From the NCBI RefSeq assembly GCF_000015805.1, contig NC_009073.1, positions 300,001 to 332,000 of the forward strand: a stretch of 32,000 nt of DNA, given 5' to 3'. Both the position numbers and the translations under genes were made by a program. Positions 1 through 32,000 of this stretch are shown in pieces. Numbering within the stretch: the first letter of the stretch is position 1; each line of letters starts with the position of its first letter. This stretch comes from Pyrobaculum calidifontis JCM 11548 (GTDB lineage Archaea; Thermoproteota; Thermoprotei; Thermoproteales; Thermoproteaceae). The notes beneath the pieces are model-generated. The model worked only from the letters and a program-made list of their open reading frames with translations. It ran no database searches and was not told where the DNA came from.

Positions 1-610
1 TGAACCGAATTTCTTCACGTCCCGCGGCCACATAATGTTTCACCATTTGCGCCACGTTTTCCACTGGGCGGTAGCGGACTGAGCCGTGGAACCACGTTTG
101 ACAAAAGGTGCACCTGTAGGCGCAGGACCTCATTATCTCTATGGGCGGGTACGCCCCGAGGGACGTGCTATAGGTCTTGTGGATTAGCTCCGCGTAAATT
201 CGGCGGCCTGCCCTAACTCTCCCGTCGACGAGCATGAGGGTGTTGGGAGGCACCTCCTCCAAGCCCTCCGCCTCTCTTTCCACTATTGCGGGGAGGGCCA
301 CCTCTCCGTCGCCTATTACTACGTATTTTACGCCGAGTTTGAGGAGGGTGATTGGATCCCCCGCGGCGTGGGGGCCGCCAGCCACCACTGGGTATTTAGA
401 CGCCACTTCGCGCACCTCTTGCCAAATTTCGACGAATAGGGGCGTGGATAGGCTGTAGAGGACTAACACGCGCTCGCCGCGGCGCTGTAACTCATGGGCG
501 TCTCTGAGGGGGTCCGTGGTGGGGACTACCTTGTACTTGTCCTCTATGGGGGCCACTGCATATGCCATGCCGTTGTTCGGGCCGGGGAACACCCTGGCGA
601 GGAGTAACAC
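1..610 (-). CDS. B12-binding-domain-type radical SAM protein, N-terminal part (gene runs off the left window edge)
   Basis: Absent from the ORF track because it is truncated by the window edge. Manual minus-strand translation from GTG 610-608 gives VLLLARVFPGPNNGMAYAVAPIEDKYKVV...YPVVAGGPHAAGDP...IEIMRSCAYRCTFCQTWFHGSVRY. The CxxxCxxC motif (CAYRCTFC) follows a Rossmann-like N-domain. The start could instead be ATG 568-566. Confidence 0.8.
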   Translation of the reverse strand, partial: MLLLARVFPGPNNGMAYAVAPIEDKYKVVPTTDPLRDAHELQRRGERVLVLYSLSTPLFVEIWQEVREVASKYPVVAGGPHAAGDPITLLKLGVKYVVIGDGEVALPAIVEREAEGLEEVPPNTLMLVDGRVRAGRRIYAELIHKTYSTSLGAYPPIEIMRSCAYRCTFCQTWFHGSVRYRPVENVAQMVKHYVAAGREEIRF

Positions 611-637
611 ATTTTATCCCCGTCGGGTTTTTAAAAG
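611..637. promoter_or_regulatory. 28-bp divergent intergenic region with two crossing TATA-like boxes
   Basis: ATTTTATC (611-618) lies about 24 nt upstream of ATG 639 on the plus strand. CTTTTAAAAA (minus strand of 628-637) lies about 20 nt upstream of GTG 610 on the minus strand. Each box abuts the start codon of the opposite gene. Confidence 0.5.
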
Positions 638-638
638 C

Positions 639-1328
639 ATGAAGTTGGCATATGTCAAGGGGCCTCTTGTGGCAGTATTCGCCGGGTCTTGGCTTTGTGA
701 AAAATCCCCCGTGGACGGGGTGCCCATCCTCCTTGGAGAACCCATTGGGGAATGCGCGGGGGATGTGGCCAGGCTTATATCCATTGCCACAACTGTCAGA
801 GCCGTCAAACGGCTGGGTGCCAGGGTGTACGTGAGCGAGGCCCTTGGCGCAGATGGCGTTGACGCGGCTTTTGCGGGTGGGGCAGACGGAGTGGTGGAGG
901 AGCTTGGGGCCTCTAAAGACGCGGCCGGGGGGACGCAGGCCGTGGTCGTGGAGGCCGGCGACGTCGCCGAGCTTTTGAACAAGGCGAGGCGGCTGGGCGA
1001 GGAGGTCCGCAGGGGGTTCGAGGTCTTGGTTGCCGCACCATTTGACAAGGCTGTGGAGCTCGCTCCATTTGTTGACGGCGTGGTGTTGACTGGGGGGTGG
1101 GTGGAGGTTGGGCTGGAGGAGGTTGGACATGTGCCAGAGGTGGGGCGCTGTACGGCGTGTGGCGTGGACTACCTCATGTATGGGGAGACGATAAGGCGGT
1201 GCGTCTACTGTGGGAGGAGGCTTGTGAAAGTCATCACCTCAACGCGGCCGCCTAGGTCTAGACCGGTTTTTCGCGCCGTCGCGAAGAAATATTTAAAGTT
1301 GGCAATTCACAGATTTAAAGTCGTCTAG
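639..1328 (+). CDS. hypothetical Ala/Gly/Val-rich protein with C-terminal CxxC...CxxC zinc ribbon
   Basis: In-frame ATG inside track ORF 516-1328. The upstream part of that ORF overlaps the radical SAM gene and is unlikely to be coding. The C-terminus reads CTACGVDYLMYGETIRRCVYCGRR. The opposite-strand ORFs (492-1130, 614-1048) are P/H/S-rich shadow frames. Confidence 0.6.
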   Translation: MKLAYVKGPLVAVFAGSWLCEKSPVDGVPILLGEPIGECAGDVARLISIATTVRAVKRLGARVYVSEALGADGVDAAFAGGADGVVEELGASKDAAGGTQAVVVEAGDVAELLNKARRLGEEVRRGFEVLVAAPFDKAVELAPFVDGVVLTGGWVEVGLEEVGHVPEVGRCTACGVDYLMYGETIRRCVYCGRRLVKVITSTRPPRSRPVFRAVAKKYLKLAIHRFKVV

Positions 1329-1382
1329 ACGGCGGTATATTACATTATTTATCATTATAGATTTCTCCTTCTATAATTGCAG

Positions 1383-1398
1383 TATATAGTGCTATATA
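1383..1398. promoter_or_regulatory. perfect 16-bp palindrome TATATAG-tg-CTATATA in the AT-rich ppsA upstream region
   Basis: Read directly from the sequence. It sits about 45 nt upstream of the ppsA ATG, inside a ~105-bp AT-rich island (1329-1435) in an otherwise GC-rich window. Confidence 0.35.
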
Positions 1399-1408
1399 TG
1401 AGTCAAAC

Positions 1409-1416
1409 TTATATAA
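1409..1416 (+). promoter_or_regulatory. TATA box of ppsA (leaderless geometry)
   Basis: TTATATAA is centred about 24 nt upstream of ATG 1436. Confidence 0.55.
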
Positions 1417-1435
1417 CTGGCGTATACTCAGTTCA

Positions 1436-3865
1436 ATGCCGTTTATCAAGTGGATAACCGAGGTGGGAAAAAACGACGCCCTTTTGGTGGGCGGCAAGGG
1501 GGCTAACCTCGGCGAGGTGGCTAAGCTGGCGACAGTGCCCCCTGGCTTCATCGTCACGTCTGAGGCCTTTAGGTATTTTCAGCAGTCGGTAGGACTCGCC
1601 GAGAGGATAAGGGAGGTTCTCAACGCCTACATCAGGTCCGGTGAGCCTGAGGAGTATGAGAAGGCTAGCGCCGAAATTAGGAGGATGGTTGAGGAGGCCC
1701 CCCTCCCGCCTGAGCTAGAGAGGGCAATTGTAGAGGCGTATATGAGGCTCGGCGAGGAGGTGGGAATTAAAGACGTGGCGGTGGCCGTGAGGAGCTCAGC
1801 CACTGCTGAGGACATACCCGAGGCCTCTTTTGCGGGGCAACAGGACACCTACCTCAACGTGAGGGGGGCGGAGAAGGTGGTGTACTATGTGAAAAAGGTG
1901 TGGAGCTCTCTCTACACTGCCAGGGCCCTCTACTACCGCGACAAAATGGGTATACCTCACGAGAAGAGCCTAATGGCAGTGGTGGTACAGAAACTGGTCA
2001 ACGCACGCTCCGCGGGGGTCATTTTCACCCTTGATCCAACGAACGGCGACACGTCCAAGGTAGTGATTGAGGCCAGCTGGGGCCTCGGAGAGAGTGTGGC
2101 GAGGGGGCTCGTTACTCCCGACGAGTACGTGGTAGATAAGGCCACGTTTAAGATCGTAGAAAAGAGGATATCCCCCAAGAAGGTGGCTGTGGTGAGAGAT
2201 GAGGCTGGGCTGACCAAGGAGGTGGAGCTCCCGCCTGAGAAGGCAAATGCCCCTGCCCTCAGCGACGAGGAGGCGGTGGAGTTGGCCAAAATGGCTGTGA
2301 AGTTGGAGCAACACTACGGTCACGCCCTCGACATAGAATTCGCCGTAGACGCCGACTTGCCGTTCCCGAGGAATTTGTTCATTCTCCAGGCGAGGCCCGA
2401 GACTGTATGGTCTAGGAAGGCCGAGCGGCCTAAGGCCTCCGTGGTGCCGGCAGGGACCGTCGTAGTGAAGGGCATACCCGCCAGCCCTGGCGTGGCTGTG
2501 GGAACTGCCAAGGTTTGTCTCACCTTGGAAGACGCCAAGAAGAAGCTGAAGAAGGGGGACATCCTCGTGACTAAGATGACGGACCCAGACTGGGTTCCCT
2601 ACATGAAGCTTGCCGCCGCTATTGTGACCGACGAGGGTGGGAGGACGTCGCACGCCGCGATTGTCAGCAGAGAGTTGGGCATACCCGCCGTGGTTGGAAC
2701 TGGCAACGCGACGTCCGTGCTTAAGGATGGAGAGGTCTACACCGTGGATGGGAGCAGGGGCGTAGTTTTGGCAGGCGCGGTGGCGGCTAAGGCTGAGGAG
2801 GCGAAGGCGCCTGCGGCGGCTGTGGCGCCTCCCAGGGAGATAATACTGCACATATACCGCGCCGTGCCCACGGGGACTAAGGTGTATATGAACCTCGGCG
2901 AGCCTGAGAAGATTGACGAGTATAAGGACTTGCCGTTTGACGGCATTGGCCTCATGCGCATAGAGTTTGTGATCTCGAGCTGGGTGGGCCAGCACCCGCT
3001 CTACCTTCTCTCAATTGGGCAAGAGCAGAAGTTCGTGGACAAGATGGCTGAGGGCATAGCCAAGGTGGCCTCGGCCATATACCCGCGCCCCGTGGTGGTG
3101 AGGTTCAGCGACTTTAAGTCGAACGAGTACAGGGGCCTCGAGGGGGGCGAGAAGTTTGAGCCTGAGGAGAGGAACCCCATGTTGGGCTGGAGGGGTGTCT
3201 CTCGCTACGTGTCGCCGCAGTATGAGAAGGCGTTTAGGCTGGAGCTCAGGGCTATAAAGAAGGTGAGGGATGAGATGGGGCTTAACAACGTGTGGGTCAT
3301 GGCGCCGTTTGTGAGAACTGTGTGGGAGGCGGAGCGGTTTAGCCGCCTCTTGGAGGAGGAGGGCCTCTACAGAGATAGAGACTTCAAGGTGTGGGCCATG
3401 GCCGAGGTGCCCTCAATCGCCTTTATGGTGGAAGAGTTTGCCGAGTACTTCGACGGATTCTCGGTGGGATCCAACGACTTGACTCAGCTAGTGCTAGGCG
3501 TGGATAGGGATAACGACTTCTTGGTGAGGATTAACCCGAGGTACTTCGACGAGAGGGAGGCCCCCGTGCTTAAGGCCATATACGAGCTCATTAGGAGGGC
3601 CCACAGGGTGGGGAGGACTGTGTCCATCTGCGGGCAAGGCCCCTCGGTGTATCCGCAACTGGTGGAGTTCCTAGTGAGGGCTGGCATTGACAGTATCTCG
3701 GTGAACCCAGACGCGGTGCTTCAGACGAGAGTGCTTGTGGCCTCTGTGGAACTTAAAGTGCTCAGGGAGCGCCTAGACGCCATCTACAGTGCCTTGTACA
3801 AGAGGGACAGCGACGAGGAATTTGCAGAAATAGTGAAGAAGGTCTTCGGCGGCGTCAAATACTAG
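1436..3865 (+). CDS. ppsA: phosphoenolpyruvate synthase (pyruvate, water dikinase)
   Basis: 809 aa. N-terminal ATP-grasp signature KNDALLVGGKGANLGE. Phosphohistidine swivel motif TDEGGRTSHAAIVSRELGIPAVVG. C-terminal PEP-utilising TIM-barrel motifs FSVGSNDLTQL and ICGQ. Confidence 0.97.
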   Translation: MPFIKWITEVGKNDALLVGGKGANLGEVAKLATVPPGFIVTSEAFRYFQQSVGLAERIREVLNAYIRSGEPEEYEKASAEIRRMVEEAPLPPELERAIVEAYMRLGEEVGIKDVAVAVRSSATAEDIPEASFAGQQDTYLNVRGAEKVVYYVKKVWSSLYTARALYYRDKMGIPHEKSLMAVVVQKLVNARSAGVIFTLDPTNGDTSKVVIEASWGLGESVARGLVTPDEYVVDKATFKIVEKRISPKKVAVVRDEAGLTKEVELPPEKANAPALSDEEAVELAKMAVKLEQHYGHALDIEFAVDADLPFPRNLFILQARPETVWSRKAERPKASVVPAGTVVVKGIPASPGVAVGTAKVCLTLEDAKKKLKKGDILVTKMTDPDWVPYMKLAAAIVTDEGGRTSHAAIVSRELGIPAVVGTGNATSVLKDGEVYTVDGSRGVVLAGAVAAKAEEAKAPAAAVAPPREIILHIYRAVPTGTKVYMNLGEPEKIDEYKDLPFDGIGLMRIEFVISSWVGQHPLYLLSIGQEQKFVDKMAEGIAKVASAIYPRPVVVRFSDFKSNEYRGLEGGEKFEPEERNPMLGWRGVSRYVSPQYEKAFRLELRAIKKVRDEMGLNNVWVMAPFVRTVWEAERFSRLLEEEGLYRDRDFKVWAMAEVPSIAFMVEEFAEYFDGFSVGSNDLTQLVLGVDRDNDFLVRINPRYFDEREAPVLKAIYELIRRAHRVGRTVSICGQGPSVYPQLVEFLVRAGIDSISVNPDAVLQTRVLVASVELKVLRERLDAIYSALYKRDSDEEFAEIVKKVFGGVKY

Positions 3866-3881
3866 GTCCGCTTGTCTCTCA

Positions 3882-3899
3882 AACCGGCCAGCGCCGGTT
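3882..3899 (+). terminator. hairpin AACCGGC-cagc-GCCGGTT after ppsA, followed by a T-rich tract
   Basis: A 7-bp perfect stem 17 nt after the ppsA stop codon. The downstream sequence cgctttttcc contains a T5 run, the usual archaeal termination signal. Confidence 0.4.
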
Positions 3900-3930
3900 A
3901 AGGCTTAAATTTGTTCTCGCTTTTTCCTAC

Positions 3931-4644
3931 ATGGACTTGGGCTTTATATTGATAGGCATAGCAGTTGGGGTAGTTGTCTTTCTTCTCCTCGACTACTTTG
4001 TGAAGAGGATTTTTTCAAGGGTGTTGGACAGTGAACAGCTTCTGCTTCTGAGGTTGTTGGCTGCGTTGTTCTCTCTTTCGCTTATCTTTGCAATTGTGTC
4101 TCCTGTTGCCCAGATACACCACTTGTTCTACCTCTTGTTAGTAATATTGGTGTTTTCTTTAGGGTCGTTTATACTGGGCACTAGGCGAATATTGGAGCAG
4201 TACCTCACGGGCCTCTTCGTGGCTAGGCTCCTCGACTTGCACGTGGGGGATTACATAGAGCTGGGCGACTTGCGTGGCTATATCACGGCGCTCGAAGATG
4301 CGTACCTCGTGGTGCGGGACCCCCGGAGAGAGTACGTCTATATCCCCTATACCGTTCTACTGCAGAACCCCTTTAGGCGTATCAAGTCGCCGGAGGGTCA
4401 CGAGGTGAGGATAAGGCTGTTTGTGCCCTCGGGGCAGGATGTGAAAAGGATAAGGTCTTTAATTGAGGAGGTGGCCAGGGAGTTCGGCGTCGAGAGGCTG
4501 AGCGTTGATGTGGAGAAGATTGGGGCTAGGGGCGTGACTCTGGTGGTGCGTGGGGTGTTGAGAGATCCGCGGCAGGAGGATGAGCTTAAGTACGCCGTGT
4601 TAGACAAGGTCTATGCCTCTATGATGGGCGGCGCTACTCTGTGA
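3931..4644 (+). CDS. small-conductance mechanosensitive channel (MscS)-like membrane protein
   Basis: Three N-terminal hydrophobic helices are followed by a beta-domain-like segment GDYIELGDLRGYITALEDAYLVVRDPRREYVYIPYTVLLQNPFRR, typical of MscS-family cores. TTAAATTT box about 25 nt upstream. Confidence 0.65.
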   Translation: MDLGFILIGIAVGVVVFLLLDYFVKRIFSRVLDSEQLLLLRLLAALFSLSLIFAIVSPVAQIHHLFYLLLVILVFSLGSFILGTRRILEQYLTGLFVARLLDLHVGDYIELGDLRGYITALEDAYLVVRDPRREYVYIPYTVLLQNPFRRIKSPEGHEVRIRLFVPSGQDVKRIRSLIEEVAREFGVERLSVDVEKIGARGVTLVVRGVLRDPRQEDELKYAVLDKVYASMMGGATL

Positions 4645-5263
4645 GGCGCTGTAAGTCGCCTTGTGGGCCAATTGCAACCAAGTAGTCTCCCTCTTGTATC
4701 TCCTCCTCTGGCGAAGTGACGAAGTCGTCTCCCCTTACTATTGACACCTTGGCGCCTGTCTCTTCTTCCACTTCTCCTATTTTTCGGCCAAGGAGTTTCG
4801 AGTCGGCGGTGACAACCATTTCAAGCATGGCGACCTCGCCCCGTATTGGGACAATTCTCGCAAATCTTAGATTTAGTATTCTGAGCATTCTTGACAAGAC
4901 GCAGTGGTATACAACCACCGCCTCTATTCCCAACTCCTCCGCCTGCTTAGCCGCTTGGCTACTTCTAGTTGTGATAACTACAATTGGTACTCCTTGTGAC
5001 TTGGCGAATCGGGCAAAGTATAGGTTTAACATGTCGTTTGGAGATGGGAAAACTGCAACTTCTATTTTTGAAAAATCTATATCTTTTACAACTTTTTCAT
5101 AGTTCTCAGATAGTGTATGTATATATACTGGAAATTTTTCAAAAATCTTTGTACGTTCACGAGGGACTAAAACTCTTACCACATATCCGTTTTCGGCTAA
5201 GACTCGGACTAGCTGGAGGGCCAAGTCGTCGTTGCTGTCTAGCACAAGCGCCTCTCTCGCCAC
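4634..5263 (-). CDS. TrkA/RCK-domain protein (degenerate TrkA-N plus TrkA-C)
   Basis: The C-terminal segment MLEMVVTADSKLLGRKIGEVEEETGAKVSIVRGDDFVTSPEEEIQEGDYLVAIGPQGDLQRL matches the RCK_C pattern. GTG start. Convergent 11-nt overlap with the MscS-like gene. Confidence 0.75.
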   Translation of the reverse strand: MAREALVLDSNDDLALQLVRVLAENGYVVRVLVPRERTKIFEKFPVYIHTLSENYEKVVKDIDFSKIEVAVFPSPNDMLNLYFARFAKSQGVPIVVITTRSSQAAKQAEELGIEAVVVYHCVLSRMLRILNLRFARIVPIRGEVAMLEMVVTADSKLLGRKIGEVEEETGAKVSIVRGDDFVTSPEEEIQEGDYLVAIGPQGDLQRLTE

Positions 5264-5421
5264 GCCACAGGTATATTTACAGACTTAATAAGTTATAGCC
5301 CATTGTAATATGTATTAAGTCATTTAATATACTTTAGTTTATAATGTATTTATTTGTTATGTTTTTTATATTATTAATAGAGAGGACTAAAGATTTATAT
5401 ATGTTAGTGGAACTTGTCTTA

Positions 5422-6576
5422 ATGCGGCGGGGCTCTATCGTGGTGAGGGGGTATAAGCATCTTGACCCCTACGGCGCCATTCAGCCCCCCATATATCTCG
5501 CCGCGCTTTTTCGAATGGAGGGGGAGGCACAGCGCTCTGACCGGGGGCTTGATTTAAAGTACAGCAGGGAGGATAACCCAACTCTCAGGCCCTTTGAAGA
5601 AGTAGTGGCAAAGCTTGAGAGCGGCGTAGACGCCTTGGCCTTTAACAGCGGGATGGCCGCCATCTCCGCCGTGTTCATGGCCCGCCTGGCCGGCGGAGAT
5701 GTGGTATATGTGCCAATGGAGGCGTATGGGGCAACTCTAAGGCTTTTAGACTCCCTAGGCAAATTTGGGGTTAAGGTGGTGAGGGGCTTTCCTGACACTG
5801 AGCCGTTTATTGAGGGGATAAAGGCCGCCAGGCCTAGGCTAGTGTTTTTTGAGACTATTTCAAATCCAACTCTCAGGGTATTAGACTTGCCAGAAGTGGT
5901 CAAGGCCGCCAAAGACTTGGGCGCCGAGGTAGTGGTGGACAACACTTTTGCAACCCCTCTACTCATCACTCCGCTTGAACACGGCGCCGACTTAGTTGTC
6001 CACTCTGTCACAAAGTATTTGGCTGGCCATAACGACGTAGTTGGCGGCGTAGTTGTGGCCAAGTCCAGGGAGCAGGTGGAGGAGCTTTGGCTTTGGAGGG
6101 CCATGCTGGGCGGCATTATGCAGCCGTGGGAGGCCTACCTCGCCTTTAGGGGCGTGAAGACTCTAGTAGTCAGATTTGAGCGACAGTGCCGCTCCGCCAT
6201 GGCAATTGCAGAGTACTTGGCAGACCATAGCAAGGTGTCTGAGGTGCTTTACCCAGGCCTGCCCACGAGCCCCTACTACCACGTGGCTAGGAGGCTCTTC
6301 GGCGACAAGTTCGGCGCAGTGGTGTCCTTCCGCGTGAAGGGGGGGAGAGACGCCGTGTTGAAGTTCTTTAAGTCGCTCAGGCTCATAACTCCAGGCCCCA
6401 GCCTGGGGGGCGTGGAGAGCATAGCCACATATCCAATAGCAAGCGCCGCCTCGCCGATACCTGACGAGGACAAGAGGAGGCTGGGCATCACAGAGGACTT
6501 GGTGAGGCTCTCCGTGGGTCTGGAGGACCCAGAGGACTTGATAGAGGACTTAGACCAGGCGCTTAGATCCACGTGA
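5422..6576 (+). CDS. Cys/Met-metabolism PLP-dependent enzyme (cystathionine gamma-synthase/lyase family)
   Basis: PLP-lysine motif HSVTKYLAGHNDVVGG, plus IQPPIY and DNTFATP motifs. The track ORF starts at 5344, but TTTATATA at 5392-5399 sits about 26 nt upstream of ATG 5422, so that start was chosen. ATG 5401 is also possible. Confidence 0.9.
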   Translation: MRRGSIVVRGYKHLDPYGAIQPPIYLAALFRMEGEAQRSDRGLDLKYSREDNPTLRPFEEVVAKLESGVDALAFNSGMAAISAVFMARLAGGDVVYVPMEAYGATLRLLDSLGKFGVKVVRGFPDTEPFIEGIKAARPRLVFFETISNPTLRVLDLPEVVKAAKDLGAEVVVDNTFATPLLITPLEHGADLVVHSVTKYLAGHNDVVGGVVVAKSREQVEELWLWRAMLGGIMQPWEAYLAFRGVKTLVVRFERQCRSAMAIAEYLADHSKVSEVLYPGLPTSPYYHVARRLFGDKFGAVVSFRVKGGRDAVLKFFKSLRLITPGPSLGGVESIATYPIASAASPIPDEDKRRLGITEDLVRLSVGLEDPEDLIEDLDQALRST

Positions 6577-7706
6577 ACATCTGCGTCAAGTGCAGGGGGA
6601 GGAAGCTCCTCTGCGGCTTGCCGAAGTGTCCAATTGAGCCGAGGGCAAGGGCTTTCCACCTGGCGCTGAGGCGCATTTCTGGGCGCGAGGTCTTTGGCTC
6701 TACGCCGCCCTCTGTCATCGTTGGCGAGTTTGGGTGGCCCAGCGTGCGCGTCTACCTTGGGGAGCCTCCCGAGGTCTTTGGAGAAGAGGCAAGGCGCTAC
6801 GACGACCCCCGCCTCTTGTGGGGGCTCTCGCTTGAGGAGATCTCTGCACTACGGAGCTACATGGCCTTTGGGGTTAAGACTGCGAGGACGCCTTGGGAGT
6901 TGGGCGAGCTGGCGTTTGTCTATGTCTCTTCGAGGCCTGTGGACGTGGAGATGAGGCTGGAGAAGCCGCCTGTGCCGTCGCTTAAGTTTGACCTTAGGGA
7001 GAAGCCGCTGGGCCCCAGAGCCCCGCTGGAGAGCGCGAGGGTTGTGGAAAATCCGTCGCCGCCGCGCCCGCTCGAGTCGTTGATAAACGACGACGTGTCT
7101 GCCCACGAGGCGGTGGTCGAGCTCTACTCACGCGGCGTTGACTTGTACATAATTCAGAGGGCCTTTTCCCTCGGCCTACTGGGGGCTAGGCACAGGAGAC
7201 GCCTAGTCCCATCTCGCTGGGGGATAACTGCGGTGGACGTGGCTGTGGGCAACTGGCTCGCCGAAGCCGTGAGACACTTCGGCGAGGTGCCGAGCCCTCT
7301 GTACGGCTACGGCGAATATTTGGACAATAGGTACCTCGTGGTAGTTGTGCCGGGCCCCCTCCGCTTTGTATACCTCGAGAGGTGGCAACAAGGCGACAGA
7401 GCGGCGGAGGTGTTAGTGAAAGAGGACCCGAGGGGCGTGAGGTCTACAATGGACGGCGGCTTTGAGGCGGCGAGAGTGGCGGTTTTGGAGAAGCTATACG
7501 CCATGAGGAGGAGGGGGTCCGTGGGCATTGTGAGGTGGATCGGCGAGGGGTACTACGTCTCTGTGGGAAACTGGCAGATTAGGGAGACTGTGCGGAGAAT
7601 TCAGCTGAGGCCGCTAGACGAAGAGTATAAGGCATACGTGGAGAGGGTCGGCGCAGACCCTCTGAAGCTACTCGGCACATCCAAGCCGCTTACAGACTTC
7701 ATTTAA
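6573..7706 (+). CDS. nreA: archaeal Nre-family DNA repair protein (NreA-like)
   Basis: N-terminal Cys cluster CVKCRGRKLLCGLPKCP typical of the Nre N-domain. Length of about 377 aa. The extreme C-terminus SKPLTDFI resembles a PCNA-interacting (PIP-like) tail. GTGA overlap with the upstream gene. Confidence 0.7.
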   Translation: MNICVKCRGRKLLCGLPKCPIEPRARAFHLALRRISGREVFGSTPPSVIVGEFGWPSVRVYLGEPPEVFGEEARRYDDPRLLWGLSLEEISALRSYMAFGVKTARTPWELGELAFVYVSSRPVDVEMRLEKPPVPSLKFDLREKPLGPRAPLESARVVENPSPPRPLESLINDDVSAHEAVVELYSRGVDLYIIQRAFSLGLLGARHRRRLVPSRWGITAVDVAVGNWLAEAVRHFGEVPSPLYGYGEYLDNRYLVVVVPGPLRFVYLERWQQGDRAAEVLVKEDPRGVRSTMDGGFEAARVAVLEKLYAMRRRGSVGIVRWIGEGYYVSVGNWQIRETVRRIQLRPLDEEYKAYVERVGADPLKLLGTSKPLTDFI

Positions 7707-8001
7707 TGTACAGCAGGCCCTCTGCCGTAGTGCCTATTGTGAGCAAGCCCTCAGTCTTTTCCACTGTCATTATTCTCCGCTTCTCCACGGCTACGCCGCA
7801 CGAAAAGTAGAGGCGGTCGTCGAGGTCCCACACCTTGACTTTTCCGTATGCGATAACTTCGCTTCCGGGGTTTTCCAGCGCTATTTTGACTGCGGTACAA
7901 ACAGACGGCGTCGAAAAATTATCAAACACGGTGAACAGTACAGCGAGGGTAGCCACGGCTAAGAGGAGTGTGGCAATTAAGCCCAGATATACATCAATCA
8001 T
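7699..8001 (-). CDS. cluster gene Q: small protein with a single N-terminal hydrophobic helix (pilin-like topology)
   Basis: MIDVYLGLIATLLLAVATLAVLF is followed by a beta-rich domain. ATGA overlap with gene P. Last gene of the cluster. Confidence 0.5.
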   Translation of the reverse strand: MIDVYLGLIATLLLAVATLAVLFTVFDNFSTPSVCTAVKIALENPGSEVIAYGKVKVWDLDDRLYFSCGVAVEKRRIMTVEKTEGLLTIGTTAEGLLYIK

Positions 8002-8264
8002 GGCTTTAGTCTACAGCTCATGCCTAACACACTGAAGGCGATGCCGGGGGGCGCCGCTATTGTGCCGCTTGTGGCACATGTCACAAGGCTAGTAACTCTG
8101 TACACGGCGGTAGGATCTCCCCGCTCGGCGTAGGCGTAGGCCTCGGGCCAGTAGAGGAAAATGGCTGAGAGGTCCGTCTTGTAGAACTTCACGGGTTTTA
8201 TCCACGACAGAGTGGCAACCGCTAGGGCAAATACGACTAGAATGAAGATCGTGTCGGCTCTCAT
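7998..8264 (-). CDS. cluster gene P: small N-terminally anchored protein
   Basis: MRADTIFILVVFALAVATLSW. TGATATG junction with gene O. Confidence 0.5.
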   Translation of the reverse strand: MRADTIFILVVFALAVATLSWIKPVKFYKTDLSAIFLYWPEAYAYAERGDPTAVYRVTSLVTCATSGTIAAPPGIAFSVLGMSCRLKP

Positions 8265-8265
8265 A

Positions 8266-8778
8266 TCAACACTTTACTAAGACGAGTTTGACAACCATGG
8301 GGATAGTGGCTAATAAGAGCTGTTGTACATATACCTCCGTGGTAAAGCGAGTGCCTTCGCGGCATATAGCGGCGAAGTGCCGCACTTCTACAACCTCTTT
8401 TACTTCAACTGTGGGAAGTACGTAAGAGCAGTAAGTGACGTGGACTGTGGCGTTGTTATGCGTGTAGGTCTTATTCAACAGCGCTGTGGGATATTCACAT
8501 TGGCCTACGGCGAGTATATATACTGGGAGATGCGGCGATTCGGAGATGTTTCTCCTCAGAACCCACTTGCCGTCTTCAAAGATGTAATATGCCTTAAACG
8601 TCTGGAGGGTGAGCGGCCGCGGCGACGACGCGACCTTTTCTGCCGCAATAGACTCTGCCACTGTCCTAGTGTAGGGGTCTGCGTACTGCATCGCCAGCAA
8701 CACCGCGGCGACCACGGCCGCGGTGGCGGCGGTAGACGCCGCAACTAGTATGAGGTACCTCAGCGTGAGCACGGCCAC
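8266..8778 (-). CDS. cluster gene O: N-terminally anchored protein, 170 aa
   Basis: GTG start. The N-terminal hydrophobic stretch is LILVAASTAATAAVVAAVLLAM. It overlaps the end of gene N by 19 nt. The start is uncertain. Confidence 0.5.
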   Translation of the reverse strand: MAVLTLRYLILVAASTAATAAVVAAVLLAMQYADPYTRTVAESIAAEKVASSPRPLTLQTFKAYYIFEDGKWVLRRNISESPHLPVYILAVGQCEYPTALLNKTYTHNNATVHVTYCSYVLPTVEVKEVVEVRHFAAICREGTRFTTEVYVQQLLLATIPMVVKLVLVKC

Positions 8779-11699
8779 GCCTCTACCGTTGAGGTCTCCG
8801 TCTGTGGAAGATCAGCCCATGTCTTTGAGAGCAACGCCGCGCGGGGCCTGGGGATTTGCGCTTCGCCGTTGGGGTAGACGAAGGCCCTCCAGTCGACTAT
8901 TGGCAAAACTAGCACGGGGTCCCACGGCGCAATCTTTGAGGCATTTACGACGGCACATGAGCCGGCGACCGCCGCTTTTTGTACCCATGTGCCATCTCTG
9001 AAGAGGTAGAAGGCGAAGCCCACGACGCCAGTGCCCCCGCTTACTTTGACTAAGCCGCGTTCTGGATCCGCCGCCTCAAAAATGGGCAACACTTGGACCT
9101 CTTTGACTCTTGCCTTTATCCAGATCTCCACTTCTCCCCAGAAGTCCCCCGCTACTGACAGCTGGGCCGCCCCTTGCGCAACGTCGGCGTATGAGCGGCC
9201 GGACACCGTCGTCGTGACGCATCTAAAGGCGAATCTCCTACCGCCTTCGCCAGCTCCAGGTAGCCCGTGGAAGTAGGGCGAGCCGCCCAGGTACAGCAAC
9301 GCGGTGGTGTTTAGCGGGACTTCTGCGTTTGCAGTATACACCGGGGGCGCGCGGCTGGTCGAGCGCAGTTCCAACGATACGTCGTTGGTTACAATGAATG
9401 CGAAGTGGTACCGCTTCCCCGTTTCGGCCTCTTCTATTGTTACTAGCACGGGCCCTGTGTAGTTGCCTGGCGTTGTGTATATAGAGTTCACGTTGATTTG
9501 AGCGCTTTCGCACGGCGCCAGCGGCTTATACGGAAGCCACCAGCCAGGCCCCACATATACCCCGTCGAGGGGGACCCACGTCTTTGACACGGTGGCAAGT
9601 GGGGCGTTGCATATGGGCTCGTGAGCTATTCCGGAGGCGGTTCTCTGGAGGATTTGCCCCCTCTCGACGTATATACGTACCGTAACTGTACGCGGCTCGC
9701 CTATGTATGTTATCAGCAGGGAATACCCAGCGCCAGGCAGTGCCACATCTGCCACGGGGCTTGGAGTGGGGCCCCACAGCGTTGGCTTTATGTCGACGCA
9801 TATCGGCGAGGTGCACGCCGTAGTTGGCACTAGTGACACAAGCCACGGCGAAGTCTCATTTGACAACATGCCTGCGAGGCCGAGGGGTAGTGCGTCTGTC
9901 CACCCGGCAGGGAGCTCCCAGTTGGACACGCCCTCGAAGAGGTAGTTGTAGAATTGGCCGTAGTAGGGGCTTGAGGTGTAGTAGAACAGCTTTGCGTTGT
10001 CTCTCGTGGTGTTCCTGTACTCTCCGAGGGAGGTGGCCAAGCTCACGAGGGAGACCCGTGCACCACGTATGACCAATTCGCTTGGCACGTCGAAGTCGCC
10101 CGTGGCTGGGTTAAATGCCCACGTCCTAAGCCGGTATACGTGGTCGTAGAAGAGCGCGTAATCTCCATAGAGCATGGACAAGAGGTCTGTGCCGCGCCCA
10201 TTTAGGAAGGAGTAGGGAATTAACCAGTCTACAAGCTCCAGCCACCTCATGGGCCACCCCCTGCCTGGCGGCCCCACTCTGGCGTAGCTTACCCACACCC
10301 CATTGACCTTGGTGAAGACGGGCTGTCTATAGACGCATGTGAAGATCTGCTGGGGCCACTGGGCACAGGGATCTGGGGGCGAATACCACGCCGTCTTAAT
10401 TGCACGCGTGTTTTCGTCTACTGCGATTTGAAGCTCGGCCCATTTAACTCCATGTCCAGTACTCAGCGGTGGCGTAGAGTATGCAAGTTTCTTGTTCTTG
10501 CTCACCTCCTCGTAGTCTATCAGCGCCCCGTCTGTGCCAGCCGCCCTCAAAAATGTTCCAAGCGCAGAGTTGATCCAAACGCGGCGCGCGGCCATGTCTA
10601 ACTCCCAGAGGACGGCAACTCTGAAGCCTACGGCCGAGCCAAGGGGCAACTCTATAGAGATGCCGCGCGTAAGCGCGGGCCGCAACGCTGATGGGGCAAA
10701 GGCTATGTACGGTCTTAGGTTAAAGCTTGTTTTAAATGCCGCAGAGTACATAGTACTGTTCCAAACCCAGTGGGTTCCCACCCAGGTGGAATTGCCAACG
10801 CTGTTTATTAAAAAACAGAAGGGCGGACTGCAGTCGGTTGGCTTACCAAAAACGGCGCGGGAAATATACAGCGGAATTTCGCGCGGCGGCGCCAGTTCGA
10901 CAGAGCCCCACAGCTCCGGCTCAGCTGTCACCGAGATTGAGATGTCGTACAAAAAGCTCCCAGACGATGGAAATGGAGCATTGCGGTATGTCCACGGGTT
11001 CGGTATTTTTGCCTCAACGCCGCCCCATTTAACTACGTCGCCAGCTTTAAAGCCGTTGATCTCCTCGGCGTGCCACGAGCTAGGGGCGCTTACGCTATAG
11101 GTGTTCTGCTCGTCAAAAGATATAAAACATAGGGAGCCGCCGCAAATCCAAAGGTCCTTTACAACATAGTCGCAGTACCAAGGCACGCGATATTGAATAG
11201 GAAGAGAGACCTTGATAGACCTGTAATCAAAGAACTGCACCTGGCTCCTCGAAGTCTCAAACTTTATTGTGTCGCTCACTCTATTCGGCGTCTTAACCAC
11301 TTTACAAAAATATAGGGTTAAGCCGCTCCAATCCACCCTGTAACGCTCTAAAACCCAATCTTGGCCTGGCGCAAAGTAGTAGAGGTTTAACACGTAGACA
11401 AGGTCTCTATCCCACCTCCCCTCCCAAGCAGTTGAGAAGACTCTAACAGTTGGCCAAGCGCGGTTACGCAAGTCTAGAAATTCCACATCCCACACACTAG
11501 TAGTTGTAGCTCCGTACGGATATTCAACACTTACGAGGTCCCCGTATGCAGGGGCAATGGTGTTAAATTTAAAACTGATGTGTACAGTGTCCGTCGTCTT
11601 GTATGTAAAATTGCCCACATATGTTATAGTTATAGCCGCATAGAGTGGCGACGCTAGAGTGCCCAACGTGATTACCAGGGTGAGGAAAAGCCACAGCAT
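8760..11699 (-). CDS. cluster gene N: 979-aa secreted, Trp/Tyr-rich, sequon-rich protein of unknown function
   Basis: This is the longest ORF in the window. Signal-peptide-like N-terminus MLWLFLTLVITLGTLASPLYA. At least 8 N-x-S/T sequons (NFT, NST x2, NTT x2, NET, NYT, NAS). No TM segment after the signal. No motif I can recognise. Confidence 0.85.
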   Translation of the reverse strand: MLWLFLTLVITLGTLASPLYAAITITYVGNFTYKTTDTVHISFKFNTIAPAYGDLVSVEYPYGATTTSVWDVEFLDLRNRAWPTVRVFSTAWEGRWDRDLVYVLNLYYFAPGQDWVLERYRVDWSGLTLYFCKVVKTPNRVSDTIKFETSRSQVQFFDYRSIKVSLPIQYRVPWYCDYVVKDLWICGGSLCFISFDEQNTYSVSAPSSWHAEEINGFKAGDVVKWGGVEAKIPNPWTYRNAPFPSSGSFLYDISISVTAEPELWGSVELAPPREIPLYISRAVFGKPTDCSPPFCFLINSVGNSTWVGTHWVWNSTMYSAAFKTSFNLRPYIAFAPSALRPALTRGISIELPLGSAVGFRVAVLWELDMAARRVWINSALGTFLRAAGTDGALIDYEEVSKNKKLAYSTPPLSTGHGVKWAELQIAVDENTRAIKTAWYSPPDPCAQWPQQIFTCVYRQPVFTKVNGVWVSYARVGPPGRGWPMRWLELVDWLIPYSFLNGRGTDLLSMLYGDYALFYDHVYRLRTWAFNPATGDFDVPSELVIRGARVSLVSLATSLGEYRNTTRDNAKLFYYTSSPYYGQFYNYLFEGVSNWELPAGWTDALPLGLAGMLSNETSPWLVSLVPTTACTSPICVDIKPTLWGPTPSPVADVALPGAGYSLLITYIGEPRTVTVRIYVERGQILQRTASGIAHEPICNAPLATVSKTWVPLDGVYVGPGWWLPYKPLAPCESAQINVNSIYTTPGNYTGPVLVTIEEAETGKRYHFAFIVTNDVSLELRSTSRAPPVYTANAEVPLNTTALLYLGGSPYFHGLPGAGEGGRRFAFRCVTTTVSGRSYADVAQGAAQLSVAGDFWGEVEIWIKARVKEVQVLPIFEAADPERGLVKVSGGTGVVGFAFYLFRDGTWVQKAAVAGSCAVVNASKIAPWDPVLVLPIVDWRAFVYPNGEAQIPRPRAALLSKTWADLPQTETSTVEAWPCSR

Positions 11700-11720
11700 G
11701 TCCTACTACGGAGGAGGGGA

Positions 11721-11733
11721 GGATTAAGTTTAG
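11721..11733 (-). promoter_or_regulatory. stop-embedded A/T motif CTAAACTTAATCC, 30 nt before the ATG of gene N
   Basis: The TAA stop of gene M (11730-11732) is part of the motif. It is one of five related copies (see findings). Confidence 0.4.
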
Positions 11734-12395
11734 CAAGAAAAAAGCCTTTGAATTACCTCGGGACAGGCCAGCGGGAGGCGGAGCGGATAGTCCACTATGT
11801 ATATCAGCGGAGTGGATTGGGGGGCCACTATGTAGAGCTTTGTGACATTCCCATAGTACACCATAGCCCATTGCGCCTTCGCTGCTGGGTATGCAGATAA
11901 TCGTCCCAAGAGGGGGGCGCCGTAGTTGATGGAAAGGAGGTACTGGGTCAAATTCTCGACAGGGACGGCGACGACGTCTAGCCATGGTAGAAAGTCAAGG
12001 GAGTGTATCAGCTCTACTTCGTAGAGAGCCGCAGGCTCGCCCCACGGGGTTGTAACATTGCGGCACGACGCTAGGTTGACGTAGAGCTGGTACCGCACAT
12101 TTCTGCCCTCGCTGGACAGCTTGTAGCCCACTGGCACAGCCACAGCCAGAGGCTTACCTAGGCCAGGGGGGCACACAACCACGTCTTTGACTAAGACGGC
12201 GTTTGGAGCGGCGTTTTGAAAGGCGCTGTAGTTTGCATAGGCGTTGAAGGCGTCGAGCATATTCAACGCTGTTTTGGCCGCGTAGAGCTGGTCTGCCAGA
12301 TTTACTGTGGCTAAAGTCGGCGTATGTAGCGCGGCGTATGTGGCCACGAATAAGACCACGGCAAGAGCCACTAGGCCAAAGGCGGTGGACCACAT
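11730..12395 (-). CDS. cluster gene M: N-terminally anchored protein (about 221 aa)
   Basis: ATG 12395 gives MWSTAFGLVALAVVLFVATYAAL. TGATATG junction with gene L. The longer track ORF (to 12446) would overlap L. Confidence 0.6.
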   Translation of the reverse strand: MWSTAFGLVALAVVLFVATYAALHTPTLATVNLADQLYAAKTALNMLDAFNAYANYSAFQNAAPNAVLVKDVVVCPPGLGKPLAVAVPVGYKLSSEGRNVRYQLYVNLASCRNVTTPWGEPAALYEVELIHSLDFLPWLDVVAVPVENLTQYLLSINYGAPLLGRLSAYPAAKAQWAMVYYGNVTKLYIVAPQSTPLIYIVDYPLRLPLACPEVIQRLFSC

Positions 12396-12396
12396 A

Positions 12397-12747
12397 TCAC
12401 CAGAGCCTCTTCCCCATCTTCGGCTCGCTGGGGCTGCAACTGACAAATGCCACGCCGCCGATGACCCACACGTAAAGCGGAGTACAAGCCAGGGTCTCGT
12501 TTACGCGGAAGGGCGCGCCGCTTGTGTGGTAGGCCCAGGCGAACTTTTCTACTTCCCTCTCTCCTAGCAAAAGAGCGGCGTAGTAGTCGCGTTGCACCAC
12601 GGTGTAAGGGCCCACGAGCTTGTAGGCACAGTCTCCGCAGTGGATCGGCGGCGAAAAGCCCTCGCGCGCGGGGTAGAGCGACGCGATCGTAGCCGCAACT
12701 AGGGCCATTAGGCCTGCAAATATTACGAGATCTCTAACGGCGATCAT
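12397..12747 (-). CDS. cluster gene L: small N-terminally anchored protein (about 116 aa)
   Basis: ATG 12747 gives MIAVRDLVIFAGLMALVAATIASLY. ATGA overlap with the stop of gene K. The track ORF extension to 12906 is an R/H-rich shadow. Confidence 0.55.
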   Translation of the reverse strand: MIAVRDLVIFAGLMALVAATIASLYPAREGFSPPIHCGDCAYKLVGPYTVVQRDYYAALLLGEREVEKFAWAYHTSGAPFRVNETLACTPLYVWVIGGVAFVSCSPSEPKMGKRLW

Positions 12748-13223
12748 GGGCAACTGTATTGAACGACAAGCCAGCGGCCTCTTGAGGCTATACCCACAGG
12801 CGAGCAGCCAGCGACAGTGGCGTTGGAAAACGGCGGGGGACACCACAGGCCCGTGTAGGGATCGTCGCCTATGCGCACGCTTTTCACCCCGGGCGCAAGC
12901 CGGCATCTATAGCCGCCGGGGTATATTTCGAATACTGCGACGAGCACACCTCCTATGCCTAAAGCCCTCCTAAGCTCTTCCACGTCTCCCTCGTATTCCA
13001 CAGCCACTAGTCCAAAGCCAGACACAGGAAGGCTGGAGGAAATAAGCGGCGAGCTCGTAGGCGTTGCATACACATACACCCTCCTAGTCGGCGCATCGCC
13101 TGCCGGCGCAAGCGGCGACTCCGCTATTTTTACCTCAATAAATTGGGATGCCACAGCCACTGCGTAAAGGAACAGTGAGACCAGGGCCGCTATAAACGCC
13201 GTTGCGGCCACTACGTCCTCCAT
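12744..13223 (-). CDS. cluster gene K: small N-terminally anchored protein (about 159 aa)
   Basis: ATG 13223 gives MEDVVAATAFIAALVSLFLYAVAVASQF. It lies 28 nt after the stop of gene J, with no A/T box between them. Confidence 0.55.
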   Translation of the reverse strand: MEDVVAATAFIAALVSLFLYAVAVASQFIEVKIAESPLAPAGDAPTRRVYVYATPTSSPLISSSLPVSGFGLVAVEYEGDVEELRRALGIGGVLVAVFEIYPGGYRCRLAPGVKSVRIGDDPYTGLWCPPPFSNATVAGCSPVGIASRGRWLVVQYSCP

Positions 13224-13251
13224 AGCCCCACGCCTTCGACCTTTCCTACCC

Positions 13252-14208
13252 TCATTCTGACGACCTGCGGCGGTAGAGTATATAGGCAACGATTCCGCCG
13301 GCCACAACCGCTGCTATTAAAAGGGGTATGGGGAGCTGTGCGCTCTCTTCAGTCCTAACCTCGGCTGACAGTTGGGCGAGCTCTGCGTGGAGAGCAGCAT
13401 TTGTCCTATTGAGCTCGGCCAAAAGAGCCCTTGCCTTCTCCAGCTCTTTTTGCGCCTCTTCAAGCCTCTTTTTCAACTCCTCTGCCTCTTGGCGCGCGGA
13501 GGCAAGTTGAGAGGTGAGTGCGGCTATCTGCGACTCCCTCAGCCGCAGAGCCTCCTCTAGCTCTCTCCTTTGGCGTTGTAGCTCCGCCACTTTCTCCCTA
13601 AGCTGTGCCACAAGGGCAACCGCGTTAGACGAGTTTCTCGTTAGCTCATCTACCACTTTCTGCAACTGCCGCAACTCGGCTTGGAGCTGTTGATAGCTCT
13701 GGATGAGGGAGATGTTAGTCTGGGGTACTCTCAAAACCGTCTTGCTCTCTATGTCTAAATACCACCCGGCGGGCACATGACCTGAAAAAACTCCCACTGG
13801 CGTATACGTGGTTAAGTTGGCGTCTGCAAATTCTATGCTGGAGGCATAAGCAGAAAACCTAAGTGGTAGCCACTTAAGCCACAGCCATGTCGTACCATTT
13901 GGCGAACAGTAGAGGTCCCCACTCCAAACCTCCGCAAAGTCGTTTGACGAGTTGGTCGCCTCCTGTACGTCGATTGCTATATATCTACAAGCTTCAGAGA
14001 GGTAGTAGAGGACTGCCCTCTCCTCTTGAGGAGAGCCTAAGAACGATAGGCCAATTTGCCTAAGATATACCACTTTGCCGCCCACTTGAGCTGTGAAATG
14101 TGTTGAATTTACTGGGTAGGCGTTTATCAGCAAGGCGTGTGGCGGATACCAACTAACCAAGCCTGCCATTGTGAATACGCCCAGTAGCAGGAATAGGAGG
14201 TATTTCAT
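13252..14208 (-). CDS. cluster gene J: signal peptide, beta-rich sequon-rich ectodomain, ~120-aa coiled coil and C-terminal TM anchor
   Basis: N-terminus MKYLLFLLLGVFTMAGLVSW. Seven N-x-S/T sequons. Heptad-like segment LQAELRQLQKVVDELTRN...LEEAQKELEKARALLAELNRTNAALHAELAQLSAEV. C-terminus LPIPLLIAAVVAGGIVAYILYRRRSSE. Confidence 0.8.
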   Translation of the reverse strand: MKYLLFLLLGVFTMAGLVSWYPPHALLINAYPVNSTHFTAQVGGKVVYLRQIGLSFLGSPQEERAVLYYLSEACRYIAIDVQEATNSSNDFAEVWSGDLYCSPNGTTWLWLKWLPLRFSAYASSIEFADANLTTYTPVGVFSGHVPAGWYLDIESKTVLRVPQTNISLIQSYQQLQAELRQLQKVVDELTRNSSNAVALVAQLREKVAELQRQRRELEEALRLRESQIAALTSQLASARQEAEELKKRLEEAQKELEKARALLAELNRTNAALHAELAQLSAEVRTEESAQLPIPLLIAAVVAGGIVAYILYRRRSSE

Positions 14209-14230
14209 GAAAAAGGGCCCGTGTTTAAGG

Positions 14231-14243
14231 GGAAAAAGTTTAG
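14231..14243 (-). promoter_or_regulatory. stop-embedded A/T motif CTAAACTTTTTCC, 31 nt before the ATG of gene J
   Basis: This 13-mer is identical to the one at 14708-14720. The TAA stop of the pilin gene (14240-14242) lies inside it. It contains a T5 run. Confidence 0.45.
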
Positions 14244-14686
14244 GAAATTCCTATTGTGACAACTCCCTTGGCTATTTGCACAGCTTTACCGCTAGTGTCT
14301 ACAGCGTATATCACATAGGTATATTGTTGACCAGCGGTAAGCGACGCTTGAAATCTACACGTCGCCGATTGGCCGGCCACTAGGTTTAACTGATTTGGCT
14401 GCGCGTTGGTAGTAGTCGACGTTATGCAGCTCCCCGTGGTGAGTAGTTGTAGCGCGCCGCCGGAGGGGCCGTACCTGAGGTATATCCCCGTTAGTTTTCC
14501 ATTTAGCACCTCTATTGTTACATCGAAGCCTCCCCTGTCTGCAGTTACTATGGCGTTAGCCCTTAGAGACTCTGCGGCAGATTTGCCAATGCCTTGGAAT
14601 GTTAGTACTCCTATTACTCCCACTATTATGAACGCGGCCGCTATTAGTAGCGACTCCACTGTGGTTAACCCTCTTAGTTTTGGCAT
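14240..14686 (-). CDS. cluster gene I: archaeal type IV pilin-like protein with class III signal peptide
   Basis: MPKLRG|LTTVESLLIAAAFIIVGVIGVLTF has a short basic leader ending in Gly, Glu at +5, and then a ~20-aa hydrophobic helix. It is followed by a Thr/Gly/Ser-rich beta domain. Confidence 0.8.
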   Translation of the reverse strand: MPKLRGLTTVESLLIAAAFIIVGVIGVLTFQGIGKSAAESLRANAIVTADRGGFDVTIEVLNGKLTGIYLRYGPSGGALQLLTTGSCITSTTTNAQPNQLNLVAGQSATCRFQASLTAGQQYTYVIYAVDTSGKAVQIAKGVVTIGIS

Positions 14687-14707
14687 AGGGACGCGTTGTT
14701 CTATTGC

Positions 14708-14720
14708 GGAAAAAGTTTAG
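14708..14720 (-). promoter_or_regulatory. stop-embedded A/T motif CTAAACTTTTTCC, 30 nt before the ATG of the pilin gene
   Basis: The TAA stop of gene H (14717-14719) is inside the motif. The geometry fits a TATA box for a leaderless pilin mRNA. The T5 run could also act as a terminator. Confidence 0.45.
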
Positions 14721-15913
14721 AGAATTTGTAGGAGGAGTTGCTCCACTAAGAGGCCAGCTGTGCCGCCGATGAGCGCCGCCTGATGTAGCCCCATTGGGAT
14801 TAGAAAAACTGCGACATATGACGCCGTGACGAGGGACAGTCCTTTGGATAGTACTTCTCGAACTTCGTCGTAGGGCGGGGGAGTGAAGAAGGGGTTCACT
14901 GCGGAGGAGTCCTGAAGCGCGTGGACGGACGTAGCCACGGAGAATGCCAGCACCAGCACCGCGGCGGTGAACAGTAGGAAAAAGGCAGCGGCTTGTTTAG
15001 CCATCTTCCTCACCGCGCTGGCTTCTATGTCCACGATGGATTGTATATACTCGACAGCCTTTATTGCAAAGACGCCGCCAGCCTCGGTGATGGCCCGATA
15101 CATGCTCTTTGCCAGCACGAAGTAGCGCGAGGGGATATAGTAGCCGTAGGCCACCTTGGCCGCGGTTTTAAACTTAGACGTGAGACGCGCCAAGATTACG
15201 TCCGGCGGAGCGCCCTCCTTCAGCATCGCAGCCGTTGCCCTCAGCATCGGCGGAACCTCTCTACGTATTTGAAACCACCACAGCCTATCCCCGGCCTTAA
15301 GCCAAGCAAGGGCAACGACGCCAAATGTCGCAAGGGCTAGCGGAGGAGAGGCCAAAAGGCCTAGGGGCACCGCCGCCAAAATGCCGAGGGGGATAGACCA
15401 GCTGTAGACGCGTAGGGGGTTTAGGTCTTGTGGAGATGTCAAAACCACTGCGGCTCCCGCGGCCAGCGCCGTGGCCGCAATTGTGGCAAGTATCAGCGCC
15501 GGGTCCACGGAGAATACGCCAATAGACCACAGGAAGAGGAAGAAGAGCGGGAGGAGGAAGAGGGCGCCGAGGGCGCTAGTGATTGACTCGAAAAGCCTAA
15601 CCCGCGCCTCCACCTTAGCCACGGCCAAGGCCTTCACAGACTCTAGAAACGTGGAGACTACTACGCCTCTGTCGACGCCTGCCTCCTCTTGCGCCAGGGC
15701 AAAGCCGTATAGCCTGACAACCTCGCTCTTGTCCTCTAGGAACTGGGTAGAGGGGGTTGGCATTAGGGACGCCACGAAGAGGCGGCGCGCCTCCTCCTCG
15801 TTAAGCTCCACGGCGTTAAGCGAGGTGTATTTCAAAGCCTCATTTCCAGACGACACGCTGAGGTATGTGGCAAATATGGGTGCCACAACCATGTAGAAAT
15901 CCTCTCTGTCCAT
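14717..15913 (-). CDS. cluster gene H: polytopic membrane platform protein (FlaJ/TadB-TadC/T2SS-F-like)
   Basis: 398 aa with a duplicated architecture. A soluble helical segment followed by TM helices occurs twice (about aa 1-110 plus TMs, then about aa 215-300 plus TMs). This is typical of type IV filament platform proteins. Confidence 0.75.
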   Translation of the reverse strand: MDREDFYMVVAPIFATYLSVSSGNEALKYTSLNAVELNEEEARRLFVASLMPTPSTQFLEDKSEVVRLYGFALAQEEAGVDRGVVVSTFLESVKALAVAKVEARVRLFESITSALGALFLLPLFFLFLWSIGVFSVDPALILATIAATALAAGAAVVLTSPQDLNPLRVYSWSIPLGILAAVPLGLLASPPLALATFGVVALAWLKAGDRLWWFQIRREVPPMLRATAAMLKEGAPPDVILARLTSKFKTAAKVAYGYYIPSRYFVLAKSMYRAITEAGGVFAIKAVEYIQSIVDIEASAVRKMAKQAAAFFLLFTAAVLVLAFSVATSVHALQDSSAVNPFFTPPPYDEVREVLSKGLSLVTASYVAVFLIPMGLHQAALIGGTAGLLVEQLLLQIL

Positions 15914-15933
15914 GGAAAACGCGGCGAGGGGGA

Positions 15934-15946
15934 GGAAAAAACTTAG
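15934..15946 (-). promoter_or_regulatory. stop-embedded A/T motif CTAAGTTTTTTCC, 29 nt before the ATG of gene H
   Basis: The TAA stop of gene G (15943-15945) is inside the motif. It contains a T6 run. Confidence 0.4.
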
Positions 15947-16281
15947 ACTAAGTTTGAAAGCACCTCGCGTATGTGGGCCAGCTTACCCGCCTTCTCCACC
16001 GCCTTGGGCAACTCCCTCACCGCCTCCTCCACAGAGGCTCCTGAGGACACGCGGCGGAGAATGTAGTCAACGACCATCTCTAGGTACTTCCTCAAGTCAA
16101 CCGCCTTGGCGGCTATTCGCCAGTCCTCCTCCTCTAGCCATATACCGCTTTTAGCGAGCTTAGCCACGGCCTTGTAAAACCGCCTTTCGTCAACGCCGAG
16201 CTCTCCAGCGAGCTCACAAATCCAACGCGCCGTGCTCGCAGTAAAGCCGCTCTTAACCGCCTTCTTCTCAACGCGGCACAT
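15943..16281 (-). CDS. cluster gene G: small soluble helical protein, unknown function
   Basis: ATG 16281 gives MCRVEKKAVKSGFTASTARWICELAGELGVDERRFYKAVAKLAKSG, possibly HTH-like. The track ORF starts at 16302. It overlaps the end of gene F. Confidence 0.5.
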   Translation of the reverse strand: MCRVEKKAVKSGFTASTARWICELAGELGVDERRFYKAVAKLAKSGIWLEEEDWRIAAKAVDLRKYLEMVVDYILRRVSSGASVEEAVRELPKAVEKAGKLAHIREVLSNLV

Positions 16282-16507
16282 TGGCCAACAGCAACAGGGC
16301 AAGTTTTACATAGGGGTCGTCTCTCTCCGAGAGGGTCTTTAAGACGGCCTCCCTTGGCACAGCCTCTAGTATCCTCTTGGCAACATCCTGAGGCATCTCT
16401 GAGAGAGCTCTCACGAGGCACTCCACCCAGCTCTGCCCTCTCTCCTCCACCCTCCCCCCGTCTCCTCCGCCGTCTAGTAGCTTCTCCAGACTAGCCCTCT
16501 TCAGCAT
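16268..16507 (-). CDS. cluster gene F: 79-aa soluble protein, unknown function
   Basis: ORF with an ATG 30 nt downstream of the stop-embedded motif at 16529-16541. No recognisable motif. Confidence 0.45.
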   Translation of the reverse strand: MLKRASLEKLLDGGGDGGRVEERGQSWVECLVRALSEMPQDVAKRILEAVPREAVLKTLSERDDPYVKLALLLLANVPR

Positions 16508-16528
16508 GTTCGTCCCTTTGAGCTGAGG

Positions 16529-16541
16529 AGATAAGGTTTAG
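16529..16541 (-). promoter_or_regulatory. stop-embedded A/T motif CTAAACCTTATCT, 30 nt before the ATG of gene F
   Basis: The TAA stop of the secretion ATPase gene (16538-16540) is inside the motif. This is the weakest of the five copies. Confidence 0.3.
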
Positions 16542-18067
16542 GTGTATCCAAACCTCCTAGCCTCCTCGGCCACAGCGGCTTTAAAGTCCAGCCTCTTTCC
16601 CCAGAGCATTTCCACGATAGTCCTCCTAGCCTCAAGCGGGTCTTCGAACTCCGCCGCCTTTAAGACGGCCTCTACTCTCAGGGCGAGCTCTTGCTTCAAC
16701 TCCACGTCGTACATCTCCCGGACATATGCGGCAAGGCGCGGCGTCAGTTGCGAAACGTCCACAACCTTCACCTCTCTGCCCTCGGCCGCCAAGGCCTTCG
16801 CCTCTTTTACATACCTGGCCCCTGCCACGGCCGATAACTGAATGACGAGAATTGAGTCGAGGGCCTCCGGCGGGGCCTCGGCCTCCACGATCCTAGTCAC
16901 TGCGTCTCTCACAGTCTCTGCGTGCATGGTGGTCAAGGCGCCGTGGCCAGTGAGCTTGTAGCTCGCCAAGGTCCTCAGCTCGGCTGGCGTCCTCGCCTCG
17001 GCCAACGCCACCACCGTGTGAACAGTGCCGTATCTAAGCGCCTGGTCTAGCGCGGCCCACAGCTTCTCCTCATTGGGGACGGAGAGGTGTAGGAGTTGGC
17101 CCTCCAGCGGAGCCCAGATCTCCCTCGCGCCGCGCTCCACTGCCACCACTTGCACCCACGGGGGAACGAGGTAGAGGAGCTGGTTCAACTGCGTCGTCTT
17201 GCCAGAGCCCATCCCGCCGCTGAAAATCACGCCGCCCCTAGTCTCAAGCACAAGGGAGGCCAAGGCGAGTAGCTCAAGGCCCTCAACGCCGTAGGTGACC
17301 CCGGCGCTGGACTCCTCGAACCTGGGCCTCGTCAAATATGGCTTTAACAACGCCTTGGAGGGCTTCGGTACGCTTGACATTTTTCTAATATTGACGTTGT
17401 ACTCCAAGAGGTCAGCCGCAATCCTGGCCTTATACACTTGGTCCTCCCGGGTGAGCAACGGCTTGTCCATGGTAAGAGAGGGAACCAGCTGCTTAACTAC
17501 GACGTACATCAGCGGCTCTGGAATTACAATGTTAGTGGGCAACCTCAGCTCATTTCTCACAGCCACTACGCGCCTGTAGCGGCCCAGCTCCAACATTTGA
17601 AACTTGATGTAGTCCAGCTGTTCGCGCAGAGTCTTAGGCACATATGTGAACTTAGCCGCAGGCGCCACTGACTGCGGAATTACGATCTCAGTTAGAAAGG
17701 GGTCGCGCATCATTGCCTCCAGCGCCCCATACCCGGCGTACTCTCTTGCACCGCTCCACCTGTCCAAGAGGTAATGAACGACCTCTCTGTAGTCCTTGTA
17801 AAGCGCCCAGATCGCCCTATCTCCCAGGCCCTCTGCTATTGACTTCATCACGCGGGGGTACTCCCTCTCGTCCGGCGGCACGGCGCCGCGGAACATCACG
17901 AGCAACAAGGCCGTCTGCAACTCGTCGGGTAACTCTGGATCTACCACAACATACATGAGGTCGTCGGTGATACATATGTCGGTCCTCACTCCTCTGTCCA
18001 CGATAACGCCCTCCTTCTTTAGAACACATCGAGATGTCAAGCCCCTATCGGCATGCGCGTAGATCAT
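16538..18067 (-). CDS. cluster gene E: type II/IV secretion-family ATPase (FlaI/TadA/VirB11-like)
   Basis: 509 aa. Walker A motif SGGMGSGKTTQLNQL. Divergent Walker B region VVALAEARTPAE. His-box LTGHGALTTMHA. ATGA overlap with the upstream ParA-like gene. Confidence 0.9.
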   Translation of the reverse strand: MIYAHADRGLTSRCVLKKEGVIVDRGVRTDICITDDLMYVVVDPELPDELQTALLLVMFRGAVPPDEREYPRVMKSIAEGLGDRAIWALYKDYREVVHYLLDRWSGAREYAGYGALEAMMRDPFLTEIVIPQSVAPAAKFTYVPKTLREQLDYIKFQMLELGRYRRVVAVRNELRLPTNIVIPEPLMYVVVKQLVPSLTMDKPLLTREDQVYKARIAADLLEYNVNIRKMSSVPKPSKALLKPYLTRPRFEESSAGVTYGVEGLELLALASLVLETRGGVIFSGGMGSGKTTQLNQLLYLVPPWVQVVAVERGAREIWAPLEGQLLHLSVPNEEKLWAALDQALRYGTVHTVVALAEARTPAELRTLASYKLTGHGALTTMHAETVRDAVTRIVEAEAPPEALDSILVIQLSAVAGARYVKEAKALAAEGREVKVVDVSQLTPRLAAYVREMYDVELKQELALRVEAVLKAAEFEDPLEARRTIVEMLWGKRLDFKAAVAEEARRFGYT

Positions 18068-18768
18068 ACCGCCTTAAGCCTCATCAATATCGTGTCCACA
18101 GCCTTTCTATTCTCCCTGTCGCTTAACACGGCGTCAGCCACAGACTCGCCAGAGAACTCTTGAATCTTAACCCGCTTAATCACCACTGGGGCAATTTTCT
18201 TCGCCACCCTAACCTCCTCTTTCTCAACCATGTTTACCACCACCAAGCTCGAATAGGCCATGTACCTGCGGTACTGCTCCGCCTTTACGTCAGAAATACG
18301 GGATATAAGCCTTCTATCCGACATAAAGACTGTATAGACGCCGGAGCTCTGCAGTGCGGCTAACACCTCCGTCCGGAGGGCGGCTGTGGTATCTATCACC
18401 ACCGTGTCCACCGGGAGGCGTAGCTTTTGTACAAGCTTAGGCATAACCCTTGCCCACTCCAACAGCGCCTGTTCAAAGTCCTCTACTACGTCTACGCCGA
18501 ATTTCTGGTAGGCCTCAAAAGCCTCAAAGCCGGGGATTAGGTAGAGCATGGGGTTAATGCGGTGGACGTAGGGCATTGACCCGTTTATGTATGGGGCAAG
18601 CCACCCCGGCTTCCTAGGGGCTCTGAAGAGCTGCGACAAATCCGCCTTCTCCCAGTCCATGTCCACCAAGAGCGTGTACCCCTTTGCCACAGAGAGCACG
18701 GCGGCCAAGGTAGTCTTGCCCACGCCGCCGTCGAGCGAAGTTATGACTACTACTTTTACAGGCCTCAT
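18064..18768 (-). CDS. cluster gene D: ParA/MinD (SIMIBI) family ATPase, TadZ/CpaE-like position
   Basis: Deviant Walker A motif VVVITSLDGGVGKTTLAAVLS followed by LLVDMDWE. 234 aa. ATGA overlaps on both sides. Confidence 0.85.
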   Translation of the reverse strand: MRPVKVVVITSLDGGVGKTTLAAVLSVAKGYTLLVDMDWEKADLSQLFRAPRKPGWLAPYINGSMPYVHRINPMLYLIPGFEAFEAYQKFGVDVVEDFEQALLEWARVMPKLVQKLRLPVDTVVIDTTAALRTEVLAALQSSGVYTVFMSDRRLISRISDVKAEQYRRYMAYSSLVVVNMVEKEEVRVAKKIAPVVIKRVKIQEFSGESVADAVLSDRENRKAVDTILMRLKAV

Positions 18769-19064
18769 ATGCGCTCCCTCAGCTTCCTATATACAACAGC
18801 CGCCGCGGCCTCCTTTATGCTCTCGCTGTCTGCCACAGGCCCCACCTCCCTCTTGATCTCCTCAATTACGTACGAGGCGGCCTTTCGATCAGATAGCTCT
18901 TCTAGGCCTAGGAGAGAGGGGCGGAGCTTCACTGCCCTTCCCTTGATGTTGAGCAAGGCGATGCGCGCCGCTATGCAGAGGTCTCTATTGGCCTTGTAAA
19001 ATTCAGAGTTGACACAAGCCCTCTCCAACTCTTTCAACATGGCGAGGGTAGCCTCATCAAGCAT
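18765..19064 (-). CDS. cluster gene C: about 99-aa soluble helical protein, unknown function
   Basis: ATG 19064 gives MLDEATLAMLKELERACV. It overlaps the end of gene B by 8 nt and is ATGA-coupled to gene D. The track start at 19094 is a TTG. Confidence 0.5.
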   Translation of the reverse strand: MLDEATLAMLKELERACVNSEFYKANRDLCIAARIALLNIKGRAVKLRPSLLGLEELSDRKAASYVIEEIKREVGPVADSESIKEAAAAVVYRKLRERI

Positions 19065-19647
19065 AACACGCCCTAAGTCTCTCGGGGTCTTCAACCACGC
19101 GCCTCACCACTTCCTCAAACGAGGCGTCAAACTCCAGTCTCTCCCTCAACACCTTCACCAATTCCTCGAGCACAGGCCGAGACTGTGACAGACGCCGGGC
19201 GCCTCCGCCACGCGGCGCCGCCACTCGCCTAATTACCTCAAATGGGTCGTCACAGACAAGCGGATATTCGCCACACAGCCCCGCTAGACGCAGAAGCTCT
19301 GGGTTAAGCTGAAAGTAGGGAATTCTCTCCACCCTGGTGATAAACTCCACCAAGCTCTTTACCGCAGTACGAACGTCGCTCCACCTATACTTCTTGACAA
19401 ATGTCGCCACTGGACAGCTGAGGGGCCCCGGCCTCACCCTGGAGTAAACTACATCAAGGCCCTCCACAGAGGCGACGATGTATATGACAATGGGCTTCTC
19501 CGGCCTCTTGCAGTACGGCTCCACGTCCTCCGGCCTCCACATGTAGGCCTCCTTAAGCATGTAGACGCCGCCGACCGGCGCCTCTCCCCACCGCAGAGCC
19601 CACCCCTCCCCAAGCGCCTTGGCCACCTCCTCCACCCTCGCGATCAT
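19057..19647 (-). CDS. cluster gene B: about 196-aa soluble protein, unknown function
   Basis: ATG 19647 gives MIARVEEVAKALGEGW and forms an ATGA overlap with the stop of gene A. The longer track ORF (to 19713) would overlap A by 70 nt. Confidence 0.55.
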   Translation of the reverse strand: MIARVEEVAKALGEGWALRWGEAPVGGVYMLKEAYMWRPEDVEPYCKRPEKPIVIYIVASVEGLDVVYSRVRPGPLSCPVATFVKKYRWSDVRTAVKSLVEFITRVERIPYFQLNPELLRLAGLCGEYPLVCDDPFEVIRRVAAPRGGGARRLSQSRPVLEELVKVLRERLEFDASFEEVVRRVVEDPERLRACYA

Positions 19648-20342
19648 GCCGACACGCCGAATTGTACAAACCCACGGGGGGCTTGAACAGTTGTACAACC
19701 CGACGAGTTGCACACAGCACGCCTCCCCATCATGAAGTCTATGTGCGGCATGCGCCCAGTGTCAAGCCAGTACAGCCACTCTGCCAAGTGGCCATTCCTC
19801 CTATCCCGCCACCTCGTCCACGCCACCCACGCGTAGCCCCTCTCCCAAGCCAACTCCCTCAACCAGCGAGGGAAAGCCTCTCTAAACACCTCCCAAGGCC
19901 GCGACTCTGGCACATCAGAAACCCACTTAAACAACGCGGAAGCCCTGTTCCGCCACACATACCTCCTATCCCCCGACGTAAGCGACGTCAAAAGATAACA
20001 CGGAGACACTTGCACCCTCACGTCAAGCACAACGTCGTTTTTTACATACGGCCACGCCGCCCTGGCCCCAGGGTGGACATAGCCGCCCTCGGCAAAGAGG
20101 AGCCACTCATCCCTAAACCTCCCCCCGATTCGAAGCCCCCTCACTACCAAGTGGGCAACCCGAGGATTAGAGAAGATATAATCCACTAATTCGTCCACGC
20201 TATTGACGACGTGGCTAAGCCTCTCCAAAAGAACTTCTACGAAGTCTCTCCCAAGTAACTCGACCCAATCCCTGGGCTCCCGGTGTAGAAATATGCAGGG
20301 GTCAACTCTCGCCTTCACAAGATATAATAAGCTTAAAACCAC
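19644..20342 (-). CDS. cluster gene A: 232-aa Trp/Arg-rich soluble protein, unknown function
   Basis: First ORF of the cluster. GTG start, which is uncertain. The antisense ORF 19662-20189 is P/R/H-rich and is judged to be a shadow. Confidence 0.5.
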   Translation of the reverse strand: MVLSLLYLVKARVDPCIFLHREPRDWVELLGRDFVEVLLERLSHVVNSVDELVDYIFSNPRVAHLVVRGLRIGGRFRDEWLLFAEGGYVHPGARAAWPYVKNDVVLDVRVQVSPCYLLTSLTSGDRRYVWRNRASALFKWVSDVPESRPWEVFREAFPRWLRELAWERGYAWVAWTRWRDRRNGHLAEWLYWLDTGRMPHIDFMMGRRAVCNSSGCTTVQAPRGFVQFGVSA

Positions 20343-20450
20343 ATACGCATAAAAGCTAGCGCCTACATACCCACGACACAGGAGGCGGATTCAATATACA
20401 ACTTTAATGAGGAAAACCCAGCGAAGAGTTAGGGAAGCATTGTAAAAACG

Positions 20451-20574
20451 TGGTAGCCCGGCCGGGATTCGAATTCCCGGGCTTGCTCCTCCCGGGCCAC
20501 GGGGTTTCTCCTCCCTGGATCCAGAGCCCCGCATCCCTAGCCGGGTTCCCCGTTGGCCGCTAGACGACCGGGCT
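20451..20574 (-). tRNA. tRNA-Gln(CUG) with three introns (D-loop, anticodon loop 37/38, T-arm)
   Basis: The manual fold of the reverse complement is AGCCCGG-TC-GTCT-AGCGGCCAA[~16-nt intron]GGAT-G-CGGGG-CU CUG G[15-nt intron]A-CCCCG-TGGC-CCGGG[17-nt intron]TTCGAAT-CCCGG-CCGGGCT-A-CCA. The A1:U72 pair fits archaeal tRNA-Gln. CCA is encoded. 124 nt minus 48 nt of introns gives 76 nt. A T5 run follows the 3' end. TTTAAAAA box about 27 nt upstream. Confidence 0.8.
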
Positions 20575-20648
20575 CGCCTCCTTTATACCGCCGCGTTTTT
20601 AAACTTTTCGCGGAGAAAACTTTTATATAGACACTGGGCATACCCCTT

Positions 20649-20870
20649 ATGGCCGGGGAAATCTCTATAACTTTGACGTCAGAGTATTTAGTTAGGCAAA
20701 TCTACGCTAGATTGGCTGGCGAGTTGAAGAACTTGGGAGGGGCGGTTGCGCCAGTTGTGGAAGGCAGGACAATCCGCGTGCAGTACGTCAAAGGAGTTGA
20801 GGAAGTCTTGTGGCGAGTGGTGAAGAGCACCCCCGCCGCCGTTTTTGCGAGCATAGATTTTAAAAAGTAG
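20649..20870 (+). CDS. 73-aa hypothetical protein
   Basis: TTTTATATA at about 20622-20630 sits about 24 nt upstream of ATG 20649 (leaderless geometry). No recognisable motif. Confidence 0.5.
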   Translation: MAGEISITLTSEYLVRQIYARLAGELKNLGGAVAPVVEGRTIRVQYVKGVEEVLWRVVKSTPAAVFASIDFKK

Positions 20871-20882
20871 CCACAATACAGT

Positions 20883-21485
20883 GTGCCCAGAGTTGCAAAA
20901 CCCTGTATCTTTCTCGGCTCTTGTTCAGGCGACTTGGGGGATACCGAGGTCCTCTGGCTTGGGAAGCCGCTCTGCGTCTCTAAGGCCTCTGGAATTATAA
21001 AAGTCTTCGGCGCATTGGAAACCGCGTTGGCGTATCTAAACCTAGCCGCCCTGAAGTGCGAAAGACAGAGGAAGTGCTTAACCCGGCTGTACTGGTCTCT
21101 GCAAAACCTAGGCTTCTACCTCTCCACGGGAGAGGAGAGGTACTTCGCCCAAAGCCTCCACATGCTTCAAAAAGGGATACACTGCCTAAAGCCCCTGCTA
21201 CCAGACACGCCCCTAGGGTGGATCTACTGCCTAGACGAGTGTTGCGGCTATGTGAACAGCGCCAGGGCGTGGGTAAGGTGGGTAGAGAGGAGAATTACGG
21301 CAGTGGAAGAAGGCAGGAAAGCCATCCTAGTGCTAAACCATTTAGCCAACGCGCTTTTTGAAACCATGCGCACGGCCAACCACGGCGTGAAAATCGGCAA
21401 TCGCCTAGTGGTGCCCCAGACCCAGCTCGACGCCCCCGTTCCTCCCTGCCTTGACGAATGTCCCACAAACGGCAAAACTGCGTAA
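20883..21485 (+). CDS. 200-aa Cys-rich hypothetical protein with a duplicated CLDEC motif
   Basis: GTG start 12 nt after the previous stop. 13 Cys residues, including YCLDECCGY and PPCLDECPT. No family recognised. Confidence 0.45.
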   Translation: MPRVAKPCIFLGSCSGDLGDTEVLWLGKPLCVSKASGIIKVFGALETALAYLNLAALKCERQRKCLTRLYWSLQNLGFYLSTGEERYFAQSLHMLQKGIHCLKPLLPDTPLGWIYCLDECCGYVNSARAWVRWVERRITAVEEGRKAILVLNHLANALFETMRTANHGVKIGNRLVVPQTQLDAPVPPCLDECPTNGKTA

Positions 21486-21488
21486 AGA

Positions 21489-21593
21489 TGGTGGACCGGC
21501 CGGGATTCGAATTCCCGGGGGTCTCCCTCCCGGGATCACCCGCGTTCCTGGGCCTCTTGCAAGGCGGGCATCCTTCCGCTAGACTACCGGCCC
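21489..21593 (-). tRNA. tRNA-Ala(UGC) with two introns (anticodon loop and T-arm)
   Basis: The manual fold is GGGCCGG-TA-GTCT-AGCGGAA-GGAT-G-CCCGC-CU UGC A[13-nt intron]N-GCGGG-TGATC-CCGGG[17-nt intron]TTCGAAT-CCCGG-CCGGTCC-A-CCA. The G3:U70 alanine identity pair is present. CCA is encoded. TTTTAAA box about 26 nt upstream. Confidence 0.9.
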
Positions 21594-21688
21594 CAACGCC
21601 TCGTATATGTCGGTTTAAAAGTTTTCAACGGCGGTGCCCAACGCTCAAGAGGACCTAGCCAAAAGGAGAAAAATGTGAAAAAATGGGA

Positions 21689-22102
21689 CTACCCCTTTAC
21701 TATCAGCACGTCTATTGGCGACTCTTGTACCACTCTCGAGGAGACGCTTCCCATGAGCACGCGCCTAATGGTAGACAAGCCGCGGGAACCCAGCACTATG
21801 AGGGACGCGTTTACCTCTTTCGCAAATTTTACAATCTCGTGGGCGGGGTCCCCCTCCAAGACTTTTCCCTCGGCGTTGCCGCCCAGCAGTTGAACCGCCT
21901 CCTTAACCAAGTAATCGGCCTTCTCCCTAAGACTTGCAAGTATGCTAGGAGAGGCAAATACGTCTGATAGAGAGAGTACCGCCGTGTCTATTACATGGAC
22001 TACGTACACCTTTGAGCCAAATTTCTCAGCCAAGACCTTCACCTTCTCCAAGGCCTTTTTTGAGTATACCGAGCCGTCATAGCCTACAACTATCCGCTCC
22101 AT
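21689..22102 (-). CDS. universal stress protein (UspA family)
   Basis: 137 aa. MERIVVGYDGS...VYVVHVID...LIVLGSRGLSTIRRVLMGSVSSRVVQESPIDVLIV contains the ATP-binding G-2x-G-9x-G(S/T) motif. Confidence 0.9.
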   Translation of the reverse strand: MERIVVGYDGSVYSKKALEKVKVLAEKFGSKVYVVHVIDTAVLSLSDVFASPSILASLREKADYLVKEAVQLLGGNAEGKVLEGDPAHEIVKFAKEVNASLIVLGSRGLSTIRRVLMGSVSSRVVQESPIDVLIVKG

Positions 22103-22130
22103 AAAGAAAAGTAGTTCTTACTTAAAAAAA

Positions 22131-22568
22131 TTAATCGCCAGCGGGGGCGTACTCCTCGTGCCGCTCGCCTCTGCCAAACTCTACCAAGCTCCTCAACACG
22201 GGCTCCTCTGCCACCAAATCTCTTATCGAAATTACGCCGTATAGCTTCCCGCCCCTTGTGACTACCACGTGGCGTATGTTGTGCTGCCTCATGACCTCGG
22301 CCACCTTCCACACAGGCTCATCCCCCTCCACAGTGATCACCGGCGTCGACATTATGGCGCTCACGGGCCCGTCTAAGTTAACCCCCTTTGCCACAGCTCT
22401 TACTATGTCCCTCTCACTGACGACGCCCACGGCCACATCCGGCTGAGACTTGTCCACAATAACCACAAGCCCAATCTTCTTCTCGGCCATGATACGCGCC
22501 ACCTCTTTTATCTTTGCATCAGGAGTGGCAGTAATGGGAGGCCTTCTCGCTATTGTTTCCGCCTTCAT
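22131..22568 (-). CDS. CBS domain pair protein
   Basis: 145 aa with two CBS repeats (IKEVARIMAEKKIGLVVIVD and VWKVAEVMRQHNIRHVVVT...GVISIRDL). TTTATTAATATAAG box upstream. Confidence 0.9.
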   Translation of the reverse strand: MKAETIARRPPITATPDAKIKEVARIMAEKKIGLVVIVDKSQPDVAVGVVSERDIVRAVAKGVNLDGPVSAIMSTPVITVEGDEPVWKVAEVMRQHNIRHVVVTRGGKLYGVISIRDLVAEEPVLRSLVEFGRGERHEEYAPAGD

Positions 22569-22607
22569 AGATAAAGGATTTGCTTATATTAATAAAGATT
22601 TTTGAAC

Positions 22608-23810
22608 TCAGCGCTTGGCTAAAACTTGGAATAACAAGGGGATCGCAGACCCAAAAAGTATGACGCTTGAGAAGAGGAATGCCCCATGGGGCCACGCGGC
22701 GTAGATGTACCCCGTGGCCACTCCGCCCACGATAGAGCCTAGATACTCCAACGCCAGCGTCAGCCCCATCACCCTCCCCCTATTATCCGGCGTTATGTAG
22801 TCGCCCACCAAGGCCCTCCTAATAGACATAGCGATCTCAAAGCCAATCCCCGTGATAATGGCCGAGGCCACTAGCGAAACCACGTTGTGCCAAACCCCCA
22901 ACATCAAGTAGCCAACAGCCGTGAGCAATAGGCCGGAAAACAGGGCGTGGACACGCGGCGCCTTGTCGATAACTGGCATAAGCACAAAGCCGAAGAGGAT
23001 GCCCACAGCAGTCGCCGCGCTGTTGATAACCCCCCAAGAGGTGTTATCAATCCCAATGACGTTTGTCGCATAGAGCACGCCAAAAGTCTGCAAAGAGACC
23101 GCAGCTAGGCTACTAGTAAAACCGAGAAATGTGACATAGGCCATGAAGGGGGGCAGAGAGGCAAACCCACGCCAAAACGCGTAAGAGTCCAACAACTCCC
23201 TAAGAGAGACGGCGCGCCTAGGCGTTATAGTCTCTTGGAGTGCCTTCATCCGAAGCAGAGCCACGGCCGTGGAAATGGCCCCAGACAAGAGGAAGGAAAG
23301 CCTCATGCCCAACAAGCCGAAGGAGTCCAAGAGGAAACCGCCCACCGGCGGGAGGAAAAGCCAGGGGATCTGGGGGAGGACAGCGGTGAGCATCATACCC
23401 CCACCCCTCTTCTCAGGGGGAAGAGAATCCAAGAGAATGGCCGTAAGCGCCGGCTGGTAGAAGTGCAACGCCCAATCCACGACGTACACAACGGCAAACT
23501 GCCTCCAGTCCTGCACCAACGCGTAGAAGAATTGTACAACGCTAATTCCCCACGTCCCCACCACAATAGCCCTCTTCCGCCCAATCACGTCGGTTAAGAC
23601 GCCCCCAGGGAGAATCGTAACCATGACGGCCAAGGCCCCCAGAGACCTCACCACGCCAATCTCCACGTCGGATGCCCCCAGCATATGCATATACTTAGAC
23701 ATGTAAGGCATAGTCAAAGACCCAGAGATGGCGAACAAAAACCAAGAAATCATCATAACTCCCACATTCCCCCTAAACCACTCTGAGATGCCCACGAAGC
23801 CGTCACACAC
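22608..23810 (-). CDS. MFS transporter
   Basis: About 12 hydrophobic helices. The loop 2-3 signature is GGVLTDVIGRKR. The start is uncertain, being either GTG 23810 or ATG 23756 (MMISWFLF). Confidence 0.85.
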   Translation of the reverse strand: MCDGFVGISEWFRGNVGVMMISWFLFAISGSLTMPYMSKYMHMLGASDVEIGVVRSLGALAVMVTILPGGVLTDVIGRKRAIVVGTWGISVVQFFYALVQDWRQFAVVYVVDWALHFYQPALTAILLDSLPPEKRGGGMMLTAVLPQIPWLFLPPVGGFLLDSFGLLGMRLSFLLSGAISTAVALLRMKALQETITPRRAVSLRELLDSYAFWRGFASLPPFMAYVTFLGFTSSLAAVSLQTFGVLYATNVIGIDNTSWGVINSAATAVGILFGFVLMPVIDKAPRVHALFSGLLLTAVGYLMLGVWHNVVSLVASAIITGIGFEIAMSIRRALVGDYITPDNRGRVMGLTLALEYLGSIVGGVATGYIYAAWPHGAFLFSSVILFGSAIPLLFQVLAKR

Positions 23811-23905
23811 CCCACCCCCTTATAAGTATGAATAGCGTCCCACAAACGTCTGCCGTCATCTGACTCTAGGCACAAACCTTAAAAATAGCTGTAAAGAGGC
23901 GGCGG

Positions 23906-24565
23906 ATGAACAACTGGGTAGTCTTCGCGCTTGGACTAGCCATCACCGCCGGCGTCCTCTTCGCCACCTTAGCCACAGGCGCCTATCAGAGAGAGCACCT
24001 CTTCAAGCCCTACTGGGAGGACCCCCAGAAGAGACAGCAGATATTGACAACCGCGGCGCAGGTCGGCATAGAGGTGAGCCGCGGCAACGAGGGAGTCGTC
24101 GTAGTGGGCTACCGAGACCAAATCGGCGCGCCCAATAGGCAAGAGCTACTATCCGTGTTAAACCAACTACTAAAAGACGCGCAAGGCTACACAGTCTACC
24201 TAGCCCCCTGGGCCACAGACAACGCCACGCGGCAGTACCTATCCCTCCTCTACACAGGCCAGCTAAAGCCAGAGGACTACCTCAGGGGAGTCCTCACAAA
24301 CGCCACCGCCCAGTCGCCGAGAGTCGACCAAGCCGCCAGACTGGCAGACGAAGTAGCCACCGCCTACGGCACATATAGGCCGCTCGGGGGGCAACCCGCG
24401 GCGCCAAGGCCGCCCATCTACGTCGCCATATTCAGATACGACACGACCTACGTGGTATACGAGCCCTTCACTCCAGGCAGAGATACCACATACTCCGACT
24501 GGTACAAGTGGGTAAAAACAGCACTGGAAAACCTAAGACAAGGCCAAGGCAGGACAACTCCGTAA
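23906..24565 (+). CDS. 219-aa N-terminally anchored hypothetical protein
   Basis: MNNWVVFALGLAITAGVLFATLA is followed by a soluble domain. CTTAAAAATAG box about 26 nt upstream of the ATG. Confidence 0.6.
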   Translation: MNNWVVFALGLAITAGVLFATLATGAYQREHLFKPYWEDPQKRQQILTTAAQVGIEVSRGNEGVVVVGYRDQIGAPNRQELLSVLNQLLKDAQGYTVYLAPWATDNATRQYLSLLYTGQLKPEDYLRGVLTNATAQSPRVDQAARLADEVATAYGTYRPLGGQPAAPRPPIYVAIFRYDTTYVVYEPFTPGRDTTYSDWYKWVKTALENLRQGQGRTTP

Positions 24566-24650
24566 CCGCCGACCTGGTCCGTTGGACGGATCACAAGTTC
24601 TCTGCACTTATCCGTTGCCACAAAGCTACACGGCGGACTTCAACTACACC

Positions 24651-25385
24651 TTATGTCCTGCTGAAGAGGAGAGCGCCGGTGGAGAACAAGTAGTAGGCCC
24701 CCACTGCGAAGACATAGCCAACAAACATTTTTCTAACGTGTTGCGACTTCAGCCTCGGCATTATGTACCTACTGGCGACGAAGGCGCCGATGAAGCTACC
24801 CAAGGCAACGGCCACCCCCAGCACCACATCCAACACGCCGAGAGAGGCATACATGAGAGTGGACGCAACCGCAGTAGGCAGAATAATGCCCATGCTAGAC
24901 GCCGCGGCCGCCTTGGCGTCGAAGCCCATAGCCAAGACTAAAGCCGGCACAAACACAGTCCCTCCCCCGACCCCGAACAAGGCAGAGGCAAGCCCACCAG
25001 CGAAAATGAGCAAGTAGCCGAGGACAGGGGCCCTCCTCCTCGGCCTAGCCTCGACAAGCAGAACCACCCCCACCACGATTAGGTAGACGCCATAAGCCAG
25101 CTTCACCCACTCCCCCGAATATTTGACAGACGCCAAAGCGCTTAAAACTGCGGCAGACGCCGAGAGGGCCATGTACCTCCACAACAGGCGGAAATTCAAC
25201 AGCCCACGGTAGTTAAAAATGGAAGTCAAAGACGTCACTACAATAGAGAATAGGCTAGCCGCCACCGCCGACTGGAAGGAGGCTCCAGAAAAGTTCAACA
25301 AAGGCACAATCACGACGCCGCCGCCAACTCCAATAAGGGGACCCAGAAGGCCCCCCAAGAGGCCTGCCAGAAAGGGAACAAACAT
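24651..25385 (-). CDS. TauE/SafE (TSUP) family anion permease
   Basis: Duplicated GVGGG(V/T)V(I/F)VP(L/A)L motifs. ATG 25385 (MFVPFLAGLLGG...) is preferred because TTTTTATAGG (minus strand of about 25404-25413) sits about 25 nt upstream of it. The 35-aa track extension is the antisense of an AT-rich intergenic region. Confidence 0.85.
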   Translation of the reverse strand: MFVPFLAGLLGGLLGPLIGVGGGVVIVPLLNFSGASFQSAVAASLFSIVVTSLTSIFNYRGLLNFRLLWRYMALSASAAVLSALASVKYSGEWVKLAYGVYLIVVGVVLLVEARPRRRAPVLGYLLIFAGGLASALFGVGGGTVFVPALVLAMGFDAKAAAASSMGIILPTAVASTLMYASLGVLDVVLGVAVALGSFIGAFVASRYIMPRLKSQHVRKMFVGYVFAVGAYYLFSTGALLFSRT

Positions 25386-25412
25386 AAAAGCCCCACAAGC
25401 ATACCTATAAAA

Positions 25413-25460
25413 ATGATGAAACCCCGATAGCCAGAAAATGAAGAAAATCGCATGGACTGA
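25413..25460 (+). ncRNA. candidate C/D box sRNA (2'-O-methylation guide)
   Basis: AUGAUGA (C box, 25413-19), 12 nt, CAGA (D', 25432-35), 3 nt, UGAAGA (C', 25439-44), 12 nt, CUGA (D, 25457-60). The 12-nt guide spacing is the canonical archaeal geometry. ACATAAAAG box about 25 nt upstream. It lies in the TauE/Sec61beta intergenic region. Confidence 0.55.
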
Positions 25461-25490
25461 AAAAATAAAAACCCACCCCCAGTAAGCCAC

Positions 25491-25667
25491 ATGGCCAGGA
25501 GGAGGAAATACGAAGGCCTAAACCCCTTCGTAGCCGCAGGCCTCATAAAATTCAGCGAAGAGGGGGAACTTGAGAAAATAAAGCTGTCCCCAAAAGCCGC
25601 CATTGCCATATCCCTGGCAATAATCGCCGCCATCCTCGCACTAAACTTACTACTACCGCCACCATAG
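25491..25667 (+). CDS. secG: preprotein translocase subunit Sec61beta (archaeal SecG), 58 aa
   Basis: Below the 60-aa cut-off of the ORF track. Manual translation gives MARRRKYEGLNPFVAAGLIKFSEEGELEKIKLSPKAAIAISLAIIAAILALNLLLPPP. It has a basic N-terminus, an AGL(I/R)(K/R)F motif and a single C-terminal TM helix. AAAATAAAAA box about 24 nt upstream. Confidence 0.7.
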   Translation: MARRRKYEGLNPFVAAGLIKFSEEGELEKIKLSPKAAIAISLAIIAAILALNLLLPPP

Positions 25668-26145
25668 TCATCCTAGCGCCCCCGCGAGAAGACCCAGCAA
25701 CTCCTCCTAACCAGCAACATCAATCAAAAATCGTTAACGGCCCTGCCTAAAACAGATTTGGCATCGATCTTCGCCCACTAGCGGCGCCCCTCTTTGAGTC
25801 GCTAATCCAAGTGCCCCATCGGCTTTCCGCACTTAAGCACTAGCTACGAGGTGATCCTTCTCTCGCTACTTCTATGTTTTGCTCTTGTGAGACACGTCGT
25901 GGGAAACGGCGCTGTTGAGCGTATTCTCTACCAAAGCGTTATGAAATCGAGAGCGTTAGGTAGAGACCAGCGACTCTGCGTTTTAAAGGAGACGGGGCGT
26001 GCCCTTGGATTCGGGGCCCAAGGCGGTACCAGACGTTCAAATGAGTTATTGCGACTATGTTGTGCAGAGACGCTTGAACCGCATGTGGAGAGGCTACGAG
26101 AAGTACGTCCTATTTCAATGAAGGCGCTATGGCCAACGCCCTGTT

Positions 26146-26156
26146 AAAATTTAAAA
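26146..26156 (+). promoter_or_regulatory. TATA box of tRNA-Leu
   Basis: AAAATTTAAAA is centred about 27 nt upstream of tRNA position 1. Confidence 0.55.
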
Positions 26157-26177
26157 CCCCGTGTGTATTCACTATCG

Positions 26178-26262
26178 GCGGGGGTGCCCGAGCCAGGTCA
26201 AAGGGGCAGGGTTCAGGTCCCTGTGGCGCAGGCCTGCGTGGGTTCAAATCCCACCCCCCGCA
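26178..26262 (+). tRNA. tRNA-Leu(CAG), intron-less, long variable arm
   Basis: GCGGGGG-TG-CCCG...GGG-G-CAGGG-UU CAG GU-CCCTG-[15-nt variable arm]-GTGGG-TTCAAAT-CCCAC-CCCCCGC-A. 85 nt. CCA is not encoded. Confidence 0.95.
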
Positions 26263-26263
26263 T
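26235..26263 (+). repeat. attL-like copy of a 29-bp direct repeat (3' end of tRNA-Leu)
   Basis: TGCGTGGGTTCAAATCCCACCCCCCGCAT is identical to 28717-28745. Confidence 0.9.
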
Positions 26264-26318
26264 GCCACATTAACTCTGATCTTCTCAGAGACCCCAGACA
26301 GACTTAGCGTATATTATC

Positions 26319-28316
26319 CTACATTCGCGTTGAGCAACATTCTTGGGGAGCAACGGCAAAGTGAAGCGAGCGGTGTAAGAGTGCGAAAAGAGCGGGGGCT
26401 ATTTCACGGATTGTTTCCACCGACCTTCGCTCGTGAATTCTTACCTCCCTCTTCTTGTGTAGTACTGTGACTCTTATCCCCACTGCCCTTAGCTTGGCTA
26501 CTATTTCCTCTACTTTGGACTTGTCGTACGGTATCACTCTGATATATACACGTCCACGGTCTTTTGCCATGACGATCCTCGCCATTTTGGCCATCTCCTC
26601 AAGTACACGTTTAATAGTTTCAACATCAGCTGTGGACATCACTGGCTTCACCTCTTTTATGGCGTCTTTCTCTGCGTCGTTTAACAAACGCACGACGAAG
26701 CCTAGCCTTGCCAACTCCTCAAGCTGAGTGTAGGAGAGCAACAACAAGTTCCTCTTAAACCTCGCCTTCAGCCCCAGTCTGTTTACAGCATCGTACAGCT
26801 TTACTCCTTTACCTTTCCCGATTGCAAACTCACCGCCGCCGTTATGCGTAAGCATGTATGTAGTGTCGTTGAGCTCCACCACGGCGGCCGCCGGGTAGTT
26901 CGCCAGCGTTTCAAACAGCCTGACAGTCTTCTCAAACGCTGGCGTAGGCGGCGTCGGCAAGAGCAGGCGCATGTGCCAACTCTGGAACTTCACCTCTTTG
27001 CCGACCGCCGTGCCACCAATTGCGTTAGCCAGGTCTTTTACAAGCGTTGTCTCTCCCTCCAACGTCGCTCTTAGCACCGACTTAGCAACCACTCTGAGCT
27101 CTACCGGCGTAATATACCCGTCGCCGATGACTAACATGTCGACCACATTGCTAAAGGCAATCCACGCCCCCACATCGTTGACGACATACATCTTGCCATA
27201 GCGCTTGAAGGTCTCCTCCCTAAGCGCCTTCAACGCGGCATAGCCACGGACGAGCACTTCCTCAGTCTTACCCAGCTTTATCCCGAACCATTCGTACGCG
27301 GCTTGGATGGCCTCCGCCGTTGTGTCAATAGGCCGTGCATCGACTGTGGGGTTTTCACATCCCCCGCTCTTAGTCACTTTGCGAATTGCCAGCTTAAACG
27401 CCAGCGGCGCCTTCGGCGCAATCCCCCTTACCACCGCGTACTCGGCCAGGGCAATCCAGTCGAATAGCCTCACCGCGACTTGTCCGAAGTTGCCAGCGGC
27501 ATGCCTAATCTCCCGCCTCCAGTCATCACTCAACAGCCAGCCCAAGTTCCTAAACAGCACCACTGGTCCCTTGTCTCTCCCACCGAGTAGTCTCGACACA
27601 AGCTTTGGCAACGGCACCTCTAGCCAAAGCCGCTTGTACTCCTCGTCTACGTCATAGGCCTCAACTGGTATCCCAGCTTGCTTGGCCTCCCATGCTACCT
27701 CCTTCAACTTATGTCCTCTCAACTCATCGCCAATTGGCACGTTGTCGTAGTATACATACAGTCTCTTCTCCCACAGCGCTATTGTGGCATACACCGGCCT
27801 TTCGAGGTACAGTGTCACGATCTTGCGGTTTGGGTTTAACTTGTCCGGCCTCGACACTCCCACTCTATAGCTGCCCCTCAGCCCCGCAAGCCCCAGCCCC
27901 CTAAACTTCTCCTCTACCACGGCCAGCGTCCTGATGAGCTTGCCACAAAGCGGCGCCGTGTCCTCAATGTACTGCCACATCAGCCGTATATCGGCTTCGG
28001 CGTAGCCGCACGCGCGGCCGGGGAGGCGGCACTTTCCACTCCTAAACCTTGCCAACTCGACATAGCGCCTGTACCCCTCCAGCTGGCGTTGACACTCCAT
28101 TTCCCATATTCCTGGTTCACTTTTGCAAGCCATGCCCCGTCCAACACACCCCCCATGTTGAACAAACAAAGGTACAATCCATGCATGGAGGGTCTCTCTC
28201 CACAGCTCCTTCAAAGTTCGTAACCCTGTCTCAATAGCCGAGCTCCTAGGCGGCTCTTGGCCGCATAGACATTTTTCTGGCTTAGTGGCGAGACGTGGCG
28301 GAGGCCTAAGCGCCAT
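26319..28316 (-). CDS. 665-aa protein of unknown function. It has a Cys-rich N-terminus and may belong to a lineage-specific repeated (PaREP2-like) family, which is unverified.
   Basis: Long uninterrupted ORF. There are 9 Cys in the first 125 aa (CLCG, GGCVGRGMAC, MECQ, GKCRLPGRACG, PLCG). No Walker A motif and no tyrosine/serine recombinase motif that I can recognise. It has two LAGLIDADG-like strings (see findings). Confidence 0.85.
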   Translation of the reverse strand: MALRPPPRLATKPEKCLCGQEPPRSSAIETGLRTLKELWRETLHAWIVPLFVQHGGCVGRGMACKSEPGIWEMECQRQLEGYRRYVELARFRSGKCRLPGRACGYAEADIRLMWQYIEDTAPLCGKLIRTLAVVEEKFRGLGLAGLRGSYRVGVSRPDKLNPNRKIVTLYLERPVYATIALWEKRLYVYYDNVPIGDELRGHKLKEVAWEAKQAGIPVEAYDVDEEYKRLWLEVPLPKLVSRLLGGRDKGPVVLFRNLGWLLSDDWRREIRHAAGNFGQVAVRLFDWIALAEYAVVRGIAPKAPLAFKLAIRKVTKSGGCENPTVDARPIDTTAEAIQAAYEWFGIKLGKTEEVLVRGYAALKALREETFKRYGKMYVVNDVGAWIAFSNVVDMLVIGDGYITPVELRVVAKSVLRATLEGETTLVKDLANAIGGTAVGKEVKFQSWHMRLLLPTPPTPAFEKTVRLFETLANYPAAAVVELNDTTYMLTHNGGGEFAIGKGKGVKLYDAVNRLGLKARFKRNLLLLSYTQLEELARLGFVVRLLNDAEKDAIKEVKPVMSTADVETIKRVLEEMAKMARIVMAKDRGRVYIRVIPYDKSKVEEIVAKLRAVGIRVTVLHKKREVRIHERRSVETIREIAPALFALLHRSLHFAVAPQECCSTRM

Positions 28317-28339
28317 GCGGCGAGCTCTTTATCCCTGCC

Positions 28340-28495
28340 GCTTTGTGCCTACCCGTGTTCTGGGTAGGCCGACGAATTTTAGCCGACTCCCCTCGGCAGA
28401 GAGGCGCTTTACTCACCCGTGTCACGGGTAGGTAGGGCACAACTTCGCCGTTGAAAAACGGCACCACAAGGCGGCCTTACCCGGAGCTAGGTAGG
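28340..28495. repeat. three imperfect repeat units with 64-bp period (yyACCCGkG-N4-7-GGTAGG), interleaved with hairpins
   Basis: The ACCCG cores are at 28351, 28415 and 28479. GGTAGG occurs at 28363, 28427 and 28490. Hairpins are GCCTACCC/GGGTAGGC (28347-28369), GCCGA/TCGGC (28382-28397), ACCCGTG-t-CACGGGT (28415-28429) and GCCGTT-gaaa-AACGGC (28447-28462). Confidence 0.7.
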
Positions 28496-28716
28496 CATTT
28501 TGTTCAATTTAAATAGGTTGGGCCGTGGACCTCACCGTCGGTGCGGCTGTGCCGGGGTGCTGGGGCTTTACGCAACGTAGAGGATTGCTTTGGTGTTCGT
28601 GGGCCAGAGACGCTTAGGCCTTGCCGAAACAGTGATGGCTGCTGACTTCCATTCCTTCGCCGACCTCGGTTGTGACGACCGCCTCGTAGAGATGTTCAAG
28701 GCGGATGTGGAGGAGT

Positions 28717-28745
28717 TGCGTGGGTTCAAATCCCACCCCCCGCAT
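28717..28745 (+). repeat. attR-like copy of the 29-bp direct repeat (displaced tRNA-Leu 3' fragment)
   Basis: Identical to 26235-26263. There is no tRNA 5' half upstream of it. Confidence 0.9.
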
Positions 28746-28794
28746 ACTCCTCTGCATGTGAGAGAAGTATATATGCTGGTCCTCCTATTTTCGC

Positions 28795-29931
28795 GTGTTA
28801 TTAAGGGTTGAGAATTTCAAGAGCATTGGGCACATGGATTTACGCCTAGCCTCACTCACTATTCTCATTGGGCCTCCTGGCGGCGGAAAGTCCAACATCT
28901 TAGACGCGGCGGCGTTAGTGGGCTATTTCGCCAGATTTCTACGCGACGAGTACGATGTACAGACCTCCGCGTACGAGCCGTTGCCTATTTTGGCCAGGTT
29001 TTCTGCCCCGCAACAGCTGTTTACCTACGGCGATATTACGAAAAGGGTCTTTATAGAGCTGGCCCCAGAGCCAGGGAAAGGAGCGGCGTTGGAGCTACAG
29101 TACAGCGGCGGTAGCCCTAAAGCCGTCTTCAACGGCGTCTCTGTGCCTTGGGACCTCATATTGGCTCGTCTTCCTATTCTAATGGCTCTCAACTTTTCGT
29201 CTTTTTTGTCGGCGTTGCGGCGTGCTGCAAATAATGAGCCGCTTATGGAGGCTAGGCTGTACGGCTACGATAGGTATGGCTTGTCCTCTCCTCACTGCGA
29301 AACCCGTCTGTCCTGCGGATTTGTGGCTAGGCTGAGGGGTCAGCAGTCTGTGCCTTATCCCAAGAACGTGTTGAGTGAGCTTGGGTGGAACGCCATGGCG
29401 TTGGCTAAGTCTGTGCGTGACGTGGTGGTTGAGCTAAATGCAACGTTGGAGGAGCTGGAAGTCGGCGTCGAGGTGAAGTTTCTACAGTCTGGGGCCGTGG
29501 TGGTCTTTGACCGGGATTACGAGGTGGAGTCCTCCTCTGTGTCAGACGCTGTGTTTAGGACGCTGTACTACTTAATGGCGGTGAGGACCTCCATGAACTA
29601 TGTAAAGCTCTACGGGCTGGAGGGGAGGTACGTCGTACTCCTCGAGGAGCCTGAGGCGCACGTATTCCCCTACTTCCTCTCCCTCTTGGCCAACTACTTG
29701 GCCCGGGCGGCGGAGCACATGTACGTAGTCGTTACTACTCACAACCCGCTCTTTGTCTCAATGCTGTGGGACAGAGTGAAGGAGCTGAAGACTTACTACG
29801 TGGCCAGGGATAGGGAGGGGCTGACGCGGGCGTGGGAAGTGGACGTCGGAAAGCTCGCCAGAGACCTTGCCACAGCCGAAGATCTGCTCTATATGCCGCC
29901 GCGGGAGGTTGTCGCTAAATATTCTACGTGA
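28795..29931 (+). CDS. ABC/SMC-type AAA ATPase (AAA_15/AAA_21-like, OLD/AbiLi/AriA-like N-terminal architecture)
   Basis: MLLRVENFKSIGHMDLRLASLTILIGPPGGGKSNILDA carries the Walker A motif. YVVLLEEPEAHVFP is a Walker B / D-loop-like motif, and VVTTHNP is an H-loop-like motif. GTG start about 24 nt downstream of TATATAT (28768-28774). Confidence 0.85.
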   Translation: MLLRVENFKSIGHMDLRLASLTILIGPPGGGKSNILDAAALVGYFARFLRDEYDVQTSAYEPLPILARFSAPQQLFTYGDITKRVFIELAPEPGKGAALELQYSGGSPKAVFNGVSVPWDLILARLPILMALNFSSFLSALRRAANNEPLMEARLYGYDRYGLSSPHCETRLSCGFVARLRGQQSVPYPKNVLSELGWNAMALAKSVRDVVVELNATLEELEVGVEVKFLQSGAVVVFDRDYEVESSSVSDAVFRTLYYLMAVRTSMNYVKLYGLEGRYVVLLEEPEAHVFPYFLSLLANYLARAAEHMYVVVTTHNPLFVSMLWDRVKELKTYYVARDREGLTRAWEVDVGKLARDLATAEDLLYMPPREVVAKYST

Positions 29932-29933
29932 GA

Positions 29934-30422
29934 ATGGAGTTGACCGTGGTTCCGGAGTGTTATGCTAACGCATGTTTTGCGCAGAAGCTGGTGGACATAC
30001 TACGCGCGGCTCACGGTGTAAACCCCAGAGTAATTCACCGTCGAGTGAGTGGACGCGATAGGATACTAAACATCCTCAAGCAACTTCCGCAGGACAATGT
30101 CCTCGTCATAATTGATTATGAGGTAGGGCCGGCTAGGAAGTACATAGATGAGAACTTTGACCTGGAGAGAGTTGTAGAAGGGATTTATGTGGGCGTTTTT
30201 AGACGTTCGCAGAGCGTGGTAGCTGTGGTGTTTGACCCCAGGATTGAGGAGGCGTTTATTTGCAGATATTTGAGAGAAAGGTGCAACGATGTAAATTGGG
30301 TAAGGAGGGTAAAAAGCGGCGAGGCCTGCATCGCTCTGGTGGAGCTATTTAATGGAGAAGCCGTGGCCGCCCTTCTGCGGAAAGTCGGCACGGCGATTGT
30401 GGAGAGGTTGGGGGGTAACTAA
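29934..30422 (+). CDS. small partner protein (about 162 aa) with strand-end acidic residues. It is a possible Toprim/PIN-like nuclease fold of unknown family.
   Basis: It starts 3 nt after the ATPase stop, or at GTG 29928 with a GTGA overlap. The pattern is TVVPE(7)...VLVIIDYE...VAVVFDPRIEE, i.e. hydrophobic strands ending in E / DxE / D. This resembles Toprim-like partners of such ATPases. No confident family call. Confidence 0.65.
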   Translation: MELTVVPECYANACFAQKLVDILRAAHGVNPRVIHRRVSGRDRILNILKQLPQDNVLVIIDYEVGPARKYIDENFDLERVVEGIYVGVFRRSQSVVAVVFDPRIEEAFICRYLRERCNDVNWVRRVKSGEACIALVELFNGEAVAALLRKVGTAIVERLGGN

Positions 30423-30447
30423 TATATTTTGGGCGTTGCTCTCCGCC

Positions 30448-31389
30448 ATGCTGTGGACTGTTTTGCTGTATGCAAATGGCACAGTCCTCCTGTTGCTCAA
30501 CGCCACCTTAGCCGGGGTTGTGGCCAACGTCTCTCTCCCGGCGTCTCCCCTCGCCAAGCCCTACGTCGCCCTCGACGGGGTGCCTGTGCCCTTCCTCTTC
30601 GAGGGGGACAGAGTCGTGGTGCCTCTGGGGGGCGGGGGCGTGGTGACAGTCAAGTACGTGCCCAGGCTCGGGGAGCTGGACGGCTTTCTCTACTTCAACC
30701 TAACTACGCCCGACCTCTTCGTGATATGGGCCGAGGCTGGCGTCTTGGCCCTCCCTCGCCTAACCGTGCTGAATTTCACCAAGGTGGGTAACGACGTGAT
30801 TATAGTGGCCAAGGGCCCCGGCGCCCTAGCCTACGCCAAGGTGTCAAATGTCACACGGCCCCCGGCATCCACGCCGCAGAGCACCCCAACGTCTACGCCC
30901 CCCAGCCCCGCCCCAGCTACTGCGCAGAGCATCACGCCGGCCCTCCCCGCCACAACAACGACGACGCCTGTTGTAAATGTGCCGCACACTCAAGCATCCA
31001 CGGCGTCCCCCTCAAGCGTGGTATCGCCGACTGCCGCGGCCCCGCCTATAGCGACCCCCGCCGGGCCTATCTCAACGGGTAGCCCCTCGCCCAGCGGCCA
31101 GCTTTTGCTGGCAATTGGCGTGGCCGCCGCCCTGGCGGCTCTGGCCGCCGTCTTTGTCAAAGGGAGACGCGGCGGTGGGGGTGGCGCTACTGTGGGCGGC
31201 CTCTCTGAGGTAGATGAGAGAATTTTGGCTTATCTGAGGGAGAGGGGCGGCGCCTATGAGTCTGAGATTGCCAGAGACTTGGGCATTCCGCGTACCACTG
31301 TGTTTAGGGCTGTGCGGCGGCTGGAAGAGGCGGGTCTCGTCATCGTGGAGAAGAGAGGCGGCAGGAATTTTGTTAGAAGAGTTGGCTGA
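30448..31389 (+). CDS. membrane-anchored winged-helix regulator (signal/ectodomain, Thr/Pro/Ser linker, TM, cytoplasmic wHTH)
   Basis: ATG 30448 (MLWTVLLYANG) lies about 22 nt downstream of AATATATTTT (30421-30430). The linker is an ~80-aa T/P/S-rich stretch. The TM helix is LLLAIGVAAALAALAAVFV. The C-terminus ERILAYLRERGGAYESEIARDLGIPRTTVFRAVRRLEEAGLVIVEKRG is MarR/ArsR/TrmB-like. Confidence 0.75.
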   Translation: MLWTVLLYANGTVLLLLNATLAGVVANVSLPASPLAKPYVALDGVPVPFLFEGDRVVVPLGGGGVVTVKYVPRLGELDGFLYFNLTTPDLFVIWAEAGVLALPRLTVLNFTKVGNDVIIVAKGPGALAYAKVSNVTRPPASTPQSTPTSTPPSPAPATAQSITPALPATTTTTPVVNVPHTQASTASPSSVVSPTAAAPPIATPAGPISTGSPSPSGQLLLAIGVAAALAALAAVFVKGRRGGGGGATVGGLSEVDERILAYLRERGGAYESEIARDLGIPRTTVFRAVRRLEEAGLVIVEKRGGRNFVRRVG

Positions 31390-32000
31390 GCTCGATTCCG
31401 GCCAGCGTCGTGGCCACTGCGGCGGCGGTGGCCAGCGCCGAGAGTTTTAGGTAGTCTCGTAGAGGTAGCCCGGTCTCTTTGTAGACTAGGTAGACTGCGG
31501 GGTGTGCAAAGGGGAGTAGTATGGGCATTGTGCCGAGTATGTACATCATGAGGGCGGCTTGGTTTGTTATAAGGGGCCCTAGCACCACGGCTGAGGGCAC
31601 TAGGCCTATGGTGTTTGTGGCTAGTATGGCTGTGGCAAAGACCGTCGTGGGGCTGTTTAGATACTGGGCGAGGGGCTGTAGGACTCCGGTCTGTGCCACG
31701 GCTTGTCCAATCCCTATGAAGGAGCCTACGTAGATGAGGGTTTCCCATGATACCATTTGGTATAGCCTTTCCACTGCTCTGCCGCCGCCTGCCAATGCGA
31801 CAAAGGTTCCCGCTATAAAGGCGAGCGCCGTGTCTGTGAATTGGCTAAGCGCCACCGCGACGGCCAGTCCGGCGAGCCCGGAGGCGGCTAGCCTAGGCCT
31901 AAAAGTCTTCACGGGCGACTTCGCTCTCTCCAGTCTGTAGTACGCGGCTAGGCGTTCTATGGCCTTCTCGTCGCCTGCCACTAGGAGCTCGTCGCCTGGC
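31373..32000 (-). CDS. C-terminal permease half of an SLC13/ArsB-type ion transporter with an internal TrkA-C domain (partial, runs off the right edge)
   Basis: The reading frame is open to the window edge (...PGDELLVAGDEKAIERL is the end of an RCK_C domain). It is followed by about 6 hydrophobic helices (VSWETLIYVGSFIGIGQAVAQTG...). Confidence 0.7.
   Translation of the reverse strand, partial: PGDELLVAGDEKAIERLAAYYRLERAKSPVKTFRPRLAASGLAGLAVAVALSQFTDTALAFIAGTFVALAGGGRAVERLYQMVSWETLIYVGSFIGIGQAVAQTGVLQPLAQYLNSPTTVFATAILATNTIGLVPSAVVLGPLITNQAALMMYILGTMPILLPFAHPAVYLVYKETGLPLRDYLKLSALATAAAVATTLAGIELSQLF

Follow-up and report, generated by a model that had tools for sequence, protein, structure and literature searches.

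A 17-gene cluster in Pyrobaculum calidifontis is the archaeal type IV filament system already published as subsystem 4G

The minus strand of the hot-spring archaeon Pyrobaculum calidifontis JCM 11548 carries a run of 17 genes that were first read as a lineage-specific surface-filament or secretion/adhesion machine, type IV filament-like in character, with a Tad-like core order and many unknown components. Is this locus a new kind of surface machine, a relative of the bacterial Tad pilus, or a system already on record? We examined it within a window of 32,000 nucleotides, the whole stretch of DNA analysed here (contig NC_009073.1, positions 300,001 to 332,000).

Organization and conservation of the cluster

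All 17 co-oriented genes are present between positions 7699 and 20342 at the coordinates first listed among the window ORFs (Table 1). The listed ORF ends are correct, and about seven starts had been set too far 5'. With starts corrected from ortholog alignments, the genes are joined by overlaps of 1-19 nt or by spacers of 28-31 nt, bearing out the linkage described in the first-pass annotation. The 17 genes contain no frameshifts or internal stops. The final gene is g17, and an Nre gene lies convergent to it.

Table 1. Genes and intercistronic motif copies of the cluster (window positions; joints are to the next gene, negative values being overlaps)
Feature	Coordinates	Strand	Corrected start	Joint (nt)	Description
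g1	19644..20318	-	20318 (GTG)	-4 (ATGA)	224 aa cytoplasmic orphan, arCOG05605, Pyrobaculum-specific; in Makarova supplement
g2	19057..19647	-	19647	-8	196 aa cytoplasmic orphan, arCOG05606; ATGA-coupled to g1
g3	18765..19064	-	19064	-4	99 aa helical cytoplasmic orphan, arCOG05607; ATGA with g4
g4	18064..18768	-		-4	MinD/FleN/ParA-type P-loop protein, arCOG05608; ATGA-coupled to g5
g5	16538..18067	-		+30	divergent PilB/FlaI-superfamily secretion ATPase, arCOG05609
g6	16268..16507	-		-14	79 aa helical cytoplasmic protein; motif-bearing spacer upstream
g7	15943..16281	-	16281	+29	112 aa helical cytoplasmic protein, arCOG05610; kept in Pyrobaculum and Thermoproteus
g8	14717..15913	-		+30	398 aa polytopic membrane protein, putative platform, arCOG05611 'diverged TadC'
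g9	14240..14686	-		+31	major pilin candidate, arCOG05612, PilA family; motif on either side
g10	13252..14208	-		+28	318 aa, arCOG05613
g11	12744..13223	-	13223	-4	159 aa minor pilin-like, arCOG05614; 4 conserved Cys; N-terminus MEDVV + hydrophobic helix
g12	12397..12747	-	12747	+1 (TGAT-ATG)	116 aa minor pilin-like; 4 conserved Cys
g13	11730..12395	-	12395	+30	221 aa minor pilin-like or secreted; N-terminus MWSTAF
g14	8760..11699	-		-13	979 aa secreted multi-domain protein, arCOG05616; 15 Cys
g15	8266..8772	-	8772	+1	~168 aa minor pilin-like, arCOG05617; 4 conserved Cys
g16	7998..8264	-		-4	88 aa minor pilin-like, arCOG05618; 2 conserved Cys
g17	7699..8001	-			100 aa minor pilin-like, arCOG05619; 2 conserved Cys
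Motif before g6	16529..16541	-			CTAAACCTTATCT; begins at g5 stop codon; ATG 21 nt downstream
Motif before g8	15934..15946	-			CTAAGTTTTTTCC
Motif before g9	14708..14720	-			CTAAACTTTTTCC
Motif before g10	14231..14243	-			CTAAACTTTTTCC
Motif before g14	11721..11733	-			CTAAACTTAATCC

Gene order is kept in five Pyrobaculum loci (L001-L005) and partially in two Thermoproteus loci. Amino-acid identity is 30-80% across the 4-5 Pyrobaculum loci that share genes and order, and Thermoproteus also has g4, g5, g7, g8, g9, g11, g12, g14, g16 and g17. Every small ORF recurs across Pyrobaculum in a conserved place and with a conserved length, its N-terminal helix and number of Cys preserved although identity is only 30-70%; most are likewise conserved in Thermoproteus. 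Recurrence of the gene set and its order in four to five Pyrobaculum and, in part, two Thermoproteus loci shows that this is no chance arrangement. The accessory ORFs are conserved in related genomes and hence not spurious, and the initial description as a lineage-specific filament-like machine with many orphan components stands.

Identity with subsystem 4G

Five cluster proteins agree residue for residue with P. calidifontis entries in the range ABO07756-66 (g5 with ABO07765), and protein lengths and order agree with GI 126458941-957 in the Makarova 2016 supplements (arCOG05605-05619, subclade_4G). Makarova, Koonin & Albers (2016) assigned all 17 P. calidifontis genes to these arCOGs as archaeal T4P 'subclade 4G', described the same gene set in their text, and placed g5 (GI 126458953) in their clade-4 tree (PMC4858521). 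The system appears again, with structure predictions, in a MacSyFinder2 preprint of 2026 that names it 'subsystem 4G' and gives it a MinD-like ATPase, a divergent ATPase and TadC, a single pilin of the PilA type, several minor pilins rich in Cys, and a large adhesin-like protein rich in Ig domains (bioRxiv 10.64898/2026.04.22.720090). By gene identity and order, the locus is the published 4G type IV filament (TFF) cluster, with P. calidifontis JCM 11548 among its exemplars. As such, it is a known system, predicted from genes, and not a discovery: the novelty implied at first falls away, and the doubt whether this locus type had been catalogued in archaeal pilus surveys is answered by the 2016 and 2026 accounts.

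ATPases, putative platform and pilin candidate

The secretion ATPase g5 scores 41 bits against T2SSE and has invariant catalytic motifs (Walker A GxMGSGKT, Glu E357, His box H382); its family, arCOG05609, is a marker specific to subsystem 4G (bioRxiv 10.64898/2026.04.22.720090). It scores equally poorly against models of ComGA, VirB11, FlaI, TadA, PilT and BasE, and against the structures of GspE2, FlaI and CpaF. Published trees put the ATPase in archaeal clade 4G, outside the CpaF-like clade 1 (PMC4858521). In a Vulcanisaeta 4G relative, the order is platform-ATPase-MinD. Given an ATPase with no preference for TadA and an order that varies within 4G, the Tad affinity that had been read into the core order is not supported.

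The P-loop protein g4 matches Pfam CbiA/ParA only weakly (27 bits) and minD_arch at 30 bits, far under cutoff, and its Walker A motif (S-L-D-G-G-V-G-K-T-T) has Asp in place of the signature lysine. This residue, D13, is invariant in eight orthologs; the Vulcanisaeta 4G homolog retains KGG.

The duplicated architecture claimed for g8 holds as topology, with ~5-7 hydrophobic segments in two blocks, but not as sequence, there being no detectable similarity between the two halves. Its TadC label comes from Makarova 2016 (PMC4858521). Profile searches with g8 gave no T2SSF match, its hhalign comparison with two bona fide T2SSF proteins was not significant, and only 10 relatives were found among 1.84 billion representatives.

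The clear class III signal reported for g9 was confirmed (MPKLRG|LTTVE, kept in seven orthologs). The protein has two conserved Cys and a weak FN3-like match in its C-terminal half, and no homolog among solved structures. Domain searches of the other window ORFs returned neither Peptidase_A24 nor FlaF/G/H/X domains, in agreement with the earlier statements that the window holds no prepilin peptidase and that the cluster is not an archaellum.

Cytoplasmic and surface components

Homologs of g1 form only 18 clusters, all from Pyrobaculum or Thermoproteaceae; it gave no signal in Pfam, NCBIfam or PDB, and its AF2 model is unreliable (pLDDT 56). The small helical g6 fits the 'small alpha-helical intracellular proteins' of Makarova 2016 (PMC4858521). 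For g7, sub-threshold helix-turn-helix matches converge (HTH_24 in 4/8 members, NirdL-like_HTH in 4/8, and PaaX), with further weak matches to MarR, Lrp and FliA, none significant individually; a helix-turn-helix fold is possible.

On the surface side, g10 combines a Sec signal, a Trp-rich glycosylatable ectodomain, a coiled coil of ~125 aa and a C-terminal TM anchor, and was termed an 'S-layer-like protein' by Makarova 2016 (PMC4858521); no homolog was detected in Pyrobaculum locus L004. The pilin-like proteins have a hydrophobic helix at the N-terminus, and the number of their Cys is even and conserved. In Pyrobaculum the six minor pilin-like proteins (g11-13, g15-17) have no cleavable class III leader, and an M-[KR]-G leader is present in the Thermoproteus orthologs of g11, g13 (N-terminus MRGQWSLAY) and g17, so that their pilin status rests on topology and on these orthologs.

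The large protein g14 has a Sec-type N-terminus and 32 homologs, all in Pyrobaculum. Its AF2 model, a confident one (pLDDT 75.7), is all-beta and multi-domain, and Foldseek returned only generic Ig/beta-sandwich arrays whose full-chain TM-scores do not exceed 0.13, the third-ranked being GhpA (9flw_A; E 2e-3, TM ~0.1, 8% identity). The preprint draws the same GhpA comparison, takes the same all-beta view, and names arCOG05616 as the 'Ig-rich adhesin-like' hallmark of 4G (bioRxiv 10.64898/2026.04.22.720090).

A stop-embedded intercistronic motif

Five spacers in the window contain the motif TAA-NN-TTTTTCC, with the stop codon of the preceding gene embedded, 20-23 nt before the ATG; two more copies are degenerate. 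The strict pattern occurs 24 times in the five Pyrobaculum loci, always within the cluster and on the coding strand, and not once in ~46 kb of flanks. The T-run lies at about -26, the position of the archaeal promoter box for leaderless genes, and other window genes are preceded at that distance by standard TTTAWA boxes. We take the motif to be a probable internal promoter of leaderless mRNAs, but an archaeal terminator would account for its T5 run equally well. The copy ahead of g14 favours the start that gives 979 aa over the RefSeq re-annotation of 908 aa.

Genes g1 to g5 form a translationally coupled unit, with a canonical TATA-like box (TTTTAA) ~24 nt upstream of g1. Expression would comprise this unit followed by several short ones, each headed by the stop-embedded A/T box ~26 nt before the ATG, probably as the internal promoter of a leaderless mRNA.

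Proposed machine and competing readings

The best explanation for these observations, and in our judgment a likely one, is a 4G TFF cluster working by a pilus-type mechanism. A PibD-type peptidase encoded elsewhere would first cleave the pilin g9; g5, as a hexameric ATPase, would then drive the highly diverged platform g8, and together they would pull g9 out of the membrane and polymerise it. The co-encoded g11-13, g15-17 and g14 probably form a priming/tip complex showing g14 as an adhesin, analogous to bacterial minor pilins plus PilY1. With its ectodomain on a coiled-coil stalk of ~19 nm, the C-terminally anchored g10 is probably an envelope-spanning accessory in the wide space below the S-layer, and the MinD/FleN-like g4 with orphans g1-g3 and g6-g7 may place or regulate the machine.

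Could the same genes instead make a pseudopilus resembling that of type II secretion, or a device for surface display, in which a short piston of g9 and the minor pilin-like proteins pushes or presents g14 through the ~37 nm S-layer space? One major and six minor pilin-like proteins share a sub-operon with a large secreted protein, and the leaderless ones might remain membrane-anchored; Pyrobaculum S-layers stand ~37 nm off the membrane, which makes a dedicated passage device plausible. Cryo-EM surveys of the strain saw no long filament from the 4G locus, the filaments reported being bundling pili and a flagellar-like T4P from a KaiC-containing locus. However, g14 has its own Sec-type signal peptide and no enzymatic domain, nothing resembling a secretin or another conduit component can be recognised, and both published surveys read g14 as a pilus adhesin (PMC4858521; bioRxiv 10.64898/2026.04.22.720090). 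We judge this reading rather unlikely, although the present results do not separate it from the pilus.

It is very improbable that the cluster encodes the motility organelle missing in Pyrobaculum, with g1-g3, g6-g7 and the MinD-like g4 analogous to FlaH, FlaX or FlaCDE. Both P. calidifontis and P. aerophilum are reported to be motile and have no archaellum operon, the cytoplasmic accessory set is unusually rich and coupled to the ATPase, and haloarchaeal archaella are positioned by MinD-type ATPases (bioRxiv 10.64898/2026.04.22.720090). Yet FlaF, FlaG, FlaH and FlaX-type domains are absent, the flagellar-like filament of the strain belongs to a different locus, and an Ig-rich adhesin suits attachment more than swimming; 4G ATPases are clearly apart from archaellum ATPases, a separation on which the preprint judges 4F, 4G and 4I 'likely unrelated to motility' (bioRxiv 10.64898/2026.04.22.720090).

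That only the core (g4, g5, g8, g9) is real, with several small ORFs artefacts or the whole a decaying, non-functional relic, is scarcely credible: 10 of the 17 proteins lack a Pfam family, g6 and g7 have only sub-threshold matches, and several ORFs overlap or had mis-set starts, but the conservation of the small ORFs, the invariant ATPase motifs, the intact reading frames and the conserved inter-gene signals all count against it.

Comparison with known systems

Similar to the bacterial Tad/Flp pilus (tadZ-tadA-tadB-tadC), another member of the TFF superfamily, the 4G cluster has a ParA/MinD-like gene directly upstream of the secretion ATPase, with platform and pilin-like genes downstream. Unlike Tad, it has a single 398-aa platform in place of TadB plus TadC, a pilin that is not Flp-like, no secretin or RcpCAB, and a clade 4 ATPase without specific TadA/CpaF affinity, in an order unstable even within 4G.

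The P. arsenaticum T4P (subsystem 4E) and the P. calidifontis flagellar-like T4P come from the same genus and superfamily and also have disulfide-stabilised pilins. They belong to other loci and other ATPase clades, their pilins show no detectable relationship to g9, and neither has a MinD gene, a g1-g3 block or the 979-aa protein.

Fragments of the Aureispira grappling-hook protein GhpA, like g14, consist of Ig-like beta-sandwich domains in series, but the match is weak and generic, and GhpA is exported by the bacterial type IX system, not via a TFF. Like the fimU-pilVWXY1E operon and the T2SS GspHIJK tip complexes, the cluster sets several small pilin-like genes beside one protein of ~1000 aa. 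In function this would be analogous to a priming/tip complex that carries an adhesin, an analogy drawn from established knowledge of these systems. The resemblance does not extend to sequence or fold, leaders are missing from the minor pilin-like proteins of Pyrobaculum, and PilY1 is absent from the top 50 Foldseek matches of the g14 beta-sandwich array model.

With the 4G system of both surveys there is no difference of kind: the genome and the proteins are the same, from the FleN/MinD protein (arCOG05608), ATPase (arCOG05609), TadC (arCOG05611) and PilA pilin (arCOG05612) to the two small helical cytoplasmic proteins, the C-terminally anchored large protein, the Ig-rich secreted arCOG05616 and the Cys-rich minor pilins. 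The present analysis adds details that we did not find in those texts: the stop-embedded intercistronic motif, the leader-less minor pilin-like proteins of Pyrobaculum, the K-to-D change in the MinD signature, the corrected starts, and the negative outcome of every sequence test for a link between g8 and T2SSF.

Organization of the gene cluster

Seventeen consecutive open reading frames (ORFs), numbered g1 to g17 from the upstream end, occupy the minus strand of the type IV filament (TFF)-like cluster, and comparison with orthologs led us to correct several of their starts (see table). With these corrections, several neighboring genes in the first half overlap (g1/g2 -4, g2/g3 -8, g3/g4 -4, g4/g5 -4, g6/g7 -14 nucleotides), and several in the second half overlap or are one nucleotide apart (g11/g12 -4, g12/g13 +1, g14/g15 -13, g15/g16 +1, g16/g17 -4). 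Spacers of 28-31 nucleotides precede g6, g8, g9, g10, g11 and g14. The 17-gene minus-strand cluster and the two kinds of junction described in the first-pass annotation are both confirmed. Housekeeping genes with no relation to the cluster lie on both sides. One flank has genes for PEP synthase, MscS, TrkA and cystathionine synthase plus a convergent Nre gene; the other has a divergent cobalamin adenosyltransferase gene as well as Usp, CBS and MFS genes. As the same annotation had stated, no class III signal peptidase (PibD/FlaK/EppA, Peptidase_A24) is present among the ORFs of the 32-kb window. Prepilin peptidases are often encoded away from filament loci, so that this absence does not exclude membership in the TFF superfamily.

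Coordinates of the cluster, of revised gene starts and of other features discussed in the text
Feature	Locus	Coordinates	Strand	Description
g1-g17	window	7699-20342	-	17-ORF cluster
g1	window	start 20318	-	GTG
g2	window	start 19647	-
g3	window	start 19064	-
g7	window	start 16281	-
g11	window	start 13223	-
g12	window	start 12747	-
g13	window	start 12395	-
g14	window	8760-11699	-	979 aa
g15	window	start 8772	-
MFS transporter	window	22608-23810	-	membrane protein
TauE	window	24651-25490	-	membrane protein
Skewed segment	window	23001-26000		AT skew 0.30-0.33
Overlapping ORF	window	26129-26470	+	probably spurious
tRNA-Leu(CAG)	window	26178-26262	+
ORF without Pfam or PADLOC family	window	26319-28316	-	665 aa
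ABC/OLD-type ATPase with following 164-aa ORF	window	28795-30422	+	378 aa
Next gene	window	30352-31389		Csa3/CasR-like wHTH at end
Extra sequence	L002 (Pyrobaculum)	between 14989 and 16233		~1.2 kb
Site lacking g10	L004 (Pyrobaculum)	13830-13921		coiled-coil g10 apparently missing
FtsK/HerA-like ATPase	L010 (Vulcanisaeta)	12473-14563		696 aa, DUF87

The cluster is already catalogued as archaeal type IV pilus subclade 4G

Makarova, Koonin and Albers (2016, PMC4858521) described a 'subclade 4G' type IV pilus (T4P) system of the Pyrobaculum-Thermoproteus group. Two of its components, an ATPase (arCOG05609) and a TadC (arCOG05611), are diverged. The others are a FleN/MinD ATPase (arCOG05608), a major pilin of the PilA family (arCOG05612), a pair of small intracellular proteins of alpha-helical structure, numerous small minor pilins in which cysteines are conserved, and two large proteins, one 'S-layer-like' and C-terminally anchored and one a secreted 'possible adhesin or minor pilin'. 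The supplements of that study list P. calidifontis GI 126458941-126458954 as arCOG05619 to arCOG05608, with lengths of 100, 88, 979, 159, 318, 148, 398, 112 and 234 aa (the last being the arCOG05608 entry), and the protein lengths and order in the window equal those of this series. Genes g1-g3 are GI 126458957, -56 and -55 (arCOG05605-05607), recorded there as cytoplasmic and 'specific for Pyrobaculum group'. In the T. tenax genome paper (2011), TTX_0962-0973 is a putative T4P operon and TTX_0979, a few genes away, a candidate prepilin peptidase; its number of genes and their consecutive GI numbers make this operon the probable ortholog of the g1-g17 cluster. A 2026 preprint (bioRxiv 10.64898/2026.04.22.720090), which provides MacSyFinder2 models for archaeal TFFs, describes a 'subsystem 4G' in which a MinD-like ATPase is obligatory and which also has several pilins and accessory proteins of the membrane, and states that arCOG05609 is 4G-specific. 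As the hallmark of 4G, a system whose function it gives as unknown, it names the Ig-rich adhesin-like arCOG05616, likened to Aureispira hook proteins. The earlier description of a lineage-specific TFF machine rich in orphan genes is upheld, and its supposed novelty is withdrawn, the locus type having been catalogued as 4G in 2016 and again in 2026. Searches of the literature by locus tag, accession and arCOG number returned no experimental study of the cluster. The known diversity of type IV filament systems is greatest in Thermoproteales, where 4G is the most complex of them, and identifying the locus as 4G saves effort and directs attention to the real gaps.

Five cluster proteins match P. 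calidifontis JCM 11548 entries exactly (ABO07756, -60, -61, -65 and -66), g5 being ABO07765. This protein scores above the Pfam T2SSE cutoff (41.5 versus 24.9 bits), and its GxMGSGKT Walker A motif, catalytic E357, His-box H382 and arginine fingers are invariant across 16 homologs, as expected of a hexameric secretion ATPase of the PilB/GspE/FlaI superfamily. The P. calidifontis ATPase (GI 126458953) stands beside the Thermoproteus and Vulcanisaeta 4G ATPases in the clade-4 tree (Makarova 2016, PMC4858521), and g5 is the arCOG05609 ATPase. Its ATGA-coupled neighbor g4, a weak match to CbiA/MinD profiles, is the co-occurring MinD/FleN-like ATPase (arCOG05608). All eight orthologs of g4 from Pyrobaculum and Thermoproteus share the deviant Walker A sequence S-L-D-G-G-V-G-K-T-T, so the MinD/ParA signature lysine is replaced by Asp; the MinD-like protein adjoining the Vulcanisaeta 4G ATPase retains KGG.

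The platform candidate, g8, is polytopic, with two blocks each made up of a cytoplasmic region and a transmembrane cluster, and its size and position fit a platform protein. All attempts to link it to T2SSF/TadC by sequence failed. Neither g8 nor its most distant relatives match Pfam T2SSF, a PDB profile search gave no match, hhalign against two genuine T2SSF proteins (one archaeal, one bacterial) gave probabilities below 1%, and in an internal-repeat test the two halves were not alike. An exhaustive phmmer search of 1.84 billion representative proteins returned only ten relatives. The TadC assignment (arCOG05611) comes from the literature only (Makarova 2016, PMC4858521). Visual inspection suggested that a recurring 'L..xL..G.(s/p)....' stretch in g8 resembles the start of a T2SSF domain, which we do not count as evidence.

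Conservation among relatives

A scan of one genome per species, with gene content determined by tblastn and ORF mapping, found a close relative of g5 at seven loci. Genes g1-g17 are collinear in four Pyrobaculum loci, except that one contig ends early and g10 appears to be absent in L004; a fifth, L005, carries g1-g9 up to the contig end, with g6 undetected. The two Thermoproteus loci are rearranged (g4, g5, g7, g8, g9, g16, g17, g11, g12, (g13), g14), and g1-g3, g6, g10 and g15 were undetectable in them by the same means. Identity of g5 homologs declines from 72-81% in Pyrobaculum to ~50-55% in Thermoproteus, ~40-47% in metagenomic lineages and ~29% in Vulcanisaeta. The small proteins share only 30-70% amino acid identity, yet their length, N-terminal hydrophobic helix and even Cys counts are kept, so the accessory ORFs are genuine genes; the objection that they might be spurious, which the first-pass annotation had allowed for, fails.

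Cluster content differs among Pyrobaculum species in other ways as well: in L002, extra sequence separates g10 from g11, and the g12 ortholog has 373 aa versus 116 aa. In the Vulcanisaeta distributa locus (L010, CP002100) the gene order is platform-ATPase-MinD, unlike Pyrobaculum. Several small N-terminal-helix proteins are encoded upstream, and a FtsK/HerA-like ATPase lies ~3 kb downstream of the 4G-type ATPase/MinD pair.

A cluster-specific intercistronic motif

In five of the six spacers, the stop codon of the preceding gene is where the motif CTAAACTTTTTCC or a close variant starts, and 20-22 nucleotides separate its end from the next ATG. The strict pattern TA[AG]-NN-TTTTT-YY, scanned in the window and four Pyrobaculum loci, occurs 24 times, always on the coding strand and inside the cluster; the flanks and the antisense strand of these five loci have no copy. 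The motif is 20-23 nucleotides from the start codon, so that its T-run lies ~26 nucleotides upstream of the start codon, which is where the promoter boxes of leaderless archaeal genes sit; leaderless transcription was first demonstrated in P. aerophilum. A generic Pyrobaculum promoter was rejected, since g1 and other window genes have ordinary TTTAWA boxes at the equivalent distance and all flanks are free of the motif. The motif also predicts correct starts in other species. We infer from these sequence features a single translationally coupled unit, g1-g5, and separate initiation of g6-7, g8, g9, g10(-13) and g14-17, which would permit excess production of the major pilin. Termination of the upstream transcript is another possible role of the T5 run. 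The conserved cassette offers a handle on how stoichiometry is set in an archaeon using leaderless mRNAs.

Pilin and minor pilin-like proteins

The N-terminus of g9, MPKLRG/LTTVESLLIAAAFIIVGV, is a textbook class III signal; Pyrobaculum orthologs keep [KR]G/LTTVE, and those of Thermoproteus have KG/QAGGID. The one pilin with a class III signal that had been claimed for the cluster is real, and g9 is the predicted filament subunit. Its C-terminal half gives a weak FN3-like match. No solved structure homologous to g9 was found, and the solved Pyrobaculum pili come from loci other than the 4G cluster.

Proteins g11-g13 and g15-g17 have even, conserved Cys counts. In Pyrobaculum, these six small pilin-like proteins start with Met and have at most five further residues before the hydrophobic helix, with no in-frame upstream start in most species. 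The Thermoproteus orthologs of g11, g13 and g17 start with M-[KR]-G followed by Q or V, and the Pyrobaculum initiator Met aligns with the +1 mature residue of the Thermoproteus orthologs. In Pyrobaculum the leader thus seems to have been lost, and these forms may be independent of prepilin peptidase.

Large extracellular and small cytoplasmic proteins

The 979 residues of g14, which has a Sec signal and 15 Cys, equal the length of the arCOG05616 entry. A RefSeq re-annotation shortens the protein to 908 aa without a signal peptide (WP_193322811); we prefer the longer form because the motif lies 21 nucleotides upstream of its ATG and because of the ortholog N-termini. In the AlphaFold2 model, built from 30 sequences (mean pLDDT 75.7), g14 is a multi-domain, all-beta protein, and Foldseek searches of the PDB retrieved only Ig-like or beta-sandwich arrays, with TM-scores of at most 0.13 over the whole chain. 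Such generic matches leave a PilY1-like propeller or an enzyme unsupported. The other large protein, g10, combines a Sec signal with a Trp-rich, sequon-bearing ectodomain, a coiled coil of ~125 residues and a C-terminal anchor.

The small helical cytoplasmic proteins expected of 4G are g6 and g7, so that these, with g14 as the Ig-rich arCOG05616 protein and g11-g13 and g15-g17 as the Cys-rich pilin-like proteins, complete the 4G set. Orthologs of g7 give convergent, sub-threshold helix-turn-helix (HTH) matches. A split-off T2SSF cytoplasmic domain was also considered for g7, one ortholog giving E = 0.022, and hhalign was not significant; the HTH reading, itself sub-threshold, has the more convergent sequence support. 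Proteins g1 and g2 have no match in Pfam, NCBIfam or PDB profiles, and the AlphaFold2 model of g1 (17 sequences, pLDDT 56) is unreliable.

Other features of the window

The 378-aa ATPase, of AAA_21/AAA_15 type, has candidate defense ATPases as its best PADLOC matches (HEC-01A, E 4e-20; also Old, AriA and GajA). An orphan ORF of 164 aa starts 4 nucleotides inside the end of the ATPase gene, and the two may form a two-gene defense module. The 665-aa ORF, without a Pfam or PADLOC family, adjoins tRNA-Leu(CAG), which a second ORF overlaps. The strongly positive AT skew of the segment holding the minus-strand MFS and TauE genes is explained most simply by the T-rich coding strands of hydrophobic proteins.

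Proposed function and relation to known filament systems

We propose that g5 and g8 would act as motor and platform, and that g9 would be processed by a peptidase encoded elsewhere and then polymerized. Analogous to the minor pilins and PilY1 of bacteria, g11-g13, g15-g17 and g14 probably form a priming/tip complex presenting the Ig-rich adhesin. On a stalk of roughly 19 nm, g10 would be an accessory protein of the deep space beneath the S-layer, which in Pyrobaculum lies ~37 nm off the membrane. Positioning or regulation of the machine would fall to g4, g1-g3 and g6-g7.

The main rival to such an adhesive pilus is a secretion- or display-type pseudopilus. In its most elaborate form, which taken as a whole we consider rather improbable, 4G is a mechanistically distinct TFF machine and not an ordinary adhesive pilus: a short pseudopilus displaying a hook-like g14 through the 37 nm S-layer. 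Within that reading, the six 'minor pilins' may dispense with prepilin-peptidase processing, the MinD-like partner may work without its lysine, three genus-specific cytoplasmic proteins may be coupled translationally to the ATPase, and each structural gene may be driven by its own cluster-specific, stop-codon-embedded promoter/terminator cassette, perhaps read by a dedicated factor such as the HTH-like g7 or a lineage-specific TFB. The machine is unlikely to serve motility; archaellum and 4G ATPases cluster apart (bioRxiv 10.64898/2026.04.22.720090), and, in line with the first reading of the locus, no Pfam or NCBIfam domain of the FlaF/FlaG stator, KaiC-like FlaH, FlaX or FlaCDE occurs in the 17 proteins or the flanks. 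The motif, the leaderless minor pilin-like proteins and the K-to-D change in g4 are refinements of 4G and not a new kind of system.

Among known proteins, the g14 model resembles the Aureispira GhpA hook fragment, complement MG domains, the SpaA shaft pilin and a haloarchaeal S-layer protein, all generic matches of Ig-like or beta-sandwich arrays. As for the Tad-like organization noted at first, the order of ParA-like protein, ATPase, platform and pilin is present, but a specific Tad relationship is not. Against ComGA, VirB11, FlaI, TadA, PilT and BasE models, g5 scores an equally remote 25-35 bits, with cutoffs in the hundreds; the TadA-family score (27.9 bits, cutoff 373) is no better than those for ComGA, VirB11 and FlaI, and matches to GspE2, FlaI and CpaF structures are remote (E about 1e-6). 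CpaF-like archaeal ATPases belong to arCOG01819 in clade 1 and the P. calidifontis ATPase to clade 4G (Makarova 2016, PMC4858521). Tad affinity is rejected on the grounds of these scores, the separate clade and the differing Vulcanisaeta gene order. Domain searches found no secretin (RcpA) domain among the cluster proteins. Whereas the bacterial Tad/Flp pilus has TadB and TadC platform genes and a pilin, Flp, of roughly 50 aa, the cluster has a single 398-aa membrane protein and a 148-aa pilin with an Ig-like C-terminal half. What similarity to Tad there is applies to TFF systems as a whole.

Follow-up and report, generated by a model that had tools for sequence, protein, structure and literature searches.

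The window analyzed is a stretch of 32,000 nucleotides from Pyrobaculum calidifontis JCM 11548. It harbors two adjacent forward-strand genes, Pcal_0344 and Pcal_0345, which are annotated as 'AAA family ATPase' and 'hypothetical protein', respectively. Pcal_0344 (positions 28795..29931) starts with a GTG codon and encodes an ABC-type ATPase of 378 residues (ca. 43 kDa). Pcal_0345 (29928..30422) also starts with GTG and encodes a small partner of 164 residues (ca. 18 kDa). The best homologues of the two proteins had E-values of 1e-234 and 1e-85, respectively, and the GC content of the pair equals that of its surroundings. No paper found in a literature search mentions either gene. A previous inspection of the same DNA by a model, designated here the sequence-only reading, had proposed that the genes are tightly coupled, either by a GTGA overlap or by a start located 3 nt after the ATPase stop codon. 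The overlap, which is shared by the GTG of Pcal_0345 and the TGA of Pcal_0344, was recovered; the alternative in-frame ATG (position 29934), which would give a protein of 162 residues, is located 2 rather than 3 nt past the stop codon.

The sequence-only reading also assigned a TATA box to the pair. An A/T-rich box, AAGTATATATG, is indeed present at 28766..28776 on the forward strand, 19–29 nt upstream from the ATPase GTG codon, and TTCATATAAAAA occupies an equal distance from the ATPase start in the orthologues of three relatives. The box fits the TATA box of a leaderless mRNA, although this role is putative, and the two genes probably form a leaderless, translationally coupled operon.

A copy of the 3' end of tRNA-Leu(CAG) is located at 28717..28745 (forward strand) and delimits a 2,482-bp insertion on the right. 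This copy belongs to a pair of exact 29-nt direct repeats (26235-26263 and 28717-28745), of which none is expected by chance according to shuffled sequences. The ATPase gene begins 50 nt past the repeat, in agreement with the spacing reported previously. The repeat is context and lies outside the two-gene module; since the pair is also outside the 2.5-kb insertion, the fact that it abuts the latter is incidental. Adjacency to a tRNA gene or integration site was rejected as a trait of the family, as a tRNA was found near only one of 20 related loci. A larger island bounded by a second att copy was likewise rejected, no such copy being present within the window with up to 3 mismatches. The tRNA was the only Rfam RNA found near the pair.

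The neighborhood of the pair in the window consists mostly of housekeeping genes, as is also the case at a related locus, L050. The flanking ORFs are a 665-residue ORF without significant match, for which tblastn against phages was also negative, and a downstream ORF encoding a TrmB-type HTH protein (Pfam). Elsewhere in the window, scanning of the larger ORFs revealed only housekeeping or unassigned genes. At other loci, the neighbors include HEPN/nucleotidyltransferase pairs, DUF499 with DUF1156, Mrr and PLD nucleases, TnpB, a second ATPase-DUF4276 pair, and AAA_5 genes.

Pcal_0344 is an ABC-type ATPase

The translation of Pcal_0344 contains the motifs of ABC-type ATPases expected from the sequence-only reading. 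These comprise an N-terminal β-hairpin motif of the hxNFKS type (RVENFKS, residues 4-10) preceding the Walker A or P-loop motif GPPGGGKS (residues 26-33; 28870..28893), the Walker B and D-loop LLEEPEAH (residues 282-289; 29638..29661), and the H-loop TTHNP (residues 314-318; 29734..29748), all on the forward strand. In an alignment of 60 homologues, F8, K9, G26, G31, K32, S33, E284, H316, and N317 were invariant or almost so, including strictly invariant G26, G31, K32, and S33 in Walker A. Conservation of E284, E285, H289, and H316 accounts for the distal Walker B, catalytic Glu, D-loop, and H-loop of the group. An invariant Glu (E284) occupies the site of the usual Walker B Asp.

Profile searches with Pfam detected AAA_21 (4.8e-11) and AAA_15 (6e-10). 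The N-terminus was matched by AAA_15, SMC_N, and AAA_23, and the C-terminal stretch (residues 237-322) by AAA_21, a family labeled 'putative AbiEii toxin' by Pfam. The PADLOC models matching the ATPase were HEC-01A (best, 4e-20), Old, AriA (5e-12), GajA, and mad3. The nearest relatives in a PDB sequence search were OLD (6p74) and PtuA. The AlphaFold model (pLDDT 92.7) displays an ABC/SMC-head fold devoid of coiled coil, and Foldseek aligned it in the PDB with OLD 6p74, Rad50, SMC heads, and PtuA (E-values of 6e-12 to 1e-9, TM-scores of ca. 0.45-0.5). Pcal_0344 therefore belongs to the AAA_15/AAA_21 (OLD/AriA/PtuA/SMC-head) group of ABC-type ATPases, and its previous assignment to the class of OLD, AriA, and GajA is upheld by Pfam, PADLOC, PDB sequence, and Foldseek matches.

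The ATPase and its partner are conserved as a pair

Approximately two dozen loci harboring a full ATPase orthologue were searched with an HMM of the small family. The small gene was located directly downstream on the same strand in all but two of them. It was absent from Thermoproteus tenax and P. islandicum, and a truncated copy was present in P. neutrophilum. The intergenic gap ranged from -32 to +23 nt. The pairwise identities of the ATPase and of its partner were correlated (Mantel r 0.81, p 0.0002, 16 pairs). These observations establish that the two proteins form a conserved, co-evolving pair, in support of the tight association with an enzyme-like partner proposed previously. In several loci, the partner had been lost, truncated, or disrupted by a frameshift. 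In three Thermoproteaceae, the ATPase is retained with no intact partner and adjoins a conserved DUF2250 gene, indicating that it can persist alone.

The module was found in Pyrobaculum, Ignisphaera, Staphylothermus, Desulfurococcaceae, Methanomethylicota, and Thaumarchaeota. The ATPase of P. calidifontis displays 53-58% identity with its homologues from other orders versus 45-47% with those of other Thermoproteaceae. The distribution of the pair is patchy rather than universal in Thermoproteales, whereas universal conservation in a housekeeping context had been named by the sequence-only reading as an argument against its own defense proposal. Scanning viral contigs with the ATPase alignment did not reveal any relative, and tblastn searches of plasmids with the ATPase and with the small protein were also negative. 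A genome scan performed with the single small protein retrieved 2 loci.

The small partner displays a catalytic-looking pattern of conservation

Pcal_0345 belongs to an archaeal family of 89 clusters that is devoid of annotation. The signature of the family consists of E10-C-Y-A-N, H37, G-R-D, I-D63-Y-E65, F-D103-P-x-x-E107, and K129. In 49 sequences, D63, E65, and H37 were present in all, E10 in 48, and D103 in 46; positions at least 90% conserved in the small family include E10, C11, N14, R43, R70, D103, P104, E107, and K129. The hydrophobic strands ending in acidic residues (VVPE, IIDYE, and VFDP) that had drawn attention to the protein thus contain the residues most conserved in the family (E10, D63 and E65, and D103, respectively). 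The residue numbers given at that time (E7/D62/E64) were shifted by one or two.

In the AlphaFold model of Pcal_0345 (pLDDT 93.5), the chain adopts a β-α-β-α-β-α-β topology, and the conserved residues map to the C-terminal ends of successive strands. The E10-C11-Y12-A13-N14 motif (29955..29969, forward strand, as for the following features) forms the β1-α1 loop. E10 is located directly past strand 3-9 and ahead of helix 12-29, at the position of the conserved Toprim glutamate. The invariant His37 (30036..30038) lies just past β2. The I62-D63-Y64-E65 motif (30111..30122) is located at the end of β3 (strand 57-63), where its DxE occupies the site of the Toprim DxD. The F102-D103-P104-x-x-E107 motif (30231..30248) lies past the last core strand and aligns with the D(P/H)xxE(x)W motif of DUF4276-like partners. 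The near-invariant Lys129 (30312..30314) may correspond to the active-site Lys/Arg of OLD nucleases, in which K562 and R487 have been described (PMC7049728). An invariant His and a DxE in place of DxD are atypical for Toprim domains. Features specific to the family also include the ECYAN and GRD motifs, a β-hairpin insertion, and paired cysteines.

Pcal_0345 alone had no match in Pfam, NCBIfam, PADLOC, or PHROGs, and a sequence-profile search of the PDB returned nothing. The PADLOC check suggested by the sequence-only reading therefore recognized the ATPase but not its partner. Analysis of 49 relatives of the small protein with Pfam, PADLOC, and NCBIfam did not identify any as Toprim, DUF4276, DUF4435, or RloB, the sole relevant match being that of one member to PADLOC mad4 (4e-4). 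The window protein and the 49 relatives were all unmatched by Pfam DUF4276 (PF14103) at E ≤1. Large multi-stretch matches (e.g. P0159) were discarded as spurious, P0159 being a translated tandem repeat.

Comparison of the small family with Toprim and DUF4276-like proteins

[quoted passage not shown] In more distant relatives of the ATPase, the equivalent downstream slot is occupied by a DUF4276, DUF3226, or OLD-Toprim partner. The DUF4276 (PF14103) partners of AAA_21 ATPases, which contain 160-215 residues, share with the small family the order of motifs, i.e. strand-Glu, strand-D-x-E/D, and strand-D(P/H)-x-x-E, and differ from it by the absence of His37, ECYAN, GRD, the β-hairpin insertion, and the paired cysteines. 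The description of Pcal_0345 as a much smaller effector was overstated since the protein, with 164 residues, is only slightly shorter than these partners.

Alignment of the small family with DUF4276-like partners by hhalign gave a score of 25.8 (P 0.004), which increased to 29.4 (P 0.001, 110 columns) upon addition of more such partners, although the probabilities were only 8-21% across comparisons. With shuffled columns, all of 200 scores were below the real one. A tblastn search of plasmids with three DUF4276 partners, performed to enlarge the DUF4276 alignment, did not give any match. The register of the alignment, which was consistent in three independent comparisons, paired E10 with the Glu of VEG, DYE with DSE, and DPxIE with DPHVE. 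In a search of 1,246 ORFs with the small-family HMM, the two best sub-threshold matches were 176-residue partners of another AAA_21 ATPase, and at least one of them, the T. tenax copy, matched PADLOC mad4 (E 0.03).

Foldseek searches of the PDB and BFVD with the model of Pcal_0345 did not reveal any significant match (none at E <0.01 in the PDB). In both databases, the weak matches at the top of the lists were DHH-family domains, including RecJ, Cdc45, and DHH phosphohydrolases (E 0.01-0.05), but these alignments were poor (TM 0.3-0.39, rmsd 12-17 Å) and the DHH motif is absent from the small protein. The best TM-score in either search (0.48, E 0.08) was obtained with an RloB-like protein aligned over its full length. 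The sequence-only reading had hesitated between a Toprim-like, a PIN-like, and a new family; among these possibilities, the evidence weakly favors a Toprim/DUF4276-like protein. Pcal_0345 is probably a metal-dependent phosphodiesterase of this type, and a Toprim fold and nuclease activity may be proposed.

Comparison with known defense systems

The closest candidate type in PADLOC is HEC-01, in which the gene of an ABC ATPase likewise precedes a separate gene for a small Toprim-type protein (bioRxiv 10.1101/2024.01.29.577857). HEC-01A was the best PADLOC match of Pcal_0344, but this match was limited to the N- and C-terminal ATPase motifs, and no PADLOC model named HEC-01B matched Pcal_0345 or its 49 relatives. 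In contrast to the archaeal pair, HEC-01 occurs in bacteria, where it is embedded in Hma systems. It did not confer protection in a test in E. coli (bioRxiv 10.1101/2024.01.29.577857). MADS, the methylation-associated defense system, similarly combines the Mad3 ATPase with Mad4, a small DUF4276/Toprim protein. The mad3 model was among the matches of Pcal_0344, and mad4 was the sole effector model touched by the small family. However, Pcal_0344 scored 39.9 bits against NCBIfam MAD3 for a cutoff of 420, and neither the flanking ORFs nor the larger window ORFs that were scanned matched a methyltransferase or another MADS-type family.

In PARIS, the ATPase and the Toprim effector are also encoded by adjacent, co-evolving genes. 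Upon triggering, the ATPase scaffold frees the nuclease, which then cleaves tRNA (PMC11464382). The match of Pcal_0344 to AriA was restricted to the termini of the ATPase. AriA (ca. 53-55 kDa) has long insertions that are missing from Pcal_0344, and AriB (ca. 35 kDa) contains DUF4435, whereas Pcal_0345 did not match DUF4435 or AriB. A further contrast is that viral or plasmid copies of the pair were not found in the viral contigs and plasmids searched. The ATPase clade is shared with OLD, the Thermus OLD protein 6p74 being the top neighbor of Pcal_0344 both in structure and in sequence. OLD nucleases rely on a two-metal Toprim site assisted by an accessory Lys/Arg (PMC7049728), and the same chemistry may be proposed for Pcal_0345. 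Class 1 OLD (P2 Old) and the class 2 protein GajA of Gabija combine the ATPase and Toprim domains in a single polypeptide, whereas the P. calidifontis pair comprises separate ORFs. GajA also works with the GajB helicase; neither flanking ORF encodes a helicase and no helicase family was found among the larger ORFs scanned in the window.

Discussion

We consider it somewhat more probable than an even chance that Pcal_0344 and Pcal_0345 form a two-gene defense operon, an archaeal variant of the association of an ABC ATPase with a Toprim-like effector. The concept is a variation on a well-known theme. The traits of the pair that resemble those of defense modules are the patchy distribution, the decay of the partner, and the presence of defense or toxin-antitoxin genes next to some of the loci; a defense function is proposed only by analogy. 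The mechanism outlined here is modeled on that of PARIS (PMC11464382) and, more generally, is drawn by analogy with OLD, PARIS (AriA/AriB), AbiL, Mad3/Mad4, and HEC-01. The small enzyme would most likely adopt a divergent Toprim/DUF4276-like fold, in which E10, D63, E65, D103, and E107 would form a metal-binding acidic cluster aided by H37, R43, R70, and K129. The ATPase would act both as a sensor and as a scaffold, binding the small nuclease and restraining it. ATP binding or hydrolysis would be altered by a trigger (e.g. an aberrant nucleic acid or a protein of viral origin), and this change would free or activate the partner for the cleavage of nucleic acid (DNA or tRNA). The outcome would be the arrest of a virus or of another mobile element, possibly by abortive infection.

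A first alternative concerns the identity of the small enzyme. Pcal_0345 could be another metal- or His-dependent phosphoesterase, for example DHH-like or with a new Rossmann-like hydrolase fold, which would act on nucleotides or small signaling molecules under the control of the ATPase. DHH-family domains at the top of the Foldseek lists, the invariant His37 and near-invariant Cys11 foreign to Toprim, and the fact that every link to Toprim is sub-threshold are in agreement with this possibility. We nevertheless regard it as rather unlikely in view of the poor DHH alignments and missing DHH motif, the RloB-like protein providing the only full-length alignment with a TM-score near 0.5, the consistent DUF4276-like register, and the occupation of the downstream slot of related ATPases by Toprim-type proteins. 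A bolder version, which we hold to be doubtful to a similar extent, is that Pcal_0345 founds an archaea-specific, non-Toprim effector family, a His/Cys-assisted metal phosphoesterase (ECYAN...H...GRD...DYE...DPxxE...K) gated by a compact ABC ATPase. The pair would then be an unrecognized antiviral system of hyperthermophilic and ammonia-oxidizing archaea with its own substrate and trigger.

The other alternatives concern the function of the pair. A module for genome maintenance or repair, similar to Rad50-Mre11, SbcCD, or RecF, in which the ATPase would recognize DNA structures for processing by the partner, would account for the housekeeping neighbors in the window and at L050, for the retention of the ATPase without its partner in three Thermoproteaceae, and for the similarity of the ATPase model to Rad50 and SMC heads, which approximately equals that to OLD and PtuA. 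This proposal appears distinctly unlikely as the ATPase is devoid of coiled coil, its best profile matches are defense ATPases, the partner is repeatedly pseudogenized, the pair is patchily rather than universally distributed and has closer relatives in other orders than in sister species, and toxin-antitoxin or restriction-type neighbors are found in several loci. We consider it very unlikely that the pair is a selfish toxin-antitoxin or addiction cassette, or cargo brought long ago by an element integrated at tRNA-Leu, devoid of benefit for the host. Such an origin would be compatible with the ancestral arrangement, in which the pair lay 50 nt past a tRNA gene actively used for integration, with the AbiEii label of AAA_21, and with the HEPN/MNT toxin-antitoxin genes adjoining several loci. 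However, neither an integrase nearby nor a second att copy downstream within the window was found, the GC content does not depart from that of the surroundings, 19 of the 20 related loci lack a tRNA in their vicinity, and copies on viral contigs or plasmids were not detected.

Apart from CRISPR and restriction, the antiviral immunity of archaea has barely been explored by experiment. The effector is not recognized by Pfam, PADLOC, or NCBIfam, and current defense-finder tools therefore miss the module. If the small protein is not related to Toprim, it would represent a new enzyme family. If the preferred interpretation, an ABC ATPase controlling a Toprim-like effector, is correct, this sensor-effector principle would extend to thermophilic archaea, and the 43 kDa and 18 kDa proteins would provide a minimal thermostable pair for structural and mechanistic study.

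Organization of the locus

In Pyrobaculum calidifontis, Pcal_0344, annotated as an AAA family ATPase (28795-29931, plus strand), and Pcal_0345, annotated as a hypothetical protein (29928-30422, plus strand), are ORFs initiated by GTG that encode 378 and 164 amino acids, respectively. Their coupling is operon-like, the start of Pcal_0345 overlapping the stop of Pcal_0344 in the tetranucleotide GTGA; an ATG at position 29934, 2 nt past this stop, provides an alternative start. The neighboring tRNA-Leu(CAG) gene (26178-26262) harbors an insertion at its 3' end (26235-28745, 2,482 bp) bordered on both sides by exact 29-nt direct repeats, the last 29 nt of the tRNA gene being present in an exact second copy at 28717-28745. 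The insertion contains a single long ORF (26319-28316, minus strand, 665 aa) and a non-coding stretch of about 400 nt (28317-28716). No match to the 665-aa product was obtained in Pfam, NCBIfam, PADLOC, PHROGs, or phage genomes, and an integrase domain was looked for in the insertion but not detected. The insertion may represent a minimal integrative element in which the recombinase or replication protein is of an unrecognised kind. The GTG codon of Pcal_0344 begins 50 nt beyond the second repeat, indicating that the pair is located just outside the insertion, on the original flank of the tRNA gene. The window contains no additional att-like copy.

A AAGTATATATG box, located 19-29 nt upstream from the GTG codon of Pcal_0344, is a putative TATA box, and TTCATATAAAAA was found at the same upstream distance in the ATPase orthologues of P. 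neutrophilum, P. islandicum, and T. tenax. Judging from the sequence, the AAGTATATATG box would fit an archaeal TATA box and a leaderless mRNA. The sequence-only reading, which proposed a two-gene defence module at this position, was accurate in all its descriptive statements except for minor numbering slips. The ORF downstream from Pcal_0345 (30352-31389) encodes a protein with a long region rich in Pro, Thr, and Ser and, at its C-terminus, a winged helix of the TrmB/MarR type; a start at the first ATG would make this ORF overlap Pcal_0345 by 71 nt at the 3' end of the latter. One metagenomic relative of the small protein, P0008, is an apparent fusion of the small-protein C-terminus to the downstream HTH protein.

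Pcal_0344 is an ABC-type ATPase

Pcal_0344 exceeded the Pfam threshold for AAA_21 (4.8e-11) and AAA_15 (6e-10), and its N-terminal matches to SMC_N, AAA_23, and AAA_29 were under the cut-offs. In PADLOC, the best match was HEC-01A (4e-20), followed by PDC-M25A, Old, PDC-M07A, AriA, NsnB, GajA, and mad3; NCBIfam matches to MAD3, PtuA, and RecF were all sub-threshold. These profile matches were confined to the Walker A segment at the N-terminus or to the Walker B/H-loop segment at the C-terminus. Sixty ATPase homologues share the motifs FKS, GPPxxGKSN, RLYGYDRYGL, and THNP, together with VSDxxFR, which occupies the ABC signature position, and LLEEPEAHxFP, in which Glu replaces the Walker B Asp. 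This replacement (E284 in Pcal_0344) is invariable and specific to the family, LLEEPEAH contrasting with the more usual hhhhDE. The AlphaFold model of Pcal_0344 is confident (pLDDT 92.7, pTM 0.92) and its nearest PDB structures are Thermus OLD (6p74), Rad50, SMC heads, and Septu/retron PtuA (E about 1e-11). The nearest solved proteins by sequence profile are 9n69 (an 'AAA family ATPase' of a retron complex), OLD 6p74, and PtuA. Thus, Pcal_0344 belongs to the OLD/PtuA/SMC-head group of ABC-type ATPases; it lacks a coiled coil and contains an insert, about 190 residues long, that is peculiar to its family.

Conserved pairing and patchy distribution

Pairing was surveyed with HMMs of both proteins against all fetched loci (designated by L numbers), a full-length ATPase orthologue being defined by a score above 290 bits. 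Apart from the two exceptions given below, the small gene was found directly downstream from the ATPase gene and on the same strand in every orthologue locus with downstream DNA (the window, L003/L005, L004, L006-L019, and L047-L051). Assemblies named as Desulfurococcaceae, Thermoproteota, Ignisphaera, and Thaumarchaeota are among these loci. The gap between the called genes ranged from -32 to +23 nt, and the small gene was split between frames in L007, L017, and L018. In P. neutrophilum the small gene lacks the N-terminal ECYAN segment, and in T. tenax and P. islandicum the gene is absent. In these three genomes, in which the small partner is lost or truncated, another gene precedes the ATPase orthologue: a DUF2250 gene (94-95 aa) about 80 nt upstream in P. 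neutrophilum (L001, 3634-3918) and T. tenax (L002, 3632-3919), and a 93-aa gene with no Pfam match on record immediately upstream in P. islandicum (L052, 7697-7978). This upstream gene might encode an alternative partner. Across 16 intact pairs, the pairwise identities of the ATPase are correlated with those of the small protein (Mantel r 0.81, p 0.0002), as would be expected for a co-inherited, interacting pair, although plain linkage would give the same result.

Pcal_0344 is 91-94% identical to metagenomic sequences, then 53-58% identical to metagenome or MAG contigs, and only 45-47% identical to the copies of P. neutrophilum, P. islandicum, and T. tenax. The list of ATPase matches contained no named Pyrobaculum species other than P. 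neutrophilum and P. islandicum. As judged from these matches, the family is patchy and does not consist of universal housekeeping genes; universal conservation in a housekeeping context across the Thermoproteales is what the sequence-only reading regarded as incompatible with its proposal.

The neighbors of the pair vary between loci. They comprise HEPN and nucleotidyltransferase pairs of the toxin-antitoxin type (L047, L051), DUF499 and DUF1156 genes (L049, Ignisphaera), flanking Mrr-type and PLD-type nucleases (L014), TnpB (L012), and a tandem second AAA_21 and DUF4276-like pair (L006). In T. tenax and P. islandicum, they comprise AAA_5 and 429-aa genes, together with another ATPase and 176-aa pair. 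Neighbors are mostly housekeeping genes in L050 and in the window, where they encode PEP synthase, a Cys/Met PLP enzyme, Nre, MFS, TauE, and a TrmB-type membrane regulator. A tRNA gene adjoins the pair in only one of 20 related loci, and no copies were detected in the viral contigs and plasmids searched. These neighborhoods are suggestive of a defence or toxin-antitoxin 'accessory' gene pool.

The second pair of L006 (6381-7972), a 378-aa AAA_21 ATPase and an overlapping 160-aa DUF4276-like gene, directly follows the first, making a tandem of two ATPase and Toprim-type modules preceded by MutS-domain-V and serpin genes. The second pair of T. tenax (L002, 1507-3416) and P. islandicum (L052, 2873-4976) consists of a 460-aa AAA_21/AAA_15 ATPase and a 176-aa protein with the motifs FVEDxHG, VIDSEGE, and VVVHPRHEKWLC. 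Among the sub-threshold relatives of the Pcal_0345 family, this 176-aa protein is the closest. The McrBC-like layout of the AAA_5 and 429-aa genes nearby suggests a small defence-type island. Elsewhere in the window, ORFs of 979 aa (8760-11699, minus strand) and 398 aa (14717-15913, minus strand), both lacking a Pfam match, adjoin a T2SSE-type secretion/pilus ATPase gene near 16538-18067 (minus strand), perhaps marking an as yet uncharacterised locus for surface filaments or secretion.

Pcal_0345 is a candidate Toprim-like enzyme

Searches of Pfam, NCBIfam, PADLOC, PHROGs, and PDB sequences returned nothing for Pcal_0345. Nine relatives were found by word-indexed search and 89 clusters, mostly of 140-190 aa, by exhaustive profile search. 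The 25 relatives with source information from the word-indexed profile search had no Pfam domain and were all annotated as hypothetical proteins, with the sole exception of P0008. In an alignment of 49 members, H37, D63, and E65 are invariant, and conservation is 90% or higher at E10, C11, N14, R43, I62, R70, F102, D103, P104, E107, and K129, a pattern of the catalytic type. C11, adjoining the putative catalytic E10, is Cys in 45 of the 49 members and Ser in three. The AlphaFold model is confident (pLDDT 93.5) and comprises β-strands (residues 3-9, 31-35, 57-63, and 94-102), α-helices (12-29, 43-52, 68-76, and 106-114), a hairpin (77-91), and C-terminal helices past residue 114. Strand after strand, conserved residues are found at the C-terminal end: E10 after β1, H37 after β2, D63-x-E65 closing β3, and D103...E107 after the last core strand. 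In the model, this layout has the geometry of an active site at the edge of a parallel sheet, and Pcal_0345 is therefore almost certainly enzymatic and not an adaptor. C112 and C119 co-occur in 27 of 28 cases, and C16 is present in all 22 sequences containing C134; this co-variation suggests two disulfides (C112/C119 and C16/C134). Disulfides are common in hyperthermophilic Crenarchaea.

[quoted passage not shown] Five lines of evidence, each of them weak, agree on a Toprim-like Pcal_0345. In more distant relatives of the ATPase, recovered from metagenomes, the downstream slot is occupied by proteins of 150-215 aa of the DUF4276, DUF3226, or OLD-like Toprim type. Alignment of the 49-sequence family with seven of the DUF4276 partners by hhalign gave a score of 25.8 (P 0.0042, probability 8%, 103 columns), versus 11.2 ± 2.2 (maximum 21.6) for 200 column shuffles, in a register matching AEC(E10) to VEG, IDYE to DSE, and FDPxIEE to DPHVERW; with three extra DUF4276 partners, the score was 29.4 (P 0.001, probability 21%, 110 columns) and the register was unchanged. 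Searching 1,246 ORFs from all fetched loci with the small-family HMM returned, as the two best sub-threshold matches, the 176-aa proteins of T. tenax and P. islandicum (E 0.033 and 1.2), which are partners of the different, 460-aa AAA_21 ATPase; the T. tenax protein weakly matches PADLOC mad4 (0.031) and aligns with the small family across VIDSEGE and VVVHPRHEKWLC. One of the 49 family members itself matches mad4 (4.4e-4). Finally, the top TM-score across the two fold searches was that of a phage RloB-like protein (TM 0.48, E 0.08).

Proposed mechanism and comparison with known systems

In PARIS, a trigger causes the AriA scaffold to free the AriB Toprim tRNase (PMC11464382), and OLD nucleases rely on two-metal Toprim catalysis with an accessory Lys or Arg (PMC7049728); AbiL and Mad3-4 are counted among the ABC-ATPase and Toprim systems. 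By analogy with these systems and HEC-01, we propose that Pcal_0344 would sense an invader-derived cue and control Pcal_0345, possibly within a complex, through ATP binding or hydrolysis. Pcal_0345 would act as a metal-dependent nuclease using E10, D63, E65, D103, and E107, assisted by H37, R43, R70, and K129.

The Pcal pair is conceptually expected, matching the split ABC-ATPase and Toprim-type effector architecture of HEC-01, Mad3/Mad4, PARIS, and AbiL. The locus departs from each of the named systems: it has no DUF4435/AriB effector, unlike PARIS, and no GajB helicase, unlike Gabija; the ATPase is not fused to a Toprim domain as in OLD and GajA; the gene set of MADS is missing and the MAD3 score is far under the cutoff; and the HEC-01B and DUF4276 models are unmatched. 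None of Pfam, NCBIfam, PADLOC, and PHROGs includes the effector family, and the searchable literature contains no mention of Pcal_0344 or Pcal_0345. The pair is a good candidate for an archaeal defence module, is amenable to experiments, and would go undetected by current tools; it appears to be a compact archaeal version of the known ATPase and effector architecture with an effector family of its own.
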